This document shows positions 1 to 64,000 of a stretch of DNA of 64,000 nt, one piece after another. The DNA lies in the IMG/VR virus record IMGVR_UViG_3300047320_000346. The stretch is one strand, 5' to 3'. How positions within the stretch are numbered: position 1 is the stretch's first letter; each line of letters begins with the position of its first letter. The notes beneath the pieces are model-generated. The model was not told the DNA's origin and made no database searches. It saw only the letters and a program-made list of their open reading frames with translations. The position numbers and the translations under genes were made by a program. This DNA comes from an uncultured virus (IMG/VR IMGVR_UViG_3300047320_000346). Its lineage: Duplodnaviria; Heunggongvirae; Uroviricota; Caudoviricetes.

Positions 1-185
1 ACGGATTCCTTGCGAGCAAACCTTGCCTTGCTACGGACTGCCGGCGCTTCGGGAGTGTCCATTCGGTCAGCCTCGTCGAAGCCAAGCGCTGGTACTTTGA
101 CAGCGACCAGTTCACGCCGGAGCGGTACCACGCGCTCTTCGGTGAAACTGCGCCGGCAAAGCGCGAGCCGGCGTAAGGAGGTCAG

Positions 186-662
186 GTGCTAGCCATTGAC
201 ATCACTTCCGCGCCACCGACGAGCGAGATGCTGGCGGTGGCGCGCGAGCGCTGCTCCACGCTTCGTCGCCGCTGCTGGTGGCTCATGATTCCCGTCGTGG
301 CGGTCATGTTTCCCGCAGTGTGGTTCACGCGCGATTCATTTTTGGGCGGCAGTCTCGCCGGGGTCGGATTTTCTGTTTCCGTTGGGCTTGTCGGCATAGA
401 CATCCTGCGCTTCACGATTGACCGGGAACTGTTGGCCTCTGTGACGCCGCTGCAGTGCGTGCAGCTCGAGACTGCAATGCGGGAACCGGCGGTAGCGAGC
501 TATCTGGGTGCCATTCAGCGCCAGGGCCGCGTGGTGACACGACTGGAAGCGGACGAAATCCTCCGGTATGCCCGCAAGACCCTCGAACTCGTCAACCACG
601 AGCACGCGGTGAACGCCTGGCGGGCCGTGCATGGCACACAAGTCGAGCAGCCTTCCGCATGA
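186..662 (+). CDS. Hypothetical membrane protein (2 TM)
   Basis: SD (AAGGAGG) before GTG; two hydrophobic stretches; C-terminal Y..x..GR....E pattern shared with 14003-14437. Confidence 0.75.
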   Translation: MLAIDITSAPPTSEMLAVARERCSTLRRRCWWLMIPVVAVMFPAVWFTRDSFLGGSLAGVGFSVSVGLVGIDILRFTIDRELLASVTPLQCVQLETAMREPAVASYLGAIQRQGRVVTRLEADEILRYARKTLELVNHEHAVNAWRAVHGTQVEQPSA

Positions 663-754
663 AGTCCATCGACCTTCGCGCCGCGCCGCCGACAACAGAG
701 CAGCTCGAGGCCCAGCGCGCTTCGCGCGTGCCAACCCATGATTGGAGAGATTGA
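659..754 (+). pseudogene. Truncated paralog of the 186-662 gene (N-terminus only)
   Basis: MKSIDLRAAPPTTEQLEAQR resembles MLAIDITSAPPTSEMLAVAR; ATGA overlap with the preceding stop; ends after about 31 codons. Confidence 0.5.
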
Positions 755-758
755 ATCC

Positions 759-1055
759 ATGACCTCACACGTACCGCTGCCCGCAGTCGCTGTGGCGAAG
801 CCCGGCTATCACCTGGTCGCCATCCCCAAGGGAGAGCTCGGCGAGCTCTCCAAGATTCAGGAAGAGCTCGATGAGCTGCGCGATGCCATGGAGCAAGGCT
901 CGCGCGTGATGGCGGCCGTCGAGCTGTCAGACATGGTCGGCGCCATTCAGGCCTTCATGCATCGCCACCTGCCGGGCCTGACGATTCAGGACCTGCTCAC
1001 GTTTTCCGACATTACAAAGCGAGCATTCATCAATGGCCGACGTACTTCGAACTGA
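759..1055 (+). CDS. MazG-like all-alpha NTP pyrophosphohydrolase
   Basis: KIQEELDEL...VELSD acidic motif pattern (EExxE...ExxD) of the MazG/HisE superfamily. Confidence 0.6.
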   Translation: MTSHVPLPAVAVAKPGYHLVAIPKGELGELSKIQEELDELRDAMEQGSRVMAAVELSDMVGAIQAFMHRHLPGLTIQDLLTFSDITKRAFINGRRTSN

Positions 1056-1683
1056 GCCGCGCGCGCCCGCGGTGACGGGCCCGTTTCCGGCGAACAGCCT
1101 CTTGCTCTTGCATCTGGCCATCCAGTGGTGGCAAACCCAGGGATTCGCGTACGTCGACCTGCCGTGGGTTGTTCCAGGTGGGTACGCCGCAGCACACCGA
1201 CCTGCATTTTGCCGGGACATAGCCACCCAGCACGGCTCATTCGTCGGCTCGGGCGAGCAGAGCTTCCTGATGCTGCGCGAAAAGGGGCTTCTCGCCGGCG
1301 GCGCGCCGGGCTACATAGGCTGGACGCCGTGTCTGCGCGACGAGGTGCTCGATGAGACCCACCAGCACGGGTTCATGAAGGCTGAGTGGTATGTGCCACT
1401 CGCGCGTGTGGAAGTGACCGGATGGCGCGAGCGCCTCGCTGAACTGTTGGCCGCCCAAGAAATGATGTTCCGCGCGGTCGCGCTCTATGCCGAAGGTCCC
1501 ATCGGGCTGCGCATCGACCGGGAAGAAAGTGGCGCGGCGCAGTCGGACCTGGTCGTCGCAGGTCTTGAAGTCGGCTCATATGGCCTGCGACATTTCAATG
1601 GCCAGTCGTATATCTACGGCACGGCGCTCGCCCTGCCGCGGTTCACACAGGCGCTTGCGCGTCTCGATTCAGCACGGGGTTGA
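1033..1683 (+). CDS. Stand-alone class II aminoacyl-tRNA-synthetase-like catalytic domain (no anticodon-binding domain)
   Basis: Motif1-like GFAYVDLPWV, SGEQSF, motif2-like PCLRDE...H..FMKAE, LEVGSYG, motif3-like GTALALPR; only 216 aa. Confidence 0.65.
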   Translation: MADVLRTEPRAPAVTGPFPANSLLLLHLAIQWWQTQGFAYVDLPWVVPGGYAAAHRPAFCRDIATQHGSFVGSGEQSFLMLREKGLLAGGAPGYIGWTPCLRDEVLDETHQHGFMKAEWYVPLARVEVTGWRERLAELLAAQEMMFRAVALYAEGPIGLRIDREESGAAQSDLVVAGLEVGSYGLRHFNGQSYIYGTALALPRFTQALARLDSARG

Positions 1684-1684
1684 T

Positions 1685-2287
1685 ATGGATGTAAAAAACT
1701 ACCCTTATGACCTGGTCGTCTACATCGGCCGCTTCGAGCCGTATCACAATGGCCACGACGCGTTAGTGCAGCAGGCACTCGCCCTTGGCAAGTGGGTCGT
1801 CATGGTGCTCGGTTCCGACGGGGCGCCGAGCAGCCTCAAGAATCCACTGTTCGCGGACCAGCGTATGGTCATGATTGCCAGTTGTATCGCTGGAGATGCC
1901 GTGAACCGCGTGCTGTTCGCGCCGGTTCCGGACTTCGGCGACAACGAAAGCTGGGTCGCGAAAGTCCAGGATGTGGTCGCGCACGCAGTTCCGGGGGCCG
2001 AGCGCATCGCGCTCATCAGGCACTTCAAGGACGATTCGAGCTACTACCTCAACTTCTTCCCGGACTGGCCGCTCGAGAGCGTTCCGCGGGCGAACGAACT
2101 CGATGCCACGACCGTGCGCAATGTGATGTTCGACCAACACCGGCCGCTTGAAGAACGTCTTGCCGAGATGCAGACAATGGTGCCCGCCGGCGCGCTCGAC
2201 TTTCTGGCCCGGTGGATGACGACGGGCGAGTATCAAGTACTCGCGGACGAATACACGAAGCGCGCGCTGGAGATGTCGCCCGCATGA
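1685..2287 (+). CDS. NadM-like NMN/nucleotidyl adenylyltransferase (HxGH family, no Nudix domain)
   Basis: VYIGRFEPYHNGH, LGS...KNPL, KDDSSYYL, DATTVR as in the N-terminal half of NadM-Nudix. Confidence 0.85.
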   Translation: MDVKNYPYDLVVYIGRFEPYHNGHDALVQQALALGKWVVMVLGSDGAPSSLKNPLFADQRMVMIASCIAGDAVNRVLFAPVPDFGDNESWVAKVQDVVAHAVPGAERIALIRHFKDDSSYYLNFFPDWPLESVPRANELDATTVRNVMFDQHRPLEERLAEMQTMVPAGALDFLARWMTTGEYQVLADEYTKRALEMSPA

Positions 2288-2418
2288 ACTGGCTCACGCG
2301 ACTCTTTTGCGAGCATGTCTGGCAGCGCTACGGCAGCGGCTACGACAGTCTCGTCAAGTGTGAGCGCTGCGACAAGGTAAAAGACGAAGAGCCTGGCGAC
2401 GTCTCGTCACTGGGTTAA
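2284..2418 (+). CDS. Small Cys/His protein
   Basis: ATGA overlap with the NadM-like stop; CEHVW...CERC. Confidence 0.55.
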   Translation: MNWLTRLFCEHVWQRYGSGYDSLVKCERCDKVKDEEPGDVSSLG

Positions 2419-2431
2419 GCCAATTTTCGCC

Positions 2432-2437
2432 CTATAC
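2432..2437 (+). promoter_or_regulatory. CTATAC motif (first of about 20 gene-proximal copies; see findings)
   Basis: 38 nt upstream of ATG 2476; the same hexamer recurs at similar spacing before many genes. Confidence 0.65.
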
Positions 2438-2475
2438 GGGAGCGTAGTTCAACCCACATAGAGAGGAAACAGACC

Positions 2476-2829
2476 ATGTCCAATGCATCGACTGTCACGA
2501 CCGCACTCCGCAAGGAATCGCTGGAAAAGGAAATCGCTTTTCGCGAAAGAACCGGCCTGCTTCAGGTGTCCTTCGTGCAACTCAAGGCGATGATTCGCGA
2601 AATCGGCTATCGCTTCGACCCGCACATGACGTGCAAGAGTCTCGCCCGATACATGACGGGCACGCGCGCGGGCGAATCCTACCCGAGCAACGCTCTGTAT
2701 CCGCGTCAAATCGACGACGGCTTGTCATATGCCAACGTCGGCGCGCGCCGCGATGCCAATTTCGACCGGCTGAAGGAAATCCGAAACACGTACTACTCGG
2801 TGCATGGCGGCTATATCTACGAATGGTAA
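2476..2829 (+). CDS. Hypothetical protein
   Basis: Strong SD GAGAGGA, CTATAC upstream, terminator-like hairpin downstream. Confidence 0.75.
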   Translation: MSNASTVTTALRKESLEKEIAFRERTGLLQVSFVQLKAMIREIGYRFDPHMTCKSLARYMTGTRAGESYPSNALYPRQIDDGLSYANVGARRDANFDRLKEIRNTYYSVHGGYIYEW

Positions 2830-2948
2830 TCGCCACGCGTCACAGTTGACGCAATTCAACTCCCTGAGCCTCCCTACGCTTTGCGTCTGGAGGCTCTCGT
2901 TTTCTTCTATACGGATTGCATTAGTTCAACATTCATAGAGGAAACATC

Positions 2949-3638
2949 ATGCTGACAACCAACACCGACACGCTTTTCACGCTCATCGCATCGGCCGACG
3001 CAGACGGCAAAATCGTCTTCGTCGCACCCGAGCGGCGCACCTTGCGTTCGAAAGACCACGCGCGTGACTATCTTGCCGCCATGTTCATGGAATTGCCAAC
3101 CGCAAATCTGCGGCTGGACGCGGTCAAGAAAGCCATCACGGAAATCGACCTCGAGATGACGCCCGTCGAATCCGGCACGATGCTCACGCTGAATCTGGCG
3201 AAGCTTCTGCTGCTGCCGGCGGTCACTCCCTCTGTCGAGCTTGTCGAGTTCCGCGAGATGCTGCTCGAGATGAAGACGTTTTTCGAGGCACACGAAACTG
3301 AGCGCTGCTCCATTCAAATCTGCAACGAACGGGACCGCAACCGGCGTCGATACGGCTCCATCGCGTGCCGCGTGCCCGCCGGCGAAAACAAGATGAAACC
3401 CGACGAAGACGCGACCGCGCGGCTGAAATTGCGCATCGAAGCAAGCCCGGCACTGAGCCACTGGTTGCGGCAGGTAGCGTTGACCCTCGGGAAAATCGGC
3501 CCGTGGTCGTGGACACACATCCGCGAAAACGAGCTTTTCGGTTATGCCCAGGGCCCGTACCGTTCGTGGCGCGCCAAACAGCCGCGTGTCGAGTCCACAC
3601 CTGACGCAGGTCCGTTCAAAGAACTGAAGCTCGATTAA
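2949..3638 (+). CDS. Hypothetical protein
   Basis: SD AGAGGA, CTATAC upstream, terminator downstream. Confidence 0.75.
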   Translation: MLTTNTDTLFTLIASADADGKIVFVAPERRTLRSKDHARDYLAAMFMELPTANLRLDAVKKAITEIDLEMTPVESGTMLTLNLAKLLLLPAVTPSVELVEFREMLLEMKTFFEAHETERCSIQICNERDRNRRRYGSIACRVPAGENKMKPDEDATARLKLRIEASPALSHWLRQVALTLGKIGPWSWTHIRENELFGYAQGPYRSWRAKQPRVESTPDAGPFKELKLD

Positions 3639-3668
3639 GGCCAATTCTTCGAGGCGCCCGCTCTCTCA

Positions 3669-3701
3669 CACCTCCACGCGCAGCAATACCGTGGAGGTTT
3701 T
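3669..3701 (+). terminator. Intrinsic terminator, copy 1 of a 33-bp repeat
   Basis: ACCTCCACG/CGTGGAGGT stem plus T-tract; 31/33 identical to 9186-9218. Confidence 0.8.
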
Positions 3702-4249
3702 TTATCGAAGTTGTGAAGCAGAAGAACCATGCCCGCACGAGATGCGGGCTGTTTTGCGCGGTACCCCGTAGCGCACGACACGCAGAAAACAGCACCTCAA
3801 CCGCCCTCGCCCGCCCGCAAAAACGCCCATATATTAGAAGTCAATTTACGGACATCAGGCCTAGCCAAAAACCGTCGTCCCTCTCTTCTCTCTGGATAAC
3901 GCCTTTCGCTTTTCCGGAATAGCCTGACTTGGCATTTCCATAAATCGGCACTACCATTTTAGGACTATCCGGGTCCCGGCATTTCCAAAAAGCGTGTTCG
4001 GCAAAAGGGACGATGCCGGTGGTCTGCCGGGCTCTGTCCGTAAATTGACTTTTGAGGCGGGGGAGATTTCGGGGCCGGAAAAACGCGCCTACCCCGGAAA
4101 ATCACGCCGGCCCGCAAACGGGTCCATCCGGGAAAAACGCGTCGCACTTCGGGGCGGGTCTGGCGGTCACGGCGGCGCGCTCGCATATACTTCGAACTGA
4201 ACGCCGCATCAATCCAGGCGTCGTGAAAAACTGGGAGCACGCCGCGCAA

Positions 4250-4627
4250 ATGAGCATCGTCTGGGAACAACGCATCCGTCACATCGACCGGCCCGTCAAC
4301 CGGGTGGTTCATCGCAGGTTGCTGCGTAGCCTTGACCGCCAGGCTCTCAAGGCCGCTGTCAAGGCGCAGCGTGGCGCACCTTCGGGCAACCACTCGTCGC
4401 ACTATGTCGTGACGATGGCCCGTCTCGCGATACGCCGGGCGACGCGCCGCGAGAACGACAGCGTTGCGGACGCGAACAGGCTCCTCTGGCTGCGGCTCAG
4501 GGAACGCATGCTCGAGAAAAAACGAACGGCCCGGCATGCGGCCGCCAGACGTCGACGCCCGCGGGTCACCGACACCGGTATCAATCAGGCCCGACGCAAC
4601 CGCGAATACCTCCGCGAAAACGCATAG
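4250..4627 (+). CDS. Very basic (Arg-rich) hypothetical protein
   Basis: ORF with GGGAG upstream; no family recognised. Confidence 0.45.
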   Translation: MSIVWEQRIRHIDRPVNRVVHRRLLRSLDRQALKAAVKAQRGAPSGNHSSHYVVTMARLAIRRATRRENDSVADANRLLWLRLRERMLEKKRTARHAAARRRRPRVTDTGINQARRNREYLRENA

Positions 4628-4646
4628 GGTTCAGGCCAGGCTTCGC

Positions 4647-4970
4647 TCAGCGGGGCGCTTGGTCGTGCAGCCCGCGCCCGCGAAGCTCTGCATCGAGCCG
4701 GCGCAGGTCCATGTACAAAACGGTCGAGTCGAAAAGGAATCGCTGCAGGCTGTACAACGCGGCCGCGCCCGTGCCCACGGCTAGCAATCCGCCCAGCGGC
4801 AGGTCCAGCACCAGTGCGACGGCCGGCGCCAACGCCCCAAACGCCATCGCGCTTGCAATCACGCCCACCATGCGCTGCCGAAGCGAAAGCAGGCGGCTCT
4901 TGCGCGCGCGCTCACGCATGTAGGAGTCGGTCATCATCACGCCGTAGGCGCGGGCATGTCGGTCGGTCAC
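4647..4970 (-). CDS. Hypothetical membrane protein
   Basis: Two hydrophobic segments; CTATAC (4998-5003, minus) upstream. Confidence 0.6.
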   Translation of the reverse strand: MTDRHARAYGVMMTDSYMRERARKSRLLSLRQRMVGVIASAMAFGALAPAVALVLDLPLGGLLAVGTGAAALYSLQRFLFDSTVLYMDLRRLDAELRGRGLHDQAPR

Positions 4971-5084
4971 GGGAAGCCCCCAGAATTGAAGTCATCTGTA
5001 TAGCGCGAACCGCAGCCCCACAGTCGCCGCTCCTCCCTCGAGCTATACGACAGGAGGAACCGTTCAATCAATGGAGGAAAAAAG

Positions 5085-6137
5085 ATGACGACTGACTGGC
5101 AGAAAATCCGTGAACAACGCATCGACTACGACCTGTCCGCGCCGGACGAGAAGGGCCCCACGCGCATCCTCGAGGTGCTCGCGGGACTCGGATTGAAGGG
5201 CAGAGAGCAGGAGGGACTCGTCCTGCTTGAGCAGGACGGCGCGGCCCGTGCGCAATGCATCGCGCTTGTCTCGGCCAGCGAGCTGTTTTCCTGGGATGAC
5301 GCACAAGAGACGCGCGTTGCCCGGCGCCGTGTAGGCCGCTTCAAGGGCATGACCGACCTGTTTTCGCACAAGGAGGCAACCTGGCGGCAGGCTATTGGTG
5401 AATTCTGCGGCCCGCACGCGTACCTGTATCTCATCGACCTCAATAGCTGGCTTGACGACCCGGGCAACCAGGACGTGGCCGCCATGCTCGAACACGACGA
5501 GCGCGGTGTGCTCAAGACAGTGTGTCGCCCGGTCGAGTTGCAAGCGTTGCTCGGCAACCCGTTTGGCGCGGTACGGCCATCCGGGCACGATGGCACGCCG
5601 GAGTTTGAAGTCCAGCGCATGGACCGGCATTCGTTCGAGCCTGCCGTGCGCGATTTTGGCGCTACGGTCACGCATCCGTTCATTCGGGTGCCGGATACCG
5701 AGTGCTGGCTCGAGCGGCTTGTTGCGCATCCGGAGAGCGAACGCATAACGGCCCTGGCCAACGCGCTCGTGCACCGAGTGATGGGCAACTCGCACGAGCT
5801 GTGCGTGCGTCGTCCGGAGGTGCTCATCACGCGCTCTGGCCGCACCTCGGCGATGCCCTGGTTCGTTCTGGGCATGGGCGAGCAGTACGGTCTGGCCTAC
5901 TGCATCTACCTGGCGCTAGCCTTTGACGAGGCCTCGCCGGAAATGTGGTTGGGCATTACGGATGCGCTGAACTATCTGGACCTGCCGCACTACGTACGGG
6001 CGATGGATATGCTGCGCGACTTTGTTGTCGTCACCGGCGCCAACGCGTACGTGAAGACCAATAAGGAGCAGTATCAGCAGCTCGCCAAAACCAAGCTGGA
6101 AAAAGCCGTCTCATGCCGTAAGGCAATGAACGGCTGA
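5085..6137 (+). CDS. Hypothetical protein with a degenerate ABC/Rad50-like signature region at the C-terminus
   Basis: LGMGEQ...YLALA...WLGITDALNYLD resembles LSGGE...LAL...hhhhDEP..LD; no Walker A seen. Confidence 0.6.
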   Translation: MTTDWQKIREQRIDYDLSAPDEKGPTRILEVLAGLGLKGREQEGLVLLEQDGAARAQCIALVSASELFSWDDAQETRVARRRVGRFKGMTDLFSHKEATWRQAIGEFCGPHAYLYLIDLNSWLDDPGNQDVAAMLEHDERGVLKTVCRPVELQALLGNPFGAVRPSGHDGTPEFEVQRMDRHSFEPAVRDFGATVTHPFIRVPDTECWLERLVAHPESERITALANALVHRVMGNSHELCVRRPEVLITRSGRTSAMPWFVLGMGEQYGLAYCIYLALAFDEASPEMWLGITDALNYLDLPHYVRAMDMLRDFVVVTGANAYVKTNKEQYQQLAKTKLEKAVSCRKAMNG

Positions 6138-6214
6138 TGCAAAATCTGTAACTCAGCCGCGGCCTTTATGGTCGCGGCTTTTCCATTCTGGTGGTGACCG
6201 AAGGCGGGCAGGGC

Positions 6215-6523
6215 TCAGGCGCGCGAGACCGAGTTGGCAGCCGCTTCCCGCACGCGCAGGTCCATGGCGAGCGCCGGCCAGTCGAGCAGGAATACCCCAA
6301 GGCAGTAAAGGCCGACCAGCGCGGCCGCCAGCCCGTACCAGCCTGTGTCTGGCGCCTGCAGCTCCCACACGCAGGCCGGGCCGAACAGGCCGACCAGCAA
6401 CACGTGAGCCACAATGGAAAAGACGCGTCGCTCCAGCGTCTTTTGACGGACTGCTTCAGCGCGTGCCCGATAAAGCGGTTCGCGCATCAGCCGCAGGTAC
6501 AGCTCAGGAATCTGGTCACCCAT
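6215..6523 (-). CDS. Hypothetical membrane protein
   Basis: SD AAGGAG; two TM segments; variant TTATACG motif upstream. Confidence 0.65.
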   Translation of the reverse strand: MGDQIPELYLRLMREPLYRARAEAVRQKTLERRVFSIVAHVLLVGLFGPACVWELQAPDTGWYGLAAALVGLYCLGVFLLDWPALAMDLRVREAAANSVSRA

Positions 6524-6721
6524 GGGCAACTCCTTGTTATGACGAATTCCAGCGTATAACGCTGCGAGGTTAACATCCATCGGGGAAATGCCCGAGCGCC
6601 ACGCTGGCGACAGAACAACACATACCGTACAATAAGCCTTTGTCAACTTCCGGGCAAGTTCGGGCCTTCATATTTCCCTATACGACTCCAGAGGAAACAA
6701 CACATCTGGAGGTAGGTAGGT

Positions 6722-7357
6722 ATGGAAATCATTGGTTATCACGGCACGAAGGTCGATTTCGACACGTTCGCGCCGGGCAACTCGTCAATTGACCGCATGG
6801 TCGGACCACACTTTTCGAAGACACCGGCGCTCGCCAACAAGTTTGCCCTGAGAAATCCGGGGCGAAAAGGTAACGGCAAGCGCACGGGCGGCCGGGTCAT
6901 ACCGGTGAAGCTCGCTGGCGACATCTACACGGTGGACCAGCATTTCTCGCGATTTCCCGGAGCGATTTGCAAGCTCACGCACCCTGAACTGGGGTACTGG
7001 GTCGGACTTGTCGCCACGGATTATCACGCGCTCGCGCACGACATCGGAAAGGTGGTGCTCAACGAACGCCCCGAGCTGCTCGCGCGCTATGCGGCAGCAA
7101 AGGGGTTCAAGACCGCTCAGGCCTGTATGGCTGAGCTGGAGCAGACCCGTCACTGGCAGCTCGTGAGCATGCTCGCGAGCGAGGGTGAGCAGGGTGCGCT
7201 CAAGGAGGACATCGCCCTGGCGTACCGCGACATCCTGGTGGCCCGAGGTTTCGGCGTCATCGAGTACGTGAATACCGCGAAGAAGGAACAGGTGGGCGAC
7301 CTCGCCGACCAGACCTGCTACATCGCGCTGACGAAGCCCCGTTTTTATTTTGAATGA
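6722..7357 (+). CDS. Putative ADP-ribosyltransferase (ART-PolyVal-like)
   Basis: YHGT..F..F, GPHFS...A..FA, GRVIPVKL, L..RGF..I.Y.N, then YIAL: the layout of polyvalent-protein ART domains. Confidence 0.65.
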   Translation: MEIIGYHGTKVDFDTFAPGNSSIDRMVGPHFSKTPALANKFALRNPGRKGNGKRTGGRVIPVKLAGDIYTVDQHFSRFPGAICKLTHPELGYWVGLVATDYHALAHDIGKVVLNERPELLARYAAAKGFKTAQACMAELEQTRHWQLVSMLASEGEQGALKEDIALAYRDILVARGFGVIEYVNTAKKEQVGDLADQTCYIALTKPRFYFE

Positions 7358-7378
7358 CAACCCCCGGAGGATAGAAAG

Positions 7379-7954
7379 ATGGCTGCTAAAGACAAACTGA
7401 AAGACCCGGCACACGTGGCCGAGTTGCACGAACGCCGCGAAGCTTTGCAGCGTCAGGTGAAGCTCGATGCGATGAGTAATGCAGAGCGTGCGCAGTATTA
7501 CGCGCTGCGCGTTGCGATTCACACGTGTCTCGCGGCTCGCGACGACCTCACGCAGCCTGAAAAGGGGCTCGTGCGCTCGTGTCGCGAGTTGCTCAAGGCA
7601 GTGGAGCCGTTGACCGATGGGCAGCAGAAGTGGCTGCTCGACATCGCCCAACGCACCAACGGGGAAGTGGCTAGTGATATTGACCGGCTGGTCCACCGGT
7701 GGGCCAACGGCAATGCTGACGGTGAACACCCCACGTATCCGCGAGAGAAATGGCCGCTGGCCGGCGTCAAGGGCCTTAAGCCCACGGCGTACTGGCACTG
7801 GGCGCTCAGCGAACTCGTGCGCAACGGCGGTGAAGAAGAGCACTGTGATGAATGCGGCGCTCAGCTCGATGAAGAAGGCTGGGATGGTCTGTGCGGCAAC
7901 TGCGCGGACCGCGTTGAAAGCGGCGAGGTGACTCGCGAACAGCTGGCCATGTGA
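7379..7954 (+). CDS. Hypothetical protein with C-terminal CxxC...CxxC; paralog of the next gene
   Basis: LVRSC...PLTDGQQKWLLDIA...ANG...GEH..YPR..WPLA...YW.W shared with 7982-8425. Confidence 0.8.
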   Translation: MAAKDKLKDPAHVAELHERREALQRQVKLDAMSNAERAQYYALRVAIHTCLAARDDLTQPEKGLVRSCRELLKAVEPLTDGQQKWLLDIAQRTNGEVASDIDRLVHRWANGNADGEHPTYPREKWPLAGVKGLKPTAYWHWALSELVRNGGEEEHCDECGAQLDEEGWDGLCGNCADRVESGEVTREQLAM

Positions 7955-7981
7955 CCAAAATACCGATAACGGAGGAAGAAA

Positions 7982-8425
7982 ATGCCTATTGATTTCGCTC
8001 GACTGAATGACCCGGCTGTGCGCGAGCAGATGCGTGTTGAACGCGAGGCAGCGGAGGCGAAGGCCGAAGCTCACGAGAAGATGTTGCGGCGCGAGCTCAA
8101 CATCTGTCTCGAATCAAGCGAGACGCTCGAGCAAAACGAGCGCAGTCTCGTTCGCAACTGCCAGCAGCGTCTGAACACGTACCTGCCACTGTCGGACAAG
8201 CAGGAAAAGTGGATGCTCGACATCGCCAAACGTGTGCGCAAAGACCTTGAGGTGAAGGTCCAGGCGCTCATCGTCAAGCATGCGAACGGCGACGAACTCG
8301 GCGAACACCTGGCTTATCCGCGCAGCAACTGGCCTCTGGCCGAGGAATGCGCTGATGCCCCGCGGGACTACTGGTTCTGGGTACTGCGGTTGGTCGACGT
8401 TCTGGGTGACGAGGTGACAGCGTGA
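7982..8425 (+). CDS. Hypothetical protein, tandem paralog of 7379-7954
   Basis: SD GGAGG; shared motifs as above. Confidence 0.8.
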   Translation: MPIDFARLNDPAVREQMRVEREAAEAKAEAHEKMLRRELNICLESSETLEQNERSLVRNCQQRLNTYLPLSDKQEKWMLDIAKRVRKDLEVKVQALIVKHANGDELGEHLAYPRSNWPLAEECADAPRDYWFWVLRLVDVLGDEVTA

Positions 8426-8787
8426 GCTTTGTTGCTGAAGTCTGGCTTCAATGGCCCATCTGCCGAGGCGCAACGATGTTCCGCGCAACGGCACGCACGC
8501 GTGCCCGCGCGATTGTCAAAGCAAAGTTGCACGCCGTGACACTCGACATGATTCTGCCCCACACGTATCCGGGCGAAGACTGGAGCGGCCGCCGCGTGAG
8601 CTACTCGTACGACTATGGCATCCTGTTTGGTGTGCGCGAGCTCACCGAGCAGGAGCAGAGTGAAGGCGTCAAGGAAATCTGGGCGACGAAGCTGCCGGGT
8701 CATGCAGGCCACGCGGGCGAAAATGCAAGGCTGCATCCTGTCGTTGGGGATGTGTCACTGCTCACGGGTTCGGGTCTCAGGATATAA
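8422..8787 (+). CDS. Hypothetical protein
   Basis: GTGA overlap with the preceding stop. Confidence 0.6.
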   Translation: MSFVAEVWLQWPICRGATMFRATARTRARAIVKAKLHAVTLDMILPHTYPGEDWSGRRVSYSYDYGILFGVRELTEQEQSEGVKEIWATKLPGHAGHAGENARLHPVVGDVSLLTGSGLRI

Positions 8788-8797
8788 CGGAGAGTTC

Positions 8798-9169
8798 ATG
8801 TCAAAGTTGTCAGGGTATCCCGAAGAACAGCAACCGCGCATCAAGGCGACGCTCACTCGACTTCTTGAAAGTAAGGTCGACAACGGCACGGTTGAAGAGA
8901 CCGACGCAGGCATCAAGGCGGCAATGCACCAGGCTTTCATGGAGGCTTGCCAGGTCGTTGTCACCTTAGACGCGTGCATGTGCCGGCTGTCGCACTATCC
9001 GGAAGACAGCCAGCAACGCATCCGTTCAGTTGCCACTCAGCTCATCGAAGGTCGAATCGCCAGCGGCAAGGTCGCCGGCACCGAGCAAGCAGTTCAGGCT
9101 GCCACTCGCGTAGCTGTCGACGATGCACGTCAGACCGTCATCGCAGTCGAAGAGTATCTCTGCGGCTGA
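8798..9169 (+). CDS. Hypothetical protein built of two ~60-aa repeats
   Basis: KLSGYPEEQQPRI... and RLSHYPEDSQQRI... halves. Confidence 0.75.
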   Translation: MSKLSGYPEEQQPRIKATLTRLLESKVDNGTVEETDAGIKAAMHQAFMEACQVVVTLDACMCRLSHYPEDSQQRIRSVATQLIEGRIASGKVAGTEQAVQAATRVAVDDARQTVIAVEEYLCG

Positions 9170-9185
9170 CACGTAGCACCCTCAC

Positions 9186-9218
9186 CACCTCCACGCGCAG
9201 CACTGCCGTGGAGGTTTT
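9186..9218 (+). terminator. Intrinsic terminator, copy 2 of the 33-bp repeat
   Basis: Same stem and near-identical loop as 3669-3701. Confidence 0.8.
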
Positions 9219-9280
9219 CTTGTGGCGCGCCGCCTGGCGTTCAGCTATACGCTTGCAGGCAAACACAAAAAGGAGTGGCC

Positions 9281-9481
9281 ATGAGTACGCAATCGCGCGA
9301 GGCAGCAACACACAAGGAAAAGCTGCAGGCACTGCTTGCTGACTTTGGTGTTGAATGCATCAACAACGAACTGGGTCATCAAATCATCTGCCGCGGGGAC
9401 CAGCGGGTCACCGGCATGACGATTTTCAACTTCGACAAGGACGGAAAATTCTTGTCGATGCGCGGCCAACAGGAAGACTGA
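9281..9481 (+). CDS. Small hypothetical protein
   Basis: SD AAGGAG; CTATAC at 9245. Confidence 0.65.
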   Translation: MSTQSREAATHKEKLQALLADFGVECINNELGHQIICRGDQRVTGMTIFNFDKDGKFLSMRGQQED

Positions 9482-9482
9482 G

Positions 9483-9803
9483 ATGCACGCACCGGAACAA
9501 CGTCAGATGCGTATCCAGCAGCTTGACTGTGAGCTGGCTGAACTACGTCACCGCGCGGCCGGGCTCCAGGAAGAGCTCGAGGCGCTGCGCAGTGCGGAAA
9601 CTGCCGAAGACCGCGCTTTGTTGGCGCGGAAATGGTGGGAAGCGTTGAGGGTAGGTCTCATCGTCACGCTTGAGGAGTTCGAGCGGCTTCTCGACGAATG
9701 TCGCGAACTGAAGCATCACAGCCCTTCCGCGGCATGTGTGAAATTTCGAGACCGGCTCAATGTCTCGATGCCGAACGCTGCGAAATACGTTCGTATGCTC
9801 TAG
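9483..9803 (+). CDS. Hypothetical protein with N-terminal coiled coil
   Basis: Abuts the previous gene; heptad-like N-terminus. Confidence 0.65.
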   Translation: MHAPEQRQMRIQQLDCELAELRHRAAGLQEELEALRSAETAEDRALLARKWWEALRVGLIVTLEEFERLLDECRELKHHSPSAACVKFRDRLNVSMPNAAKYVRML

Positions 9804-9909
9804 GCATAACTCCCCTCTCAAACGGCACCGCGCGGCCGTTTTCTTTTCGCGAGCACAAAAGAAAAACGCCTGCTCCGAAGAACAGGCGCTCGTGTAACTG
9901 CCAGGCATG

Positions 9910-11844
9910 TCAGTAGGCGACAATCACGACGCCAGTGCCGCCACCCCCGCGGCCACCCCCGCCACCAGCGCCACCGCCACCGCCAGTGTTAGGTGTCCCG
10001 CCTACGCCCGACACGGAAAGCGTGCCACCAATACCGCCGCCACCGATGCCGCCTGGCGCCTGAGTAACCTTATCGACGTAGGTGCCACCCCCGCCGCCAC
10101 CGCCGTAGCAGGTTGAGGTGCCGGTGATGTCAGAGCAGACGCCCGCGCCACCCTTGCCGCCGAACGTCGCGTCCGGCGCGCCGCCGGCAGCAGTTGCCCC
10201 GCCACCACCCGGACCCTGAAGCGTCGTAGTCATGACGCCGCCTGCCGGGAAGCCGTTGCCGGATGCGCCTGTCGTATAGCCCGAGATGCCCCCGACCGCC
10301 TGGAGCGAGCCAAAAGCAGAAGGCAGTCCGTCCTGGCCTGCGTCGGGGCCGATGTCACCTCCCGCGCCAACCGTCACCGGAACTGTGGAGTTCGGCGTGA
10401 CGGCGAAGCTGACGTTGTAGCGCACCTGTCCACCGCCACCGCCGATACCGCCCAACCCGCCACTCACCGTGCCGCCAAGTGCCTCGCTTCCGCCGCCGCC
10501 GCCAACCACGAGCAGCTTTACGCTGGTGAGCTTCGCCGGGATGGTCCACGTCGTGCTTGCCGTGAACGTCTGGACGTTGGTAACGGCCGAGCCCGTGAGC
10601 GGCACCGTGAGGGCCCCGCTCGTCGCGCCGGTGATGCTCAGGTTGCCCGCGTAGCTGGTGACGCCCGTCGGATAGAACGAGACCGTCGCGGTGCACGAGC
10701 CCTTCGCGGGAATCGTCGAGCAGCCGCTGACCGTGAAGTTTGAGGAGCTGGAAGCGAGCGCCAGCGTTCCCGCCGCGTCGCCAGCGTTGGTTAGCGTGAC
10801 GGTCTGGGTGGCCGTCGTGTAGTCGCTGACCGACGAGAAATTGAGCGACGGCACGGACGCCGTGATAAGCGAGCTCGCCGCGCTATTGAGCGTGTACGAC
10901 TGCTGGCCAACGTAACCCTTGTAGTTCGCCCTGAGCGTGAATTTCTGAGCGCCGGACGCGGTTGGCGTCCCAGTAAGCAGCCCATTCGCGTTGAGTACGA
11001 GCCCCGCTGGGAGCGCATCAACGACAGCCCAGCTCGTGCTTGCTGCTTGGAAGCTCGGGTCGTTACTGCTCAGCAGCGAGCGGAAACCGTAGCCGGCGTA
11101 CGGCAGACCCTGCGACGCCGCAGGCAGCTCCGTGCTGCCGAGCGACACACTAATGACCTGCGTGACCACCTGATAGGTCTGCTCGCCGCTGACGCCCTTG
11201 TACGTCGCGCGCGCCGTAACACTGCCGGTGCCGCTTGCCGTCGGCGTGCCGACGATGACCCCGTTATTCGCGAGATAGAGTCCTGGGGGCAGCGTACTGC
11301 CCCAAACCGACCACGTAACCCCGGTGCCGGTGTACGCCGCGTCCCCCGAAACGGTCAAACGACCGTGCAGGTCGTAGCTGTAGGACTGTCCGACCAGCCC
11401 CAGCGGCGGCGTGGCGCTCGCGAGCGTTACTGTGAGGGCGGCCGTGTAAATCGAGTAGCTCTGTTGGCCGGCCTTGCTCTTGTAGCTGGCCATGACCTGG
11501 AACGTCGACGAGCCGCCAGCGCTCGGCGTGCCGGTAAGCGTGCCGTCGGCATTGAGCGTCAGGCCTGCGGGCAGGCTTCCAGCCGCGACGCTCCAGCGAA
11601 CGCCATAACCGGTGAAACCGGTGTCCCCCGTGACGGAAAGCAGCGACTTGAAGTCGAATCCCGCATACGCCTGGCCGACCTGGGCCGCCGGCAGACTGTA
11701 GCCGGCGAGCGATACGCCAATGTTGCTGGCCGCAGTGTGACTGGGTACCGGAACAACGACGTAATAGTCGGCGGCGAATGCCGGGAGGCTTGCCGCGAGC
11801 GTTGCGCTTAGAAGCGACGCTTTAAAGAGATGTGAGAGGCGCAT
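9910..11844 (-). CDS. Secreted putative-Ig (He_PIG/cadherin-like) repeat protein with a further Ig-like domain and Gly-rich C-terminal domain
   Basis: Signal peptide, YYVVVPVP, three W...G.LP.GL.L...G.L.GTPT repeats, VTLTNAG...C..IPAKGSCT, GGGGG-rich tail. Confidence 0.85.
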   Translation of the reverse strand: MRLSHLFKASLLSATLAASLPAFAADYYVVVPVPSHTAASNIGVSLAGYSLPAAQVGQAYAGFDFKSLLSVTGDTGFTGYGVRWSVAAGSLPAGLTLNADGTLTGTPSAGGSSTFQVMASYKSKAGQQSYSIYTAALTVTLASATPPLGLVGQSYSYDLHGRLTVSGDAAYTGTGVTWSVWGSTLPPGLYLANNGVIVGTPTASGTGSVTARATYKGVSGEQTYQVVTQVISVSLGSTELPAASQGLPYAGYGFRSLLSSNDPSFQAASTSWAVVDALPAGLVLNANGLLTGTPTASGAQKFTLRANYKGYVGQQSYTLNSAASSLITASVPSLNFSSVSDYTTATQTVTLTNAGDAAGTLALASSSSNFTVSGCSTIPAKGSCTATVSFYPTGVTSYAGNLSITGATSGALTVPLTGSAVTNVQTFTASTTWTIPAKLTSVKLLVVGGGGGSEALGGTVSGGLGGIGGGGGQVRYNVSFAVTPNSTVPVTVGAGGDIGPDAGQDGLPSAFGSLQAVGGISGYTTGASGNGFPAGGVMTTTLQGPGGGGATAAGGAPDATFGGKGGAGVCSDITGTSTCYGGGGGGGTYVDKVTQAPGGIGGGGIGGTLSVSGVGGTPNTGGGGGAGGGGGRGGGGTGVVIVAY

Positions 11845-11958
11845 GGGGACACTGAATGGGGGCATCAGTGGTATAGCTCAAAACACACTTGGCGAACCGA
11901 TGTGCGCAAGAAAAAACCCCGCAAAAAGCGGGGTCTGAGGTGATGCGAAAACGGTGTA

Positions 11959-12453
11959 TCAGCTTTCCACGCGAACCCAGCGCTCACGCGTGCCGTACAT
12001 GTGGTGCGCCTGGTTCGCTTCCGATTGGTTCGTCAGGTCGTAGACCATCGGAACGTTGTCATAGCCGCAGACAAGTCGCATCCACGGGTCGATTAGATAG
12101 CGACCGTCGACGAGCGCGAAATCATGCCCTTCTGCCAGGTCCATACGCGTGAATGTGCAGTCCTGGTTGTCCGAGCAGAAAAAGCCCACGATTTCAACGT
12201 TGCGTTGAGCCAGCGTCTTCTTGATGTGCCGCGCATAGTTCGTGCATTCGACCGAGCTCGAGCCGTCGGGCATCTCGACTGTGAAGTCGCCCGACTCTTC
12301 GAACTGCGGATGCTGCTTCTTGAATTCGCGGAACTGCGCCATGGTCATCGAATCCGGCTGACCGTTGACGAACACGAGAAGCCCGATTGCGTCGTCTGAG
12401 CCGAAAAGTTGTTCCATCTCTGCGTGTGCTGCACTGCTCACTACCTGATTCAT
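11959..12453 (-). CDS. Hypothetical protein (possible Cys-His-Asp transglutaminase/papain-like fold)
   Basis: ECTNYA...GHDFALVDGRYLIDPW; SD GAGGA; CTATAC upstream. Confidence 0.6.
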   Translation of the reverse strand: MNQVVSSAAHAEMEQLFGSDDAIGLLVFVNGQPDSMTMAQFREFKKQHPQFEESGDFTVEMPDGSSSVECTNYARHIKKTLAQRNVEIVGFFCSDNQDCTFTRMDLAEGHDFALVDGRYLIDPWMRLVCGYDNVPMVYDLTNQSEANQAHHMYGTRERWVRVES

Positions 12454-12593
12454 AGCTTCCTCGCTGGTTGATTGTTGCCACGTTCGGTATAGCCCCGCGG
12501 CGCGAATCAACCGACACCTCCAATGCACGTCATTTTGCAGCATTTCGAGCTATACGGCTATGTGGAAATAGCTGCCCATTGGAGGCAAACATT

Positions 12594-12974
12594 ATGAAAT
12601 TCGTCGTTGTTACTGGCCTTATTCATCCGGATGACAAAAACAGCAAGCGCAGGCCCGCAGTCGTCCTTGGTCTCGTCAATGGTCGTGTGGCAGTCGCACC
12701 GGTGTCGACCAACCCGGCGCGGACCGGTGAAGTCCTTCCGGGCGGTGTACTGCTAACTTGCAAGAGCCCTGCGCACGCTGCTACCGGCTTTCACGCTGAC
12801 ACGGTCATTATCAGCATCAAGGATGCAGCGCTTTACTCCATCGACTCGCAGTACGTGAAGAATTGCCGGCAGATTGGCGTTCTTGATACGACGATGGACA
12901 AGCGTGTGGGTGCAAACCTGCAAGACCTGATGAGCACATACGACTTGCTGCATTGCAATCGCCGCTACGACTAA
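12594..12974 (+). CDS. PemK/MazF-like fold protein (orphan, no adjacent antitoxin seen)
   Basis: K.RPAVVL...VAPVST is the PemK/MazF signature. Confidence 0.6.
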   Translation: MKFVVVTGLIHPDDKNSKRRPAVVLGLVNGRVAVAPVSTNPARTGEVLPGGVLLTCKSPAHAATGFHADTVIISIKDAALYSIDSQYVKNCRQIGVLDTTMDKRVGANLQDLMSTYDLLHCNRRYD

Positions 12975-12987
12975 AGCTACTAAACTC

Positions 12988-13015
12988 AAAATCGCTCCCT
13001 GACTGGAGCGATTTT
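12988..13015. terminator. Bidirectional intrinsic terminator
   Basis: AAAATCGCTCC-CTGACT-GGAGCGATTTT between convergent genes. Confidence 0.8.
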
Positions 13016-13031
13016 CTATTTTGAGCGTGCT

Positions 13032-13280
13032 TTATCGATGCATCCCGGCCCAGAGCAAGAAGACGGCGAAGGTCAGCACGCCTAGCGCACGCAGGATGCG
13101 GCCATTGCGATGCATCTGACCGAATTCGGACTTCTTGATTTCCTGACGAAACGCCAGGTAGCCCAGCTTGGTTTTCAGCGTCGACTGGAACTTGACCGCC
13201 GCGCGAATTTCAAGAAACGCTCCGGTGAGGATAAACAGGAAAGCGGCCACAAGGCTGCTGGCTGCGATGATAAGAAACAT
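13032..13280 (-). CDS. Small membrane protein
   Basis: Two TM segments; GGAG SD; CTATAC upstream. Confidence 0.6.
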   Translation of the reverse strand: MFLIIAASSLVAAFLFILTGAFLEIRAAVKFQSTLKTKLGYLAFRQEIKKSEFGQMHRNGRILRALGVLTFAVFLLWAGMHR

Positions 13281-13439
13281 GGTGAATGAAAACTCCGTAC
13301 TGGATTGCACGAGATGAGCGTTGGGCTCGCGTAATTCGGTATAGAGCAGGTGTGTTTGGCTGAAGAGCCGCATGGCGCCTGGCTCTTAAAGAAAAAGCCC
13401 AGCACGGATGCTGGGCTTGAGAGCTTGAATCTGGATTCG

Positions 13440-13940
13440 TCAGACTGCCAAGAGCAGTCGCGCCGCATACGTCTCGGAGATGCGCTGCGATACTTTTCCA
13501 GCAAACTGGTCGACCAGTTCGTAGACGACGTCGTCGGCAGCGTCTTGCTGGATGATGGCCATCGTACCGACCAGCGCGTTGTTTCCTTCGCTGATGTATT
13601 CGCCAACCAGCCACAGTTGACCCATTCCGTTGTCCGGCACAACCGGGCGAATCACGGCCATTTGCGGGCCGACTGCGGTCGCAAAGTCTTTTGTGGTGAA
13701 AATCGGATTATCGCGGTACGACTTCCACGGGTGCTGTTCATACGACTTCCAGCCATGCTCGGTGATGAGTCGGCCGATTGCCAGCTTTTCGAGGTCGATA
13801 CGCACCGCATCACGGACAACGAGCTGATGCGCGCCCGATTGTGCTTCGGCGACTGCCCCTGCCCAGCTCTTTGCGTCGACGATGAGTTCCACAATCTTGC
13901 TGGAACCGTCGCGCCGTCCACGTACTCGCCATTCTTTCAT
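13440..13940 (-). CDS. Hypothetical protein
   Basis: SD AGAGGA; CTATAC within an upstream hairpin. Confidence 0.75.
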   Translation of the reverse strand: MKEWRVRGRRDGSSKIVELIVDAKSWAGAVAEAQSGAHQLVVRDAVRIDLEKLAIGRLITEHGWKSYEQHPWKSYRDNPIFTTKDFATAVGPQMAVIRPVVPDNGMGQLWLVGEYISEGNNALVGTMAIIQQDAADDVVYELVDQFAGKVSQRISETYAARLLLAV

Positions 13941-14002
13941 GATGTGTCCTCTGGGCTATTCACTCAAGTTTAAAGGTTCCTACCTGAGCGTATAGCCCGC
14001 GG

Positions 14003-14437
14003 TCACGATTTCGACTGACGTGCGACCCAGGCGCGCATCGCGAGGTACTCCTTGACCATCACCGGCCGGCCTTCCGCCATCAAGAGATTTCGGTAATGCC
14101 GCAGCCCCGGGTTCTCCGCGCACAGGCGCCCGAGATGCTGGTTTTGTTCTTTTTGCACCCACGCGTATCGGCGGTGATTCAGCGCCGGAGTGAGTTGAAA
14201 AACGAGGAGAATACCGCAGCTCGAGAGAAAGATGCTGAGCGCGGCAAAGAGCACCACAACCGCGGGCTGAGGCATGGCGCCCATCGCTTCGGCGAGCTTG
14301 TACAGCGACAGAAAGAACAGCGCGATGCTGGCGACCGCCGTGAAGCTCGCCATGCAGAATCGAAGATTACGTCGGATGTTGACGATTTGAGCCTCGGTCC
14401 AACGAGGCATCGTGAAATCAGGCTGGTTATTTTCCAT
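14003..14437 (-). CDS. Hypothetical membrane protein, likely same family as 186-662
   Basis: 2 TM plus LRHY......GRPV...EY. Confidence 0.7.
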   Translation of the reverse strand: MENNQPDFTMPRWTEAQIVNIRRNLRFCMASFTAVASIALFFLSLYKLAEAMGAMPQPAVVVLFAALSIFLSSCGILLVFQLTPALNHRRYAWVQKEQNQHLGRLCAENPGLRHYRNLLMAEGRPVMVKEYLAMRAWVARQSKS

Positions 14438-14442
14438 TTTGG

Positions 14443-14700
14443 TCACCTCACGTTTTGGGTATGCGCCGGCGCGGTAAGCGTCCGGGCAAGAAGCACCGCG
14501 CCGATAAGCGAAAGCGGCAAGACCGTGGCCCACACCGCGTACTCATGAGTCTGGGGATGGTGCTGGTCCACCCATGCAAACGCCGGCACCAGCCAGAAGC
14601 GACCGGTGGCCAGCAGCGCGCCGTAGTATGCAAAGACCACAGCGAGCCGCGCATAGAACGCGACATCCATGCCGTGGGTCATCTGCTTGAGTCGAGTCAT
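14443..14700 (-). CDS. Small membrane protein
   Basis: SD AGGAG; hydrophobic. Confidence 0.6.
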   Translation of the reverse strand: MTRLKQMTHGMDVAFYARLAVVFAYYGALLATGRFWLVPAFAWVDQHHPQTHEYAVWATVLPLSLIGAVLLARTLTAPAHTQNVR

Positions 14701-14722
14701 CTCCTGGCTCCCGTTTATGTAT

Positions 14723-15940
14723 TCAATAGGTCGGAAGGTATTCGCCCGTTTTCGGGTCCCGCACGACACCAAGGCCACTCGGGTCCAGCTTCAGCACTGC
14801 GCTCTTCCCTTGCCCGACCGGATGGATACCGCCGACATACACCGGGCCACCAGCGCGCGAGGCCTGCACGGGTGGCTGACCAGGACAGGCGCCGAGATGC
14901 TCACGACCCAGCTCGGTGATGACGCGGCCGCGCGGTGTGCGCTGCAGAAGCCCCTGCTGAATGAGGAACGGCTCGACCGCATCCTCCACCGTGTCTTCCG
15001 CTTCACTGATGGCAGCGCAAAGCGTGTTCAGGCCAACCGGGCCGCCGTTATAGAAATCGACCATGGCCTGAAGCAGCCGGCGGTCAATCGAATCCAGCCC
15101 GCGCGAGTCGACGCCGAGCATCGCAAGTGCCGCCTGCGCATCGAGCGAGGCGACTTCGTTCTTGTTTGCACCGAGAACCGTCGCGTAGTCGCGAACACGA
15201 CGCAGAAGCCGGTTGGCAATACGCGGCGTGCCGCGCGAGCGCCGGGCTACTTCGAGCGCTGCGTCAGGGGCCATACCCACACCCAGAAGCCCCGCCGAGC
15301 GGTTCACGATGGCCTCAAGCTCCTCGTCGGTGTAGAACTCCATGCGCCCGGTAATACCGAAGCGGTCGCGCAGTGGCGCAGAGAGACTGCCCGCACGCGT
15401 GGTGGCGCCAACGAGCGTGAAGGGAGCCAGCGGCACGGTGACCGTGCGGGCCTCCTGCCCTTCTCCGACCAGGATGTCGAGCTTGTAGTCTTCCATCGCC
15501 GGGTACAGCATTTCCTCAACAACGGGAGGCATCCGGTGAATCTCGTCGATGAAGAGCACGTCGTGCGGATTGAGTCCGGTGAGCAGCGCGGCGATGTCGC
15601 CCGGCTTCTCGAGCACCGGCCCCGTTGTCACCTTGAGCCCGACACCCAGCTCAGCCGCGATGATTTGCGCGAGCGTCGTCTTGCCCAGACCCGGCGGGCC
15701 GGACAGCAGTACATGGTCGAGCGCCTCGGCGCGATGCTTGGCCGCGTTGAGGAAAATGGTAAGCTGCGCGCGCAGCGCCTGCTGACCGATGTAGTCTGCG
15801 AGGCGCTTGGGGCGCAGCGCACGGTCTTCGACCGGTTCACCGGCCTGTGCAACTGGAGAGACGATGGGTGCGAGCGCCGGCGGCGCGGCGTCCGTCCTAT
15901 CCTTCGCGCTCGAGCGGCGCTTGCGCGGAGTTGCAGTCAT
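14723..15940 (-). CDS. ruvB: Holliday junction branch-migration helicase RuvB
   Basis: [60 protein letters not shown]. Confidence 0.97.
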
Positions 15941-15994
15941 GCGTGTTCCTTCAGAAGTGTCGTTGTTCGGTATATCGTCGACCGGTCACCGGAT

Positions 15995-16360
15995 TTACGA
16001 AGGCGAGCGCGGCTTGCGCTTGGAAGCACGCAGCTGAATGTCCACGAGAACGGAAGTGATGCCGACCACTGCGAAGAACCCCATGATTCCGCGCGGCAGA
16101 ATGTACCCGTCGGGCACATCACCCAACAGTCCCAGCGCGGCGGAACCCAGCAGAATGATGGCGTACGCCAGGAACAGGTCCCTGCGGGCGTGAGCGCTAG
16201 CCGGAACCTCGCCCGTGCCGTCAGGCAGGGCCGAGTGCTCCATTGGGGCAGCCGGCGCAGCGGGTGTCATCGTGGATAGCTTTACCCGCATCCGGCCATC
16301 CGACATCCGGTACGCCGCAACGCTGCCGTCCACGTTGTACACAACATCCTCTATCGCCAT
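15995..16360 (-). CDS. Hypothetical membrane protein
   Basis: Two C-terminal TM segments; co-oriented with ruvB. Confidence 0.6.
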   Translation of the reverse strand: MAIEDVVYNVDGSVAAYRMSDGRMRVKLSTMTPAAPAAPMEHSALPDGTGEVPASAHARRDLFLAYAIILLGSAALGLLGDVPDGYILPRGIMGFFAVVGITSVLVDIQLRASKRKPRSPS

Positions 16361-16417
16361 CACGCGCCCCAGCAAAGACCAACGGTTAAGCCGCGCGGTG
16401 CGCGGCGGCAGGTGCCC

Positions 16418-16792
16418 TTAGGCTGCGGCCAGAATGGTGGCTTCGGCCCGCAGGCCGGTGACGCCGGCGTAGTACAGCGATGCGGTGATGGCCATCGAAT
16501 CCTTCTGGATTTCCTGGTACACATGCAACGCTTCTTTCAGGTCCTTGAATGCGAGATACGGGACTTCTTCGTGGACGAGCGCCGCCGTTTCGGTGAACCC
16601 GTGGCCCGAGAGTTGCGACACGAGCGACTCGAGGCTCTTGTGGTTTCGACTGTCGACGCTCGGATACGCGATATGGACAAGGGCTACGCCCTTGCCCATC
16701 GCGGCGGACAACGCGCAGCGAACCTCGTCAGCGGTCAGACTGGCTACGCCCTTGTCGGGAGCGAACGAAACGAGACCTTGTGCAGTGTTCAT
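16418..16792 (-). CDS. Hypothetical protein
   Basis: First gene after the sigma70-like promoter at 16830-16858. Confidence 0.65.
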   Translation of the reverse strand: MNTAQGLVSFAPDKGVASLTADEVRCALSAAMGKGVALVHIAYPSVDSRNHKSLESLVSQLSGHGFTETAALVHEEVPYLAFKDLKEALHVYQEIQKDSMAITASLYYAGVTGLRAEATILAAA

Positions 16793-16829
16793 ACGGATTT
16801 GCTTGTTACTGATGGTTGCAGGAACTAAT

Positions 16830-16858
16830 ACTATAGCATTTTAATGCTATTTTGTCCA
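16830..16858 (-). promoter_or_regulatory. Sigma70-like promoter with a palindromic operator
   Basis: TGGACA-17 nt-TATAGT on minus strand; ATAGCATT-TT-AATGCTAT palindrome at 16833-16850. Confidence 0.7.
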
Positions 16859-16888
16859 CGCCAGTAACGATGTTCGACGAACAGTCGC

Positions 16889-17512
16889 TCAATGCATGAG
16901 CGCGTGATGCTCGAGCAGCGGAATCACGAACACCCGGAAGGCGAGGAAGGCTGTGAAGAGCGTGAATGCCATATTGAACGCGGCCATCATGACATCGGGC
17001 TTCAGCTTGCGCGCGACGTCCTCCGCCAGGCGCTTCATGTCCGGGCCGAGCCATTCGACGGCTTTTCGCTCGTAGAACTGACGCGACGTCAGCTCGGTCT
17101 CAATAGCTCCCCGAACCTCGAGCGCGAGAGTCTGAGTCACGCTGTGCGTCTTACACAGGCGCCATATGATGGCTCGGTATTCGTACGCCGAGTAAAGGGT
17201 GTAGCCGAACACGCATGCGTAGCCCAGATAGAAGGGCCAGGGCTGACGAAGAAGATACACCGGCACGAGCGAGAGCATGAGTAGCCCGTTCTGCCAGACG
17301 ATGGAGAAGATGACTTTGCGGTGCGCCTGCGCAATCAACGCCTGAGCCTTGATGCAGGCCTCCTCGCGGATTTTCTGTGCGACAGCTTCCGAGATGAATT
17401 CCCTGGCTGCGTCAACGGCACCCAGCGCCGGGAATATCGAAGTCAGCGCCGTTTTTGCGGTGCCCAACAGCCGCGAACCCCACGACGGGGCCTCGTTTGA
17501 CTCAGTACTCAC
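16889..17512 (-). CDS. Hypothetical membrane protein
   Basis: SD GGAG; about 3 TM segments; extended -10 upstream. Confidence 0.7.
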   Translation of the reverse strand: MSTESNEAPSWGSRLLGTAKTALTSIFPALGAVDAAREFISEAVAQKIREEACIKAQALIAQAHRKVIFSIVWQNGLLMLSLVPVYLLRQPWPFYLGYACVFGYTLYSAYEYRAIIWRLCKTHSVTQTLALEVRGAIETELTSRQFYERKAVEWLGPDMKRLAEDVARKLKPDVMMAAFNMAFTLFTAFLAFRVFVIPLLEHHALMH

Positions 17513-17625
17513 GTGCGATTACTCCAGAATGGATGACTAAAATTAGTATACCATGCAATCAGTAATCGACGAGTCGGCCGACGGGCTATACGGAATCAGG
17601 CCAACTCACTTATGAAAGGAACACC

Positions 17626-18423
17626 ATGACACTTGAAATCACCCTCCCGCTTGACGATGATGACGAGCGCATCATCGAGCTGAACGCCGACCAGAAAGCG
17701 GTCGCGTTGAAGCACATCATCGAGCTGCAGCAGGCGATGGGCACAGTCGCAAGCGTCCTCAAGGGACCCGACGCGAGTGTGTTCAAGGACGGATTGCCGC
17801 GCGGGCTCGCGACCAATTGCCTGTCGCTGGCGGAGCACCGCATGGCCGACCTGGGCAAATTGCTCGGTATCGAGACCGATTCGGCCGCCGAGATGGAAAA
17901 CCGGTTTGCACGCGTGCGTGCGGCCAACATGCGCGTGCGCGAGCTCGAGGCACAGCTCGGCACCGCTCAAGGCCCGGACGTGACGAAAGCCTGTCTGAAA
18001 CAACTGGACGCGCAGCTCAACAGCTGGTGGGACCTTGAAGGGTTTGGCCACATCAGCGACCTGTCGTTCGGCAAGTATGGCTGCAAGGCCAAGTTCAGCT
18101 GTTCGCTTTTCGGCGACTTCAGCTTCCAGTCGGACACTCCCGTGTCGGATAAGGAACGCAGGGTCCTTTGGCACGCCAGCCTGCAGGAACGTGGCTTCGT
18201 GCTGGAACAGGATGGCCGTGATTGGGAAATCCGTGATTGCGACGCAAGCCGTGACGCACTGATGAAGCTTTTTGCTCTGCGCCTGCCCTCGGCCAAAGTC
18301 ACGTCGTTCGATAACCACCAGGGTCACTCGAGCGGATTCAAAATGCGCGCAGTCGAGGTCTTCATCTACGAGCTGGCGGAAATCGGCAATCTGCCGCAAA
18401 AGCCACCGAAGCCAGCAAAGTAA
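17626..18423 (+). CDS. Hypothetical protein
   Basis: SD AAAGGA, CTATAC at 17586, terminator at 18445-18469. Confidence 0.8.
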   Translation: MTLEITLPLDDDDERIIELNADQKAVALKHIIELQQAMGTVASVLKGPDASVFKDGLPRGLATNCLSLAEHRMADLGKLLGIETDSAAEMENRFARVRAANMRVRELEAQLGTAQGPDVTKACLKQLDAQLNSWWDLEGFGHISDLSFGKYGCKAKFSCSLFGDFSFQSDTPVSDKERRVLWHASLQERGFVLEQDGRDWEIRDCDASRDALMKLFALRLPSAKVTSFDNHQGHSSGFKMRAVEVFIYELAEIGNLPQKPPKPAK

Positions 18424-18444
18424 TTCGACTCAGCAACTCCTCGC

Positions 18445-18469
18445 ACCCGGGCACCTGCCCGGGTTTTTT
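18445..18469 (+). terminator. Intrinsic terminator
   Basis: ACCCGGGCA-CC-TGCCCGGGT plus T-tract. Confidence 0.8.
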
Positions 18470-18530
18470 CATTCGGGCGGCCGCGGCCTATACGGGACTG
18501 CAGGCCAACTACTATTTTGCGAGGAATCTC

Positions 18531-18920
18531 ATGAACATCGACCAAATCAATGCGCTGAACCGTTTCGCTCTCGAACACAAACGTGGCTGGAAAGACAGGC
18601 TCGTTTCGAGCTGGATGTGCGGTATCTATCCGGTGACCACGAGCGCCTCCGACCAGTGCCTGTTGCAGCAGTTGCGCAACAATGGCGGCGCGGAACTGTT
18701 GGACACATTCCGCCCGCGTGAAGACGGCTTCAAAACGGTCGGCTACTTCAAGCGTGACCGCATGGAACGCTTTAACACGAAGCGTGGCTGGTTCGTGACT
18801 GCCTGGCGCATCGTGACTGAAGCGGGTTCCGACCTGGTCCAGCCGTGGGACATGCGCAAGTCCGAGGCAAAAGAAACGGCCAACGAACTGGGCATTTTCA
18901 TCGTAGGTGCACTCCAGTAA
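18531..18920 (+). CDS. Hypothetical protein
   Basis: SD GAGGA, CTATAC at 18488, terminator at 18942-18968. Confidence 0.75.
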   Translation: MNIDQINALNRFALEHKRGWKDRLVSSWMCGIYPVTTSASDQCLLQQLRNNGGAELLDTFRPREDGFKTVGYFKRDRMERFNTKRGWFVTAWRIVTEAGSDLVQPWDMRKSEAKETANELGIFIVGALQ

Positions 18921-19046
18921 CCGTCGACCAACTCGTCACTCAGCGCCCTTCTTCAGGGCGCTTTTTTTATTGCTACCGTCTCGATGCGTAAGGCTTTCAC
19001 GCGCCTTGACCCTTATACTGGCTAGGACAATTACTGAGGTACGTGA

Positions 19047-19559
19047 ATGGTTTCGTTTCAGTTTTTCTGGTGGGCTATCGAAGATTCGGTCAAGCAATAC
19101 CCCTTCGCAATTGGCGTGTACTTCTTGTTTTCGCACATGATGCTCGTCATTCATGAAGGCGGCCATGCTGTTGCTGGAGCGCTACTTGGCGTTCCTTCAA
19201 CGGGAATCCGGATTGGAACCAGGCCGATATTTAAGGTAGTTGTGCTCGGCTATTCCATCACCGTGGGCTGGCTGCCTGCCTCGGGCCACACGACTTTCGT
19301 GGATGAAGGGAATTTTCCGGACACGTGGCAGGTACTGGTGACGTACCTTGCTGGCCCATTGTCGGTCGTATGTGCGGGACCGCTGTTTTTTCTGCTGGTC
19401 CAGCATAGCCACTTTTATACGGCGTCGATTTTTGGAGCCTTGTTCGTCCTTTCCGGGATTTGCGACCTTCGCAAAAACTGCCCGGATGGGCTAGCCCTAC
19501 GTCGACTGTGGAAGGTTTTGCGCCCGGAAAGGTTGAAAGAGGCTGGGCAAATCGAATAA
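19047..19559 (+). CDS. Site-2 protease / peptidase M50-family membrane metalloprotease (short)
   Basis: IHEGGH in a TM segment, GWLP.SG, YLAGP, PDG. Confidence 0.8.
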   Translation: MVSFQFFWWAIEDSVKQYPFAIGVYFLFSHMMLVIHEGGHAVAGALLGVPSTGIRIGTRPIFKVVVLGYSITVGWLPASGHTTFVDEGNFPDTWQVLVTYLAGPLSVVCAGPLFFLLVQHSHFYTASIFGALFVLSGICDLRKNCPDGLALRRLWKVLRPERLKEAGQIE

Positions 19560-19610
19560 CTCAACGCCGCGAGACTCTCGCGGCGTTTTTCTGTCAGCCC
19601 CGGGTATGGC

Positions 19611-21554
19611 TCAGCGGTAGCTGACGACCATCGGACCGTTCTGGATGTTGTAGTGCCACGATGCGTTTGCCAACCCGCCGCCGCCGGTAACATGCAGCCC
19701 GCTGCTGTTGCCCCCCGACCAGAAAATCGTCGGGTAGTTGTCAGCCCCTTGCCCGGCAATGCTCTGGGTGGAGTTGAACTGCGCCAGGCCTGCAGAGCTT
19801 ACGGACCACAGTGACGTCGGGTCGTAAGTCGTTTGCGTGTTGTAGTTCGCGAGCAGCCCCTGGCGCAGGTTGTTCAGCATCGTTGCGCTCGTCGTCCAGG
19901 CGGCGTTACTTGTGCCATATTCGGAGATGCGCACTTCCGACGACAGATTCGCCAGGGCAATCGCAACCGACGCGGTCAGGTACGACCCGTTCGCTTCACC
20001 CGGAACCGGCGGCGAGCCTGCGGGAGCTTCGTTGAAGCTGGCGCCCGCGTAATACCGGGTATCGTGCAGCGCTTCGATGACGGTGTAGCCACCGCCGTTT
20101 GTTGTCATGTCGCAGTACACGTCGTACGACGCACCGCCCGGGGTGATGCGATAAATACCGTCGCCCGTGGCACCCTGGTAGTAGTGCGGCGCGCTTGGAT
20201 TGCGATATGCATTGCAAGTCGACGCATAGGTACCATCCGCGTACGCGCGATAGCCGCTGAGCTGCTTGATGGACCCAGTGATGGGCAGCGAGTACGACTG
20301 GGTAGCCGTCTTGCCCTTGTACGAGGCCTGCACCTGGACAGTCGACGATACCGCGGTTGTCGTCGGCGTGCCGCCAATGACGCCGGCAGTCGAGAGGTTC
20401 ATGCCCGCGGGCAACGCGCCGCCTGTCACCGACCATGTGACGCCGGCGCCGGTGCCGGCATAAGCGCCGTCGCCGTTCACGTTGACCGACGGCTTCAGGT
20501 CGAAACCTGAACCATTGTTATAGGCAATGCCCACGATGCCGCCCGGCGGCGTGGCCGCGGCCAATGCGACCGTGATGGCGCCCACCACGACCTGATAGCC
20601 CTGCATGCCCGATTTCGTCTTGTACGCGGCCTTCACCGTGAACGGAAAAGTACCTTCGGCCGTAGCACTTCCCGTGATGACGCCATCAGCTCCGATGCTG
20701 AGGCCGGCAGGCAGCGCGCCGCTGGTGACGCTCCAGCTCACGCCCGAGCTCGAATAGGCTGCGTCGCCCGACACCGTGAGCAGCGTCTTCAGGTCATAGC
20801 TGTAAGCTGTGCCCTGCTTTGCATCAGGCAAGGACGCGGTTTGCAGGCCGACCGTGATGGCACCGACAACAACCTGATAGCCCTGGATGCCGGACTTCGT
20901 CCGATATGCGGCCCTCACCGTGAACGGGTACGTCCCTTCCGCGGTGGCCACACCCGTGATGAGGCCATCCGCTCCCAGGCTCAGGCCCGCGGGAAGGTTG
21001 CCGCTCGCGATGCTCCAGCTGACTCCCGCGCCCGAGTAGCTCGAGTCCCCGGTCACCGACAGGCGCGTCTTCATGTCGTAGCTGTACGTTGCGCCCTGGG
21101 TCGCATTCGGCAATGCCGCACTGCCGAGACTCACCTGCAGGTTCATCACGCTGACCTGAAAAGTGTTCGTGCCCGATTTTGTTCGGTAAACCGCCGTGAC
21201 CACGAAGCTTGATGTGCCGGCTGCGGTTGGCGTCCCGGTGAGTTTGCCGGTCGCGTTCAGCGTGAGCCCCGCAGGCAGCGCGCCGGCGGAGACGTACCAG
21301 CGCACGTTCGATGGATTGAAATTCTGGTCGCCTGTGACTTGCAGGGCCTGGTTGAAGTCGAAACCCGGGTAGGCGTCACCTACAAACCCCGCGGGCGGTG
21401 TGTAGGCGCTCAGCGATACGGAGATGTTGGCCGCGCCGGTGTCAGTGCGCGCGGGGACTGGCACGACGACGTAATAGTTGGACGCGAACGCGGACATGCT
21501 GGCAGCCAGGGCAGCAGCGACGAGAGTCTTGCGAAGGAGAGCTTTGGATGACAT
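19611..21554 (-). CDS. Secreted putative-Ig repeat protein with fibrinogen-like C-terminal domain
   Basis: Signal peptide, YYVVVPVP, four Ig repeats, ATGDGIYRI...VYCDMTTNGGGYT. Confidence 0.88.
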   Translation of the reverse strand: MSSKALLRKTLVAAALAASMSAFASNYYVVVPVPARTDTGAANISVSLSAYTPPAGFVGDAYPGFDFNQALQVTGDQNFNPSNVRWYVSAGALPAGLTLNATGKLTGTPTAAGTSSFVVTAVYRTKSGTNTFQVSVMNLQVSLGSAALPNATQGATYSYDMKTRLSVTGDSSYSGAGVSWSIASGNLPAGLSLGADGLITGVATAEGTYPFTVRAAYRTKSGIQGYQVVVGAITVGLQTASLPDAKQGTAYSYDLKTLLTVSGDAAYSSSGVSWSVTSGALPAGLSIGADGVITGSATAEGTFPFTVKAAYKTKSGMQGYQVVVGAITVALAAATPPGGIVGIAYNNGSGFDLKPSVNVNGDGAYAGTGAGVTWSVTGGALPAGMNLSTAGVIGGTPTTTAVSSTVQVQASYKGKTATQSYSLPITGSIKQLSGYRAYADGTYASTCNAYRNPSAPHYYQGATGDGIYRITPGGASYDVYCDMTTNGGGYTVIEALHDTRYYAGASFNEAPAGSPPVPGEANGSYLTASVAIALANLSSEVRISEYGTSNAAWTTSATMLNNLRQGLLANYNTQTTYDPTSLWSVSSAGLAQFNSTQSIAGQGADNYPTIFWSGGNSSGLHVTGGGGLANASWHYNIQNGPMVVSYR

Positions 21555-21732
21555 TTGGCGGTATACCTTGGGGTCTGCAGTGGTATAGCGCCGGGAACCC
21601 TGCACTGACTGGATGCAGGATGGAAAAAGACCGCGTTTTTTGTGCTCCACGGTCGAAGCAGAATACTCAAAAAGAGGGTCTACGCTCCCTCACCGATACA
21701 CCCAGACGGCATCGTTCACCGGCCTTGCCGGC

Positions 21733-22377
21733 TTAAATGGTGACGAGCTTGCGGCTCAATGCGTAACGCATGATGTCCGCGTTGGTTTTCAGCCCGAGCT
21801 TTTTCAGCACGCGCGAGCGAAATGTCGAGATGGTGCCCACCTCAACATTAATGGCCACCGCGACCTCGGAGGGCGACTTGCCCGCTGCGAGATGGCACAT
21901 CACCTGGTACTCACGTTCCGAGAGCTTTTCGTGCGGATTGGCCGACGGCACACCGCCCGCCTGCATGACCAGCGCCTCGGCGTACTCCGGGCTCACATAC
22001 CGGCCACCCGTGGCCACTTTCTGGCACGCCGCCAGAAATTCCGACGGGTCGCACGTCTTGTTGATGAAGCCGCTCCCACCGACCTTGAAAACCCGGCCGG
22101 CCGCCGCGGAATCAGGCATGAGGCTGTGCACAAGAATCGGCTGCTTGTAGCCCGCCGAGCGCAGCTCCTGAATCAATTCCAGCCCATCTCCGTCAGGCAA
22201 CTGCAGGTCCAGCACCATCAGGGTCCAGCCCGTCGTACGGACAGCCATGCGCGCCTGCTGAAGCGAGGACGCTTCATAGCAAATCGACCATCCCAGTTCC
22301 TGCACAAGCATGGCGATGCCTTTGCGCACCATGCTGTGGTCATCGACAACTACAACCTCTGGCACACTCACCGTCAA
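21733..22377 (-). CDS. NarL/UvrY-family response regulator (REC + LuxR HTH)
   Basis: VVDDH, LDLQLPDGDG, GFINK, LSEREYQV...KKLG. Confidence 0.92.
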   Translation of the reverse strand: MTVSVPEVVVVDDHSMVRKGIAMLVQELGWSICYEASSLQQARMAVRTTGWTLMVLDLQLPDGDGLELIQELRSAGYKQPILVHSLMPDSAAAGRVFKVGGSGFINKTCDPSEFLAACQKVATGGRYVSPEYAEALVMQAGGVPSANPHEKLSEREYQVMCHLAAGKSPSEVAVAINVEVGTISTFRSRVLKKLGLKTNADIMRYALSRKLVTI

Positions 22378-22419
22378 TCCCTCGTTCTATTTTGTGTTGT
22401 TGTTTTACCGCCGAATGCC

Positions 22420-23922
22420 CTACTTCTCGCCGGCCGATACGACAGCCGGCTGCATACGCCGCTCCGGGAGTTCCATACGCACAAGCGTTCCGTCAACTTC
22501 CGGCCGCGTCGTGAAGACGACCTTGCCGCCGTAGAGGTCCGCTCGTTCCTTGATGCTACGCAGCCCCATCGACCGCGTTTTCACGTGAGACGGCATGCCG
22601 ACTCCATTGTCCTGCACTTCGAGCCAATACGTGCTCTCGTCCATCCCCATCCGAACGAGGCACCGGCTGGCTTTCGCGTGCTTGCTCACGTTGTTGAGCA
22701 GTTCCTGCACGCTGCGGTGCATGTTCTGCGCCAACTTCTGCTCCGGCTCTACAAAGTCCGGCGCCAGCTCGAACTGAATCTGAATCCCGAGCCGGATGCG
22801 CAGGTCCGCGACCAGCTCGTGGATGGAATGCGCAAGGCCCTGCAGCGTCACGTTGTCTTCGCGCATCTCAAACGCGATGCGGCGTGCTGCTTTGGCGAGG
22901 CTGTCGACCAGCTCGCGCACGGACTGGAACTGCTGCACGGCTTCGGCAGATGCCGTCGTATTCGACCCCAGCACCAGCTTGTCCAACCGGCGCATGGCGA
23001 GCTTGAGCACCGTAAACTGCTGGCCGAGCGAGTCATGTATCTCGCGCGCCAGCATCGTGCGCTCAGCTTCCTTCACCGCCAGCATGCGCTGGAGTTCCTG
23101 CTTGCCGAGCGTCCCGCCCTGTATCACGAAGCGAGTGCCTTCGCGCGGCTCAAGCGAAAGCGCCATCACGCCGACAAACCCATCGCCATCCCGGCTCGTC
23201 AGCGGAAAGTGCAAGACATTCCACCGACCATCGACACCAAGGTCGTAGATGTGCGAAACATGCGAGTCGCCATTACGCACCTGCGCGGGGTGGTTTTTCA
23301 GGTCGTCCCGCAATGCCGTCAGCCGGTCGAGCTCCACCTGGTCGCGACCCTGTTCCGGCGACGTGCGTGCACGCAACACATCCATCGGAGAACCGCCAAA
23401 TGCCGCATTCGAAAATACGGTGCTTCCTGCCGCGTCCACCACCCAGCACGGATGCGGCAGCGCCGACAACAGGTCGCGAGTAATCCTCGACCAGGACGGA
23501 AACAGCGCGTCCTTATTATCTTTGAGGAACAACAACGCGGCGTTCTTCTCAGGATACTCTGGCAGGGCGGTGACCGTGACATTCACCGTGACGTAAGTAT
23601 CGGAAGTGTGCATCCGAATAGGCAAGTCGTTCACGATGTTGCCCGGGTTTGCAACAGCAATCTGTATCCGCGACAGTGTATGCGGGTCCAGCCCGCTGTG
23701 AATCAGAGTGCTGATTTCCGACGCATTGCGACAACGAAGCAATGCATGCGCTTCCTCGGTAGCCGCCAGCACTTTCAGCACGCTCGCGCCGGTGACAAGC
23801 AACACAGGCGCCTTGAGACTGCATACCGACCGCCAGAATACTTCGACAGGGAATGTGGACGACTCAACATCAGCACCGCTTTTCCGGGCACAGAGCCGTT
23901 CTAACCAAGCCCGCAAACCCAT
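22420..23922 (-). CDS. Cytoplasmic PAS-like + HisKA_3 sensor histidine kinase
   Basis: ERTMLAREIHDSLGQ, QELLNNVSKHA, DNGVG, MGLRSIKERA; no TM segment. Confidence 0.9.
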   Translation of the reverse strand: MGLRAWLERLCARKSGADVESSTFPVEVFWRSVCSLKAPVLLVTGASVLKVLAATEEAHALLRCRNASEISTLIHSGLDPHTLSRIQIAVANPGNIVNDLPIRMHTSDTYVTVNVTVTALPEYPEKNAALLFLKDNKDALFPSWSRITRDLLSALPHPCWVVDAAGSTVFSNAAFGGSPMDVLRARTSPEQGRDQVELDRLTALRDDLKNHPAQVRNGDSHVSHIYDLGVDGRWNVLHFPLTSRDGDGFVGVMALSLEPREGTRFVIQGGTLGKQELQRMLAVKEAERTMLAREIHDSLGQQFTVLKLAMRRLDKLVLGSNTTASAEAVQQFQSVRELVDSLAKAARRIAFEMREDNVTLQGLAHSIHELVADLRIRLGIQIQFELAPDFVEPEQKLAQNMHRSVQELLNNVSKHAKASRCLVRMGMDESTYWLEVQDNGVGMPSHVKTRSMGLRSIKERADLYGGKVVFTTRPEVDGTLVRMELPERRMQPAVVSAGEK

Positions 23923-24285
23923 ACGTACGTTCCAGGAAGGACGAATCCCTCCGATTTAAAATGCAAAAGATTAAACCTTTTCTACTTGTACGACAAGGCA
24001 CAAGCTCTTTGTTACCGATGCGGAATCCGGAAGCATTCTGACCCCATTCAATTGGTCATTTCTCTTCAAAAGCGCCCTTCATAAATTGTCACAATCTAGT
24101 TGTGGATAACGACCAGTCTTTACAAAACTTTAATCTTTTGGAGCCGCTTCCAGCAGCCGGCTATTGTAAGGAGAAGTCCGATGAATTTGTGCTACTTGAC
24201 TTTCGTCGCTGCCGGACATCGACAATAACATAAGGTTATTGCGAGTCGTCTTTCAGCATACTCTTCGTTATACGCAGCCAAAAAC

Positions 24286-24318
24286 AAAAAACCCACCATT
24301 CCATATGGTGGGTTTTTT
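24286..24318. terminator. Intrinsic terminator
   Basis: AAAAAACCCACCAT...ATGGTGGGTTTTTT after the porin gene. Confidence 0.85.
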
Positions 24319-24342
24319 GAAGCTTACAGCTGCCGCGGTGGG

Positions 24343-25104
24343 TCAGAACTTGTAACCGACCGTGCCGAAGACCTTGTGCGTACCGGTGTTGGTGAACCCG
24401 TACGCATCGTTGCCCGCGAACTGGTACGTCACGCCGACGTCGACCTGGTTGTTGAATGCGTAGCCGACGCGCACCTGCGCGAGCGAGAGGCCATCCTTCT
24501 GGCCCACGTCCGCGTGGTTGTGCAGGCCGTAGCCGACGTCACCGCCCAGGCTGAACTTGCCCAGGTTGTACGTGTAGCCGACTTGTGCGTACGTATCGCC
24601 AGTCTGGTAGCCCGCAACCGGAAGCGACGCGCTTTCGATGACGGTCGACACCTTCGCGGTCAAACCTTTCCATTCCGCGCCGACGAACGCTTCGCTGAAC
24701 GACAGGTCGTTCACGTGGTTTTGGCCCGTGAAGATGTTGCGGGTGAGACCGCCGCCGATGGTCACGTCGTGGGGCAGATGGAAGTCGTAGCCGACCGTCA
24801 GCTGGTTTTGCAGTTGATGCAGGTTCGATGCGCCCGGCGTCAGGTTCACCGTGTCGCTCTCGATGGTGCCGTACAGGCCCGACGAGTGGCGTGCGGTGAT
24901 GCTCGCGCCGATGGACGGGTTACCGTCCGAGAACTGCGCGCCGCGATACTGATACGACGATTGCGCGTGCACGTCACCGGACACGGTCAGGCCATTTTCC
25001 GACTGGGCCAACGCCTTCAGACCAGCCAGGCTGTCGGCTGCCATCGCGGAACCGGCAAGACCCAGACCAACCAATGCAGCAACGGCCAGATGTTTCAACT
25101 TCAT
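24343..25104 (-). CDS. TorF/Gcw_chp-like outer-membrane beta-barrel protein
   Basis: Signal peptide, S.Y.YRG..FS...P, HSSGLY, alternating beta strands, C-terminal YKF. Confidence 0.75.
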   Translation of the reverse strand: MKLKHLAVAALVGLGLAGSAMAADSLAGLKALAQSENGLTVSGDVHAQSSYQYRGAQFSDGNPSIGASITARHSSGLYGTIESDTVNLTPGASNLHQLQNQLTVGYDFHLPHDVTIGGGLTRNIFTGQNHVNDLSFSEAFVGAEWKGLTAKVSTVIESASLPVAGYQTGDTYAQVGYTYNLGKFSLGGDVGYGLHNHADVGQKDGLSLAQVRVGYAFNNQVDVGVTYQFAGNDAYGFTNTGTHKVFGTVGYKF

Positions 25105-25225
25105 GTGTGTAAGCTCCTTTCTATGGGGGAATACGGCGATACCTGCGTAGCGCCAGCAAACCGTATAGCGAGAAATGGGGGTGATGCCAGACGCAGAACG
25201 CGCCTGGCCTACAACGATGAACCGC

Positions 25226-25513
25226 TCAGTGCAGCGCGCTCTTCAGCGACGGCGAAACCGTCAGCTTGACCACGCGGCGTGCCGGGACCGTGATGCGGTC
25301 GCCCGTCACCGGATTGCGTGCGACGCCGGCCGCGCGCTTGCGCGCTTCGAGCGTGCCGAACTTGTGCAGACGGACTTGCTTGCCGGAGGCCAGTTCGTCC
25401 TTGATGCGGTCAAACACGAAGCGCGCGACTTCAGCGCCAGCCTGATGGGTCAGGTCGAAACGTTCCGCGACGGCATCGGACAGGTCTTTCATGTTGAACG
25501 TCTGTGTGGTCAT
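25226..25513 (-). CDS. HU/IHF-family DNA-binding protein
   Basis: V.LHKFGTLEARKRAAGVARNPVTG...I.VPA. Confidence 0.92.
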   Translation of the reverse strand: MTTQTFNMKDLSDAVAERFDLTHQAGAEVARFVFDRIKDELASGKQVRLHKFGTLEARKRAAGVARNPVTGDRITVPARRVVKLTVSPSLKSALH

Positions 25514-25707
25514 GCTAGTGTTACTCCAGGTTGGTTTCGGGTCGCAGAGATTTATTCGACTGCGATGAGAAATAGTATATCATGAAATACAGTTTTCGCA
25601 ACTGCTTTTCAAACTCTCATCTTCAATCTGCTGTCAACCGGGATGCACAAAAGAAAACGGCAACCCGAGGTTGCCGTTGGTTGGAGATTGCTTTTGTGCT
25701 CAGGTGC

Positions 25708-26394
25708 TTAGGCTGGCTCATCATCATCATCGATGCTTCGTTGGGCCGTCAGGCCGCGCATCAGGCTTCGCTTGAGCTGGTTCACGCGCTGAAAATATTT
25801 GTCGCTCACATGGAGCGAACCGTTGTATCGCAAGAGCGCGCGCCGCTCGTTACCGCCTTCTGCGTCCAGATAACCCTTGAGTACCTGAGTACCAATGTCG
25901 ACGTTTTCGCGCACCGACGTTGCCTTCACGTTGCCACCCGGGAACAGGTCCGTGTGATAGCGCCCGGCCACCTGCATGATGCCAAAGGGCTTCATCGGGT
26001 CATGGCCGCCGCCCGGGTTGCCCACCTGGTGGTTGAACGACGATTCGGTCGCCGCCACCGCCATCAGCAGCAACGGGTCGACGCCATGCCGCTGGGATGC
26101 GGAGAGAAAGGCAGACGCCACCTGGCTCGCATAGGAGTTGTCCAGGTTCCACTCGCGCGAGAGATAGTTGGCAACGGTGCCCTGGTTGAATGGCACCTGC
26201 GCTTGCGGTACAGGTTTTGCATCCGGAACCTGCGTGACCACTTCGACTCTCGTGCGCTCGAGACCGAACGGCAGGTGCGTCGTGTAGTCGAGCCCCGGGA
26301 TGCTCGCGAGTGCAATCGCGCTCATCAGCACCCCGGAAAGCAGGCTCGTCAGCCGGGTCGAGAAGGTGTAAAACTGCATGGGAATAGCTGTCAT
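25708..26394 (-). CDS. SLT-family lytic transglycosylase
   Basis: VDPLLLMAVAATESSFN, GIMQV, NVDIG..VL..Y, ALLRYNG. Confidence 0.9.
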   Translation of the reverse strand: MTAIPMQFYTFSTRLTSLLSGVLMSAIALASIPGLDYTTHLPFGLERTRVEVVTQVPDAKPVPQAQVPFNQGTVANYLSREWNLDNSYASQVASAFLSASQRHGVDPLLLMAVAATESSFNHQVGNPGGGHDPMKPFGIMQVAGRYHTDLFPGGNVKATSVRENVDIGTQVLKGYLDAEGGNERRALLRYNGSLHVSDKYFQRVNQLKRSLMRGLTAQRSIDDDDEPA

Positions 26395-26397
26395 CGG

Positions 26398-28413
26398 TTA
26401 CCCCCTGTTCAGTTTCACCTGCAATTCCGGATATGCAGGTCGAGCCAGAGACAGTGAGGTCCACGAAACCGCGACCTGAACGCCCTCATTGAGCACGCGC
26501 GCCGCTCCGGGCTCGCCACCCACCCAGACGTCGTCGAGCCATTGGTGCCCGTTCTCGCGCAGGTCAGACGCGGGCAACCAGGCACTGCACTGCCAGCCGG
26601 ATACCACTACGCGAAGACCACGCTGGTTGGTGCGCACGATACGCGCGGCCACGACGTCCTCGACCGAGTTCGCGCTCATGAAGCTCTGCAGCTTCAGGCG
26701 GTCCCAGACCATGCGCTCAGCCAGGCGCGCCGCATGCGCGCGCTCGGAGCAGTGCTCCACCTGCGCTGACAGCCCGGCCCAGTCCGCAGTCGAGAGCTGA
26801 TGACCTTCGGGCGCGAGGAGCAGCCGATGAACCAGCAGGTCGGCGTATCGACGAATCGGGCTTGTGAAGTGGGTGTACCAGTCCACGCTCAGCGAAAAGT
26901 GGCCACCCTTCTCCGTGCTGCGTTGAACCACGTAGCGCGCCGGCTGCATCGCCGAGCGAATCTTGAGAGACGCTGCGGCTTGCGCTTCGGCATCAGGCTG
27001 CGACGACACGAGCTCCGACATCGCGCGAAGGCTCGGCGCATCGGGCAGCGTGTAGTTGTGCGCGAACGCCCATTCCTTCAGCTCACCCCAAGCCTGCGCA
27101 TCCGGCGCCGGCTGGAAGCGGAAGAGCCCCGCGCCGTAGCGCTTGATGAGCATCGCGGCCGCGGTGCGGTTCGCGAGCAGCATCAGCTCTTCGACGAGCT
27201 TGTGCGCGTCGTTGCGGCTTTCCCACTTCAATGACCAGGTGCCATCCTCGGCCTGCACCATCGTCGGCTCAGGCTCGTCGAAATCGAGACGCCCGGCCTG
27301 CTCGCGACGCTCGGAGAGCACGCGGTAGACCTCGGACAGCGCCAGCAGGCTGTGCTCAACCGGCATGGCGAACCGAACGTCCGGCTTGTTCACCATGAAG
27401 CCTGCGACCTGCGTGTAAGTCAGACGAGCTGCCGACTCGATGAGCGTACGCTCGAGCTCAGTAGAGAGCACGTTGCCGGCGGCGTCGAGCTCGAGCTTGA
27501 GCACGACCACGCGCCGCGGCTTACCCGGAACGAGCGAGCAACGGTCCGTCGACAGACCCTCAGGCAACATCGGGTGCGTGCGGCCCGGCAGATAGAGCGA
27601 CGTGCAGCGCTTAGCCGACCACGAATCGAGGTCAGAGCCTTCCGTCACATACCAGGAGACATCCGCGATGGCCACCTGGACCTCCCAGCCACCTTGCGGC
27701 AGCGCGCGGCCGTAGACCGCATCGTCGAAGTCGCGCGTGCTCTCCCCGTCGATAGTCACGAAGGGCGCTTCGTTGCCACCCTCCCATTCAACCTGGCTGG
27801 CCCCCAGTCCACGCAGCGCCTCGAGGTCCGCCGTCATCACTTCGTCGAACTGGAAGCGCATGAGCGCGTAGTCGAGGTCAAAACCTGGCCGCGTACGCGG
27901 GCCCATATTGCGCTCGACGATTACGTTGAGCGGCCGCGCGATAGGCGCGCCTTCGTAGGCCGGCACGCGCACGGAGACGACATCGCCCGGCGCAAACGCT
28001 GCCGTTTCGCCGTCGGCGAGCTGCAACGGCAGGAAGCACGGGTCATCCGGAACCAGATGCGTGAGGTCCGCCACATGGTGCACTTCACACAGCAGGCGCC
28101 CCGCCGGCCGCGAGACCGAAGAGAGCGCACGCACTTCACGGCTGTCGCCATCGCCGCCCTCAAGCGGAATGAAGCGGACCGTGTCACCGGTGAGGAGGAA
28201 CCGCGCGAGGTTTGCGCGCAGGAAATACGACTCGCCGTCGGTGCCGGTGATGAAGCCGAAACCGCGGGGGTTGAGAGAGACGGTACCGGAGAGGGCCGCG
28301 ACCTTCACATGCGGCTTGACGACGGGCAGATGAGCTGGTCCCTGGCTGCGGGGGTCGACGCTGAGGATGACGCCGGAGAGGCTGTCGTTAGAGGAAATCT
28401 TGCGGCGAAGCAT
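26398..28413 (-). CDS. RNase R / RNase II (RNB) family exoribonuclease
   Basis: Cold-shock GFGF, VTIDGESTRDFDDA, VAIADVS, LVEELMLLAN, YTHFTSPIRRYADLLVHR. Confidence 0.95.
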   Translation of the reverse strand: MLRRKISSNDSLSGVILSVDPRSQGPAHLPVVKPHVKVAALSGTVSLNPRGFGFITGTDGESYFLRANLARFLLTGDTVRFIPLEGGDGDSREVRALSSVSRPAGRLLCEVHHVADLTHLVPDDPCFLPLQLADGETAAFAPGDVVSVRVPAYEGAPIARPLNVIVERNMGPRTRPGFDLDYALMRFQFDEVMTADLEALRGLGASQVEWEGGNEAPFVTIDGESTRDFDDAVYGRALPQGGWEVQVAIADVSWYVTEGSDLDSWSAKRCTSLYLPGRTHPMLPEGLSTDRCSLVPGKPRRVVVLKLELDAAGNVLSTELERTLIESAARLTYTQVAGFMVNKPDVRFAMPVEHSLLALSEVYRVLSERREQAGRLDFDEPEPTMVQAEDGTWSLKWESRNDAHKLVEELMLLANRTAAAMLIKRYGAGLFRFQPAPDAQAWGELKEWAFAHNYTLPDAPSLRAMSELVSSQPDAEAQAAASLKIRSAMQPARYVVQRSTEKGGHFSLSVDWYTHFTSPIRRYADLLVHRLLLAPEGHQLSTADWAGLSAQVEHCSERAHAARLAERMVWDRLKLQSFMSANSVEDVVAARIVRTNQRGLRVVVSGWQCSAWLPASDLRENGHQWLDDVWVGGEPGAARVLNEGVQVAVSWTSLSLARPAYPELQVKLNRG

Positions 28414-28449
28414 CAGCGCACCTCTCCATGGGGCGCCAAAGCGCGATTA

Positions 28450-28884
28450 TTAACTTGTGTTTTTCTCATGTAGTGACGCTGCCCGCATGAGCAGCACGAT
28501 AAAAGCTGAAAGACCCCAGGCATAGCAGGTCGTGATGAATGCCTCCGGGACGTGGTCAACTGCCAGGTTCAATACCAGCAGACCGACATCGACTCCCGAC
28601 CACAGCAACAGATAGCCCGAGAACGCGTAAAACCGTCGCGAGGCAATGGCGCAGGCATAGAGCGCGGCAACAGCCATGAGCGACTTCAGAAAACCAGATA
28701 CCACCCCCACCTCGGGCATCATCAGCGTGATGACCAGGCAGGTCAGCGCCAGCTTGAGTCCAACCATTAGCATCAGCGCCGGGCTGCCGTTTCGGGGCAA
28801 ACCGCGACCGTCGTGCTGAAAGCTCAGCAACTGCGCCACGTGCCAGGCGAACGACGGCAGAACACGCATGGTGGAGTTAGGCAT
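28450..28884 (-). CDS. Hypothetical membrane protein
   Basis: About four TM segments; heads the RNB-SLT run. Confidence 0.65.
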   Translation of the reverse strand: MPNSTMRVLPSFAWHVAQLLSFQHDGRGLPRNGSPALMLMVGLKLALTCLVITLMMPEVGVVSGFLKSLMAVAALYACAIASRRFYAFSGYLLLWSGVDVGLLVLNLAVDHVPEAFITTCYAWGLSAFIVLLMRAASLHEKNTS

Positions 28885-29086
28885 GGTGCGAATTACACTT
28901 ACGAAAGGTTATGAATTGGACGCAAGTAGTATACCACAATATACGCACTTTTCACGACAAACACGGAAGAGTTAACTTTCCGTGTCAAGCCGCAACGTTC
29001 AGTATAGGAGTCGGGCGCTGGCAGAATCGTGCGACGCAGGCACAATTGCGTTGAGGGTAGCGCTGGTAGGGAATACAGTGCGACGG

Positions 29087-29383
29087 CTAGGTCGACCGGA
29101 CGTCGGTGCGGCCGCCTTCATACCAGAACTGCTTGAAAGCTTCAGGAGATGCCGCTTCGAAGGCGGCGGCCATGCGCACGAATGCTCGGTACAGGTGTTG
29201 ATGCTGTTTCAGGACGGCGTCAGCGTCGGCCGACGACATCTGGGCGTCGAAGGTACCGTTAGGGTCAGTCAGGTTGACGTTCCCGTCCGGATAGGTGCCG
29301 AACACCATCCACTCCGGGTAAGCTTCATTGATGTATTTTTCTTTCACCACCCTCTCCTGGCATCGCGAAATCGACGAATTCAA
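29087..29383 (-). CDS. Hypothetical protein (start uncertain)
   Basis: Co-oriented with the small-gene run. Confidence 0.55.
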   Translation of the reverse strand: MNSSISRCQERVVKEKYINEAYPEWMVFGTYPDGNVNLTDPNGTFDAQMSSADADAVLKQHQHLYRAFVRMAAAFEAASPEAFKQFWYEGGRTDVRST

Positions 29384-29410
29384 ATAGAAAACGGGGCTAT
29401 TAAGCCCCGT

Positions 29411-29626
29411 TCATTGCTGCAGTTGCGGTGCCGCGGACCGCGCGTCGCGCTCTCGCACGAGTCTGTCGCTGAAACCATTGACGCGGTCCTCTGCCCAGTT
29501 ATCCGGCGCGTCGGCCTGCGTGGCGCCACCCATCGACAGCCACCACTGCGCGTACGTCCAGCCCGTCGAATAGCCCGGAGTGCATACACCCGGGTCCATC
29601 GGCTCGATGTCGGTCTTCATCTGCAT
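29411..29626 (-). CDS. Small hypothetical protein
   Basis: Start overlaps the upstream stop. Confidence 0.5.
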   Translation of the reverse strand: MQMKTDIEPMDPGVCTPGYSTGWTYAQWWLSMGGATQADAPDNWAEDRVNGFSDRLVRERDARSAAPQLQQ

Positions 29627-29844
29627 CACACGTCTGCCCGGTTCTGGCGCCGCACCGAGATGCGCGACATCAGCACCCATCCCAGAGCAGAAACACCTGC
29701 GACGAGTCCCAGCCAGGTCACCGGCCGGTCCAGCGAGCTGTTGCCGGCAAGCACCTGAGTCGCGGCAAAGCCGTAGTACACCGCCAGCGCGCCGCCTACA
29801 CCCAGGGCGGCCGCGCGGATGTCATCGAACCGTCGAACGGTCAT
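29626..29844 (-). CDS. Small membrane protein
   Basis: SD AAGGAG; 2 TM. Confidence 0.6.
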   Translation of the reverse strand: MTVRRFDDIRAAALGVGGALAVYYGFAATQVLAGNSSLDRPVTWLGLVAGVSALGWVLMSRISVRRQNRADV

Positions 29845-30326
29845 GTCTTGCTCTCCTTTTCCTGCCGCAGTAGTTCGTGCTCCGCGACCAGAATTTTGCC
29901 CCATGCCCACTCCGCCCAGGTCTGGACGAGAATCATGAGCACCAACGCCTGCTTCGGCGCATCTACGTTATGCGGTGTGTACATCAGCTCATCCCCGAGC
30001 CATTCCACCTGGTCGGGCCTCGAGATTTTGTCCAGCTCATCCGGATTGGCGCCCAGGCTGCCGCTGAACATCTGGTCCACCCAGAAGTACCGCGGAACAC
30101 CTCCGGTCAGCAGCTCGAATCCGCAACCATTCGCGAGCTCCTCGGGAATCAGTTCCGCGCGTCGAACTCGCGTGCGCGCATCCTCGACCAGGCGAGCATG
30201 CTCCTCTTCCGTAACGGTGACCGTGCTGAGCGTCTTCAGCGCCGAAACCGCGACCGCGAGGAAAAAGCCCGCGGTCTTGTTGCCCGGCTTCAGGGTCATG
30301 TAGTCGATACGGGTGAAGAAGTTCAT
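29841..30326 (-). CDS. Hypothetical protein
   Basis: Extended -10 (TGATATACT) upstream; overlaps the next start. Confidence 0.7.
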   Translation of the reverse strand: MNFFTRIDYMTLKPGNKTAGFFLAVAVSALKTLSTVTVTEEEHARLVEDARTRVRRAELIPEELANGCGFELLTGGVPRYFWVDQMFSGSLGANPDELDKISRPDQVEWLGDELMYTPHNVDAPKQALVLMILVQTWAEWAWGKILVAEHELLRQEKESKT

Positions 30327-30747
30327 GGCTGTCTCTTCGCAAGATGATGCTTTGTTAACTGTTGGGACGCAGTATATCACATAACGAAAAATACGCCAAT
30401 ACGTGCCTAACATTTATTGAGCGCCTTGCCAAGTGAAACCGCAATAAAAAAGCGACTCATTGAGTCGCTTGGAGGGAACGAGGACCGGCTTCAGGGCTGA
30501 CATAACTTGGCAACTGTATCGGCCTTAGCGAGCTGCCGGCGCATCAGCTCATCCATGACACTTGTTGACCGCGAAGTTGCCTCCGCAAAACGCCGGGCCA
30601 CCTCGACCGCACGTTCGCTTGCTCGCTGAAGAGCGCGGTCGCCAGGTGTACTGCGGTGCTCTGCGCACAGCTGCGGGATGTTTGTCATGCGTGCGTGGAC
30701 TGGGATGTTGAACATGAAAAATCCTAGGGTGCTTGCGTGCTCTGATG

Positions 30748-31242
30748 TCACGCCGGCTGGAACACAGCTGGGAACCCCAGAACCGGCAGTTCAAAGCCTG
30801 GCTCGTTCCATGCGCGGATGGCGGCAGCCAGGGCGTTGACGAAGGTCGACTCATGCTCAAGGGGAACCACCCACTGCACCGCGGTCCAGCTGTCTGAGAC
30901 CACCGGGTCCGGGCGAAGCCAGTGCAGCACGAGCGGGTCGATGCGAAAAACCTTGCCGGCGGCGACGATGATGCCATCCGGTATAGCCGGCGTTCCGAAT
31001 TCGTACATGCTGCCGTCCGCCGTCATCGTGTAAAACACGTGGCCCTTCCAGTGAGGGTCCACATGTGGCCACGCCTCCTTCGTCAGCACAAGGTCCGGCA
31101 CAATGCCCATCACGGTCAGCTCCGCCGGGCCCTGAATCACATCAGTCTGATTCGAGAAGAACGTCTCGGCGTGCTCGCGCAGCGCCTGTGTGAGCCTGAA
31201 CGGCCGCTCGAACGTGACATTGAGGTCCGGGATGGAAACCAT
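30748..31242 (-). CDS. Hypothetical protein, possible 2OG-Fe(II)/cupin-like fold
   Basis: PHVD...hydrophobic strands...LHW gives an HxD...H arrangement. Confidence 0.5.
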   Translation of the reverse strand: MVSIPDLNVTFERPFRLTQALREHAETFFSNQTDVIQGPAELTVMGIVPDLVLTKEAWPHVDPHWKGHVFYTMTADGSMYEFGTPAIPDGIIVAAGKVFRIDPLVLHWLRPDPVVSDSWTAVQWVVPLEHESTFVNALAAAIRAWNEPGFELPVLGFPAVFQPA

Positions 31243-31256
31243 GTTCGTCCACGCGG

Positions 31257-31634
31257 TTACAGCCGGCCCTGCAGCGCGACTTCGAGACCGAAGAACCGTA
31301 GGCCTTCCTGCTGCCCGCCTTCGCCGAAGAAGTTCCAGCTGAAGCAAAGCCACCCGGCCAGGTCATTGCAGTCCGAAAGCGGCGCGAAGGCGAGCGAAGT
31401 CCGCCCGCGGCCGGCGACCACGAGGCTGACCAGTGTCGCGAAATAGATGGCGAAGCCGAAGAGCATCGCTGCGCCGCTGAAGGCGGCCACGCCCAGGATA
31501 AGCGTCGACGCCGTATCGGCCTGCTCGGCAATCGAGGGCAAGAAGGTCGCACCACTGAATGCGAGCCCCGTCATGCCCAATACGAGGGCGAGACCTGCTG
31601 AGAGCTGGCGGGCATAAGGCAGAAGTTTTTTCAT
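31257..31634 (-). CDS. Hypothetical membrane protein
   Basis: SD GGAGG; hydrophobic. Confidence 0.6.
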   Translation of the reverse strand: MKKLLPYARQLSAGLALVLGMTGLAFSGATFLPSIAEQADTASTLILGVAAFSGAAMLFGFAIYFATLVSLVVAGRGRTSLAFAPLSDCNDLAGWLCFSWNFFGEGGQQEGLRFFGLEVALQGRL

Positions 31635-31651
31635 GACAACCTCCGTGAACT

Positions 31652-32068
31652 TCAGGTTTCTGAGGATACGGCGCCGCCCGCAAGCAGCGGAAGCGTAGCC
31701 CTGATGAACGCGGTCGCCATTGCGGTGCTGGGCACTACACTCGCCGCTTCAACAAAATCTAAAAAGGCCGTGCGCACGCGCGCTTCCGCACCTGGAGGCA
31801 TCTTCTTCGAAGCTTCAGTCGACACCCGCTCGCGCCAGCCCGGAATGAAGCTGTCGAGCTCACTAACATCGAAGCCTCCGCGGCAGTTGCCTTGAATCAA
31901 TCTCGGTTGGGGACTGTAGCGCTTGCAATACTCCGCGTACGCCTCGAGGTGCAGCGACCACGGAATCCCCGCGTCGTAACCCTGCACCGGCGCGAGCCGC
32001 GCGGGCTGCGCGAGCGCTCGCCACGCGTCGTTGAAGACTGGGAGAACGACTTTCGCGTCGAGTTGCAT
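31652..32068 (-). CDS. Phage-like hypothetical protein
   Basis: IPWSLHLEAY..Y...RGGF...EL; coupled to the upstream gene. Confidence 0.6.
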   Translation of the reverse strand: MQLDAKVVLPVFNDAWRALAQPARLAPVQGYDAGIPWSLHLEAYAEYCKRYSPQPRLIQGNCRGGFDVSELDSFIPGWRERVSTEASKKMPPGAEARVRTAFLDFVEAASVVPSTAMATAFIRATLPLLAGGAVSSET

Positions 32069-32514
32069 TACGCGGCCGCCGGTGTGACGGTCAACACGTA
32101 CCACGAATCGCCGGCCATGCCGTCGTGCTCGTACGACCATTGGGGCTCGAGACCCGCGGACGTGCAACGCGCGGCAAATCCCGCCCAGACGTCGTACAGC
32201 GGATTGTCCGACCTCCAGACACCACTACCATGGCGCCATGCGCCAGGCACGCCGCGCGGAATCTTCCAGCTGGAGACGTTGAGCAGCGCGGCCACATCGC
32301 GAAAGCTTTTCCCGCCGAGTTCGACCTTACCAACCGGCTGGTCGTTCACAAGGCGAAACGCAAAGAGCTGATACGCGTAGTCGAAGAAATGCTGCGCCCG
32401 CAACGTGACCTCGAACGTCTTTTCATCTTGCGCTGCTTGGCGGGCCCGTGCTGCTCGCCGCGCCGCCTCTTCTTCTGCAGCCGTCGCGGCCTTCAGTCGT
32501 TCACCCAAATTCAT
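32068..32514 (-). CDS. Hypothetical protein
   Basis: Part of a co-oriented run. Confidence 0.65.
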   Translation of the reverse strand: MNLGERLKAATAAEEEAARRAARARQAAQDEKTFEVTLRAQHFFDYAYQLFAFRLVNDQPVGKVELGGKSFRDVAALLNVSSWKIPRGVPGAWRHGSGVWRSDNPLYDVWAGFAARCTSAGLEPQWSYEHDGMAGDSWYVLTVTPAAA

Positions 32515-32546
32515 ATTCTTGGTCCCGATTATCAGTTTGTGAGCGC

Positions 32547-32756
32547 TTAAGCCAGGTCCTGAGCCGCCTTGACGAGACCGTGCACGCCATTCAAGGCCTT
32601 GTGCGCTTTCTCGATGCTCTCGAACGTCACGAAGCGTTGCTCCGCCTTCAACGGGCGATGCTTGTGGTGCGGGCTGCCCATATCGGCATAGCCCTGTGCG
32701 TCGACAACTTCACCCACGGTGTTGACGACCTTGACTTCGACGATGACGGTGTACAT
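32547..32756 (-). CDS. Small hypothetical protein
   Basis: SD AAGGGA. Confidence 0.55.
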   Translation of the reverse strand: MYTVIVEVKVVNTVGEVVDAQGYADMGSPHHKHRPLKAEQRFVTFESIEKAHKALNGVHGLVKAAQDLA

Positions 32757-32877
32757 GGATTGTGTCCCTTATGGTTCGCCCGGACTCTGGTGCTGAAGCG
32801 CATGCGCCCGGAACTGGAACCTGAGTTTATTGCGTCCGTTTCTTCGTGAGCGTAGCCCAGCTTCATCGAATATCTCC

Positions 32878-33111
32878 CTAGCCCAGCACCAGAACTTGAA
32901 CACCACGCTGCGACACGACCTTCGCGACGGTCCAGCCTTTTGCGAAATCAGTCTTTGCAACCGACACCAGCCGCGGTTGCACTTCGAAGTTCACGAAGCC
33001 CGCGCGCGCGTTGTTGTCGGTACCCGGCAGCGCCAGGAAGGTGTCGCCTGCGACGCCGGCGTCTTTCTGCTTCTGCAGCTCGGCAATCATTTCGTCGATA
33101 GTGACTCGCAT
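32878..33111 (-). CDS. Small hypothetical protein
   Basis: Abuts the upstream gene. Confidence 0.6.
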   Translation of the reverse strand: MRVTIDEMIAELQKQKDAGVAGDTFLALPGTDNNARAGFVNFEVQPRLVSVAKTDFAKGWTVAKVVSQRGVQVLVLG

Positions 33112-33114
33112 GAC

Positions 33115-33483
33115 TTATTTCCCTTGAACGAATTCGACGCAGCGCGCGATGCCGTTAAAGTGAGCCTGAAGCATCACGTATGCAGACATGAGTCCGACGT
33201 TGCACTCCTCGACACCATACTGCGTCGCGATACGCGCGATGTCGGCGCCTGACTTGCCGGTCGACGCCGTCATCGCATACACGACGCTGACGCCCCGCTC
33301 GATGACAACCCCCATCATCTCGCCCGCCTTGAACGGCTCATTTTCCTGGTCCATTGCGTCGGCCACCGCGGCCAGCACAGCACCCGTTTCCGAGCGGCCC
33401 TGCGTGTGCTCGGGTTTCACGGTGACGGTCTGGACCTGGCTCAGCCAGTCCGGATGTGCAGTGGTCATTCCTGCGTGCGACAT
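33115..33483 (-). CDS. Hypothetical protein
   Basis: SD CAGGA; extended -10 at 33516-33524. Confidence 0.65.
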   Translation of the reverse strand: MSHAGMTTAHPDWLSQVQTVTVKPEHTQGRSETGAVLAAVADAMDQENEPFKAGEMMGVVIERGVSVVYAMTASTGKSGADIARIATQYGVEECNVGLMSAYVMLQAHFNGIARCVEFVQGK

Positions 33484-33745
33484 GTTCGTGTCCTGCTGTA
33501 ATTTACGATGATGCAAGTATATCATAAAACACCAACATTACGGAGCCTTTTTCGCAAAATACGACAAAGTGCAAACGGACTTCAGCGGGTAACCTCGCCG
33601 TCACTACTAGCTCCAGCCGCGCATTTCTTTTTATTCCACGCTAGTTCGCGCTAAATCAAAATCGGGCTAACCTGCGTGGAAATTTGCCAATTCTGGCATT
33701 TGTGACTATAGTGACACCTCGCTTATTGACTCGCCTGGAGGTCCT

Positions 33746-33898
33746 ATGGAGCATTGGGTAGTGGATGACGTGCAGGACGCCGGCAAATGGCTGCTGTACG
33801 ATGAGAACGGCACTGACGAAAACGTCTGCATCCGTGTGAGCGGCTCGAAGGAGCTGGCGCAGCGTGTGGCTGACGGGCTCAACATTGATAAGGCGTAA
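33746..33898 (+). CDS. 50-aa hypothetical protein (below the ORF-track cutoff)
   Basis: GGAGG SD; TTGCCA-17-TATAGT upstream; MEHWVVDDVQDAGKWLLY... Confidence 0.6.
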   Translation: MEHWVVDDVQDAGKWLLYDENGTDENVCIRVSGSKELAQRVADGLNIDKA

Positions 33899-33904
33899 CC
33901 CGCG

Positions 33905-34162
33905 ATGCCAAAAACCCTCTCCAGAATGATTTCGCGCACGTTCAAGGCACCACCTGCGCGCCGGCCGGACACACATCGCAAGGCCAGGGAGACCGCCAAG
34001 GCGCTGGCGAAAGAGCACAACATCGAAATCGAACCCATAACCAGTGGCTTCAACGTATGGCCGCCACGCGGTTTCGCAGGCGAAGACCCTTACGATGGCG
34101 ACCACTTTGCGCAGGACTGGCCGGAGGTACTTGACCGAGTCCGCGCCTATGCAGGCGCCTGA
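33905..34162 (+). CDS. Hypothetical protein
   Basis: Follows the 50-aa ORF. Confidence 0.6.
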   Translation: MPKTLSRMISRTFKAPPARRPDTHRKARETAKALAKEHNIEIEPITSGFNVWPPRGFAGEDPYDGDHFAQDWPEVLDRVRAYAGA

Positions 34163-34282
34163 GCCCACCCCCGGATGGACGTTCGATAGTTAACACCCGG
34201 TCGCTGTGGTCATTACGCCGGTTTTGTGGTAAACTGCACGCATTCAGATTGTTAACTATCACTGCACTGCAAGGACATATTC

Positions 34283-34867
<585 letters not shown>

Positions 34868-34911
34868 GCCGTTGGCCGGCGTCGTCCCGCCGGCTCGACC
34901 ATCCCTGCGCA

Positions 34912-36396
34912 TTAGACTGTTGGCTTGCGGCCCCGCTTTCTCTGGGTCGCGTCAATCAACGAGAAGGCTCCCAGTGGGGCCTTCAGCGCTTCTTCGAAGG
35001 CCGAGGACACCATATTGCGCATCGAACGCAGGTGCTCATATTCCTGGTCGCTCAAGCTCGAACAGCTCTGTTCGCCCCAGTTTCCATAGAGTAATCCGAT
35101 AGCACGGTCGTTCAGTTGAAGTGGCACAAGCAAGACTGAGCGCACATTGGGGAACACTTTTTTGTGCCACTCTGGAATGCGGGACTCATTTTTTGAGTTA
35201 TGGGTGTCGTCCATGAAAATCGAGCGGCCTTGAGCCAACGCAAGATGGAAGATGTCCGGCACAAAGGCTTCTTCAAAAGCCATTTTTGGAAGACTGTCCT
35301 TGGCCACTCCGAACCCGAGTCGAGCCTCGAAGTTTTGCTTCGCCGGTATTCGGAAGAAGGCTACACACGTGGCCAGTCCCAGGCCTTGCATCATGGATTC
35401 CAGGACCATCTGGGTCAGCGCTGATACTTCTGTGCCTTGCGCGCTCGACGCCAATTCTTCTACGGCCGTGCTCAGCCGCATTTCTGCGTCCAGTGGCTTG
35501 CCTCCCGACAGGCTTGGCAATTCGAGTTCTTCCTGCGAACGTGGCTCCTTTTCCCGAGTCTCGGCTGCAAACATCTCGCGAGCCAGTTGCTCGAGCTCTA
35601 TCGGGTCCTGCCCCAGCGAGGGCGCATAGGTCTGCAGCAACGCCTGCACGCGTGCCTCATCACCGCCGCGCGTTAGCTCCTGAGAAAGCTCAGTAGACAG
35701 TCCCGCTAGACAGGCCAGATATTCTGCATGATTGTTGACGAGCTGCCCCGGCGCCTTTGGCCGGGCCGCTGACTTAGGGATGACTCGATGCGGTAACGAC
35801 CATTCCTTTAGGGTCTCTTCGCTCAGCTCGTCCGGGGTGACCCCCAATACCTGAAGAAAAGCATCCTCTTCGCCGAGCCCCAGCTCCAGCAGCTCACGAA
35901 TACGCTCCCACTCATGTGGGAAATAGAAGACGACCAGCAGTCGGGCCAGTTGATACATGAGGGTGGCGACGGCCGCTTCCTCTCCGAAAGCCTCACCGCT
36001 CTTGGTCGCGAACTCTCTGGCGAGTTTGCCGGCAAACGAGGCCTTCGTCAGTTCTGCGGTCGCTTCCACACGCGACTCTGCCAGGCCTTCGAAGGTATCA
36101 ATCAGCTGAATATTTATGGCCGTGTAGGCAACGGTGGCCGAACCAAGAATAAGGAGCGCGCGAGACACGGTGGTCACGTCCCGCGCGTAGGCGTGGTACG
36201 TCGCCGAGTTGGCGAGCTTCAGAACTTTCTGGGTAAGCGTGAAATCTCCCAGCACGGTGGCCGCGAGCTCGGCGTTGCTCGCCTTTTCGTCATTCATCGC
36301 TTCTGCGATGGCGCTGAGCGCCTTCTTGAGCGCTGGAAACTCTCCGCGTTCCCGGGTACGTTCCCGCAGGAGGTCAAACAGCTTTGCTTTCTTCAT
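34912..36396 (-). CDS. HDOD domain protein with C-terminal GAF-like domain
   Basis: D..LTQKVLKLANS..Y...VTTVSRAL..LG; W.LP; SVLLVPL....AIGLLYG. Confidence 0.85.
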   Translation of the reverse strand: MKKAKLFDLLRERTRERGEFPALKKALSAIAEAMNDEKASNAELAATVLGDFTLTQKVLKLANSATYHAYARDVTTVSRALLILGSATVAYTAINIQLIDTFEGLAESRVEATAELTKASFAGKLAREFATKSGEAFGEEAAVATLMYQLARLLVVFYFPHEWERIRELLELGLGEEDAFLQVLGVTPDELSEETLKEWSLPHRVIPKSAARPKAPGQLVNNHAEYLACLAGLSTELSQELTRGGDEARVQALLQTYAPSLGQDPIELEQLAREMFAAETREKEPRSQEELELPSLSGGKPLDAEMRLSTAVEELASSAQGTEVSALTQMVLESMMQGLGLATCVAFFRIPAKQNFEARLGFGVAKDSLPKMAFEEAFVPDIFHLALAQGRSIFMDDTHNSKNESRIPEWHKKVFPNVRSVLLVPLQLNDRAIGLLYGNWGEQSCSSLSDQEYEHLRSMRNMVSSAFEEALKAPLGAFSLIDATQRKRGRKPTV

Positions 36397-36409
36397 GTTG
36401 TCTTGATGA

Positions 36410-36920
36410 TATTCGAGTGTGCCGCAGCCGCCGACCGGCGTCTGCTCCGGACGCATCAGCCCGCTGCCCGCTCCCCCGGTCCGCCAGGATTCTGTGACCG
36501 AACGTCAACTCCGTCGTGGCCGCCGAGATTTCGTTCATCATATCCGTCGCGCGTTTAATGCTCAGGACAATCTCGGACATTACCTCACCAGTCTGGGCTA
36601 CAAGAGCCGCTCCGGTGTCCACTTTATCTACGGAGGCGGCGATAAGCGCCTTGATTTGCTTGGCCGCCTCTGAGCTGCGAGAGGCTAACGCCCGAACCTC
36701 GGATGCTACCACGGCAAAGAGCCTTTTCCCCTGTGCACGCGCCGCTTCAAGCACGACCACCTGGTCGACGACGTCATGTCCCCGGCGCGCCGCCTGCGCC
36801 GCCGAGTGGACCAGCGTGCCCGCCTGCCGGGCGGAATCGGCCGAGTGCGAGACGACGGTTTGGCGAAGTTCCCCGATTCGGGCAAAACTTCCTTGCTACG
36901 GAGATGTCCTGCAACTTCAT
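36410..36920 (-). pseudogene. Collapsed methyl-accepting chemotaxis protein relic
   Basis: MKLQDISVARK start with SD, SADSARQA..L...A...A.RG..VV.QVV, EAARA....FAVVASEVRALA.RS.EAAK.IK.LI; frameshifts and large deletions. Confidence 0.8.
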
Positions 36921-37331
36921 TGCTTCCTCAACAGGTGTCCCTGCCATGGAAAACTGGTTGGGTGGCCCAGGCATGGCCAAAAATAACGGCAAATGTTTGA
37001 AAAACTTTAGACAAGCGTGGCAATTATTGACGTCCGCCCGGCCTGAAGGCCAAGGTTTTCCGCGCGAAATGATAAGTTCATTAGACGAAAAAAACCGCAG
37101 GCGAAGCTGCGGCTCATGAGAAAAAACTATGCCGGTCTAGCGGCGATAACGGGTCCGGACGCGGAGCGTGCCGGTTTCCTTGTCGACCTCGAAATCGACC
37201 ACATCGCAGGGAACATCGTCCCCACCGTTGTACTCGAGCGTTGTCAGCTCGATTTCGCTACCTTCCTCTGCCTCGCGTTTCTGAAGCAGTTCGATTGCCT
37301 GGCGGATGTTCATGGCTCGATGACCTCCCGG

Positions 37332-37733
37332 TTAAGCCGCGAGGCCGGTTGCCAGCTCGTCCAGAATCTGGGCGTGATAGCGCCGGGCCACCTGGCGGTC
37401 ATTCCATTCAAGAAACGGCAGCTCGACACCGCGGGTTTTGAGCAGCGTACAAAACGCGAAGTCGCACGCTTCCGGGTAGAGATGCCCGTTGGGTACGCAT
37501 TCACCAGGCTGCAGTCCGTCGCGTTCGTGTTTGTGCGAAAGAAGCACGGCCGGCACCGTATTTTGGTATACCACCTTGTGAATTCCATCGGCCGCGAGGT
37601 AGATGTGAAACGTGCCTTTGTTGGTGAAGCCGTGTGCGAGCGTGCGCGGCGTCTGGTCTGCCAGGTCACACGCGCGGACCGTCACCGGTTGATGACGCAC
37701 CTGCGCCAGGATTTCGAAATCGACTTTCAGCAT
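37332..37733 (-). CDS. Hypothetical protein
   Basis: SD GAGG; CTATAC at 37771. Confidence 0.7.
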   Translation of the reverse strand: MLKVDFEILAQVRHQPVTVRACDLADQTPRTLAHGFTNKGTFHIYLAADGIHKVVYQNTVPAVLLSHKHERDGLQPGECVPNGHLYPEACDFAFCTLLKTRGVELPFLEWNDRQVARRYHAQILDELATGLAA

Positions 37734-37778
37734 GATATGCCCTCAGGTTAACAGCAAAACGCTGCTATCCGTATAGGC

Positions 37779-38213
37779 TCAGCGCTGAAGTGCTGTGTGG
37801 AGGTCTCGAACTTCCTGGATACAGCGCCCTGCCCTCACTTCATCGTTGTGCTCATCGCAAGGGTGCACCTCGACCGAATCCAGGTGATGTCGCACCAGCG
37901 AGTTCGCTGCGCTCGCGGTCGCAGCCGCTTTGGAAGGTTCCGGAAACGTCCCGCCTGGGCCATAGGCCGCAGCCAGGTCACGCACCTTGCCCTCGAAGCG
38001 TTGCAACATGTCCATGGTCTGCGCAAGCGACGCCAGGCTCAGGCCGCGCGAAGTGTTGACCGTGACGTCTGGGGACCGGTCCGTGTAAATGATGGCGTTG
38101 GCGTGGCAGAGCGTGGCGCGCCGACCGCTTTCCGCCGCTACCGCGCCATTCACGAGCGCAATGATGTTGCCCGATGGTTTTTCAAATACGTTGACTTCGA
38201 TGTCGTTCTTCAT
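37779..38213 (-). CDS. Hypothetical protein
   Basis: SD GGAGG; ATGA coupling. Confidence 0.65.
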   Translation of the reverse strand: MKNDIEVNVFEKPSGNIIALVNGAVAAESGRRATLCHANAIIYTDRSPDVTVNTSRGLSLASLAQTMDMLQRFEGKVRDLAAAYGPGGTFPEPSKAAATASAANSLVRHHLDSVEVHPCDEHNDEVRAGRCIQEVRDLHTALQR

Positions 38214-38422
38214 GCGGTGGCGACCTCCGTCGTATCAGGGCGGAATACCTCGGCGCGGCTCAAGCGCGGTGTCGCGACATCGCGCCAGCGTACGAACTGT
38301 TCTCCGCCTGCGCTCGGGTAGTGCCGCCGGTCTTCGAACAGCATCGTGTGGGCATACGGGTCGAACACCACGTTTTCGAAAACGCTTGGCTCCGTGCCCT
38401 GTTCGGTGTTGCGCTCACTCAT
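38210..38422 (-). CDS. Small hypothetical protein
   Basis: Coupled at both ends. Confidence 0.55.
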   Translation of the reverse strand: MSERNTEQGTEPSVFENVVFDPYAHTMLFEDRRHYPSAGGEQFVRWRDVATPRLSRAEVFRPDTTEVATA

Positions 38423-38886
38423 TCGCTTTCACCGTCAGGCTCACCGACTATCGTGCCGCGCGCGGCGGTCACGGGCGGCGCATCTTGCGCGAACGTGGAC
38501 TCCACACGCTCCGGGCCATCCTCGCTGCGCGTGATGGGCAGGTCCTGGATGACTCCGCGCCAGCGCGACAGGAACGTCTTCGCCGCGTCAGGCGTGATTT
38601 TCATGCTGTCGGGCAGGTTCGCGGCCGACACCGGACGGCTCGCGTCGAACTGCGACTGTTTCGCTTGCTCGACAGGCGCGTCGGCGGCATCGCGCACGAG
38701 CGTCATCGAGCGATACCAGTCCGTCGCCGCGCGAGACCACACGCGACCATTCAGGCCCATGTAGACGACGGTCTGCGGATAGCGGTCGGGCTGCTCGGTG
38801 AATTCGTTGGCAATGCACAGCACGACGTAAATCGCGCCGTTGCTGTGTTGCCATTCAGAGTTGCTCCGCGGAAGGTTGTTGTCCAT
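38419..38886 (-). CDS. DUF1653-like domain protein
   Basis: WQH.NG..Y.VL.IA....VVY....G.VWSR. Confidence 0.6.
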   Translation of the reverse strand: MDNNLPRSNSEWQHSNGAIYVVLCIANEFTEQPDRYPQTVVYMGLNGRVWSRAATDWYRSMTLVRDAADAPVEQAKQSQFDASRPVSAANLPDSMKITPDAAKTFLSRWRGVIQDLPITRSEDGPERVESTFAQDAPPVTAARGTIVGEPDGESE

Positions 38887-38960
38887 GTGAAAGCCCCTGA
38901 AAAGTGACTTGCATTATACCAGTATATTCGCTTTTTGCAAGTAACCTCAAAAACCTTCAA

Positions 38961-39632
38961 TCACTGGCAGAGGCTGCGCAACCGGTACAACTTTTCGTAG
39001 TCGAACTCGTGAAACGACTCGGACACGCCTGTCGCGACCAGGATGTGGCTGAGGTGTGGCGCGTACGCGTGCACGTTCTCCGGCGTGACGCCGCTCGCGA
39101 TGGCAAGCGGCGCATCGCCAATCGCCGCGCGCAGGCGCGCAATCTTGTCGACCTCCGCGGCTACCCCTGTTGCCGAGCCGCTCGTGGTGGCGATGAAGCC
39201 AAACTTGTCCGCCATGCGCGCCGCCAGCTCCGGATTCGGTTCCGGGCGCTGATGCTTGAACGCGACGCCGGCGAAGACCTGGTGATGTTTTCGATTCTGT
39301 GAGAGTGCCGTCTGAATCATTTCGGCGTATGTCCACGGGTCGGCCGAGCTGTGTGTCAGCTGCATGTCCGTCCACGTCATGTCGAGACCGTTGGCGATGT
39401 TAGCGAGCGCCGCCTTCGCAGTGTCCATGCCCAGATAGTTGATACCGACGAGGAGATTGTCAGTCCAGCGCGATTTGATACGGCACGCGATTGGAGCCAG
39501 CAGCTCGTTGTCACCCTCCATGTGAATCAGGAAAACGCCGTCGCAACCCGCATCGTATGCGCGCTCGGCGTTGCGCATGGCCTGCGCGTCGTCCTTGTAG
39601 TGAATCACCGGAATCACTTTGCAAAACATCAT
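38961..39632 (-). CDS. BtpA/SgcQ-family TIM-barrel protein
   Basis: VIPVIH, GCDGVFL, GINYL, GVAFKHQ, TSGSATG, LAIASGVTPENV, ILVATG. Confidence 0.8.
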   Translation of the reverse strand: MMFCKVIPVIHYKDDAQAMRNAERAYDAGCDGVFLIHMEGDNELLAPIACRIKSRWTDNLLVGINYLGMDTAKAALANIANGLDMTWTDMQLTHSSADPWTYAEMIQTALSQNRKHHQVFAGVAFKHQRPEPNPELAARMADKFGFIATTSGSATGVAAEVDKIARLRAAIGDAPLAIASGVTPENVHAYAPHLSHILVATGVSESFHEFDYEKLYRLRSLCQ

Positions 39633-39919
39633 GACACTGCTCCGTTCTCTTGAACATACGGATTGGCACGTGGGTTATCTGGGTGAAAAGCCCAGAAATA
39701 TGCGGCAAGCACATTGAATCCACCGCCCACGATAGACATCTCGGCAAGGCCAAACGCTCCCGGTCGGAAGTCCGCGAACAGCGGAATCAGCGTGCCCGCT
39801 GTCATCCGTGCCCACGCTGCATCAAACGATAGCGCAAGGGCATGCGGCATCGCTCGAAGGCCGTAGCAACACATCCCAGCCCACGCCGCCAACAACATAA
39901 AAAACGCAATTCGCTTCAT
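39629..39919 (-). CDS. Small membrane protein
   Basis: Hydrophobic; coupled to the BtpA-family gene. Confidence 0.55.
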   Translation of the reverse strand: MKRIAFFMLLAAWAGMCCYGLRAMPHALALSFDAAWARMTAGTLIPLFADFRPGAFGLAEMSIVGGGFNVLAAYFWAFHPDNPRANPYVQENGAVS

Positions 39920-39937
39920 CTCATTTCCTTTTACTGG

Positions 39938-40948
39938 TTAGCCGACGATGGGGGCGGCGGGCCGAATAGGGCCCAACACTTCCGACTTGTATTGGTCCCA
40001 ACGCGCATAGAGGTCCTTGCGCGATGCGATGTAGTTCTGGCCGCCCTCACAGCCCACCACGACCGCGCCCATCACGGCACCGAGCGCCACGCAGTCCTCT
40101 AGGCGGTGTCCCCGCGTGTAGGCGTGAAGAAAGCCAGCGCGGAATGCGTCTCCGCATCCTGTCGGGTCCAACACCCTGTCCGGCGTCGCAGGCGGCAGGG
40201 AAATCTGGCCATCCCGACGGATAAGGTCGACACCCTTCGCGCCGCGCGTGCGCACAATGAACTGGTCGCACCCGGTCAACAGATGCTTCAGGTCAATGAC
40301 TTCCGAGCGCAGGAGCTCCGCCTCGTACTCGTTCAGGAAAATGCCCTTTGCCTCCCGCAGTACGACGCTCAGGGGAGAAATGTGCGATGCGTCCTTGTTG
40401 AGCAATGACGGTAATGCCTGACCCGGGTCAAAGAGGTATTCCGCACCTACCGAGCGCGCAGTCGACGCCAGCTTGACCATGTTGACGGGGTCTTCAGGCG
40501 CAATATGCCAAAGCGATGGCGCCTTGCCGTAGACACTGGTCGGCAGTGCGCCTCTGTGGACTGACTGTAGCGGCGCGGCCATTGCGCCTGCATAAAACGA
40601 GGTCAGCTGGTTCCCATCTTTATCCGTGAGCACCCACGCGTGCGCGGTCGGCAGTTCGAGCACAACCCCGATTGTGGATGCGTCCAGGCCCCAGCTCTCG
40701 ATGCGGCGCAGGTATCGCTCACCGTCGGTACCGACGTTGCCCACGAGCATAGGCTTGTCGCCGAGCAGGGCTGCGTTGTAGGCGATGTTCCCAGCGCAAC
40801 CGCCGAACGCCTCGATGACCGAATCGAGCTGAAACGATGCGTTCAGCTTGTCGATGGCGTCGGGCTTGATGCGAGCCCCGAAAGCGTGGGGGTGCGAGAA
40901 AACCGTGTCGTAGGCGAAGGAACCTGAGAGCAGATATGGGCGGGACAT
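39938..40948 (-). CDS. PfkB-family carbohydrate/nucleoside (adenosine-kinase-like) kinase
   Basis: GSFAYD, FGGCAGNIAY, FDPGQ, NEYE, DPTGCGDAFRAG. Confidence 0.9.
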   Translation of the reverse strand: MSRPYLLSGSFAYDTVFSHPHAFGARIKPDAIDKLNASFQLDSVIEAFGGCAGNIAYNAALLGDKPMLVGNVGTDGERYLRRIESWGLDASTIGVVLELPTAHAWVLTDKDGNQLTSFYAGAMAAPLQSVHRGALPTSVYGKAPSLWHIAPEDPVNMVKLASTARSVGAEYLFDPGQALPSLLNKDASHISPLSVVLREAKGIFLNEYEAELLRSEVIDLKHLLTGCDQFIVRTRGAKGVDLIRRDGQISLPPATPDRVLDPTGCGDAFRAGFLHAYTRGHRLEDCVALGAVMGAVVVGCEGGQNYIASRKDLYARWDQYKSEVLGPIRPAAPIVG

Positions 40949-40976
40949 GCGCAATCCAGTGTGTGTGTTGTTTGTG

Positions 40977-42044
40977 TCAGACCTGAGCGAGCCGCGGAAG
41001 CAGCCACTCCTTCGCGCGGCGGTTGATGCGACCCATCACCTGCTGGCGTTCCAGGCCGCTCGCCTCCATCGTGTCCGTCTCTTCCTTGAGTACGTCCTGT
41101 CCCACCCATTTCAGGAAGGCGCCGATGTGCTTATCCGTCACCTCGCCGTGGTCGGCAACGAGAATTCCGTAGCCCTGCTCAAGCCGGCTCTCGGTCAGCA
41201 CTGCCTCGGTGAACGCCGCCATGCTGGCGAGCACTTCAGGTTCAATCTGGACGATGCGTGAGTTCTTCGTGCCCTTGTGCTTCGCGCCCTTGGTCTTGAA
41301 CGTGAGGCGGCCGAGCTTCGGATGGAAGCACTCCCAGACGATACCCTCGCCCACGCCGATGAGACCCAGCGCTTTCGCGACCGGGCATTCGGCTTCGACC
41401 TCGAGTGTCAATCGCTCCAGCTCGTCGAGACTCGCGCCCGGGTCGTTGAAGTCGATGTCGATGGCGTACGTCGGGAAGTCGGTGATGAAGTGGATGAGCG
41501 AGCCTTCCTTCCCAACGATATGCTCGGCCCACTTGGCCGCTACCTCGTCAACCGGAATCCATTTTTCGCTTCCGTCCGCGAGCGTAATCAGCGCGCCGAA
41601 TACCACCCACCGTACCGGCAGCTGGCCGATAGCGGTCTTGCCGTAAATGCCCTCGCCGCACCATTCTCCGAACGTCCGGATGGCCAGGATGGGTTGGTTC
41701 ACGTGCTCAAGCGCCGCTGCGAGAATGAGAAGACGCAGGCGCCACAAGTCCGCGGTGCCCGTCAGGGACTTGACCCATGCGCAGAAGCCGAAGTTGTCAG
41801 CTTCCACGCTCAGGTAGCAGAAGTGGCTTTGAGCCTCTACCGTACCGGTGAGCACGTCAAAGGCTACGCCGCAGTTGCTGCCATGCAGCTTGACGGTGCC
41901 ATTGAAGGTCAGCACCGGCTTGCGGCGGCTCGCATCGTACATGGGCTCGTTGTTCGAGTCCTGTCCGATGTATTCTGCACTGTGAGTGACGTCGCCAACG
42001 ACGTGGCGGAACTGCTCGATTTCCGAGAATTTGCGCAGCTGCAT
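40977..42044 (-). CDS. Rnl2-family ATP-dependent RNA ligase
   Basis: Motif I KLHGSN, III FGEW.G.GI, IV GEGIVW, V FKTK; C-terminal ..ESRL...QDVLKEE like the T4 Rnl2 C-domain. Confidence 0.85.
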   Translation of the reverse strand: MQLRKFSEIEQFRHVVGDVTHSAEYIGQDSNNEPMYDASRRKPVLTFNGTVKLHGSNCGVAFDVLTGTVEAQSHFCYLSVEADNFGFCAWVKSLTGTADLWRLRLLILAAALEHVNQPILAIRTFGEWCGEGIYGKTAIGQLPVRWVVFGALITLADGSEKWIPVDEVAAKWAEHIVGKEGSLIHFITDFPTYAIDIDFNDPGASLDELERLTLEVEAECPVAKALGLIGVGEGIVWECFHPKLGRLTFKTKGAKHKGTKNSRIVQIEPEVLASMAAFTEAVLTESRLEQGYGILVADHGEVTDKHIGAFLKWVGQDVLKEETDTMEASGLERQQVMGRINRRAKEWLLPRLAQV

Positions 42045-42173
42045 GGTGATATAGCGTTTGAGATGTTGCAAGTATACCATGTAATGGCGATTATTCCAAA
42101 TGTGTGATTCGTCAAGTTAACTTGAGAATGCCAGCTATTTTTGATATAATTGGTCATATACATGGAGTTTCGC

Positions 42174-42491
42174 ATGGATTCCCTTTCCCCTGAACTGGCC
42201 CTGCCCGGCCGGATGTATTGTGGCCGCCGGATTTCCCGTCGATGGAAGAACACCGGCCGCTATGTGAGTTCTGTCGCGACCGGATTAACTGGGAGCATAA
42301 GTCGCTCTTCTGGCAGGAGCGTCAAGTTCAAATCCCGCGGCTACTCGCGTGGTTCGGCGAGGGTCGATTACCGCTACTCGGGGCTCTACCACCCTGCGCG
42401 CGCCATGCCGCCGGCGCTACGCGCGCTCCAGGAAAAGGTGGAGCGTGTTCTGCTGGCCACAAGCGCGCTCGCGCCCTGCGTGAGCTCGTGA
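42174..42491 (+). pseudogene. Frameshifted, truncated AlkB-family (ALKBH2/3-like) dioxygenase relic
   Basis: INWE...IPRLLAWFGE in one frame continues as DYRYSG..HP...P..L..L...VE in another; catalytic HxD half missing. Confidence 0.7.
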
Positions 42492-42680
42492 ATCAGGTTT
42501 GGAACTGCTGTACCGCGCTGGGTGTGCAGAGTTTTTAGCGCTTTGGCTCGGGCCTACGAGGTGGATTGTTACGCCACCGGCGCGCGACGTTCGCTGGGCT
42601 GGATTCCGTTCAAGGCCAGCGCTCTCCGCTATCGAAACAGGCAGGTGTTTCTCGCAGGCTGAAAACGACATCGAGGGATA

Positions 42681-43520
42681 TTGGGAAATCTTGTGCGAAT
42701 TGGTATCTTGCTTTCAGGCGGTTTTTCATTTCTGAAACTCGCTGCTCTTGTGGACCTGATTGAAGAGGTGAATCAAGCGAAGGCGCTTTTCACGAGCCGC
42801 GGTTACTCCGTTGAACTCTTATCGCAGCAAGGGTCTGCTGTGCAGTCCGGACATAATCTTAAAGTGTCGACGGACAAGCTCGAGCCCGCCAAAGCGAGTG
42901 GTTTCCGGCGAATATTTCGTCTTGACGGAGATGCATTATTTTCTTTCGTTGAGGGCGACTTCGTATCAAGGTTGGTGCAATGCGAGAATGGAAAGGGCTC
43001 GGGTAGCGTCATCTTGCGGGAACATCCCAAACAAGTCACATCACTGGACGCGGTGAATGCGGTCGTAAACCTGATTCGGGAAGATTGCGAACAAGGAGAG
43101 GCGCAACGCCTGATAACTCTCGTCGAGCAAAAATTCAGCATGCATCCGCTTCTTCGGAGCGATACGAGCTCCCGGGAAGCCCGGATGAGGGCTTCGGCCA
43201 GGTGGCTGGTCGAGAATCTTTCCAAGAAAATAACGGTGGCCGATGCCGCGGAACAAGTGTCTATGAGCGAGCGGTCGTATCTCAGGAACTTTCGGCAGGT
43301 CATCGGCATAGCGCCCTCTGATTTTCTGATAAACGCTCGGCTGGACCGCGTATGTGAATTGCTTGAGCAATGCGATTATCCGGCAGACAAGCTTGCGCGC
43401 ATATGTGGCTTTAGAGACGGAAGCCACCTTGCAAGAACACTCAAGGCCAGGCGGTTTACCACGGTTAGCGACTACCGTCGCGCCCAAGTGTCTAGAGCCC
43501 CACCGAGCGCCAGGGATTGA
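42681..43520 (+). CDS. AraC/GlxA-family transcriptional regulator
   Basis: Degenerate DJ-1-like N-terminus; MSERSYLRNF...P..F...RL...LL...CGF HTH. Confidence 0.85.
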   Translation: MGNLVRIGILLSGGFSFLKLAALVDLIEEVNQAKALFTSRGYSVELLSQQGSAVQSGHNLKVSTDKLEPAKASGFRRIFRLDGDALFSFVEGDFVSRLVQCENGKGSGSVILREHPKQVTSLDAVNAVVNLIREDCEQGEAQRLITLVEQKFSMHPLLRSDTSSREARMRASARWLVENLSKKITVADAAEQVSMSERSYLRNFRQVIGIAPSDFLINARLDRVCELLEQCDYPADKLARICGFRDGSHLARTLKARRFTTVSDYRRAQVSRAPPSARD

Positions 43521-43591
43521 GCGCCTGGTTCAACACATTCCGGTTCACGCACGCGTAGCCGGCAATCCAAGTCCAAACTCATACTCCGCAC

Positions 43592-44338
43592 ATGGAACGA
43601 GACTCTTCGGCTGTCGTCATCATGGCCTGCTCGGCGACCAAGCAGGCGCACGCTGCACCCGCACTCGACCTCTACCAAGGGGTCATGTACAGCACGTTTC
43701 GCGCGAACGTGAAGCGCGATGCCCGTCCGCACGTCGTCATTCTTTCGGCGCAGCACGGGTTCATCCCTGGCGACGAAGTCATCGCACCGTATGAGCAACG
43801 CCTGACGCCCGAGCGCGCCAACGAGATGCTCGCAAAGCTCGACGCTTTCATACATGGCCAGATTCCCTCTGGCTCGCGTAAGGTGCTGCTGGCGGGCGGG
43901 CAGGAATACCGGCGCGTGATGCGCGCCGCCGTACAGCGCCAGCTCGAGCGCGGCCGCCTCGCGACAAGCGTGAAAGTGTCGGAAACGTCGGGCGGCATTG
44001 GCTATCAGCGCCAGCAGCTTGGCGCATTCCTGCGCGGACTCTTGCCAGGGCCGGAAATTGTGGGCCATCATCAAAACGGAACGCCGCTCTATCGCACGTT
44101 GGGTGCCTTCAGCGTCGACCAGCGCGTAAACGTCGTCTACCGCGGCCGCGAAGACCTGGCGCCGGCGCCAGCCATCATCACTGAGCTGTTTCACGGCCAG
44201 GTTGGTCCGACGGCAAACGTGCGGCTGCTCGAGTCGAAACAGCCCGACAAGGCCTTTACCTGGGTCGGCCTCGGAGACCTGCATGCAATCCCTGGCAGCC
44301 GAGGTGTCATCGCCCGCGCGGATACCATGTCCGAGTAA
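43592..44338 (+). CDS. DUF6884-like domain protein with extra C-terminal domain
   Basis: IMACSATK...PALDLYQG, ILSAQHGFI....I.PYEQRL, GGQEY, GGIGYQ. Confidence 0.7.
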   Translation: MERDSSAVVIMACSATKQAHAAPALDLYQGVMYSTFRANVKRDARPHVVILSAQHGFIPGDEVIAPYEQRLTPERANEMLAKLDAFIHGQIPSGSRKVLLAGGQEYRRVMRAAVQRQLERGRLATSVKVSETSGGIGYQRQQLGAFLRGLLPGPEIVGHHQNGTPLYRTLGAFSVDQRVNVVYRGREDLAPAPAIITELFHGQVGPTANVRLLESKQPDKAFTWVGLGDLHAIPGSRGVIARADTMSE

Positions 44339-44438
44339 CGAACTTTTTCATGGAAGCTGACAGGAAATACGCCGCAGAAAAAGAGCGCAAACGCATCTTA
44401 TTGCGCGCCGCTTTCCAAGTCTGATTCTGTTGAAACTC

Positions 44439-44468
44439 AAAGGCCCTGCATGGTTGCAGGGCCTTTTT
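44439..44468. terminator. Bidirectional intrinsic terminator
   Basis: AAAGGCCCTGCA-TGGT-TGCAGGGCCTTT between convergent genes. Confidence 0.8.
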
Positions 44469-44471
44469 CCT

Positions 44472-45833
44472 TTAATCGAGCAACAATAGCTGCTTCTCTC
44501 GGTCGACCAGCTCGCTCTCAGGAAGCTCTGCGGCCTCTGCGAACTTCGGCCATTGCTTGATTGCTACGCGCACCTGGTCGATGACGTCGCGCGCGGTCCC
44601 GATTTTGAACCGGTCCGCCTCCGCCAACAGGTCATCGACCTCGAAGTCCTTGAACTTGCCATTCACCGACATCAGATGCTGACTCGTCCAATCGCCGTTC
44701 GGATTATGAGCGAACGTGACATCGTACGCCGGCGCCAGCTCCCACGTGGTGCTGCCGTCCCGAAGCAGAAACGAAAAGTTCTTCGTGTGGTCGTCACAGT
44801 TTCTGCCCATCACGTTGAACACCATTCGACGGAATGCTTCTTCCATGTCCTCATACGGCAAATTAAGCCGCACCATTGCCTGGAAGAGCTGCGAATAGGC
44901 ATTGGTGCCCTTCTTCTTGTAGTCGACATGGGACATCGCGCAGAGTGTCTGCATGTGATTGCGGCCTCCGTGTCCTTCGCGGTCAAAGCGTCGAGTCATG
45001 AAGTGCGCACGGCCGTTCTCCTTCAGTAGCCGGCAGTCTGTCATTTCTATACCCGCGGCGCGCGCCATCAGGTGATAGGCGTATTCGACGCGCCCATAGT
45101 TCTGCGACGCACCGAGTTCGTGGTCATCGCCCATTCCGTCGAACTTGAGCAGCCAGTGCTCGAAGCCATCCGGGACTTCCAGTTGGCCTGAGCGAATCTC
45201 GTCTGTTTTCGGATTCCACGCAATGACGGCCTTTGCCCGCGCGCCGCCGGCAGACGTGCCGACGTCGATGATGCTGCGCAGCGCGGCGTTTGCATGGTCG
45301 TCCCCATCCATGAGGCCCGTCACGGCCTTCCGAGCCTCTTCGACGAGCGAGCTGAGTTCGATGGAAGTCGGCTTGTGCGCAGTCGGCCCGCGCGAGGGCT
45401 TGAACACGAGCGCACCCATCGCGCGATTGCTCATATATGCCAACCGGTCGAGCGGCGTGACGTCTGGCGCCGAGATACCGTGGTCCGCCATGTAGCGGTT
45501 GATGAGCGCGTTACCGAAGTCGTCCGGCAGTGCGTCGCTGAGCATGGCGGGCAATCGCTTGTACGTCGCTTCCGGCAAGTCCGTGAAGATGTAGCCTTCT
45601 TCCGAGAGCGGCATTTGCAGCGGCGAAGGCTCTATGCCCGTGTCTGCGAATTCGGGCGTGTAGTTGAAGACGTAGTAACCGTAGGCTCGGTCGAGCGTAA
45701 CGGAGCCGATGTGGGTATCCCACATATGCACTTCGACGACACCTACGTGAGAAAATGACCTCTTTTTCGGTGCCGCTTTCTTTGCCGGCGTCTTCTTCGC
45801 TGCGGTTTTCGTTGCAGTCTTCTTGGTGGCCAT
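44472..45833 (-). CDS. hipA: HipA-family Ser/Thr kinase toxin
   Basis: DALPDDFGN, SAGGARAKA, WLLKFD, RRFDR, N.DDH.KNFSF, LAPAYD. Confidence 0.93.
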   Translation of the reverse strand: MATKKTATKTAAKKTPAKKAAPKKRSFSHVGVVEVHMWDTHIGSVTLDRAYGYYVFNYTPEFADTGIEPSPLQMPLSEEGYIFTDLPEATYKRLPAMLSDALPDDFGNALINRYMADHGISAPDVTPLDRLAYMSNRAMGALVFKPSRGPTAHKPTSIELSSLVEEARKAVTGLMDGDDHANAALRSIIDVGTSAGGARAKAVIAWNPKTDEIRSGQLEVPDGFEHWLLKFDGMGDDHELGASQNYGRVEYAYHLMARAAGIEMTDCRLLKENGRAHFMTRRFDREGHGGRNHMQTLCAMSHVDYKKKGTNAYSQLFQAMVRLNLPYEDMEEAFRRMVFNVMGRNCDDHTKNFSFLLRDGSTTWELAPAYDVTFAHNPNGDWTSQHLMSVNGKFKDFEVDDLLAEADRFKIGTARDVIDQVRVAIKQWPKFAEAAELPESELVDREKQLLLLD

Positions 45834-45859
45834 ACGAGTCCTTGGAGAATGCGCTATTT

Positions 45860-46105
45860 TTAGGCTGTCACGCCGAAGTCCGCGAGATACCGACGAAGCG
45901 CCGTGGTGGTGTCCCACTTCTGGTGAAGAATCGAAGAATCCGCGATGACACCGACGGCCGGCCAGTCCTTCACTTCAAATACAACGGCAATTGCGCCGTC
46001 CGCGTCACCGATGTGCTCCTCAAGAAAGTGTCGAACATCGTCGAGCGATTGAGTGTTCGCAATCTGCAGGATGTTGGTTCCGACCGCTACGACTTTCAAT
46101 TCCAT
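45860..46105 (-). CDS. Small hypothetical protein between antitoxin and toxin
   Basis: SD GGAG; co-oriented. Confidence 0.55.
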   Translation of the reverse strand: MELKVVAVGTNILQIANTQSLDDVRHFLEEHIGDADGAIAVVFEVKDWPAVGVIADSSILHQKWDTTTALRRYLADFGVTA

Positions 46106-46255
46106 TTGAACTCCGACAAATAGGGGAAGGACGGGCCGCGCCTTCGGAGATTAGGCGTATATCTTGGCAACCGGTCCTGACCTAAGACGCGAGACGCGCG
46201 CGGCCGCTTCACGGTTGCCAGCTCCCCCTACGTCGAGGCAGCCGCCGCAAGAAAG

Positions 46256-46729
46256 TTACTCAGGTTTCTTGCTGGATTTGGTAGGCGGCTCCGATGACGT
46301 GGAGTCAGTCTGCCTTGCTGTCGCAATCAGACGCCGGGCTGCATTGAGCCGGACCGGCGAAATAAGTGGCTTGCCCTCTCCACGTTCTGCCTGCTCGGCG
46401 GTGGCCAGCAGCCGTTTGGCGGCGTTGAGCTTGACCGCGGGACTGGTGGCACGCACACGCGTTGACGCGCGGCTCGTCAAGGTCAACGGATTGACTGTCG
46501 CAACAGGGGCCACCGTATCCAGCCAAGACTCACGGCCGAGCGCGCGCACGACGCTCAGCAGGGTCTTGAGGGTCGAGCCTTGCCCCGCCTCGATGTTGCG
46601 CAAGGCGCGCACGCTCACGTCGGCGCGCGCCGCGAGAGTCTTCTGGTCCCAGTTCTTGTTGAGCCGGAGCCGCTTGAGCTTCTCGCCCAAGTCGGTTTCC
46701 AGCTCCTCGAGTGTCTGACTACCGGCCAT
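46256..46729 (-). CDS. XRE-family HTH protein (HipB-like antitoxin) with repeated C-terminal tail
   Basis: LGEKLKRLRL...Q..LA.RA.VS...L..IE.G; upstream of hipA. Confidence 0.88.
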   Translation of the reverse strand: MAGSQTLEELETDLGEKLKRLRLNKNWDQKTLAARADVSVRALRNIEAGQGSTLKTLLSVVRALGRESWLDTVAPVATVNPLTLTSRASTRVRATSPAVKLNAAKRLLATAEQAERGEGKPLISPVRLNAARRLIATARQTDSTSSEPPTKSSKKPE

Positions 46730-46747
46730 CTCAAACCTCCGCTGCAC

Positions 46748-46908
46748 AAGCGCCCTTATTCTGCCGTTAGACAATTAAAGACGCGGAGAAGCGCCCTTAT
46801 TATGCCTCTATTGTAGAACAGACAGAGCGTTACGTCAAACTTCATAAGAGGCAGATTTAGGGTGCTTGATGGAATTTTTGTGTGTTTAGAGGCATAAATG
46901 CGCCTCTT
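46748..46908 (-). promoter_or_regulatory. hipBA promoter with four ~22-bp operator-like repeats
   Basis: TTGACG-17-TACAAT (46810-46838, minus); related units at 46748, 46789, 46846 and 46887. Confidence 0.75.
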
Positions 46909-46922
46909 GTGCAACAACGTGT

Positions 46923-47660
46923 CTAACCACCCATCAACTGCACAAGCACGGGTTCGAGCAGCGCCAGGCCCTCGCTCGCCGTTGCGCGCACATTTCGCCC
47001 GAAGTAGCGCTGGTCGGCGAGTTCGGGATTAACCTGCCAGACGCGGTCGTCGCCGGCACGCCGAGCAGGCACCAGCATATCCACCGGAATCACACGCATC
47101 GACGTTCCGATGACCAGCAGAATGTCGTCGGCCCCCTGCCGCTCCAGCTCTTCGCCCAGAATGAGATAGCCCGGACTCGATTCACCGAAAAACACCACGC
47201 CCGGCTTGACCGGGTCGACGTCGCCGCATCGCGGACACGGGACGGTTGGGTCGATAGCAGCCTGCCCGATGTCGAACTTGCGATAGCAGTTGTCGCACAG
47301 CATCGTGGTGAGCTCGCCGTGCAGGTGAGTGACCCCTATCGCGCCGGCGCGCTCGAGCAGGTCGTCGACGTTCTGGGTCAACAGCCGCACGCGCGACACG
47401 CCCCACTGGGATTGCCAGTGCGCGAGACACCGGTGCGCCTCGTTGGGCTGCGCGGCCCGCACTTCCTCCTTGCGTTTCGCGTAGAAGTCAAAGACCTTCG
47501 TGCGGTTTCGTCTCCAAACGTGATAGTTGCAGACCTCCTCGAGGTTGAACTGCGACCAGATGCCGCCTGTGTCGCGAAAAGTCGCGAGGCCGCTTTCCGC
47601 GGAGAGCCCGGCGCCTGAGATGACGACGAGCCGCGGGTGGTTGGTGTCGTCGTGCGTCAT
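46923..47660 (-). CDS. Sir2/CobB-family NAD-dependent deacylase
   Basis: SGAGLSAESGLATFRD, PNEAH, TQNVDDLLERAG, HLHG, CxxC..CxxC, KPGVVFFGE, IGTS. Confidence 0.95.
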   Translation of the reverse strand: MTHDDTNHPRLVVISGAGLSAESGLATFRDTGGIWSQFNLEEVCNYHVWRRNRTKVFDFYAKRKEEVRAAQPNEAHRCLAHWQSQWGVSRVRLLTQNVDDLLERAGAIGVTHLHGELTTMLCDNCYRKFDIGQAAIDPTVPCPRCGDVDPVKPGVVFFGESSPGYLILGEELERQGADDILLVIGTSMRVIPVDMLVPARRAGDDRVWQVNPELADQRYFGRNVRATASEGLALLEPVLVQLMGG

Positions 47661-47678
47661 AGTGCTGCCCCCGTCGGA

Positions 47679-48668
47679 TTAATGCGCAAGAAAGCGCTTC
47701 TGTTTTCCGAAAAATGTCTTGATGTAACGGTCGATGGCCGGCTTTGATGCCGCACCCTGCTCACACCAGGCGTGCAGGCGGAACGGCAGGTCCAGGTCCT
47801 CGCAATCCGGATGCAATAACTCCAGCAATGCCAGGCCGCGCGCTGAGATTACAACGGCGTGTTTGCCATCCACCGTTGTGCGAGCGAGGAGGCCCGCCGA
47901 AAGGAGGTTTTCCAGAATCGGAGACCGCGATGCCGCACTTCCGAGCCGCGTGCGCCACTCGCCAGGCATCACCTGGTAGCGGCCTGTGCCCGGCCAGCGA
48001 TGCATCAGCTGGATGACAGTTCCGTCGGTCATCGGCTGTTTGTTACGCAGGTTGTACAGAAGCTGCAGCGCATATTTCGACAGCGGCGGCGCGTCAGCCG
48101 GCACGCCGGCGCGGCGCTGCGTTTCACCCAGAATGGCGAGGCTATTCACATTCCAGTTCCAGTCGAAATAGCGCTTTACACGCCCGTACTCGAAGCTCTC
48201 GGTGCATAGCTCTCCAAACGGAGCCATCTGCGCGAATGCCCTCACGATGAACGCATCGTCCAGAGCGGAGAGCGAGAGCGCCGGGCACGCCAGAAAGCGG
48301 ACATCGCTGAACACCTGTTCGAGCAGTACCGCAAAAGCGGTCGCTCCCGTATGGTCAGGGTCGCAGGCAGACACGATGAGGTCCGCCGAAGTAAACAGCT
48401 CAGCGCTCATTGCGGCCTTCACGAGGGAACCATCGGCAGTCAGGGTGTACGGGGCGCACTGCCATTCGCTCCAGGGGGCAAGCCGATTGTTCGGCTCCGA
48501 TAGCAAAGGATACTCGTGCAACTTGTGTCCGCGCGGATAGCTGAAGCGGATGTTGCTAAATGGGTTGGCGTGAACAAAGGTGATGCTGGCGTCGGGCCAG
48601 TGCTTGCGCGCGAGCGGCGCGATACAGCTAGCGACCGAGGGTTTCTCGGTCACGATGAGAACATCCAT
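47679..48668 (-). CDS. Type IA topoisomerase-like TOPRIM protein, short
   Basis: LIVTEKPSVA, ACDPD, later LGSAASR..ILE.L; only about 330 aa. Confidence 0.7.
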   Translation of the reverse strand: MDVLIVTEKPSVASCIAPLARKHWPDASITFVHANPFSNIRFSYPRGHKLHEYPLLSEPNNRLAPWSEWQCAPYTLTADGSLVKAAMSAELFTSADLIVSACDPDHTGATAFAVLLEQVFSDVRFLACPALSLSALDDAFIVRAFAQMAPFGELCTESFEYGRVKRYFDWNWNVNSLAILGETQRRAGVPADAPPLSKYALQLLYNLRNKQPMTDGTVIQLMHRWPGTGRYQVMPGEWRTRLGSAASRSPILENLLSAGLLARTTVDGKHAVVISARGLALLELLHPDCEDLDLPFRLHAWCEQGAASKPAIDRYIKTFFGKQKRFLAH

Positions 48669-48990
48669 GTCCGTACTCCGATAACGGAAGGTTGGCGTTT
48701 GCGTGGCTTTGCCACGGACTCCCGATAGTATATCTTTAAAATCGCAATAAGGTAAGCCGTCGCGTATATTGGCATTATTTGATATAATGAACCACACTGA
48801 CCGGACGAGCCATGAAAATGCGAGCGCGGCGCCGCCGCCCCACGGCCATGTACCTGCACGGCCCGTGGCATCGCGGCCGGCGCAGCGCTCGGCAAGTATG
48901 CGGTCGTGCGGGTGTTTAAAAACGTCGGTCACGACGAGCACAACTGCTGGACAGAGTATCTGATTCTTAGGTTCAAGTAAGGAGCCCGCT

Positions 48991-49752
48991 GTGGCCAAAA
49001 TTCAAGACACCAAGATTGCCATCAAGGACCCCGCCACTGACGAGCGTCTCGAACTGAAGTGCGTCACGAGCATCGACGATGCAGGCGTGTTCCAGGTGCG
49101 GGTGCCGGAAGAACTGCTCGAGGTTGTGCGTGCGACCCAATTCGATGGAAAGACCGTTGCGCGCGTGAGCGTACGTGGCCACACGCACCTGCGCGGGCCG
49201 GTGCTGGCCACCCTTCGTGATGCGCTTCAGCAGGCGTACCTTCAGGTGTTGACGCCCGATATAACAGTCGAGCGCGTCATCCTCTACCACCTTGGCTCGC
49301 ACGTCTCGTTCGCAGAAACCCCGGATGGCACCGTCGTTCCGAATGCCTCGTGGCCGGACGCTCGCTGGGCCCCGGACAAGTGGTACGGCAATCATCACTC
49401 AGGCAATCCGTCCCGAGATGGATACTCGCTCGTAATCGGCGCGCGAGTGGTCGACAAGAAGACGCTCAGGCGCGGGAACACCGTTACCGTCAAATACGAA
49501 AGGGTCGGCGCAGACGGTGAGCGCAACGACCCGCTGTACCTGCTGCAGTCATGGGCCGCGTTCTCGCTGCCGGATGACTGCCCCGAGATGCCCTATTCGC
49601 CAGAAGCCGCCCTGTTTTTCCATCGGCTGTTGGTGGGCATGGCTGAGTTGTCGCGCCGGATTCAGGAGTTCGCCCACGACGAGCAGCGGCTCCTATCCGT
49701 CATCGCCAACGGCGGCGGGTCGCTGCTGCCGGCGCCTACTGCTGCTACCTAA
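48991..49752 (+). CDS. Hypothetical protein
   Basis: SD AAGGAG before GTG. Confidence 0.75.
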   Translation: MAKIQDTKIAIKDPATDERLELKCVTSIDDAGVFQVRVPEELLEVVRATQFDGKTVARVSVRGHTHLRGPVLATLRDALQQAYLQVLTPDITVERVILYHLGSHVSFAETPDGTVVPNASWPDARWAPDKWYGNHHSGNPSRDGYSLVIGARVVDKKTLRRGNTVTVKYERVGADGERNDPLYLLQSWAAFSLPDDCPEMPYSPEAALFFHRLLVGMAELSRRIQEFAHDEQRLLSVIANGGGSLLPAPTAAT

Positions 49753-49785
49753 TGACATTTTGTCGAGCTTGATACGAGACCTGCA

Positions 49786-50097
49786 ATGCCCCAGACCACC
49801 CTCGAGCGGCTGTTAGCCGACCTGATACCCTGGTTGAACCAGAACCTCCCGCTGGACCCGAAGAAGCCGGTGTCCACGAGCGACATCGCACATATCTCGC
49901 TGACAGCTATCGAGCTGGATGAGATACCCGCGCCTGACGAGTATTGCGAATGGCGCCGCGCGCGCTTCAAGCGTTTCGCTGGCATCGAACTGTGGGAATG
50001 TCGCTACGCGCTGCCTCCGATTACGGAGCAAGCATCGCTGCGCGGGCGTATCGCGTGGATGATGACGTCGAGCACTGCGGCGCTATTCAAGCGCTGA
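49786..50097 (+). CDS. Hypothetical protein
   Basis: Co-oriented ORF. Confidence 0.5.
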   Translation: MPQTTLERLLADLIPWLNQNLPLDPKKPVSTSDIAHISLTAIELDEIPAPDEYCEWRRARFKRFAGIELWECRYALPPITEQASLRGRIAWMMTSSTAALFKR

Positions 50098-50118
50098 AGC
50101 GCGCCGCCGGCCGGGCTA

Positions 50119-50487
50119 CTATGAGACCCGGCTGAGCACGCGTCGAAGCGAGTACAACACTCGCTTGTAGAAAGGATTGCGGCGAACCTGCCAAGTCTGC
50201 CATTTACCGTTCTGTGGCCCCATGATGCGCTTGTCATCGTAGATGCGATAGAGGAACCGTGTGTACAGTTCACACGTCGGGCAGTTTCCGATGGCTTCCA
50301 GCACAGCCATGTGCGGTGTGTGCTTGGTCAGCATCCCTTTGACGCGCTCGTCTTCCATGGCCTGGCCACATCGAAAACAGTTGCACGAGAGCGTGGTCCA
50401 GCGGAAGCCGTTGTCGAACTGAAGCGGCATCTGCTCCGCAATGGCCGACATTTTCAGCAGTTCCACGTCCCGCGCCGTCAAAGCCAT
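50119..50487 (-). CDS. Hypothetical Zn-ribbon protein
   Basis: CFRC...CPTC; SD AGGGAG. Confidence 0.65.
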   Translation of the reverse strand: MALTARDVELLKMSAIAEQMPLQFDNGFRWTTLSCNCFRCGQAMEDERVKGMLTKHTPHMAVLEAIGNCPTCELYTRFLYRIYDDKRIMGPQNGKWQTWQVRRNPFYKRVLYSLRRVLSRVS

Positions 50488-50714
50488 CAGAATCTCCCTT
50501 TGGATAGTGAAATTATAATACAAAAAGGGACTTTTATTAATTGAAAATCGACATGCGCAGACCGTTGAACACACATACACGGCGACATCGGCAATGGGTC
50601 CCAGCAGCGCACTTCCGGGAGAGCGCGACAGCTCCCTTTTCTCGAACAGCGTTCTTGGTTGCGGAGTTTGTCGACGCAACCATCTCCGCCGACCTCGACC
50701 GTTGCTTTGCGATT

Positions 50715-50860
50715 GGCCTTTGTCGCGCCAGCTCGCGATGGTGGTTGGTAAAGGCCGCAGACCAGGTGTTTGACGACATTCCGGGCATGCGCCACGAAGT
50801 GCCCGCCACAATGCGTGCACGGTGCCATCCGCAGGCCAATGCGTTAGAGATGCGCGCCGG
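50715..50860 (-). pseudogene. flhC: Relic of flagellar master regulator FlhC (C-terminal Zn-binding region)
   Basis: PCTHCGGHFVAHA.....VCGLYQPPSRAG matches the FlhC C-terminus; fourth Cys lost, N-terminal part absent. Confidence 0.7.
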
Positions 50861-50973
50861 GAAGTGCGCGGGGGTCGCCGCGCAACGGGCATGCTCCCGG
50901 TCTCCTACGCCTTTTGCGCTTGGCCAAAAGAAAACCGCGCAATGCTGCGCGGTTTGAGTTTGAATCAAGAATT

Positions 50974-51480
50974 TTAAGCGGCAAGCGGTAACTGTTGTTC
51001 TGCTCGCAACTGGTCGCGAACCCACATCCAGGCCTGACCCAACAGATTCTGACCCCGCCATTTCGCCGGGTCCAACGCGAGTGGGTCCCTCTCGCTCAGA
51101 CCGATGCCCCAGATGTCGTCGTTCGGGCTTGCCTCGACCAGAATACGGTTACCGGTGCCCAGAAGCTGCCGCGCGATTTCCGGGTTCTGACGTGCCTTTT
51201 CGAGCAGACCGCGTCGAACGAATCGAAGCCGGTTGTCGACCCATTCCTGTTCGACAAAGGGCTTCACCTGCCGGCCGAGTGCCTTCACCTTGGAGGGGTC
51301 CGGTTCAGCCAGAATCAGCTTTGCCGTATCCGCGTCCTTGAAGAACATGGCCTTGCAGTACATCATGTACTGCTCCCCGTTCGCGAACCGGATGCCCTTT
51401 ACCGTGAAGCCGGTCGGGTTCCAGTTGGAATAGCACTCCGATTTACCGTAAAACAGCACCATCTTGAAGGTCGTTTTCAT
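50974..51480 (-). CDS. NADAR/YbiA-family N-glycosidase
   Basis: SNW, EQYMM..KA..F, KALGR, LVEASP.D.IWGIG, G.NLLG...M.VR. Confidence 0.92.
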   Translation of the reverse strand: MKTTFKMVLFYGKSECYSNWNPTGFTVKGIRFANGEQYMMYCKAMFFKDADTAKLILAEPDPSKVKALGRQVKPFVEQEWVDNRLRFVRRGLLEKARQNPEIARQLLGTGNRILVEASPNDDIWGIGLSERDPLALDPAKWRGQNLLGQAWMWVRDQLRAEQQLPLAA

Positions 51481-51713
51481 GCTGCCTCCGCTTGTTCGAC
51501 CGCAATGTTGACTTCGGTGCCGGACGGATAGCCGGTGGCGCTGAAGTTTTCGTAGTAGACGACGACGCAGTTGCCATTGTCTTCCAGTTCGACTTGCTCG
51601 ACGCGCCCATACTCATACGGCGCGAGCGGGTCGTGCTTCAGGAACGGGCACGACTCGAGGTCGACCAGGTCACCTTCGACCAGGTCTTCAACTTTTTTGC
51701 GGACAGGTTGCAT
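51477..51713 (-). CDS. Small acidic hypothetical protein
   Basis: SD GAGGA; coupled to the NADAR gene. Confidence 0.65.
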   Translation of the reverse strand: MQPVRKKVEDLVEGDLVDLESCPFLKHDPLAPYEYGRVEQVELEDNGNCVVVYYENFSATGYPSGTEVNIAVEQAEAA

Positions 51714-51909
51714 ATTGGTTCCTCTGTGTGGCGCGACGCGCGTTCTTTCGAATAAAAAGGCCTGCGCTTGCCGCAGCTATAGGTAATGGCCTCAACCCGT
51801 ATAGCGTTCATAGCTCTGCGCGCTATGGCGCCGGTGAGCGCTGCGATGACCATATCAACGCTATACCACTGTTCCGGCGCCCAGCCCGCCTTTCATCGTT
51901 CGACCACAC

Positions 51910-52263
51910 ATGCATTCAATTCTGACCCAACTATTGGGGCACGTATCTAGTCCATGGCTTATCTGGATTCCCCCCATTGTCGCTGGCTTTGTCGGCGTAG
52001 CCTCAGGAACACCGATTCCGGTCCTGGAGGGCCTACTGCTGATGGGGGCTCTGGGAAAAGGGCCCGACCTGCTCGTGAATGCCCCACTGTTCCTACAGGA
52101 TGTCGGAGCCATCGTTCTTTTGTGCTGGGCTCTTTCATTCCTGGTGATGATTGGCCGCTTCTTCCGCTCGTCGAACGGATGGGTTGACTGGACCTATCCG
52201 TCTTTCGGACAGTTGATTGTGGATTTCAAGGAGCGCCTCACGCGCGTCTCGAAAAAACCATAG
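51910..52263 (+). CDS. Hypothetical membrane protein
   Basis: Hydrophobic ORF, weak SD. Confidence 0.5.
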   Translation: MHSILTQLLGHVSSPWLIWIPPIVAGFVGVASGTPIPVLEGLLLMGALGKGPDLLVNAPLFLQDVGAIVLLCWALSFLVMIGRFFRSSNGWVDWTYPSFGQLIVDFKERLTRVSKKP

Positions 52264-52446
52264 ATTATTTGTAGACGCCCCCCGTGCCGTTCCATAAGAG
52301 TTCCACTCCGGCTTAACGCGTCAGCCTGACCTTGCGGCGTATAGCCGGGCGTCCCGATGGTCACGCAGCGAGCGGGGCACGCCTGCCCTCGCACACATGA
52401 AAACCTGTTGTGCTTGAGGCCAGTTTTCGCAAATCCAAGCAGCGTG

Positions 52447-52474
52447 TTGACATTACACCATTTATCGCTATACT
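52447..52474 (+). promoter_or_regulatory. Sigma70-like promoter
   Basis: TTGACA-16-TATACT; TGTTGAC repeated just downstream. Confidence 0.7.
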
Positions 52475-52504
52475 ACTCCGCATACTGTTGACCATATACT
52501 ACAC

Positions 52505-52861
52505 ATGACACACTTCGGAACCTTCCTCCGGACAACACGCGAAGCCTTGCAGGTCAGCGAAGGTCGCAGCTTTTCGTTGCGGCAGGTCGCGGCACGGGTC
52601 GACATCGAGCCCGCATACCTTAGCAAGATTGAGCGCAGCGAAGTGCCCCCGCCTTCGGAGACGACAATTTCACGGCTTGCCGAGGTATTGCGGCTCGATA
52701 GGGACCTCCTGCTGGGTCTGGCTGGCAAAGTCAGCAAGGAACTGCAGGACATCATCCTGAAGCGACCGCAGCTCTTCGCAAGTCTGCTGCGCGAACTGAA
52801 GGATGCACCCGAGCACGCCATCCTGAGCGTCGTGCGCGAAGTGCGTGATGGTCAATGGTAA
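52505..52861 (+). CDS. XRE-family HTH regulator
   Basis: FG.FLR..RE...SLRQVA.......YLSKIER...PPS. Confidence 0.9.
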   Translation: MTHFGTFLRTTREALQVSEGRSFSLRQVAARVDIEPAYLSKIERSEVPPPSETTISRLAEVLRLDRDLLLGLAGKVSKELQDIILKRPQLFASLLRELKDAPEHAILSVVREVRDGQW

Positions 52862-52892
52862 GCAATGTCAAAAATCAACCAAGGAGCTGTCA

Positions 52893-54023
52893 ATGCTGAC
52901 GCTTGAAAATAACCGTCTGGTCGTCCGTTTCCCCGAAGTGCATGCGGATGCCCATTGCACCATCGAATTCCAGCGCACCCTGCGCATTCCCGACGATAAT
53001 CGGGTTCACGGGCTGCCGCCGGGCCTGGGCACCTTCCCCCTCTTCCATGTCGACGACTACGCGGGCAAGCTGCCTGCGCACTGGCAAGGCCACGGCGGCG
53101 TCTTCTTGCCGATGTATCAGGCCGAAGCGATGTGGATTCGCTTCAGCTCGAAGTATCCGTTTGCGGTGAAGATTGCAACCGGCAAAATCAATGCTGTTTC
53201 TGGCGACGCCTGGACATCTGCGCTCCAGCCTGGTGAGCAACCGTCCGGCGTCGCGCAGGGTAACCGCATCGGAAGCGACTTCATCTCGGGCCTGCCTTCA
53301 GTACGCGCCGCAGGAAAGCAGGATTATGTAACCATCCCGGACCAGCCCTGGCTTGACGGCTTCAATGTCGGCAACGGGCAGATTCGCCAGTTCGTGGCGA
53401 TGCCGCTCGGAGAGGGCTACACGGTAGAAGAGCAGATTACCGGCGAGGCGGTACACGGGGGCCTGCAGCTCATCGTCTATCCGCTGGACCCGCGCTACTA
53501 CACGCCGCCACGCCCCATCACCCGGGGCATTGCTGGCGTGCTGTGGAACGGGTATCCGGGCGGCTTCTGCACGACGAACACTTCGTACTCGGTCGCGAAC
53601 AGCTTGAGCTTTAGCGCCTCCGCAGAGTCCGCCCAGATGGGCTTGGCGCCCGGCGGACTAATGAAGCAGGAGGTGTTCACGGACCGGCACGGCATCGCAA
53701 AATGGGACCAGACGCACAGCGCGAAATGCTTCGTGCATCTGCTCAACAGCCAGCAGTTTGAGCAGGTGACCGGACGCAGACCGCCGACGCAAGCGCCGAC
53801 CGCGGAGAGCTACACCCGTGCCGGGCTGCCATGGTACGACTATTATGCGGAAGGGCTTCGCGCGGTACCGGGCTCCGACAAGCTGCGTAAGCTCGACAGC
53901 GTCGCGGCGCTCGGCAACAAGAAAGGTGAGCAGCCTTTGCCTGAAAATGCGCCAGTGGGTACCGTGAACACCGTTATGCTCGCCAAGAAGGCACCCAACG
54001 AAGTTCGGGAAGGATGGTTCTAA
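52893..54023 (+). CDS. Conserved hypothetical protein
   Basis: FQRTLRIPDD...LPPGLG.FPL, PMYQAEAMW, QPWLDG, RQFVAMPLG.GYTVE.Q: a widespread family of unknown function. Confidence 0.8.
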   Translation: MLTLENNRLVVRFPEVHADAHCTIEFQRTLRIPDDNRVHGLPPGLGTFPLFHVDDYAGKLPAHWQGHGGVFLPMYQAEAMWIRFSSKYPFAVKIATGKINAVSGDAWTSALQPGEQPSGVAQGNRIGSDFISGLPSVRAAGKQDYVTIPDQPWLDGFNVGNGQIRQFVAMPLGEGYTVEEQITGEAVHGGLQLIVYPLDPRYYTPPRPITRGIAGVLWNGYPGGFCTTNTSYSVANSLSFSASAESAQMGLAPGGLMKQEVFTDRHGIAKWDQTHSAKCFVHLLNSQQFEQVTGRRPPTQAPTAESYTRAGLPWYDYYAEGLRAVPGSDKLRKLDSVAALGNKKGEQPLPENAPVGTVNTVMLAKKAPNEVREGWF

Positions 54024-54131
54024 ACGCAAGCTAAACTAACCGAAAGAAACAAGGCCTGCTCTCGAGCGGGCCTTGTCTCACCGGAGCATCCGGGCACATA
54101 AATAAGCCCCTCGGAAGGGGCTTTTGGGAGT

Positions 54132-54488
54132 TCAGTAGTTAGCCGTGAAGATAACAAGCTCGACTTTGTCGGCGAGATGTTCCAGTCCGACAGATGCCAA
54201 CTGCGCGGCGATAGCGGTCCGCGTAGGCTGGTCCACGATGACGTGTGGGCTCGTAAGGGTTTTCAATTCCCGAAGCGAGCAGAGTTTTCCAGCATTGGGC
54301 AGCTCGCCCAAGTCCTGAAGCACCACCGTCCCCCAGTCCTTTCCTTCATAGGATTCCGTGAAGGACCTGAACCGAATCTTGATTTCACCCGTTTCAGGAA
54401 AATTGCGGAGCCCGTCAACAGTCGAAAACTCGTTGTCGGTCAACAGGTCGCCGGGAAATCCAAGACCGTAATGAATGTACGTCTGCAT
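54132..54488 (-). CDS. Hypothetical protein
   Basis: SD AAGGAG; CTATAC at 54520. Confidence 0.7.
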   Translation of the reverse strand: MQTYIHYGLGFPGDLLTDNEFSTVDGLRNFPETGEIKIRFRSFTESYEGKDWGTVVLQDLGELPNAGKLCSLRELKTLTSPHVIVDQPTRTAIAAQLASVGLEHLADKVELVIFTANY

Positions 54489-54613
54489 GTGTGCCTCTCC
54501 TTTTAGTTGGACTGCTAGCGTATAGCTCAACTGAGTCAAAAGGCAGAAAAGAAGCCCCTTCCAAGGGCTTCAAAGGACCTTGGAGGGGGACTTTCAGACC
54601 CTACGAAGGGTAG

Positions 54614-54644
54614 TTAACCTTCACACACAACCTGCTTCAGCGTG
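54614..54644 (-). pseudogene. Relic second copy of an rtcB 3' end
   Basis: Reads TLKQVVCEG* versus TLKQVLCVKG* of the intact gene 15 bp away. Confidence 0.6.
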
Positions 54645-54658
54645 CGACGGAACTGCTC

Positions 54659-55882
54659 TTAGCCTTTCACGCACAGCACTTGCTTCAAGGTATGTTTGAT
54701 GTCGACCAAATCGGCCTGCGCCGCCATAACTTCCTCGATGTCTTTATACGCCCCGGGAATTTCATCGACCACCGCGTCGTCCTTACGGCACTCCACGCCA
54801 GCCGTTTGAGCTTCGAGGTCGTCCGTCGTGAAGTACTTCTTCGCCGCGCTACGCGACATCTTCCGACCTGCACCATGCGAGCACGAGCAGTACGCAGCCT
54901 CGTGGCCCTTACCGCACACGATGAACGACTTCGCTCCCATCGAGCCCGGGATTATACCTAGCTGGCCCGCCCGAGCCGACACCGCGCCCTTACGGGTAAT
55001 CCACACAGACTTTCCGCCGAACTCTTCCTTCGACAAATAGTTGTGATGGCAATTAACCGCCTCGTCGGTGATGGACAGTGAACGGCCCAGCGTCTTCTCG
55101 ATAGCCTGAATCGTCAGGTGCAGCATCACATCGCGGTTCAGTCGTGCGTAGTCCTGTGCCCAGGAGAGAGCCCGTGTGTATGACTCGAAGGCCGCCGTAC
55201 CGTCATCCAGCCATGCGAGGTCCTGGTCCTTGAGCGTGATGTCCAGCGACGCAACATGCTTCTTTGCTGCCTCCATCGCCGCTTCACCTACGGTCTTCCC
55301 GACGTTACGCGAACCCGAGTGCAGCATCAGCCAAACCTGCTGCGACTCATCGAGACACACTTCGATGAAGTGATTCCCGCCGCCAAGAGTTCCGACCTGT
55401 TGCGTCATGCGTTCCGCGTTGAAGTGTCCAAGGCCCGTGAACAGCGACAGACCCGAAAACCCAGTCATCAGGCCGTCGTATCGCCGCTGCAGCTCAGCCG
55501 CAGCCATGCTTTGCTCACCGATAGCCAACTGCTTCGAGTGGTATGCAAAGCCCACCGGCACCGCACGCTCAATTGCCGCGCGCATCGCCGCGAGCGACTC
55601 CGGCAGGTCCGAAGCATTCAAACCAGTTCGGACTGCTACCATTCCACATCCAATATCGACTCCAACCGCGGACGGAATCACGGCCGACAGCGTCGGAATC
55701 ACCGAGCCCACGGTAGCACCCTTGCCAAGGTGCACGTCCGGCATAACGGCGATGTGTCCCGCGAGGATAGGCAGCTCGGAAATGTTGTGCAGCTGCTTGA
55801 CCGCAGCGTCTTCGACTGACATCGAGCCGGTCCACAAGCGAACCTTATCGCCAAAGAAATCCTTCAGTTGTTGTGCATCCAT
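54659..55882 (-). CDS. rtcB: RNA-splicing/repair ligase RtcB
   Basis: MPDVHLGKG, VGVDIGCG, GTLGGGNHFIE, LHSGSR, CHHNY, RKGA, IPGSMG, SHGAGR, DEIPGAYK. Confidence 0.97.
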   Translation of the reverse strand: MDAQQLKDFFGDKVRLWTGSMSVEDAAVKQLHNISELPILAGHIAVMPDVHLGKGATVGSVIPTLSAVIPSAVGVDIGCGMVAVRTGLNASDLPESLAAMRAAIERAVPVGFAYHSKQLAIGEQSMAAAELQRRYDGLMTGFSGLSLFTGLGHFNAERMTQQVGTLGGGNHFIEVCLDESQQVWLMLHSGSRNVGKTVGEAAMEAAKKHVASLDITLKDQDLAWLDDGTAAFESYTRALSWAQDYARLNRDVMLHLTIQAIEKTLGRSLSITDEAVNCHHNYLSKEEFGGKSVWITRKGAVSARAGQLGIIPGSMGAKSFIVCGKGHEAAYCSCSHGAGRKMSRSAAKKYFTTDDLEAQTAGVECRKDDAVVDEIPGAYKDIEEVMAAQADLVDIKHTLKQVLCVKG

Positions 55883-55918
55883 GTTTCACTCCTTGCGTTA
55901 GGTGGATGCACTACTTAT

Positions 55919-55934
55919 TGCGAGGACCGTGCCA
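55919..55934 (-). promoter_or_regulatory. Sigma54 (-24/-12) promoter of rtcB
   Basis: TGGCACGGTCCTCGCA, GG-N10-GC, 36 nt upstream of the rtcB ATG. Confidence 0.85.
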
Positions 55935-56097
55935 GTTGTTGCGTTTATCTCGTTTTAAGTTATATGCTACTGATTCGATTGAAAAAGATGTGCTGGCGCA
56001 GTCAGGCACCGACAAACAAATTGGTGACAAAATCTAGTTTGCGAGATATACTCTATCCAGATAGATAGCTGGCGTCACACCCCAACTGGACTTTGTC

Positions 56098-56562
56098 ATG
56101 GCACTGACCGCAGAACAGAAAGCAGCGAATAAAGTAAAGACTCAGGCGCGCGACCGCGCGTTCCGCGAGCGTCGTGCGGCGTACCGCGACGCGCTGGACG
56201 CTGCGCTCGCCCCGCTGCCGCTGCGGCCTGATGAGACGGACCCAAAGGTTGCGCCAGCCGCTGTTGTTCAAGCCGCGTGGGTCGCCGATGCCGCATTCGA
56301 CGCCGCATTCGCCGCAGTGAGGGAGGAAGAGGCGGCCATTCGAGCGCAGATAGGGCAACTCGAACAGTCGCTCAAGGGTGTCGGCGACCGGCACAACACC
56401 ACCGAACTTGCAGCCGTTCGTCGTCAAGCCTATTCGGCGCTGAGCACTGCACGTAGCGTGGCGGAATCTGCGGTGAAGGCGCAATACCCCGACGTGGCCA
56501 GCGTGTTCTCAGCTGCGCAGTGGGGCGCGATAGTCGACTTCGGCGCCGAAACGCAGAAGTGA
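56098..56562 (+). CDS. Hypothetical Ala-rich helical protein
   Basis: ORF divergent from rtcB. Confidence 0.65.
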   Translation: MALTAEQKAANKVKTQARDRAFRERRAAYRDALDAALAPLPLRPDETDPKVAPAAVVQAAWVADAAFDAAFAAVREEEAAIRAQIGQLEQSLKGVGDRHNTTELAAVRRQAYSALSTARSVAESAVKAQYPDVASVFSAAQWGAIVDFGAETQK

Positions 56563-56602
56563 CCCGACCTGCTCGGACAATCAAAAGACAAGGAACTCAG
56601 CC

Positions 56603-56803
56603 ATGAAGCCCTACACCCCGGAAACCGACCGTGGCCGCGCAAAAGGTGGCCACGACATCCACCATCGCACCGCGGATTTGCCGAAGGAAGGCGCGAACAA
56701 GGTCGCCAAGACCGCACGCCATGCTGCGCGTCAGGACGGCAAGGCCACCATCGCGCACGAGCTGACCGCGGACGTGGTCACCGACCGCACCCCGGCGCTT
56801 TGA
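56603..56803 (+). CDS. Small basic hypothetical protein
   Basis: SD AAGGA. Confidence 0.6.
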   Translation: MKPYTPETDRGRAKGGHDIHHRTADLPKEGANKVAKTARHAARQDGKATIAHELTADVVTDRTPAL

Positions 56804-56812
56804 GCGGAAGCC

Positions 56813-57031
56813 ATGGTCACGAAGACTGCGCGCGCCACGGAAACTCCTGTGCCCTGCCCGAAGTGCGGCAAGCAGCCGGAATCCGTCAAGACTGGCTCGT
56901 ACTGGGTCACACGCTGCGCCACCGCGCATATGTTCAAGGTCGCGGGGCACACGATGAAGACCAAGCGCGAAGCCGTCCACGAATGGAACAACGCCTACAA
57001 GTCGAAGAGCGAAACGGAGAAGTCGTCGTGA
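56813..57031 (+). CDS. Lar-like (restriction-alleviation-type) Zn-ribbon protein
   Basis: PCPKCG...C...H....TKREAV..WN. Confidence 0.55.
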   Translation: MVTKTARATETPVPCPKCGKQPESVKTGSYWVTRCATAHMFKVAGHTMKTKREAVHEWNNAYKSKSETEKSS

Positions 57032-57273
57032 ACACGAACCCTGAGAAGAACGAATGTGCCGAACTGCCTATCCCGCCGGTCCCTGACTGGATTGCAGCCG
57101 AAAACATGGACACGATGCCTATGGGATGGTATTGGGCCGAGTTCCCTGGAGGATGGGAGTTCTTCAAGCCCGCGCGCCTCGCCACGCTGGGCATCGACCA
57201 CGGGCACAACGGCTGGCAGCCGCTCAGGGCAAAGCGCTACTGGGGACCGTTCAAGCCGCCAGGCGTCAACTAA
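57028..57273 (+). CDS. Small Trp-rich hypothetical protein
   Basis: GTGA overlap; GWYW...YWGP. Confidence 0.55.
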   Translation: MNTNPEKNECAELPIPPVPDWIAAENMDTMPMGWYWAEFPGGWEFFKPARLATLGIDHGHNGWQPLRAKRYWGPFKPPGVN

Positions 57274-57324
57274 CCTGGAAGCCCCGCCTCACCAAACATC
57301 GAAGAACTGAAGAGAGAAGAAGCA

Positions 57325-58926
57325 ATGCGCAAGAAAGTCGTCATTGGATTTTTGGGCACGAAGCTGGACTCGGGGCTGACCGAGAAGCGCTGGGAGCGCT
57401 GGCGCCCGACGGTGGCCCTCTTCGGCCATGATAAGTTCGTGCCGGACGCTATCGAGTTGCTGACATTCAATGGCGACTACCAGCCACTCGTCGAGCGCGT
57501 GACGTCCGACATCCAGTCCCTGAAGCCTGAGGCGCGTGTGACCACGCACAGCCTGCCGGTGACGGACGCATGGAGCTTCCAGCACGTCTACGCGGCGCTG
57601 CATGAATTCGCGCGCGGATATACGTTTCGCGACGACACCGACTACTACGTGCACCTCACGACCGGTACGCACGTGGCCCAGATTTGCCTATTCCTGCTGA
57701 CGGAATCCCGATACCTGCCGGCGCGTATCGTCGAAACGTTGTTGCCCAAGCGTGACTCGGACGCCGAGGCCTGGCGCGGCCGCCTGGAAGTCATCGACCT
57801 GGACCTGTCAAAATATGACCAGCTCGCCAAGCGATTCCAGAAGGAAAGCGTCGAGAGCCAGGACCTGCTCAAGGGCGGCATCATCACGAAGAACGCTGCG
57901 TTCAACGCACTCATCGGCCGGCTCGAACGGGTGGCGCTCAAGTCGACCGCCCCGCTGCTGCTGACCGGGCCGACTGGCGCGGGTAAGAGCGCACTCGCTC
58001 AGCGTGTGTACGAGCTGCGCGCGCGCCGCCATCTGGTCGAAGGCGCATTCGTCGAAGTGAATTGCGCGACGCTGCGCGGAGACAACGCAATGTCGGCGCT
58101 GTTTGGCCACAAGAAGGGTGCGTTCACTGGCGCGGTCTCGGACCGTCCGGGCCTGCTGCGCGCGGCCGACAACGGCACGCTCTTTCTCGACGAAATCGGC
58201 GAGCTGGGTCTCGATGAGCAGGCGATGCTGCTGCGCGCGCTCGAAGACAAGCGATTCCTGCCAATGGGTTCGGACAAAGAAGTGACGAGCGAATTTCAGC
58301 TACTGGCTGGCACCAACCGGGACCTCTCGGCAGAAGTGGCGGCCGGACGCTTCCGTGCGGACCTGCTCGCGCGCATAAACGTATGGCAGTTCAAGCTGCC
58401 TGGTCTTGCCGAACGGCCGGAAGACGTCGAGCCCAATCTCGATTTCGAACTGGAACGCGTGGCGCGTGAGCTGGGTGTGCACATCTCCATTTCGCGTGAA
58501 GCGCGGGAGTCGTTCCTCGAGTTTGCACTCGAGGCTTCGTGGCCGGGCAACTTCCGTGACTTGGCTGCCGCGGTAACCCGTATGGCGACGCTCGCCGAAG
58601 GCGGTCGTATCAGCGAAGCCGACGTCGAGTTCGAAGTAGAGCAGCTGCGTGACGCGTGGGGTTCATCGGGCAACCAGGAGTTGAACCGCAATCCGCGCAT
58701 CGAGGCGATTCTCGCTGAGCGCTCGCTCGACCGGTTCGAGCGTGTGCAGCTCGCTGATGTGCTGCAGGTGGTCGAAGCCACGGACTCGATGGCTGAAGCG
58801 GGTCGCGTGCTCTACGCCGAGTCGCGCGCGTTGAAGGCTAACCCGAACGATTCGGACCGCATACGCAAGTTTCTGGCGCGGTTCGACATGGACTACGCCG
58901 AAACGAAGAAATTGTTGGCCGCTTGA
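57325..58926 (+). CDS. rtcR: Sigma54-dependent RNA-repair activator RtcR (CARF + AAA+)
   Basis: VVIGFLGT.LD...RW.RWRPTV, HLTTGTHVAQI, GPTGAGKS, GAFTGA, FLDEIG, WPGNFR, NDSDR.RK.L. Confidence 0.96.
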   Translation: MRKKVVIGFLGTKLDSGLTEKRWERWRPTVALFGHDKFVPDAIELLTFNGDYQPLVERVTSDIQSLKPEARVTTHSLPVTDAWSFQHVYAALHEFARGYTFRDDTDYYVHLTTGTHVAQICLFLLTESRYLPARIVETLLPKRDSDAEAWRGRLEVIDLDLSKYDQLAKRFQKESVESQDLLKGGIITKNAAFNALIGRLERVALKSTAPLLLTGPTGAGKSALAQRVYELRARRHLVEGAFVEVNCATLRGDNAMSALFGHKKGAFTGAVSDRPGLLRAADNGTLFLDEIGELGLDEQAMLLRALEDKRFLPMGSDKEVTSEFQLLAGTNRDLSAEVAAGRFRADLLARINVWQFKLPGLAERPEDVEPNLDFELERVARELGVHISISREARESFLEFALEASWPGNFRDLAAAVTRMATLAEGGRISEADVEFEVEQLRDAWGSSGNQELNRNPRIEAILAERSLDRFERVQLADVLQVVEATDSMAEAGRVLYAESRALKANPNDSDRIRKFLARFDMDYAETKKLLAA

Positions 58927-58988
58927 GACGTTTTGATACGATGACCGCCGCGCCGAGCCGCGCATCGGGAACCAGCGAAGGAACAGTT

Positions 58989-59384
58989 ATGTCCAGCACC
59001 GAGTTGAAGACGCCAGGCAAGCCGTGCGCGTCATGCCCCTGGCGAAAGGAGAGCACGGCCGCGGACATTCCGAACTTCAGCCTCGAGCTGGCCGAAGGAC
59101 TCGCTTCGTGCAGCCCGGACAGTCGCAATATCGGCCCGGAATGGAACGCGAAGCTCTTCGCCTGCCACCAGTCGAAACCACGCGCGGAGTTCGTGTGCGC
59201 GGGCTGGCTGGCTGTCGCCGGCCACCGGCATCCGCAGGTACGATTCGCCGTTTTCTCCAAGGACCTCCACGAAGCCGCGCTCGAGCCGGGCGCGGACTGG
59301 CCGGAACTGCACAGGAGCTATCCCGAGGTGCTCGAGAAACTTCGGGCTACGATGCCCGAATCCGGCGAAAAGGATGACCGATGA
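58989..59384 (+). CDS. DUF6283-like Cys/His protein
   Basis: PCASCPWR, FACHQS, CAGWL. Confidence 0.7.
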   Translation: MSSTELKTPGKPCASCPWRKESTAADIPNFSLELAEGLASCSPDSRNIGPEWNAKLFACHQSKPRAEFVCAGWLAVAGHRHPQVRFAVFSKDLHEAALEPGADWPELHRSYPEVLEKLRATMPESGEKDDR

Positions 59385-59644
59385 AGTTTGGCCAACACGA
59401 AATACCAGACTCGCTCTTCGACATGGCACGCGAGCGCATGCGTCGCGATGACACGTTCAGGCCCGATGACATCCGCCAGCATCTGGTGGCGGATGGCGAG
59501 GAGTACATGTTGTTCGTCAACAGTATTCCGTCGAACTGGCGAATCATCGCGGACCGCGTCACGCGCGCCTGCATTGACGAAATGCGCGACGCGGGCGAAA
59601 TCGAGCAACTCAAGAAAGGCGTGTGGACGCGCGCAAACAAATAA
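59381..59644 (+). CDS. Small hypothetical protein (winged-helix-like C-terminus)
   Basis: ATGA coupling; ...AGEIEQLKKGVW. Confidence 0.6.
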   Translation: MKFGQHEIPDSLFDMARERMRRDDTFRPDDIRQHLVADGEEYMLFVNSIPSNWRIIADRVTRACIDEMRDAGEIEQLKKGVWTRANK

Positions 59645-59764
59645 CTATTGACCTCATAGATAGCAGGTCATTGCAGGCCTGAACTCCGATTGTAGTTGCG
59701 AATAGTTCATTTAACGATATACTATTGATATTCGCATCACCTCACACGCAATCGGAGTAACACA

Positions 59765-60616
59765 ATGCTGAAGAAGAAACTCATCGGCCTGGCACTGCTG
59801 GCCTCGTTTGGTACGGCAGGTGCATTTGCCGCTTCCACCACCCCCGCGGCTGACGCGCCGTACTCTGGCGCAGTGCCGGCCGTGCTGCAACACGCACAGC
59901 AGGTAGGCGGGTTGGAAATCTACAAGAATTTCCCGGCCGCGGGCGGCCTGCATGGCTGGGTCGTGAAGGACCGCTCGTCGAAGTACATTATCGTCTACAC
60001 GACGCCGGATGACACCGTTCTGCTGGCGGGCATCGCGCTCGATGCTACCGGCAAGAATCTGAGCAACGACTACACGAACCAGTATGTCCCGGCGACGGAC
60101 TACACGCCAGCGTACAAGGCATTCACCACGGAAGCGACGAGCGTGCTGTGGGGTAACCCTAAGGCGCAGGCTGAAATGACTATCGTGACGGACCCGAACT
60201 GCCCGTTCTGTCAGCGCCTCGAGGCGATGCTCATTAAGGCGGTCGACGACGGCAAGCTGAAGGTGCACCTGGTGCCGGTAGGCTTCGAAGCACCGGATTC
60301 GCCGCAAAAGGCTGCTGGCCTGCTGCAGACGAAGGACGTGAGCGCATACATGACCTCGGACATCGTGCGCGGCCCGGTCGAGCAAAGCACGGACGCGGAC
60401 CTGGCTGCGAAGGTCAAGGCGAACTGGGCGCTGATGTCGAAGTACGGCCTGAACGGTACGCCGGCTGTGTTCTACATGTCGGGCAAGGGCAACTCGCAGA
60501 CGCTCAACGTCTCGCCGGGCGTGCCGAACATGACCGAGTTGCTGACCAAGCTCGGCCTGGAAAGCTACATCCCGGCTATCAAGGCGGACCCGAAGTTCGC
60601 GCAGTACGCGCGCTAA
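59765..60616 (+). CDS. Periplasmic DsbG/DsbC-like thiol:disulfide oxidoreductase
   Basis: Signal peptide, dimerisation-type IVYTTPD...LAG, DPNCPFC, GTP. Confidence 0.88.
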   Translation: MLKKKLIGLALLASFGTAGAFAASTTPAADAPYSGAVPAVLQHAQQVGGLEIYKNFPAAGGLHGWVVKDRSSKYIIVYTTPDDTVLLAGIALDATGKNLSNDYTNQYVPATDYTPAYKAFTTEATSVLWGNPKAQAEMTIVTDPNCPFCQRLEAMLIKAVDDGKLKVHLVPVGFEAPDSPQKAAGLLQTKDVSAYMTSDIVRGPVEQSTDADLAAKVKANWALMSKYGLNGTPAVFYMSGKGNSQTLNVSPGVPNMTELLTKLGLESYIPAIKADPKFAQYAR

Positions 60617-60709
60617 GAAAGACGAAGGCCGCTCAGCTGCAAACAGCATAAGCGGCCCTTCATAGAGCGGGTAATGAAAGGAGGCTGTCGCACGCGTCAG
60701 CCTCCTTTT

Positions 60710-62416
60710 TCATTTGCCCCAGAGGTAGTAGGTTGTCGGAGCGCTGAATGCCGGAAAGCCCTGGCCGCCCTGAATCCCCAGCCCGATGGCGAAGTCGTCG
60801 CAGCCGTTGAGCGTCGCGGTCGCAGTCTCATCCACGGCCCATCCATATTTCGCACCGGCACAGACACCATTGCTCGGCGTATATTCCCCAAAATTGAAAC
60901 CGAAGCGCGCCTGCTTGATGAGGGTGCCTCCGCCCAGGTCTTTCGGGTAGTTCGTCGCATAGCTCGACCAGTTTGGCGAGACTTGTGGAACGCCAGCAAC
61001 GTCGCCGCTGACGACGGTCATTTTCGCATCCGCCATCGCCGACATTGCTGTCTGGGTGCTTACCGCTGTGGTTCTGAGCGTCGATTCATTTGCAGCCTGC
61101 AGCACGAGCGCGGAGACCGGTACTTTGCTGAACGCGCTCGAGACGTAGTTGCCGTCAGCCATACTGGCTCCCGTCGGGTCGTTCAGGGTCGTGCCTGTCC
61201 AGTATGCGGTGCCCCAGCGCAGCGTGCTCGAATCGTTCTGCGCCTGCTTCATGAGAAGCATCCATCCGCCGCCGTTCGTGGTCTGGTTGCAGTAGACGTC
61301 CATGGTCGAGCCACCAACGGCAACACGGTAGACGCCATTGCCCGTCGCACCGGAATAGTCGTACGGCGCGCTCGGCGCCAGGTACGCCTGGCAACTCGCC
61401 GCATACGTGCCGTCCGACCATGCGCGATAGCTTCCGTTGTTCGCCACGTTCGCATTGACCGACATGCTGTAGGCCTTGCTGCCCGAGCTGAGCAGATACG
61501 CAGCCTTCACCCCGAACGACGCGGTCCCGACCGTTGTGGGCGAGCCAGAAATTACGCCATCGCCCGTGAGCGACAACCCGCCGGGCAGCGCGCCGCTCGA
61601 GAGCGACCACGTCACGCCGGCGCCATTGCCGGCGTACGCGGTGTCACCGGTGACCTGGAGGTTCTGCTTGAGGTCGTAGCTGTACGCGGTGCCCGCCGTG
61701 AGCATGGGGAACGACACATCCGAGAGCGCCACGGTAACGGTCGCAACAACCAACTGATACGTGCGCTGGCCGGCGCGGTTCATGTACCTGGCCTGCACGG
61801 CAACAGGGAACGTTCCGCCAGCCGTAGGTGTCCCGCTAAGCGTGCCGTTTGCATTGAGCTGCACGCCCGCGGGCAAAGGGCCGCTCATAAGCGACCACGT
61901 CACCTGCGCGGGGGTGTATTGCGGGTCGCCGGCCACCTGCAGATTCTGCTTCAGGTCATAGCTGTACGGTGTGCCCTGCACGCCCGGCGGGAGCGTCGCG
62001 CTCGCGAGTCCCACGACGATGTCGGCAATCATCACCTGGTAAGCCTGCTGACCTGCTTTGGTCTTGTACGCCGCCAGCACCTGGAAGCTCGATGTCGCGG
62101 CGGCAGTCGGCGTGCCGCTGAGTTTGCCGTCGGCGCTCAGGGAGAGCCCCGCCGGCAGCGCGCCACTGGCCACGGACCAGCGAACACTGCTCTGACTGTA
62201 CGACGGGTCTCCGAGCACCTGGAGCACCGAATTGAAATCGAAGCCTCCATACGCGCGTCCGACGACGCCCGTCGGAAGCGAATATGCGTTGAGCGTGACG
62301 AGGATATTGCCCGCCGTGGCCGAACGGCTGGGAACCGGCACAACAACAAAATAGTCGGAGGCAAAGGTGGAAAAGCTTGCGGCCGCGAGCAATGCGGCAA
62401 TGACGGTCTTTTTCAT
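60710..62416 (-). CDS. Secreted putative-Ig repeat protein with fibrinogen-like C-terminal domain
   Basis: Signal peptide, YFVVVPVP, three Ig repeats, VYCNQTTNGGGWMLLMK...YLWGK. Confidence 0.88.
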   Translation of the reverse strand: MKKTVIAALLAAASFSTFASDYFVVVPVPSRSATAGNILVTLNAYSLPTGVVGRAYGGFDFNSVLQVLGDPSYSQSSVRWSVASGALPAGLSLSADGKLSGTPTAAATSSFQVLAAYKTKAGQQAYQVMIADIVVGLASATLPPGVQGTPYSYDLKQNLQVAGDPQYTPAQVTWSLMSGPLPAGVQLNANGTLSGTPTAGGTFPVAVQARYMNRAGQRTYQLVVATVTVALSDVSFPMLTAGTAYSYDLKQNLQVTGDTAYAGNGAGVTWSLSSGALPGGLSLTGDGVISGSPTTVGTASFGVKAAYLLSSGSKAYSMSVNANVANNGSYRAWSDGTYAASCQAYLAPSAPYDYSGATGNGVYRVAVGGSTMDVYCNQTTNGGGWMLLMKQAQNDSSTLRWGTAYWTGTTLNDPTGASMADGNYVSSAFSKVPVSALVLQAANESTLRTTAVSTQTAMSAMADAKMTVVSGDVAGVPQVSPNWSSYATNYPKDLGGGTLIKQARFGFNFGEYTPSNGVCAGAKYGWAVDETATATLNGCDDFAIGLGIQGGQGFPAFSAPTTYYLWGK

Positions 62417-62498
62417 GGAAAGCGTGGGTGGCGTTGTCGTTGCAATGTATAGCTTCGACCGGCGTAACCAGCTGCGGCATGCCGGTCACATCGGCCGG

Positions 62499-63941
62499 TT
62501 ATTTGGCCCAGAGGTACAGCGTCGCCGGTTGCCAGGCTCCCGGATTGTTGTTCATCCAGGACTGCCCATAATGGGAGCCATAGCCCCCTAGGCCACCGCA
62601 CGCATCGTTGGACCCATTCAATGGGCTCGATGCCGGATTCTCATTGGACGACCATCCCCAGCGTGCGCCACAGGGCAAATCAGTGCCTGCGACGACGTCT
62701 ACAGTCTCCATGAAGTTGAATCCGAAGCGGGACTGGGTGATGACCGTCCCAGCCGGATAAGTCGTCGCGTGAATGAACCAGTCCGGGTCAACCTGAGGCA
62801 CGCCGTTGGCATCGTCGTAAAGGGTGCGGTTGGCGTCGCTGAACGCGACGAGCGGGGTCGACGCGTCGCGTGAATACGTCTTCACCGTCGACTCATTGGC
62901 CGCCTGCAGCAGGTACTGCGTTGCGCTCATTCGTGCAAACGTTGCTGATACGAAGTTGCCGTCGCTCATGTTCCGCCCGGCCGCAGTGTCGTTAAGCACC
63001 GCTCCGGTCGTCCAGTAGGTCGTATCCCCCTCGAGCGTGGCCCCGTCGCCCTGCGCCTGTTTCATCAGCAACGTCCATCCGCCGCCATTCGTCGTCTGGT
63101 TGCAATACACGTCCGTTGCCGCGCCGCTGACACTGATGCGATACACACCGTCACCGGTCGCTCCGGAATAGACGTAAGGCGCGCTCGGCGCCAGGTACGC
63201 CTGGCAGCTCGCCGCGTACGTGCCGTCCGACCATGCGCGATAGCTTCCGTTGTTCACGACGTTCGCTTGAACCGACAGGCTGTAATTCGCCGAGCTCGAA
63301 CCCTCCTGATAGCTCGCCTTGAGGGTGAAAGGAAAAGTTCCTGCTGCGGTTGGCGTTCCGGTGAGCTTTCCATCGGCGCCGAGCTGCACCCCGGCGGGCA
63401 ACGCACCGCCGCTCAGCGACCAGCCTACCAACGTCGGCGAGTATTGAGGGTCACCCGTAACCTGGAGATTCGGCTTCACGTCCCAGCTGTAGGCCGCTCC
63501 CGCCACGCCGCCGAGAAGGGTCGCCCCAGCCAGGCTCACGACAAGCTCCGCCACAAGCACCTGATAGCTTTGCTGGCCTGCCTTGGTCTTGTAGGCGGCC
63601 ATGACCTGAAAGCTCGATGATGCCGCCGCGGTCGGAGTGCCTGAGAGCTTTCCGTCCGCGCCAAGTAGGAGGCCCGCTGGCAATGTGCCCCCCACCACGG
63701 ACCAGCGAACACTTCCCGGCGTGTACGCGGGGTCACCGAGTACCTGCAAGACAGTGTTGAAGTCGAAGCCCCCATATGGGCGGCCGACAACGCCAGCCGC
63801 CAACGAATAGCCGTTGAGCGTGACGAGAATATTGCCCGAGCTCGCTGCCCGGTTTGGCACCGGAACGACGACGAAATAGTCGGCGGCGAAAGCAGAGAAA
63901 CTGGAGGCGGCTAGCAACGTCGCGAGAATGGACTTCTTCAT
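62499..63941 (-). CDS. Secreted putative-Ig repeat protein with fibrinogen-like C-terminal domain
   Basis: Signal peptide, YFVVVPVP, two Ig repeats, VYCNQTTNGGGWTLLMK...YLWAK. Confidence 0.88.
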   Translation of the reverse strand: MKKSILATLLAASSFSAFAADYFVVVPVPNRAASSGNILVTLNGYSLAAGVVGRPYGGFDFNTVLQVLGDPAYTPGSVRWSVVGGTLPAGLLLGADGKLSGTPTAAASSSFQVMAAYKTKAGQQSYQVLVAELVVSLAGATLLGGVAGAAYSWDVKPNLQVTGDPQYSPTLVGWSLSGGALPAGVQLGADGKLTGTPTAAGTFPFTLKASYQEGSSSANYSLSVQANVVNNGSYRAWSDGTYAASCQAYLAPSAPYVYSGATGDGVYRISVSGAATDVYCNQTTNGGGWTLLMKQAQGDGATLEGDTTYWTTGAVLNDTAAGRNMSDGNFVSATFARMSATQYLLQAANESTVKTYSRDASTPLVAFSDANRTLYDDANGVPQVDPDWFIHATTYPAGTVITQSRFGFNFMETVDVVAGTDLPCGARWGWSSNENPASSPLNGSNDACGGLGGYGSHYGQSWMNNNPGAWQPATLYLWAK

Positions 63942-64000
63942 TGAGTAGACGACTGGCAAGAAAGGGTATGCGATGTATAGAGAAATCTGCTTCAGCGAAT

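What the first reader, a model, noticed from the sequence alone, without database searches (positions are those of the whole stretch)
2432..63980. Candidate element-specific promoter class: oriented CTATAC hexamer before about 20 genes, with no -35
Seen: by eye I found 25 exact CTATAC/GTATAG copies. Twenty point towards a start codon 26-58 nt downstream, mostly 26-38 nt: plus strand 2432, 2907, 5043, 6678, 9245, 12550, 17586, 18488, 52468; minus strand 4998, 11871, 12487, 13339, 13990, 21583, 25163, 37771, 54520, 62447, 63975. Three more lie in intergenic DNA (29002, 51799, 52339) and only two lie deep in a CDS (10274, 30981). The next base is usually G, so the near-invariant -7 T of sigma70/sigmaS -10 boxes is missing (except 52468 and 29002), and I see no shared -35. 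Several copies directly follow an intrinsic terminator, and two pairs are back-to-back divergent (4998/5043, 12487/12550). All four Ig-repeat genes, the porin, the ART and the PemK-like gene carry it. Known: single short-element promoters are read by element-encoded machinery, e.g. T4 late TATAAATA by gp55 and the short motifs of phiKZ-like phage RNA polymerases. Inference: this replicon has its own sigma factor, RNA polymerase or activator, encoded outside the window, that runs a dedicated regulon. The raw count is not the evidence; position and strand bias are.
Basis: partly seen in the sequence, partly recalled or inferred. Interest (0 to 1): 0.88.

Follow-up and report, generated by a model that had tools for sequence, protein, structure and literature searches.

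The report
Private promoter signal of giant plasmids
A short DNA signal sits just before about a quarter of the genes in this stretch of a probable giant bacterial plasmid and in a distant relative, and probably marks a private class of gene switches that the host's usual machinery should read poorly; the protein that reads it was not found.

Summary
CTATAC occurs 27 times (reader: 25; shuffles 5.7). 24 of 27 copies are intergenic, and 20 of those 24 point at a start 20-62 nt away (null 10%).

The window looks like part of a roughly 0.5-0.7 Mb Burkholderiales megaplasmid. It carries two nearly exclusive promoter classes: ordinary sigma70 type (-7T, often TG or TTG), and class II, (G/C)-C-TATAC-(G/C/A), with no -35.

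In the complete, distantly related Variovorax megaplasmid pWDL1-1, the relaxed form CTAnAC[ACG] precedes 182 of 679 backbone gene calls but 2 of 134 in IS1071-bounded cargo. It precedes 0 of 254 calls in sampled Burkholderiales chromosomes and 0-2% in five other replicons.

So it is specific to this element family and most likely a -10 element. It matches the RpoS box except at -7, where T is depleted.

On pWDL1-1 I found no RNA polymerase, CarD, GcrA or gp55-like gene, and no backbone sigma70-family gene, but these searches would miss a gp55-level divergent factor. No start-site data exist here. Site 52468 is an ordinary sigma70 promoter.

The parts
2432..2438 (+). class II site CTATACG, 38 nt before ORF 2476-2829
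2907..2913 (+). class II site, 36 nt before ORF 2949-3638; 7 nt after the start of a terminator T tract
4997..5003 (-). class II site CTATACA, 27 nt before GTG of 4647-4970; divergent pair with 5043
5043..5049 (+). class II site, 36 nt before 350-aa ORF 5085-6137; the pWDL1-1 homologue has CTAGACG at about 31 nt
6678..6684 (+). class II site, 38 nt before 6722-7357 (weak ART-PolyVal hit)
9245..9251 (+). class II site, 30 nt before 9281-9481, after a terminator-like hairpin
11870..11876 (-). class II site CTATACC, 26 nt before He_PIG gene 9910-11844, after a terminator
12486..12492 (-). class II site, 33 nt before 11959-12453; divergent pair with 12550
12550..12556 (+). class II site, 38 nt before 12594-12974
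13338..13344 (-). class II site, 58 nt before 13032-13280, after a terminator
13989..13995 (-). class II site, 49 nt before 13440-13940; the pWDL1-1 homologue has CTACACG at about 29 nt
17586..17592 (+). class II site, 34 nt before 17626-18423; divergent from a class I promoter of 16889-17512
18488..18494 (+). class II site, 37 nt before 18531-18920, after a terminator
21582..21588 (-). class II site, 28 nt before He_PIG gene 19611-21554
25162..25168 (-). class II site, 58 nt before Gcw_chp porin-like gene 24343-25104; CTATACG kept at 51 nt in relative L149
37770..37776 (-). class II site, 37 nt before 37332-37733; kept at 38 nt in relative L147
51798..51804 (-). class II site, 85 nt before 51477-51713; divergent pair with 51861
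52338..52344 (-). class II-type site, 43 nt before a 33-codon ORF; target uncertain
54519..54525 (-). class II site, 31 nt before 54132-54488, after a terminator-like hairpin
62446..62452 (-). class II site CTATACA, 30 nt before He_PIG gene 60710-62416
63974..63980 (-). class II site CTATACA, 33 nt before He_PIG gene 62499-63941
52447..52474 (+). not class II: canonical sigma70 promoter TTGACA-16-TATACT before HTH gene 52505-52861
29001..29007 (-). CTATACT, intergenic, -7T; no assigned gene
10274..10279 (-). copy inside a CDS, probably chance (likewise 30981 and 45047)
33510..33524 (-). example of class I (TG-n-TATACT) before 33115-33483, kept in L147 and L149; other -7T sites precede the genes starting at 17512, 25513, 28869, 30326, 38886, 50487, 56098 and 59765
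   Evidence: end points approximate

Best explanation
The motif is the -10 element of a second promoter class used by a family of Burkholderiales megaplasmids: (G/C)-14 C-13 T-12 A-11 n A-9 C-8 (G>C>A)-7, strict TATAC in this element, TAnAC with an added T-16 in the Variovorax relative, and no -35. Host core RNA polymerase initiates about 5-7 nt downstream, but only with a plasmid-encoded specificity factor: either a sigma-like protein too divergent for current profiles (gp55-like logic, about 0.45) or an activator that lets a host sigma fire without -7T (CarD-like logic, about 0.25). Ordinary -7T sigma70 promoters (class I) drive a separate set, in pWDL1-1 largely DNA metabolism (parE, recA, radA, ligA, rnhA, recD, casA), which suggests a two-tier programme. 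Shown: position, orientation, element specificity, exclusivity with class I, conservation at some orthologues. Inferred: promoter function, numbering, start site, the factor and any order of expression.
For: Placement and strand. 15 of 21 class II sites face away from a divergent neighbour (8) or follow a hairpin plus T tract (7), so no upstream transcript covers them. In pWDL1-1 the class precedes 87 of 246 divergent and 105 of 294 spaced genes but 12 of 128 tightly packed ones. -13C goes with non-T at -7: 19:1 against 3:11 in the window, p 1e-5; 221:26 against 74:22 in pWDL1-1, p 0.005. Genes with both classes: 1 (19 class II, 13 class I) in the window; 3 (204, 23) in the pWDL1-1 backbone. 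T at -7 is 6% against 21% background, positions -40 to -30 are flat, and composition turns A/C-rich and G-poor about 8 nt downstream of the -7 base, after a purine-rich A-G-G. Backbone 182 of 679 against cargo 2 of 134, p 5e-14. Controls: 0 of 254 chromosomal gene calls from 20 genomes, 0 of 51 in the C. metallidurans chromid, 4 of 399, 0 of 46 and 1 of 41 in three other large plasmids, 1 of 76 in Methylibium RPME01. More than 90% of betaproteobacterial sigma70 promoters have -7T (PMC8407463); only T fits the sigma70 pocket and beta-proteobacteria lack CarD (PMC7703639).
Against: No reader was found on the complete relative by any of the searches. No transcript or start-site data. -13 to -8 equal the RpoS consensus (TCTATACTTAA, PMC3367168) and RpoS-like genes are present in the host-family genomes sampled, so a host sigma may be involved. 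Only 11 of 87 window proteins have a pWDL1-1 homologue, and the motif is shared at 2 of 4 motif-led ones, so the two elements need not share a reader. The coupling test in L147+L149 is not significant (4:2 against 3:8, p 0.16). The pWDL1-1 tRNA array shows no strand bias (5 against 5). No Burkholderia chromosome was tested for placement, and five betaproteobacterial chromosomal loci held 10 CTATAC against 4-6 expected, with positions not examined.
Confidence: 0.7

Rival explanations
1. Host RpoS (or RpoD) reads these sites unaided as weak or conditional promoters, and no plasmid factor is needed.
For: C-13 TATAC is the RpoS box except at -7 (PMC3367168). RpoS-like genes are in the sampled host genomes. 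No plasmid sigma was found. Betaproteobacterial promoters can lack a clear -35 (PMC8407463).
Against: The -7T-less form precedes 0 of 254 + 0 of 51 chromosomal or chromid genes, while CTAnACT precedes 1 and 2. It precedes 2 of 134 cargo genes in the same cell. T at -7 is depleted, not neutral. The AT-rich -6 to -4 of the RpoS consensus is absent.
Confidence: 0.15
2. The element encodes its own RNA polymerase (jumbo-phage two-barrel or T7 type).
For: Short single motifs are typical of such enzymes (recalled). The window's own replicon could not be searched beyond 64 kb.
Against: On pWDL1-1: no PF00562 hit (control rang in 14 of 14 genomes), no DFDGD-type motif in six frames, no PF00940 hit (no positive control). 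The motif has sigma70-family -10 geometry.
Confidence: 0.05
3. Not a promoter core but a binding site for a plasmid protein, on DNA (operator) or on RNA (processing or translation signal).
For: No expression data. No strand bias before tRNA genes. Several motif-led genes lack a clear Shine-Dalgarno.
Against: Sites after terminators and in divergent gaps. Strict orientation (184 sense against 23 antisense). Exclusive with, not overlapping, sigma70 promoters, so these genes have no other detected promoter. Distance to the start varies from 24 to 60 nt with a sharp lower limit.
Confidence: 0.08
4. The motif is the -12 box (TTGCW) of sigma54 promoters, driven by plasmid activators such as the RtcR in the window.
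For: T-n-G-C-T-A resembles TTGCW (recalled); RtcR at 57325-58926.
Against: GG ten bases before the GC in 0 of 12 window sites and 14 of 118 pWDL1-1 sites, which is about background.
Confidence: 0.02

Closest known systems
Phage T4 late promoters (TATAAATA, gp55 + gp33 + gp45)
   Same: One short conserved element near -10 marks an element-specific gene class read with host core polymerase (PMC1524935, passages).
   Different: Different sequence; a conjugative-type plasmid, not a lytic phage; no gp55 homologue found on pWDL1-1.
SigN (ZpdN) regulon of Bacillus subtilis plasmid pBS32
   Same: A plasmid-restricted promoter class absent from the chromosome; the sigma gene itself is opened from SigA promoters (PMC6751061, passages).
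   Different: SigN has detectable sigma homology and a -35 plus -10 consensus; here there is no -35, no detectable sigma, and about 200 sites.
RpoS-dependent promoters (TCTATACTTAA)
   Same: C-13 and TATAC are identical (PMC3367168, passages).
   Different: -7T is replaced by G, C or A; no TAA discriminator; not seen before the chromosomal genes sampled.
CarD-activated -7T-less promoters of Alphaproteobacteria
   Same: Loss of -7T across many promoters as a way to put them under one factor (PMC7703639, passages).
   Different: Here -7 prefers G and -13, -9 and -8 are fixed; the host class lacks CarD and none was found on the plasmid.
Variovorax tRNA-carrying megaplasmids pWDL1-1, pSRS16-1, pPBL-H6-1, pPBL-E5-1
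   Same: Best plasmid hits for the window's RNase R (44%); shared HDOD, RtcR, DsbG and hypothetical genes; same motif core. Described as a possible new plasmid group (PMC7313664, passages).
   Different: Distant (11 of 87 proteins match); -10 position free and T-16 added; the paper's main text has 0 occurrences of 'sigma' or 'RNA polymerase'.

Membership tests
Host sigma70 (RpoD) promoter | T-12 A-11 core | tested here: met
   All sites, under the assumed numbering.
Host sigma70 (RpoD) promoter | T at -7 | tested here: not met
   2 of 27 copies; 6% in pWDL1-1.
Host sigma70 (RpoD) promoter | -35 TTG at 16-18 nt, or TG extension | tested here: not met
   TTG in 0 of 18 and 7 of 198, against 6 of 16 and 19 of 54 for class I; T at -15 in 1 of 21.
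RpoS promoter | C-13 and TATAC | tested here: met
   consensus from PMC3367168.
RpoS promoter | T-7 and AT-rich -6 to -4 | tested here: not met
RpoS promoter | rpoS dependence | not testable with these tools
   Needs a mutant.
T4 late-type (gp55) promoter | single -10 element without -35 | tested here: met
   Flat logo from -40 to -30.
T4 late-type (gp55) promoter | gp55-family sigma on the element | tested here: inconclusive
   None on pWDL1-1, but the gp55 profile also failed to detect bacterial sigmas; the window's own replicon is not held.
Plasmid sigma regulon (SigN type) | motif restricted to the plasmid | tested here: met
   chromosome sample 322 kb plus 50 kb of chromid.
Plasmid sigma regulon (SigN type) | sigma70-family gene on the plasmid backbone | tested here: not met
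   on pWDL1-1; only an ECF-like gene in cargo.
CarD-dependent promoters | CarD available | tested here: not met
   No RID or C-terminal domain on pWDL1-1; absent from beta-proteobacteria per PMC7703639.
Element-encoded multi-subunit RNA polymerase | beta and beta' homologues with DxDGD | tested here: not met
   on pWDL1-1.
Sigma54 promoter | GG-N10-GC | tested here: not met
   0 of 12 and 14 of 118.
Any promoter | transcription start just downstream | not testable with these tools
   Needs start-site mapping.

The most novel reading that the evidence does not exclude
A family of 0.5-0.8 Mb Burkholderiales megaplasmids expresses a large part of its backbone from an orthogonal, -10-only promoter that avoids the -7T needed by host sigma factors, and reads it with host core polymerase plus a plasmid protein that has no detectable sequence likeness to sigma70, gp55, CarD or GcrA: a new class of bacterial initiation factor and a phage-like two-tier programme on a plasmid.
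Probability: 0.4. Interest if true: 0.85.

Novelty: new variant of a known kind. Interest (0 to 1): 0.62.

Why it matters
Large plasmids are usually taken to rely on host promoters. About 200 private promoter-like sites on one replicon would mean that backbone expression, including transfer and surface genes, is gated by one plasmid factor and kept apart from cargo and chromosome. That bears on plasmid cost, host range and silencing. The cultured Variovorax strains make it testable now: start-site mapping and a polymerase pull-down should confirm the class and name its reader, which could also give a compact orthogonal expression system for Betaproteobacteria.

Tried and rejected
No RNA holder was listed for window 4600-14100. 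No tRNA or Rfam hit in the window.

Closer complete relatives were not found. The genome-contig scan with RNase R gave only matches of 43% identity or less. Viral scans gave none or one weak hit. Two 400-genome family samples and one 4-genome genus search gave none with these queries; one search used the C-terminal part of the Ig protein, 5 genomes were not scored, and none of the three had a positive control. RepB, TraG and SecA of pWDL1-1 had close matches only in the four Variovorax plasmids.

Reader candidates rejected: (1) the ECF-like gene at pWDL1-1 525 kb, which lies in cargo and has no motif upstream; (2) WP_068677263, whose sigma-2.3-like stretch is not conserved in 19 aligned sequences and gave hhalign probability 0.1%; (3) P0127, class I-led, with one homologue and only weak DUF2863/TPR structural look-alikes of a poor model; (4) P0128, led by both classes, no Pfam hit and not followed further; (5) window ORF 5085-6137, no sigma-like atlas hit, best score 0.87.

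Screens: PHROGs covered 148 of 414 filtered pWDL1-1 proteins. hhalign covered 685 of 745, stopping before the gp55 control, and it missed the ECF control. The first sigma HMM held three wrong-frame rows, dropped. Annotation of pWDL1-1 was read except for 481-485 kb and 535-625 kb.

The consensus promoter scan found 3 sites in 1-20 kb against 4.4 by chance, so it was uninformative. Replication-oriented or DNA-uptake roles were set aside because orientation follows genes on both strands (12 plus, 15 minus).
Full report
Observation. Dinucleotide shuffles give 5.7 on average and never more than 11; an order-3 Markov model gives 13.7. I called genes with a codon and Shine-Dalgarno model that does not know the motif (87 calls). 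CTATAC is the top hexamer 20-62 nt upstream of starts: 19 sense and 0 antisense among 86 scorable genes. 24 of 27 copies are intergenic, and 20 of the 24 are placed and oriented correctly against a null of 9.9%; the twentieth is the site at the window edge. The 89 other anagrams average 0.9. These gene calls are my own and some starts are uncertain.

What the window is. No whole genome is held. Pfam on 66 ORFs gives RuvB, RNase R, HU, SLT, ClpP, HDOD, RNA ligase, HipA, Sir2, NADAR, RtcB, RtcR, a DsbG-like protein and four He_PIG proteins among many small unknowns, and no virion family. The closest HDOD homologues include proteins on contigs of 496-699 kb, several named Burkholderia ubonensis, B. 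multivorans or Paraburkholderia. Two metagenome loci, L147 and L149 (the latter on a 572-kb contig), are syntenic with the window. The best plasmid hits for RNase R are the 800-kb Variovorax megaplasmids. pWDL1-1 carries RepB, ParAB, F-type transfer genes, type IV pilus genes and a tRNA array (PMC7313664, passages). It is a distant relative: 11 of 87 window proteins match. That the window is a megaplasmid is inferred from these relatives.

Two promoter classes. Among TATA[A/C]N sites upstream of window genes, those with C at -13 lack T at -7 (19 to 1) and those without C mostly have it (11 to 3), p 1e-5. The second group often has TG or TTG upstream (TTG at -35 in 6 of 16, against 0 of 18 for class II) and is ordinary sigma70. 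Only one gene has both classes. Site 52468 is TTGACA-16-TATACT and belongs to the ordinary group. Of 21 class II sites with a clear target gene (the two -7T sites, three in-CDS sites and 52339 left out), 8 face away from a divergent neighbour and 7 follow a hairpin with a T tract. At 2907 the T tract starts 7 nt before the motif, so a -35 would fall in the hairpin. The same hairpin test also fired at two in-CDS copies, so it is not strict.

The relative. In 800 kb of pWDL1-1, analysed as forty 20-kb pieces, the top upstream hexamers are CTATAC (63 sense, 8 antisense), CTACAC (73, 5) and their overlaps, with CTAGAC (34, 5) and CTAAAC (26, 9) close behind. The logo of 209 sites, 5 of them with a mis-computed distance, reads T-16 (59%), G/C-14, CTAnAC, G-7 (55%, T 6%), nothing at -40 to -30, a weak A/G signal at -24 to -22, A at -2 (60%), then an A/C-rich, G-poor stretch. 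The start may therefore be 5-7 nt after -7; this is a guess from composition. The motif precedes 182 of 679 backbone gene calls and 2 of 134 between the IS1071 copies at 495 and 648 kb. It prefers unit-leading genes (192 of 540 against 12 of 128) and precedes traF, traN, the coupling protein, pilin-like and nucleotide-metabolism genes. Strong sigma70-type promoters precede 36 backbone genes, among them parE, recA, radA, ligA, rnhA, recD and casA. Orthologues keep the motif in four cases: two window-to-pWDL1-1 pairs of four testable, one in L147 and one in L149, where the flanks have diverged.

Controls. CTAnAC[ACG] precedes 0 of 254 gene calls in 322 kb from 20 genomes of the family of a Polaromonas genome, 0 of 51 in 50 kb of the C. 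metallidurans chromid, 4 of 399 in 340 kb of a Cupriavidus plasmid, 0 of 46 in 41 kb of pMPPla107 and 1 of 41 in 41 kb of a P. aeruginosa megaplasmid. CTAnAC precedes 1 of 76 in 50 kb of Methylibium RPME01. Against: no Burkholderia chromosome was tested; five betaproteobacterial chromosomal loci, one from an unpublished genome (G003), held 10 CTATAC against 4-6 expected and I did not examine their positions; the coupling test in L147+L149 was not significant; the tRNA array shows no strand bias.

Since the motif works, if it does, on pWDL1-1, its factor should be there or in the host. Family searches of the whole record found no sigma70 region 1.2, 2 or 3, seven sub-threshold region-4 hits, no RNAP beta, no T7-type polymerase (no positive control), no CarD, GcrA or gp55, and one ECF-like protein (E 6e-9, below cut-off) in a cargo cassette without the motif. 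Local HMMs, a PHROG scan of 148 of 414 candidates and an hhalign screen of 685 of 745 proteins added nothing. These negatives are weak for very divergent factors: a gp55 profile did not detect bacterial sigmas, and the region-2 screen missed the ECF-like control. Five candidates were examined and dropped.

Mechanism. More than 90% of betaproteobacterial sigma70 promoters have -7T, although B. cenocepacia promoters lack a clear -35 (PMC8407463, passages). Only T fits the -7 pocket; where -7T is widely missing CarD compensates, and beta-proteobacteria lack CarD (PMC7703639, passages). The class II core equals the RpoS box at -13 to -8 (PMC3367168, passages). A motif confined to the plasmid backbone, exclusive with sigma70 promoters and depleted of -7T is most simply a promoter kept silent until a plasmid factor is present. 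I put this at 0.7 (divergent sigma 0.45, activator of a host sigma 0.25), host RpoS or RpoD alone at 0.15, a non-promoter binding site at 0.08, an own polymerase at 0.05 and sigma54 at 0.02.

Known kin and novelty. It works like T4 late promoters (PMC1524935, passages) and like the SigN regulon of pBS32 (PMC6751061, passages), but no member of either family was found. Four literature searches (CTATAC + megaplasmid + promoter; megaplasmid + plasmid-encoded sigma factor + promoter motif; CTATACG + plasmid + promoter motif; Burkholderia megaplasmid terms) listed no paper that, by title or abstract, describes this class. The library lacks most subscription journals and I read no supplements, where start-site tables could bear on this. 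PMC9045368 was seen as passages (C. metallidurans -10 elements keep A-11 and T-7). New here are the whole-replicon count, the backbone-versus-cargo contrast, the exclusivity with class I and the negative search of a complete relative.

Verdict. Real and specific to the element family; probably a -10-only promoter class; reader unknown; new variant of a known kind; interest 0.62.

Noticed in passing
window 9910-11844, 19611-21554, 60710-62416, 62499-63941: Four secreted-looking He_PIG repeat proteins, at least three sharing an N-terminal (D)Y(Y/F)VVVPVP motif after the signal peptide, with differing C-terminal domains (glycine-rich or fibrinogen-like). All are class II-led at short distance (26-33 nt) and lack a clear Shine-Dalgarno.
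   Followed up: partly
window 54659-55882, 57325-58926, 40977-42080, 26398-28413: An RNA repair and decay set on one element: RtcB, RtcR, an RNA ligase and RNase R. RtcR next to DUF6283 is also seen on pWDL1-1.
   Followed up: no
window 44472-46729: HipA kinase with an upstream HTH gene and a small ORF between them; HipA is also in L149.
   Followed up: no
window 21733-23922 and 34912-36456: Response regulator plus HisKA_3 kinase, and an HDOD-GAF protein, conserved in L147 or L149; possible regulators of the element.
   Followed up: no
L050:1-2223 (pWDL1-1 518-526 kb): ECF-like sigma gene heading a cassette with a UvrD helicase and a ThiF protein, in the cargo region; it looks like a defence-type module.
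   Followed up: partly
L045:9328-10371 (pWDL1-1 729.3-730.4 kb): 347-aa unknown protein preceded by both a sigma70-type promoter and a class II site, the layout expected of an autoregulated activator; no Pfam hit.
   Followed up: partly
L108 (pMPPla107 948.5 kb): A CarD/TRCF RID hit in a 1138-aa frame, probably a plasmid-borne Mfd.
   Followed up: no
pWDL1-1 upstream regions: CTATAG (palindromic) and GCTAAA are also enriched upstream of genes, so the class may be wider than CTAnAC.
   Followed up: no
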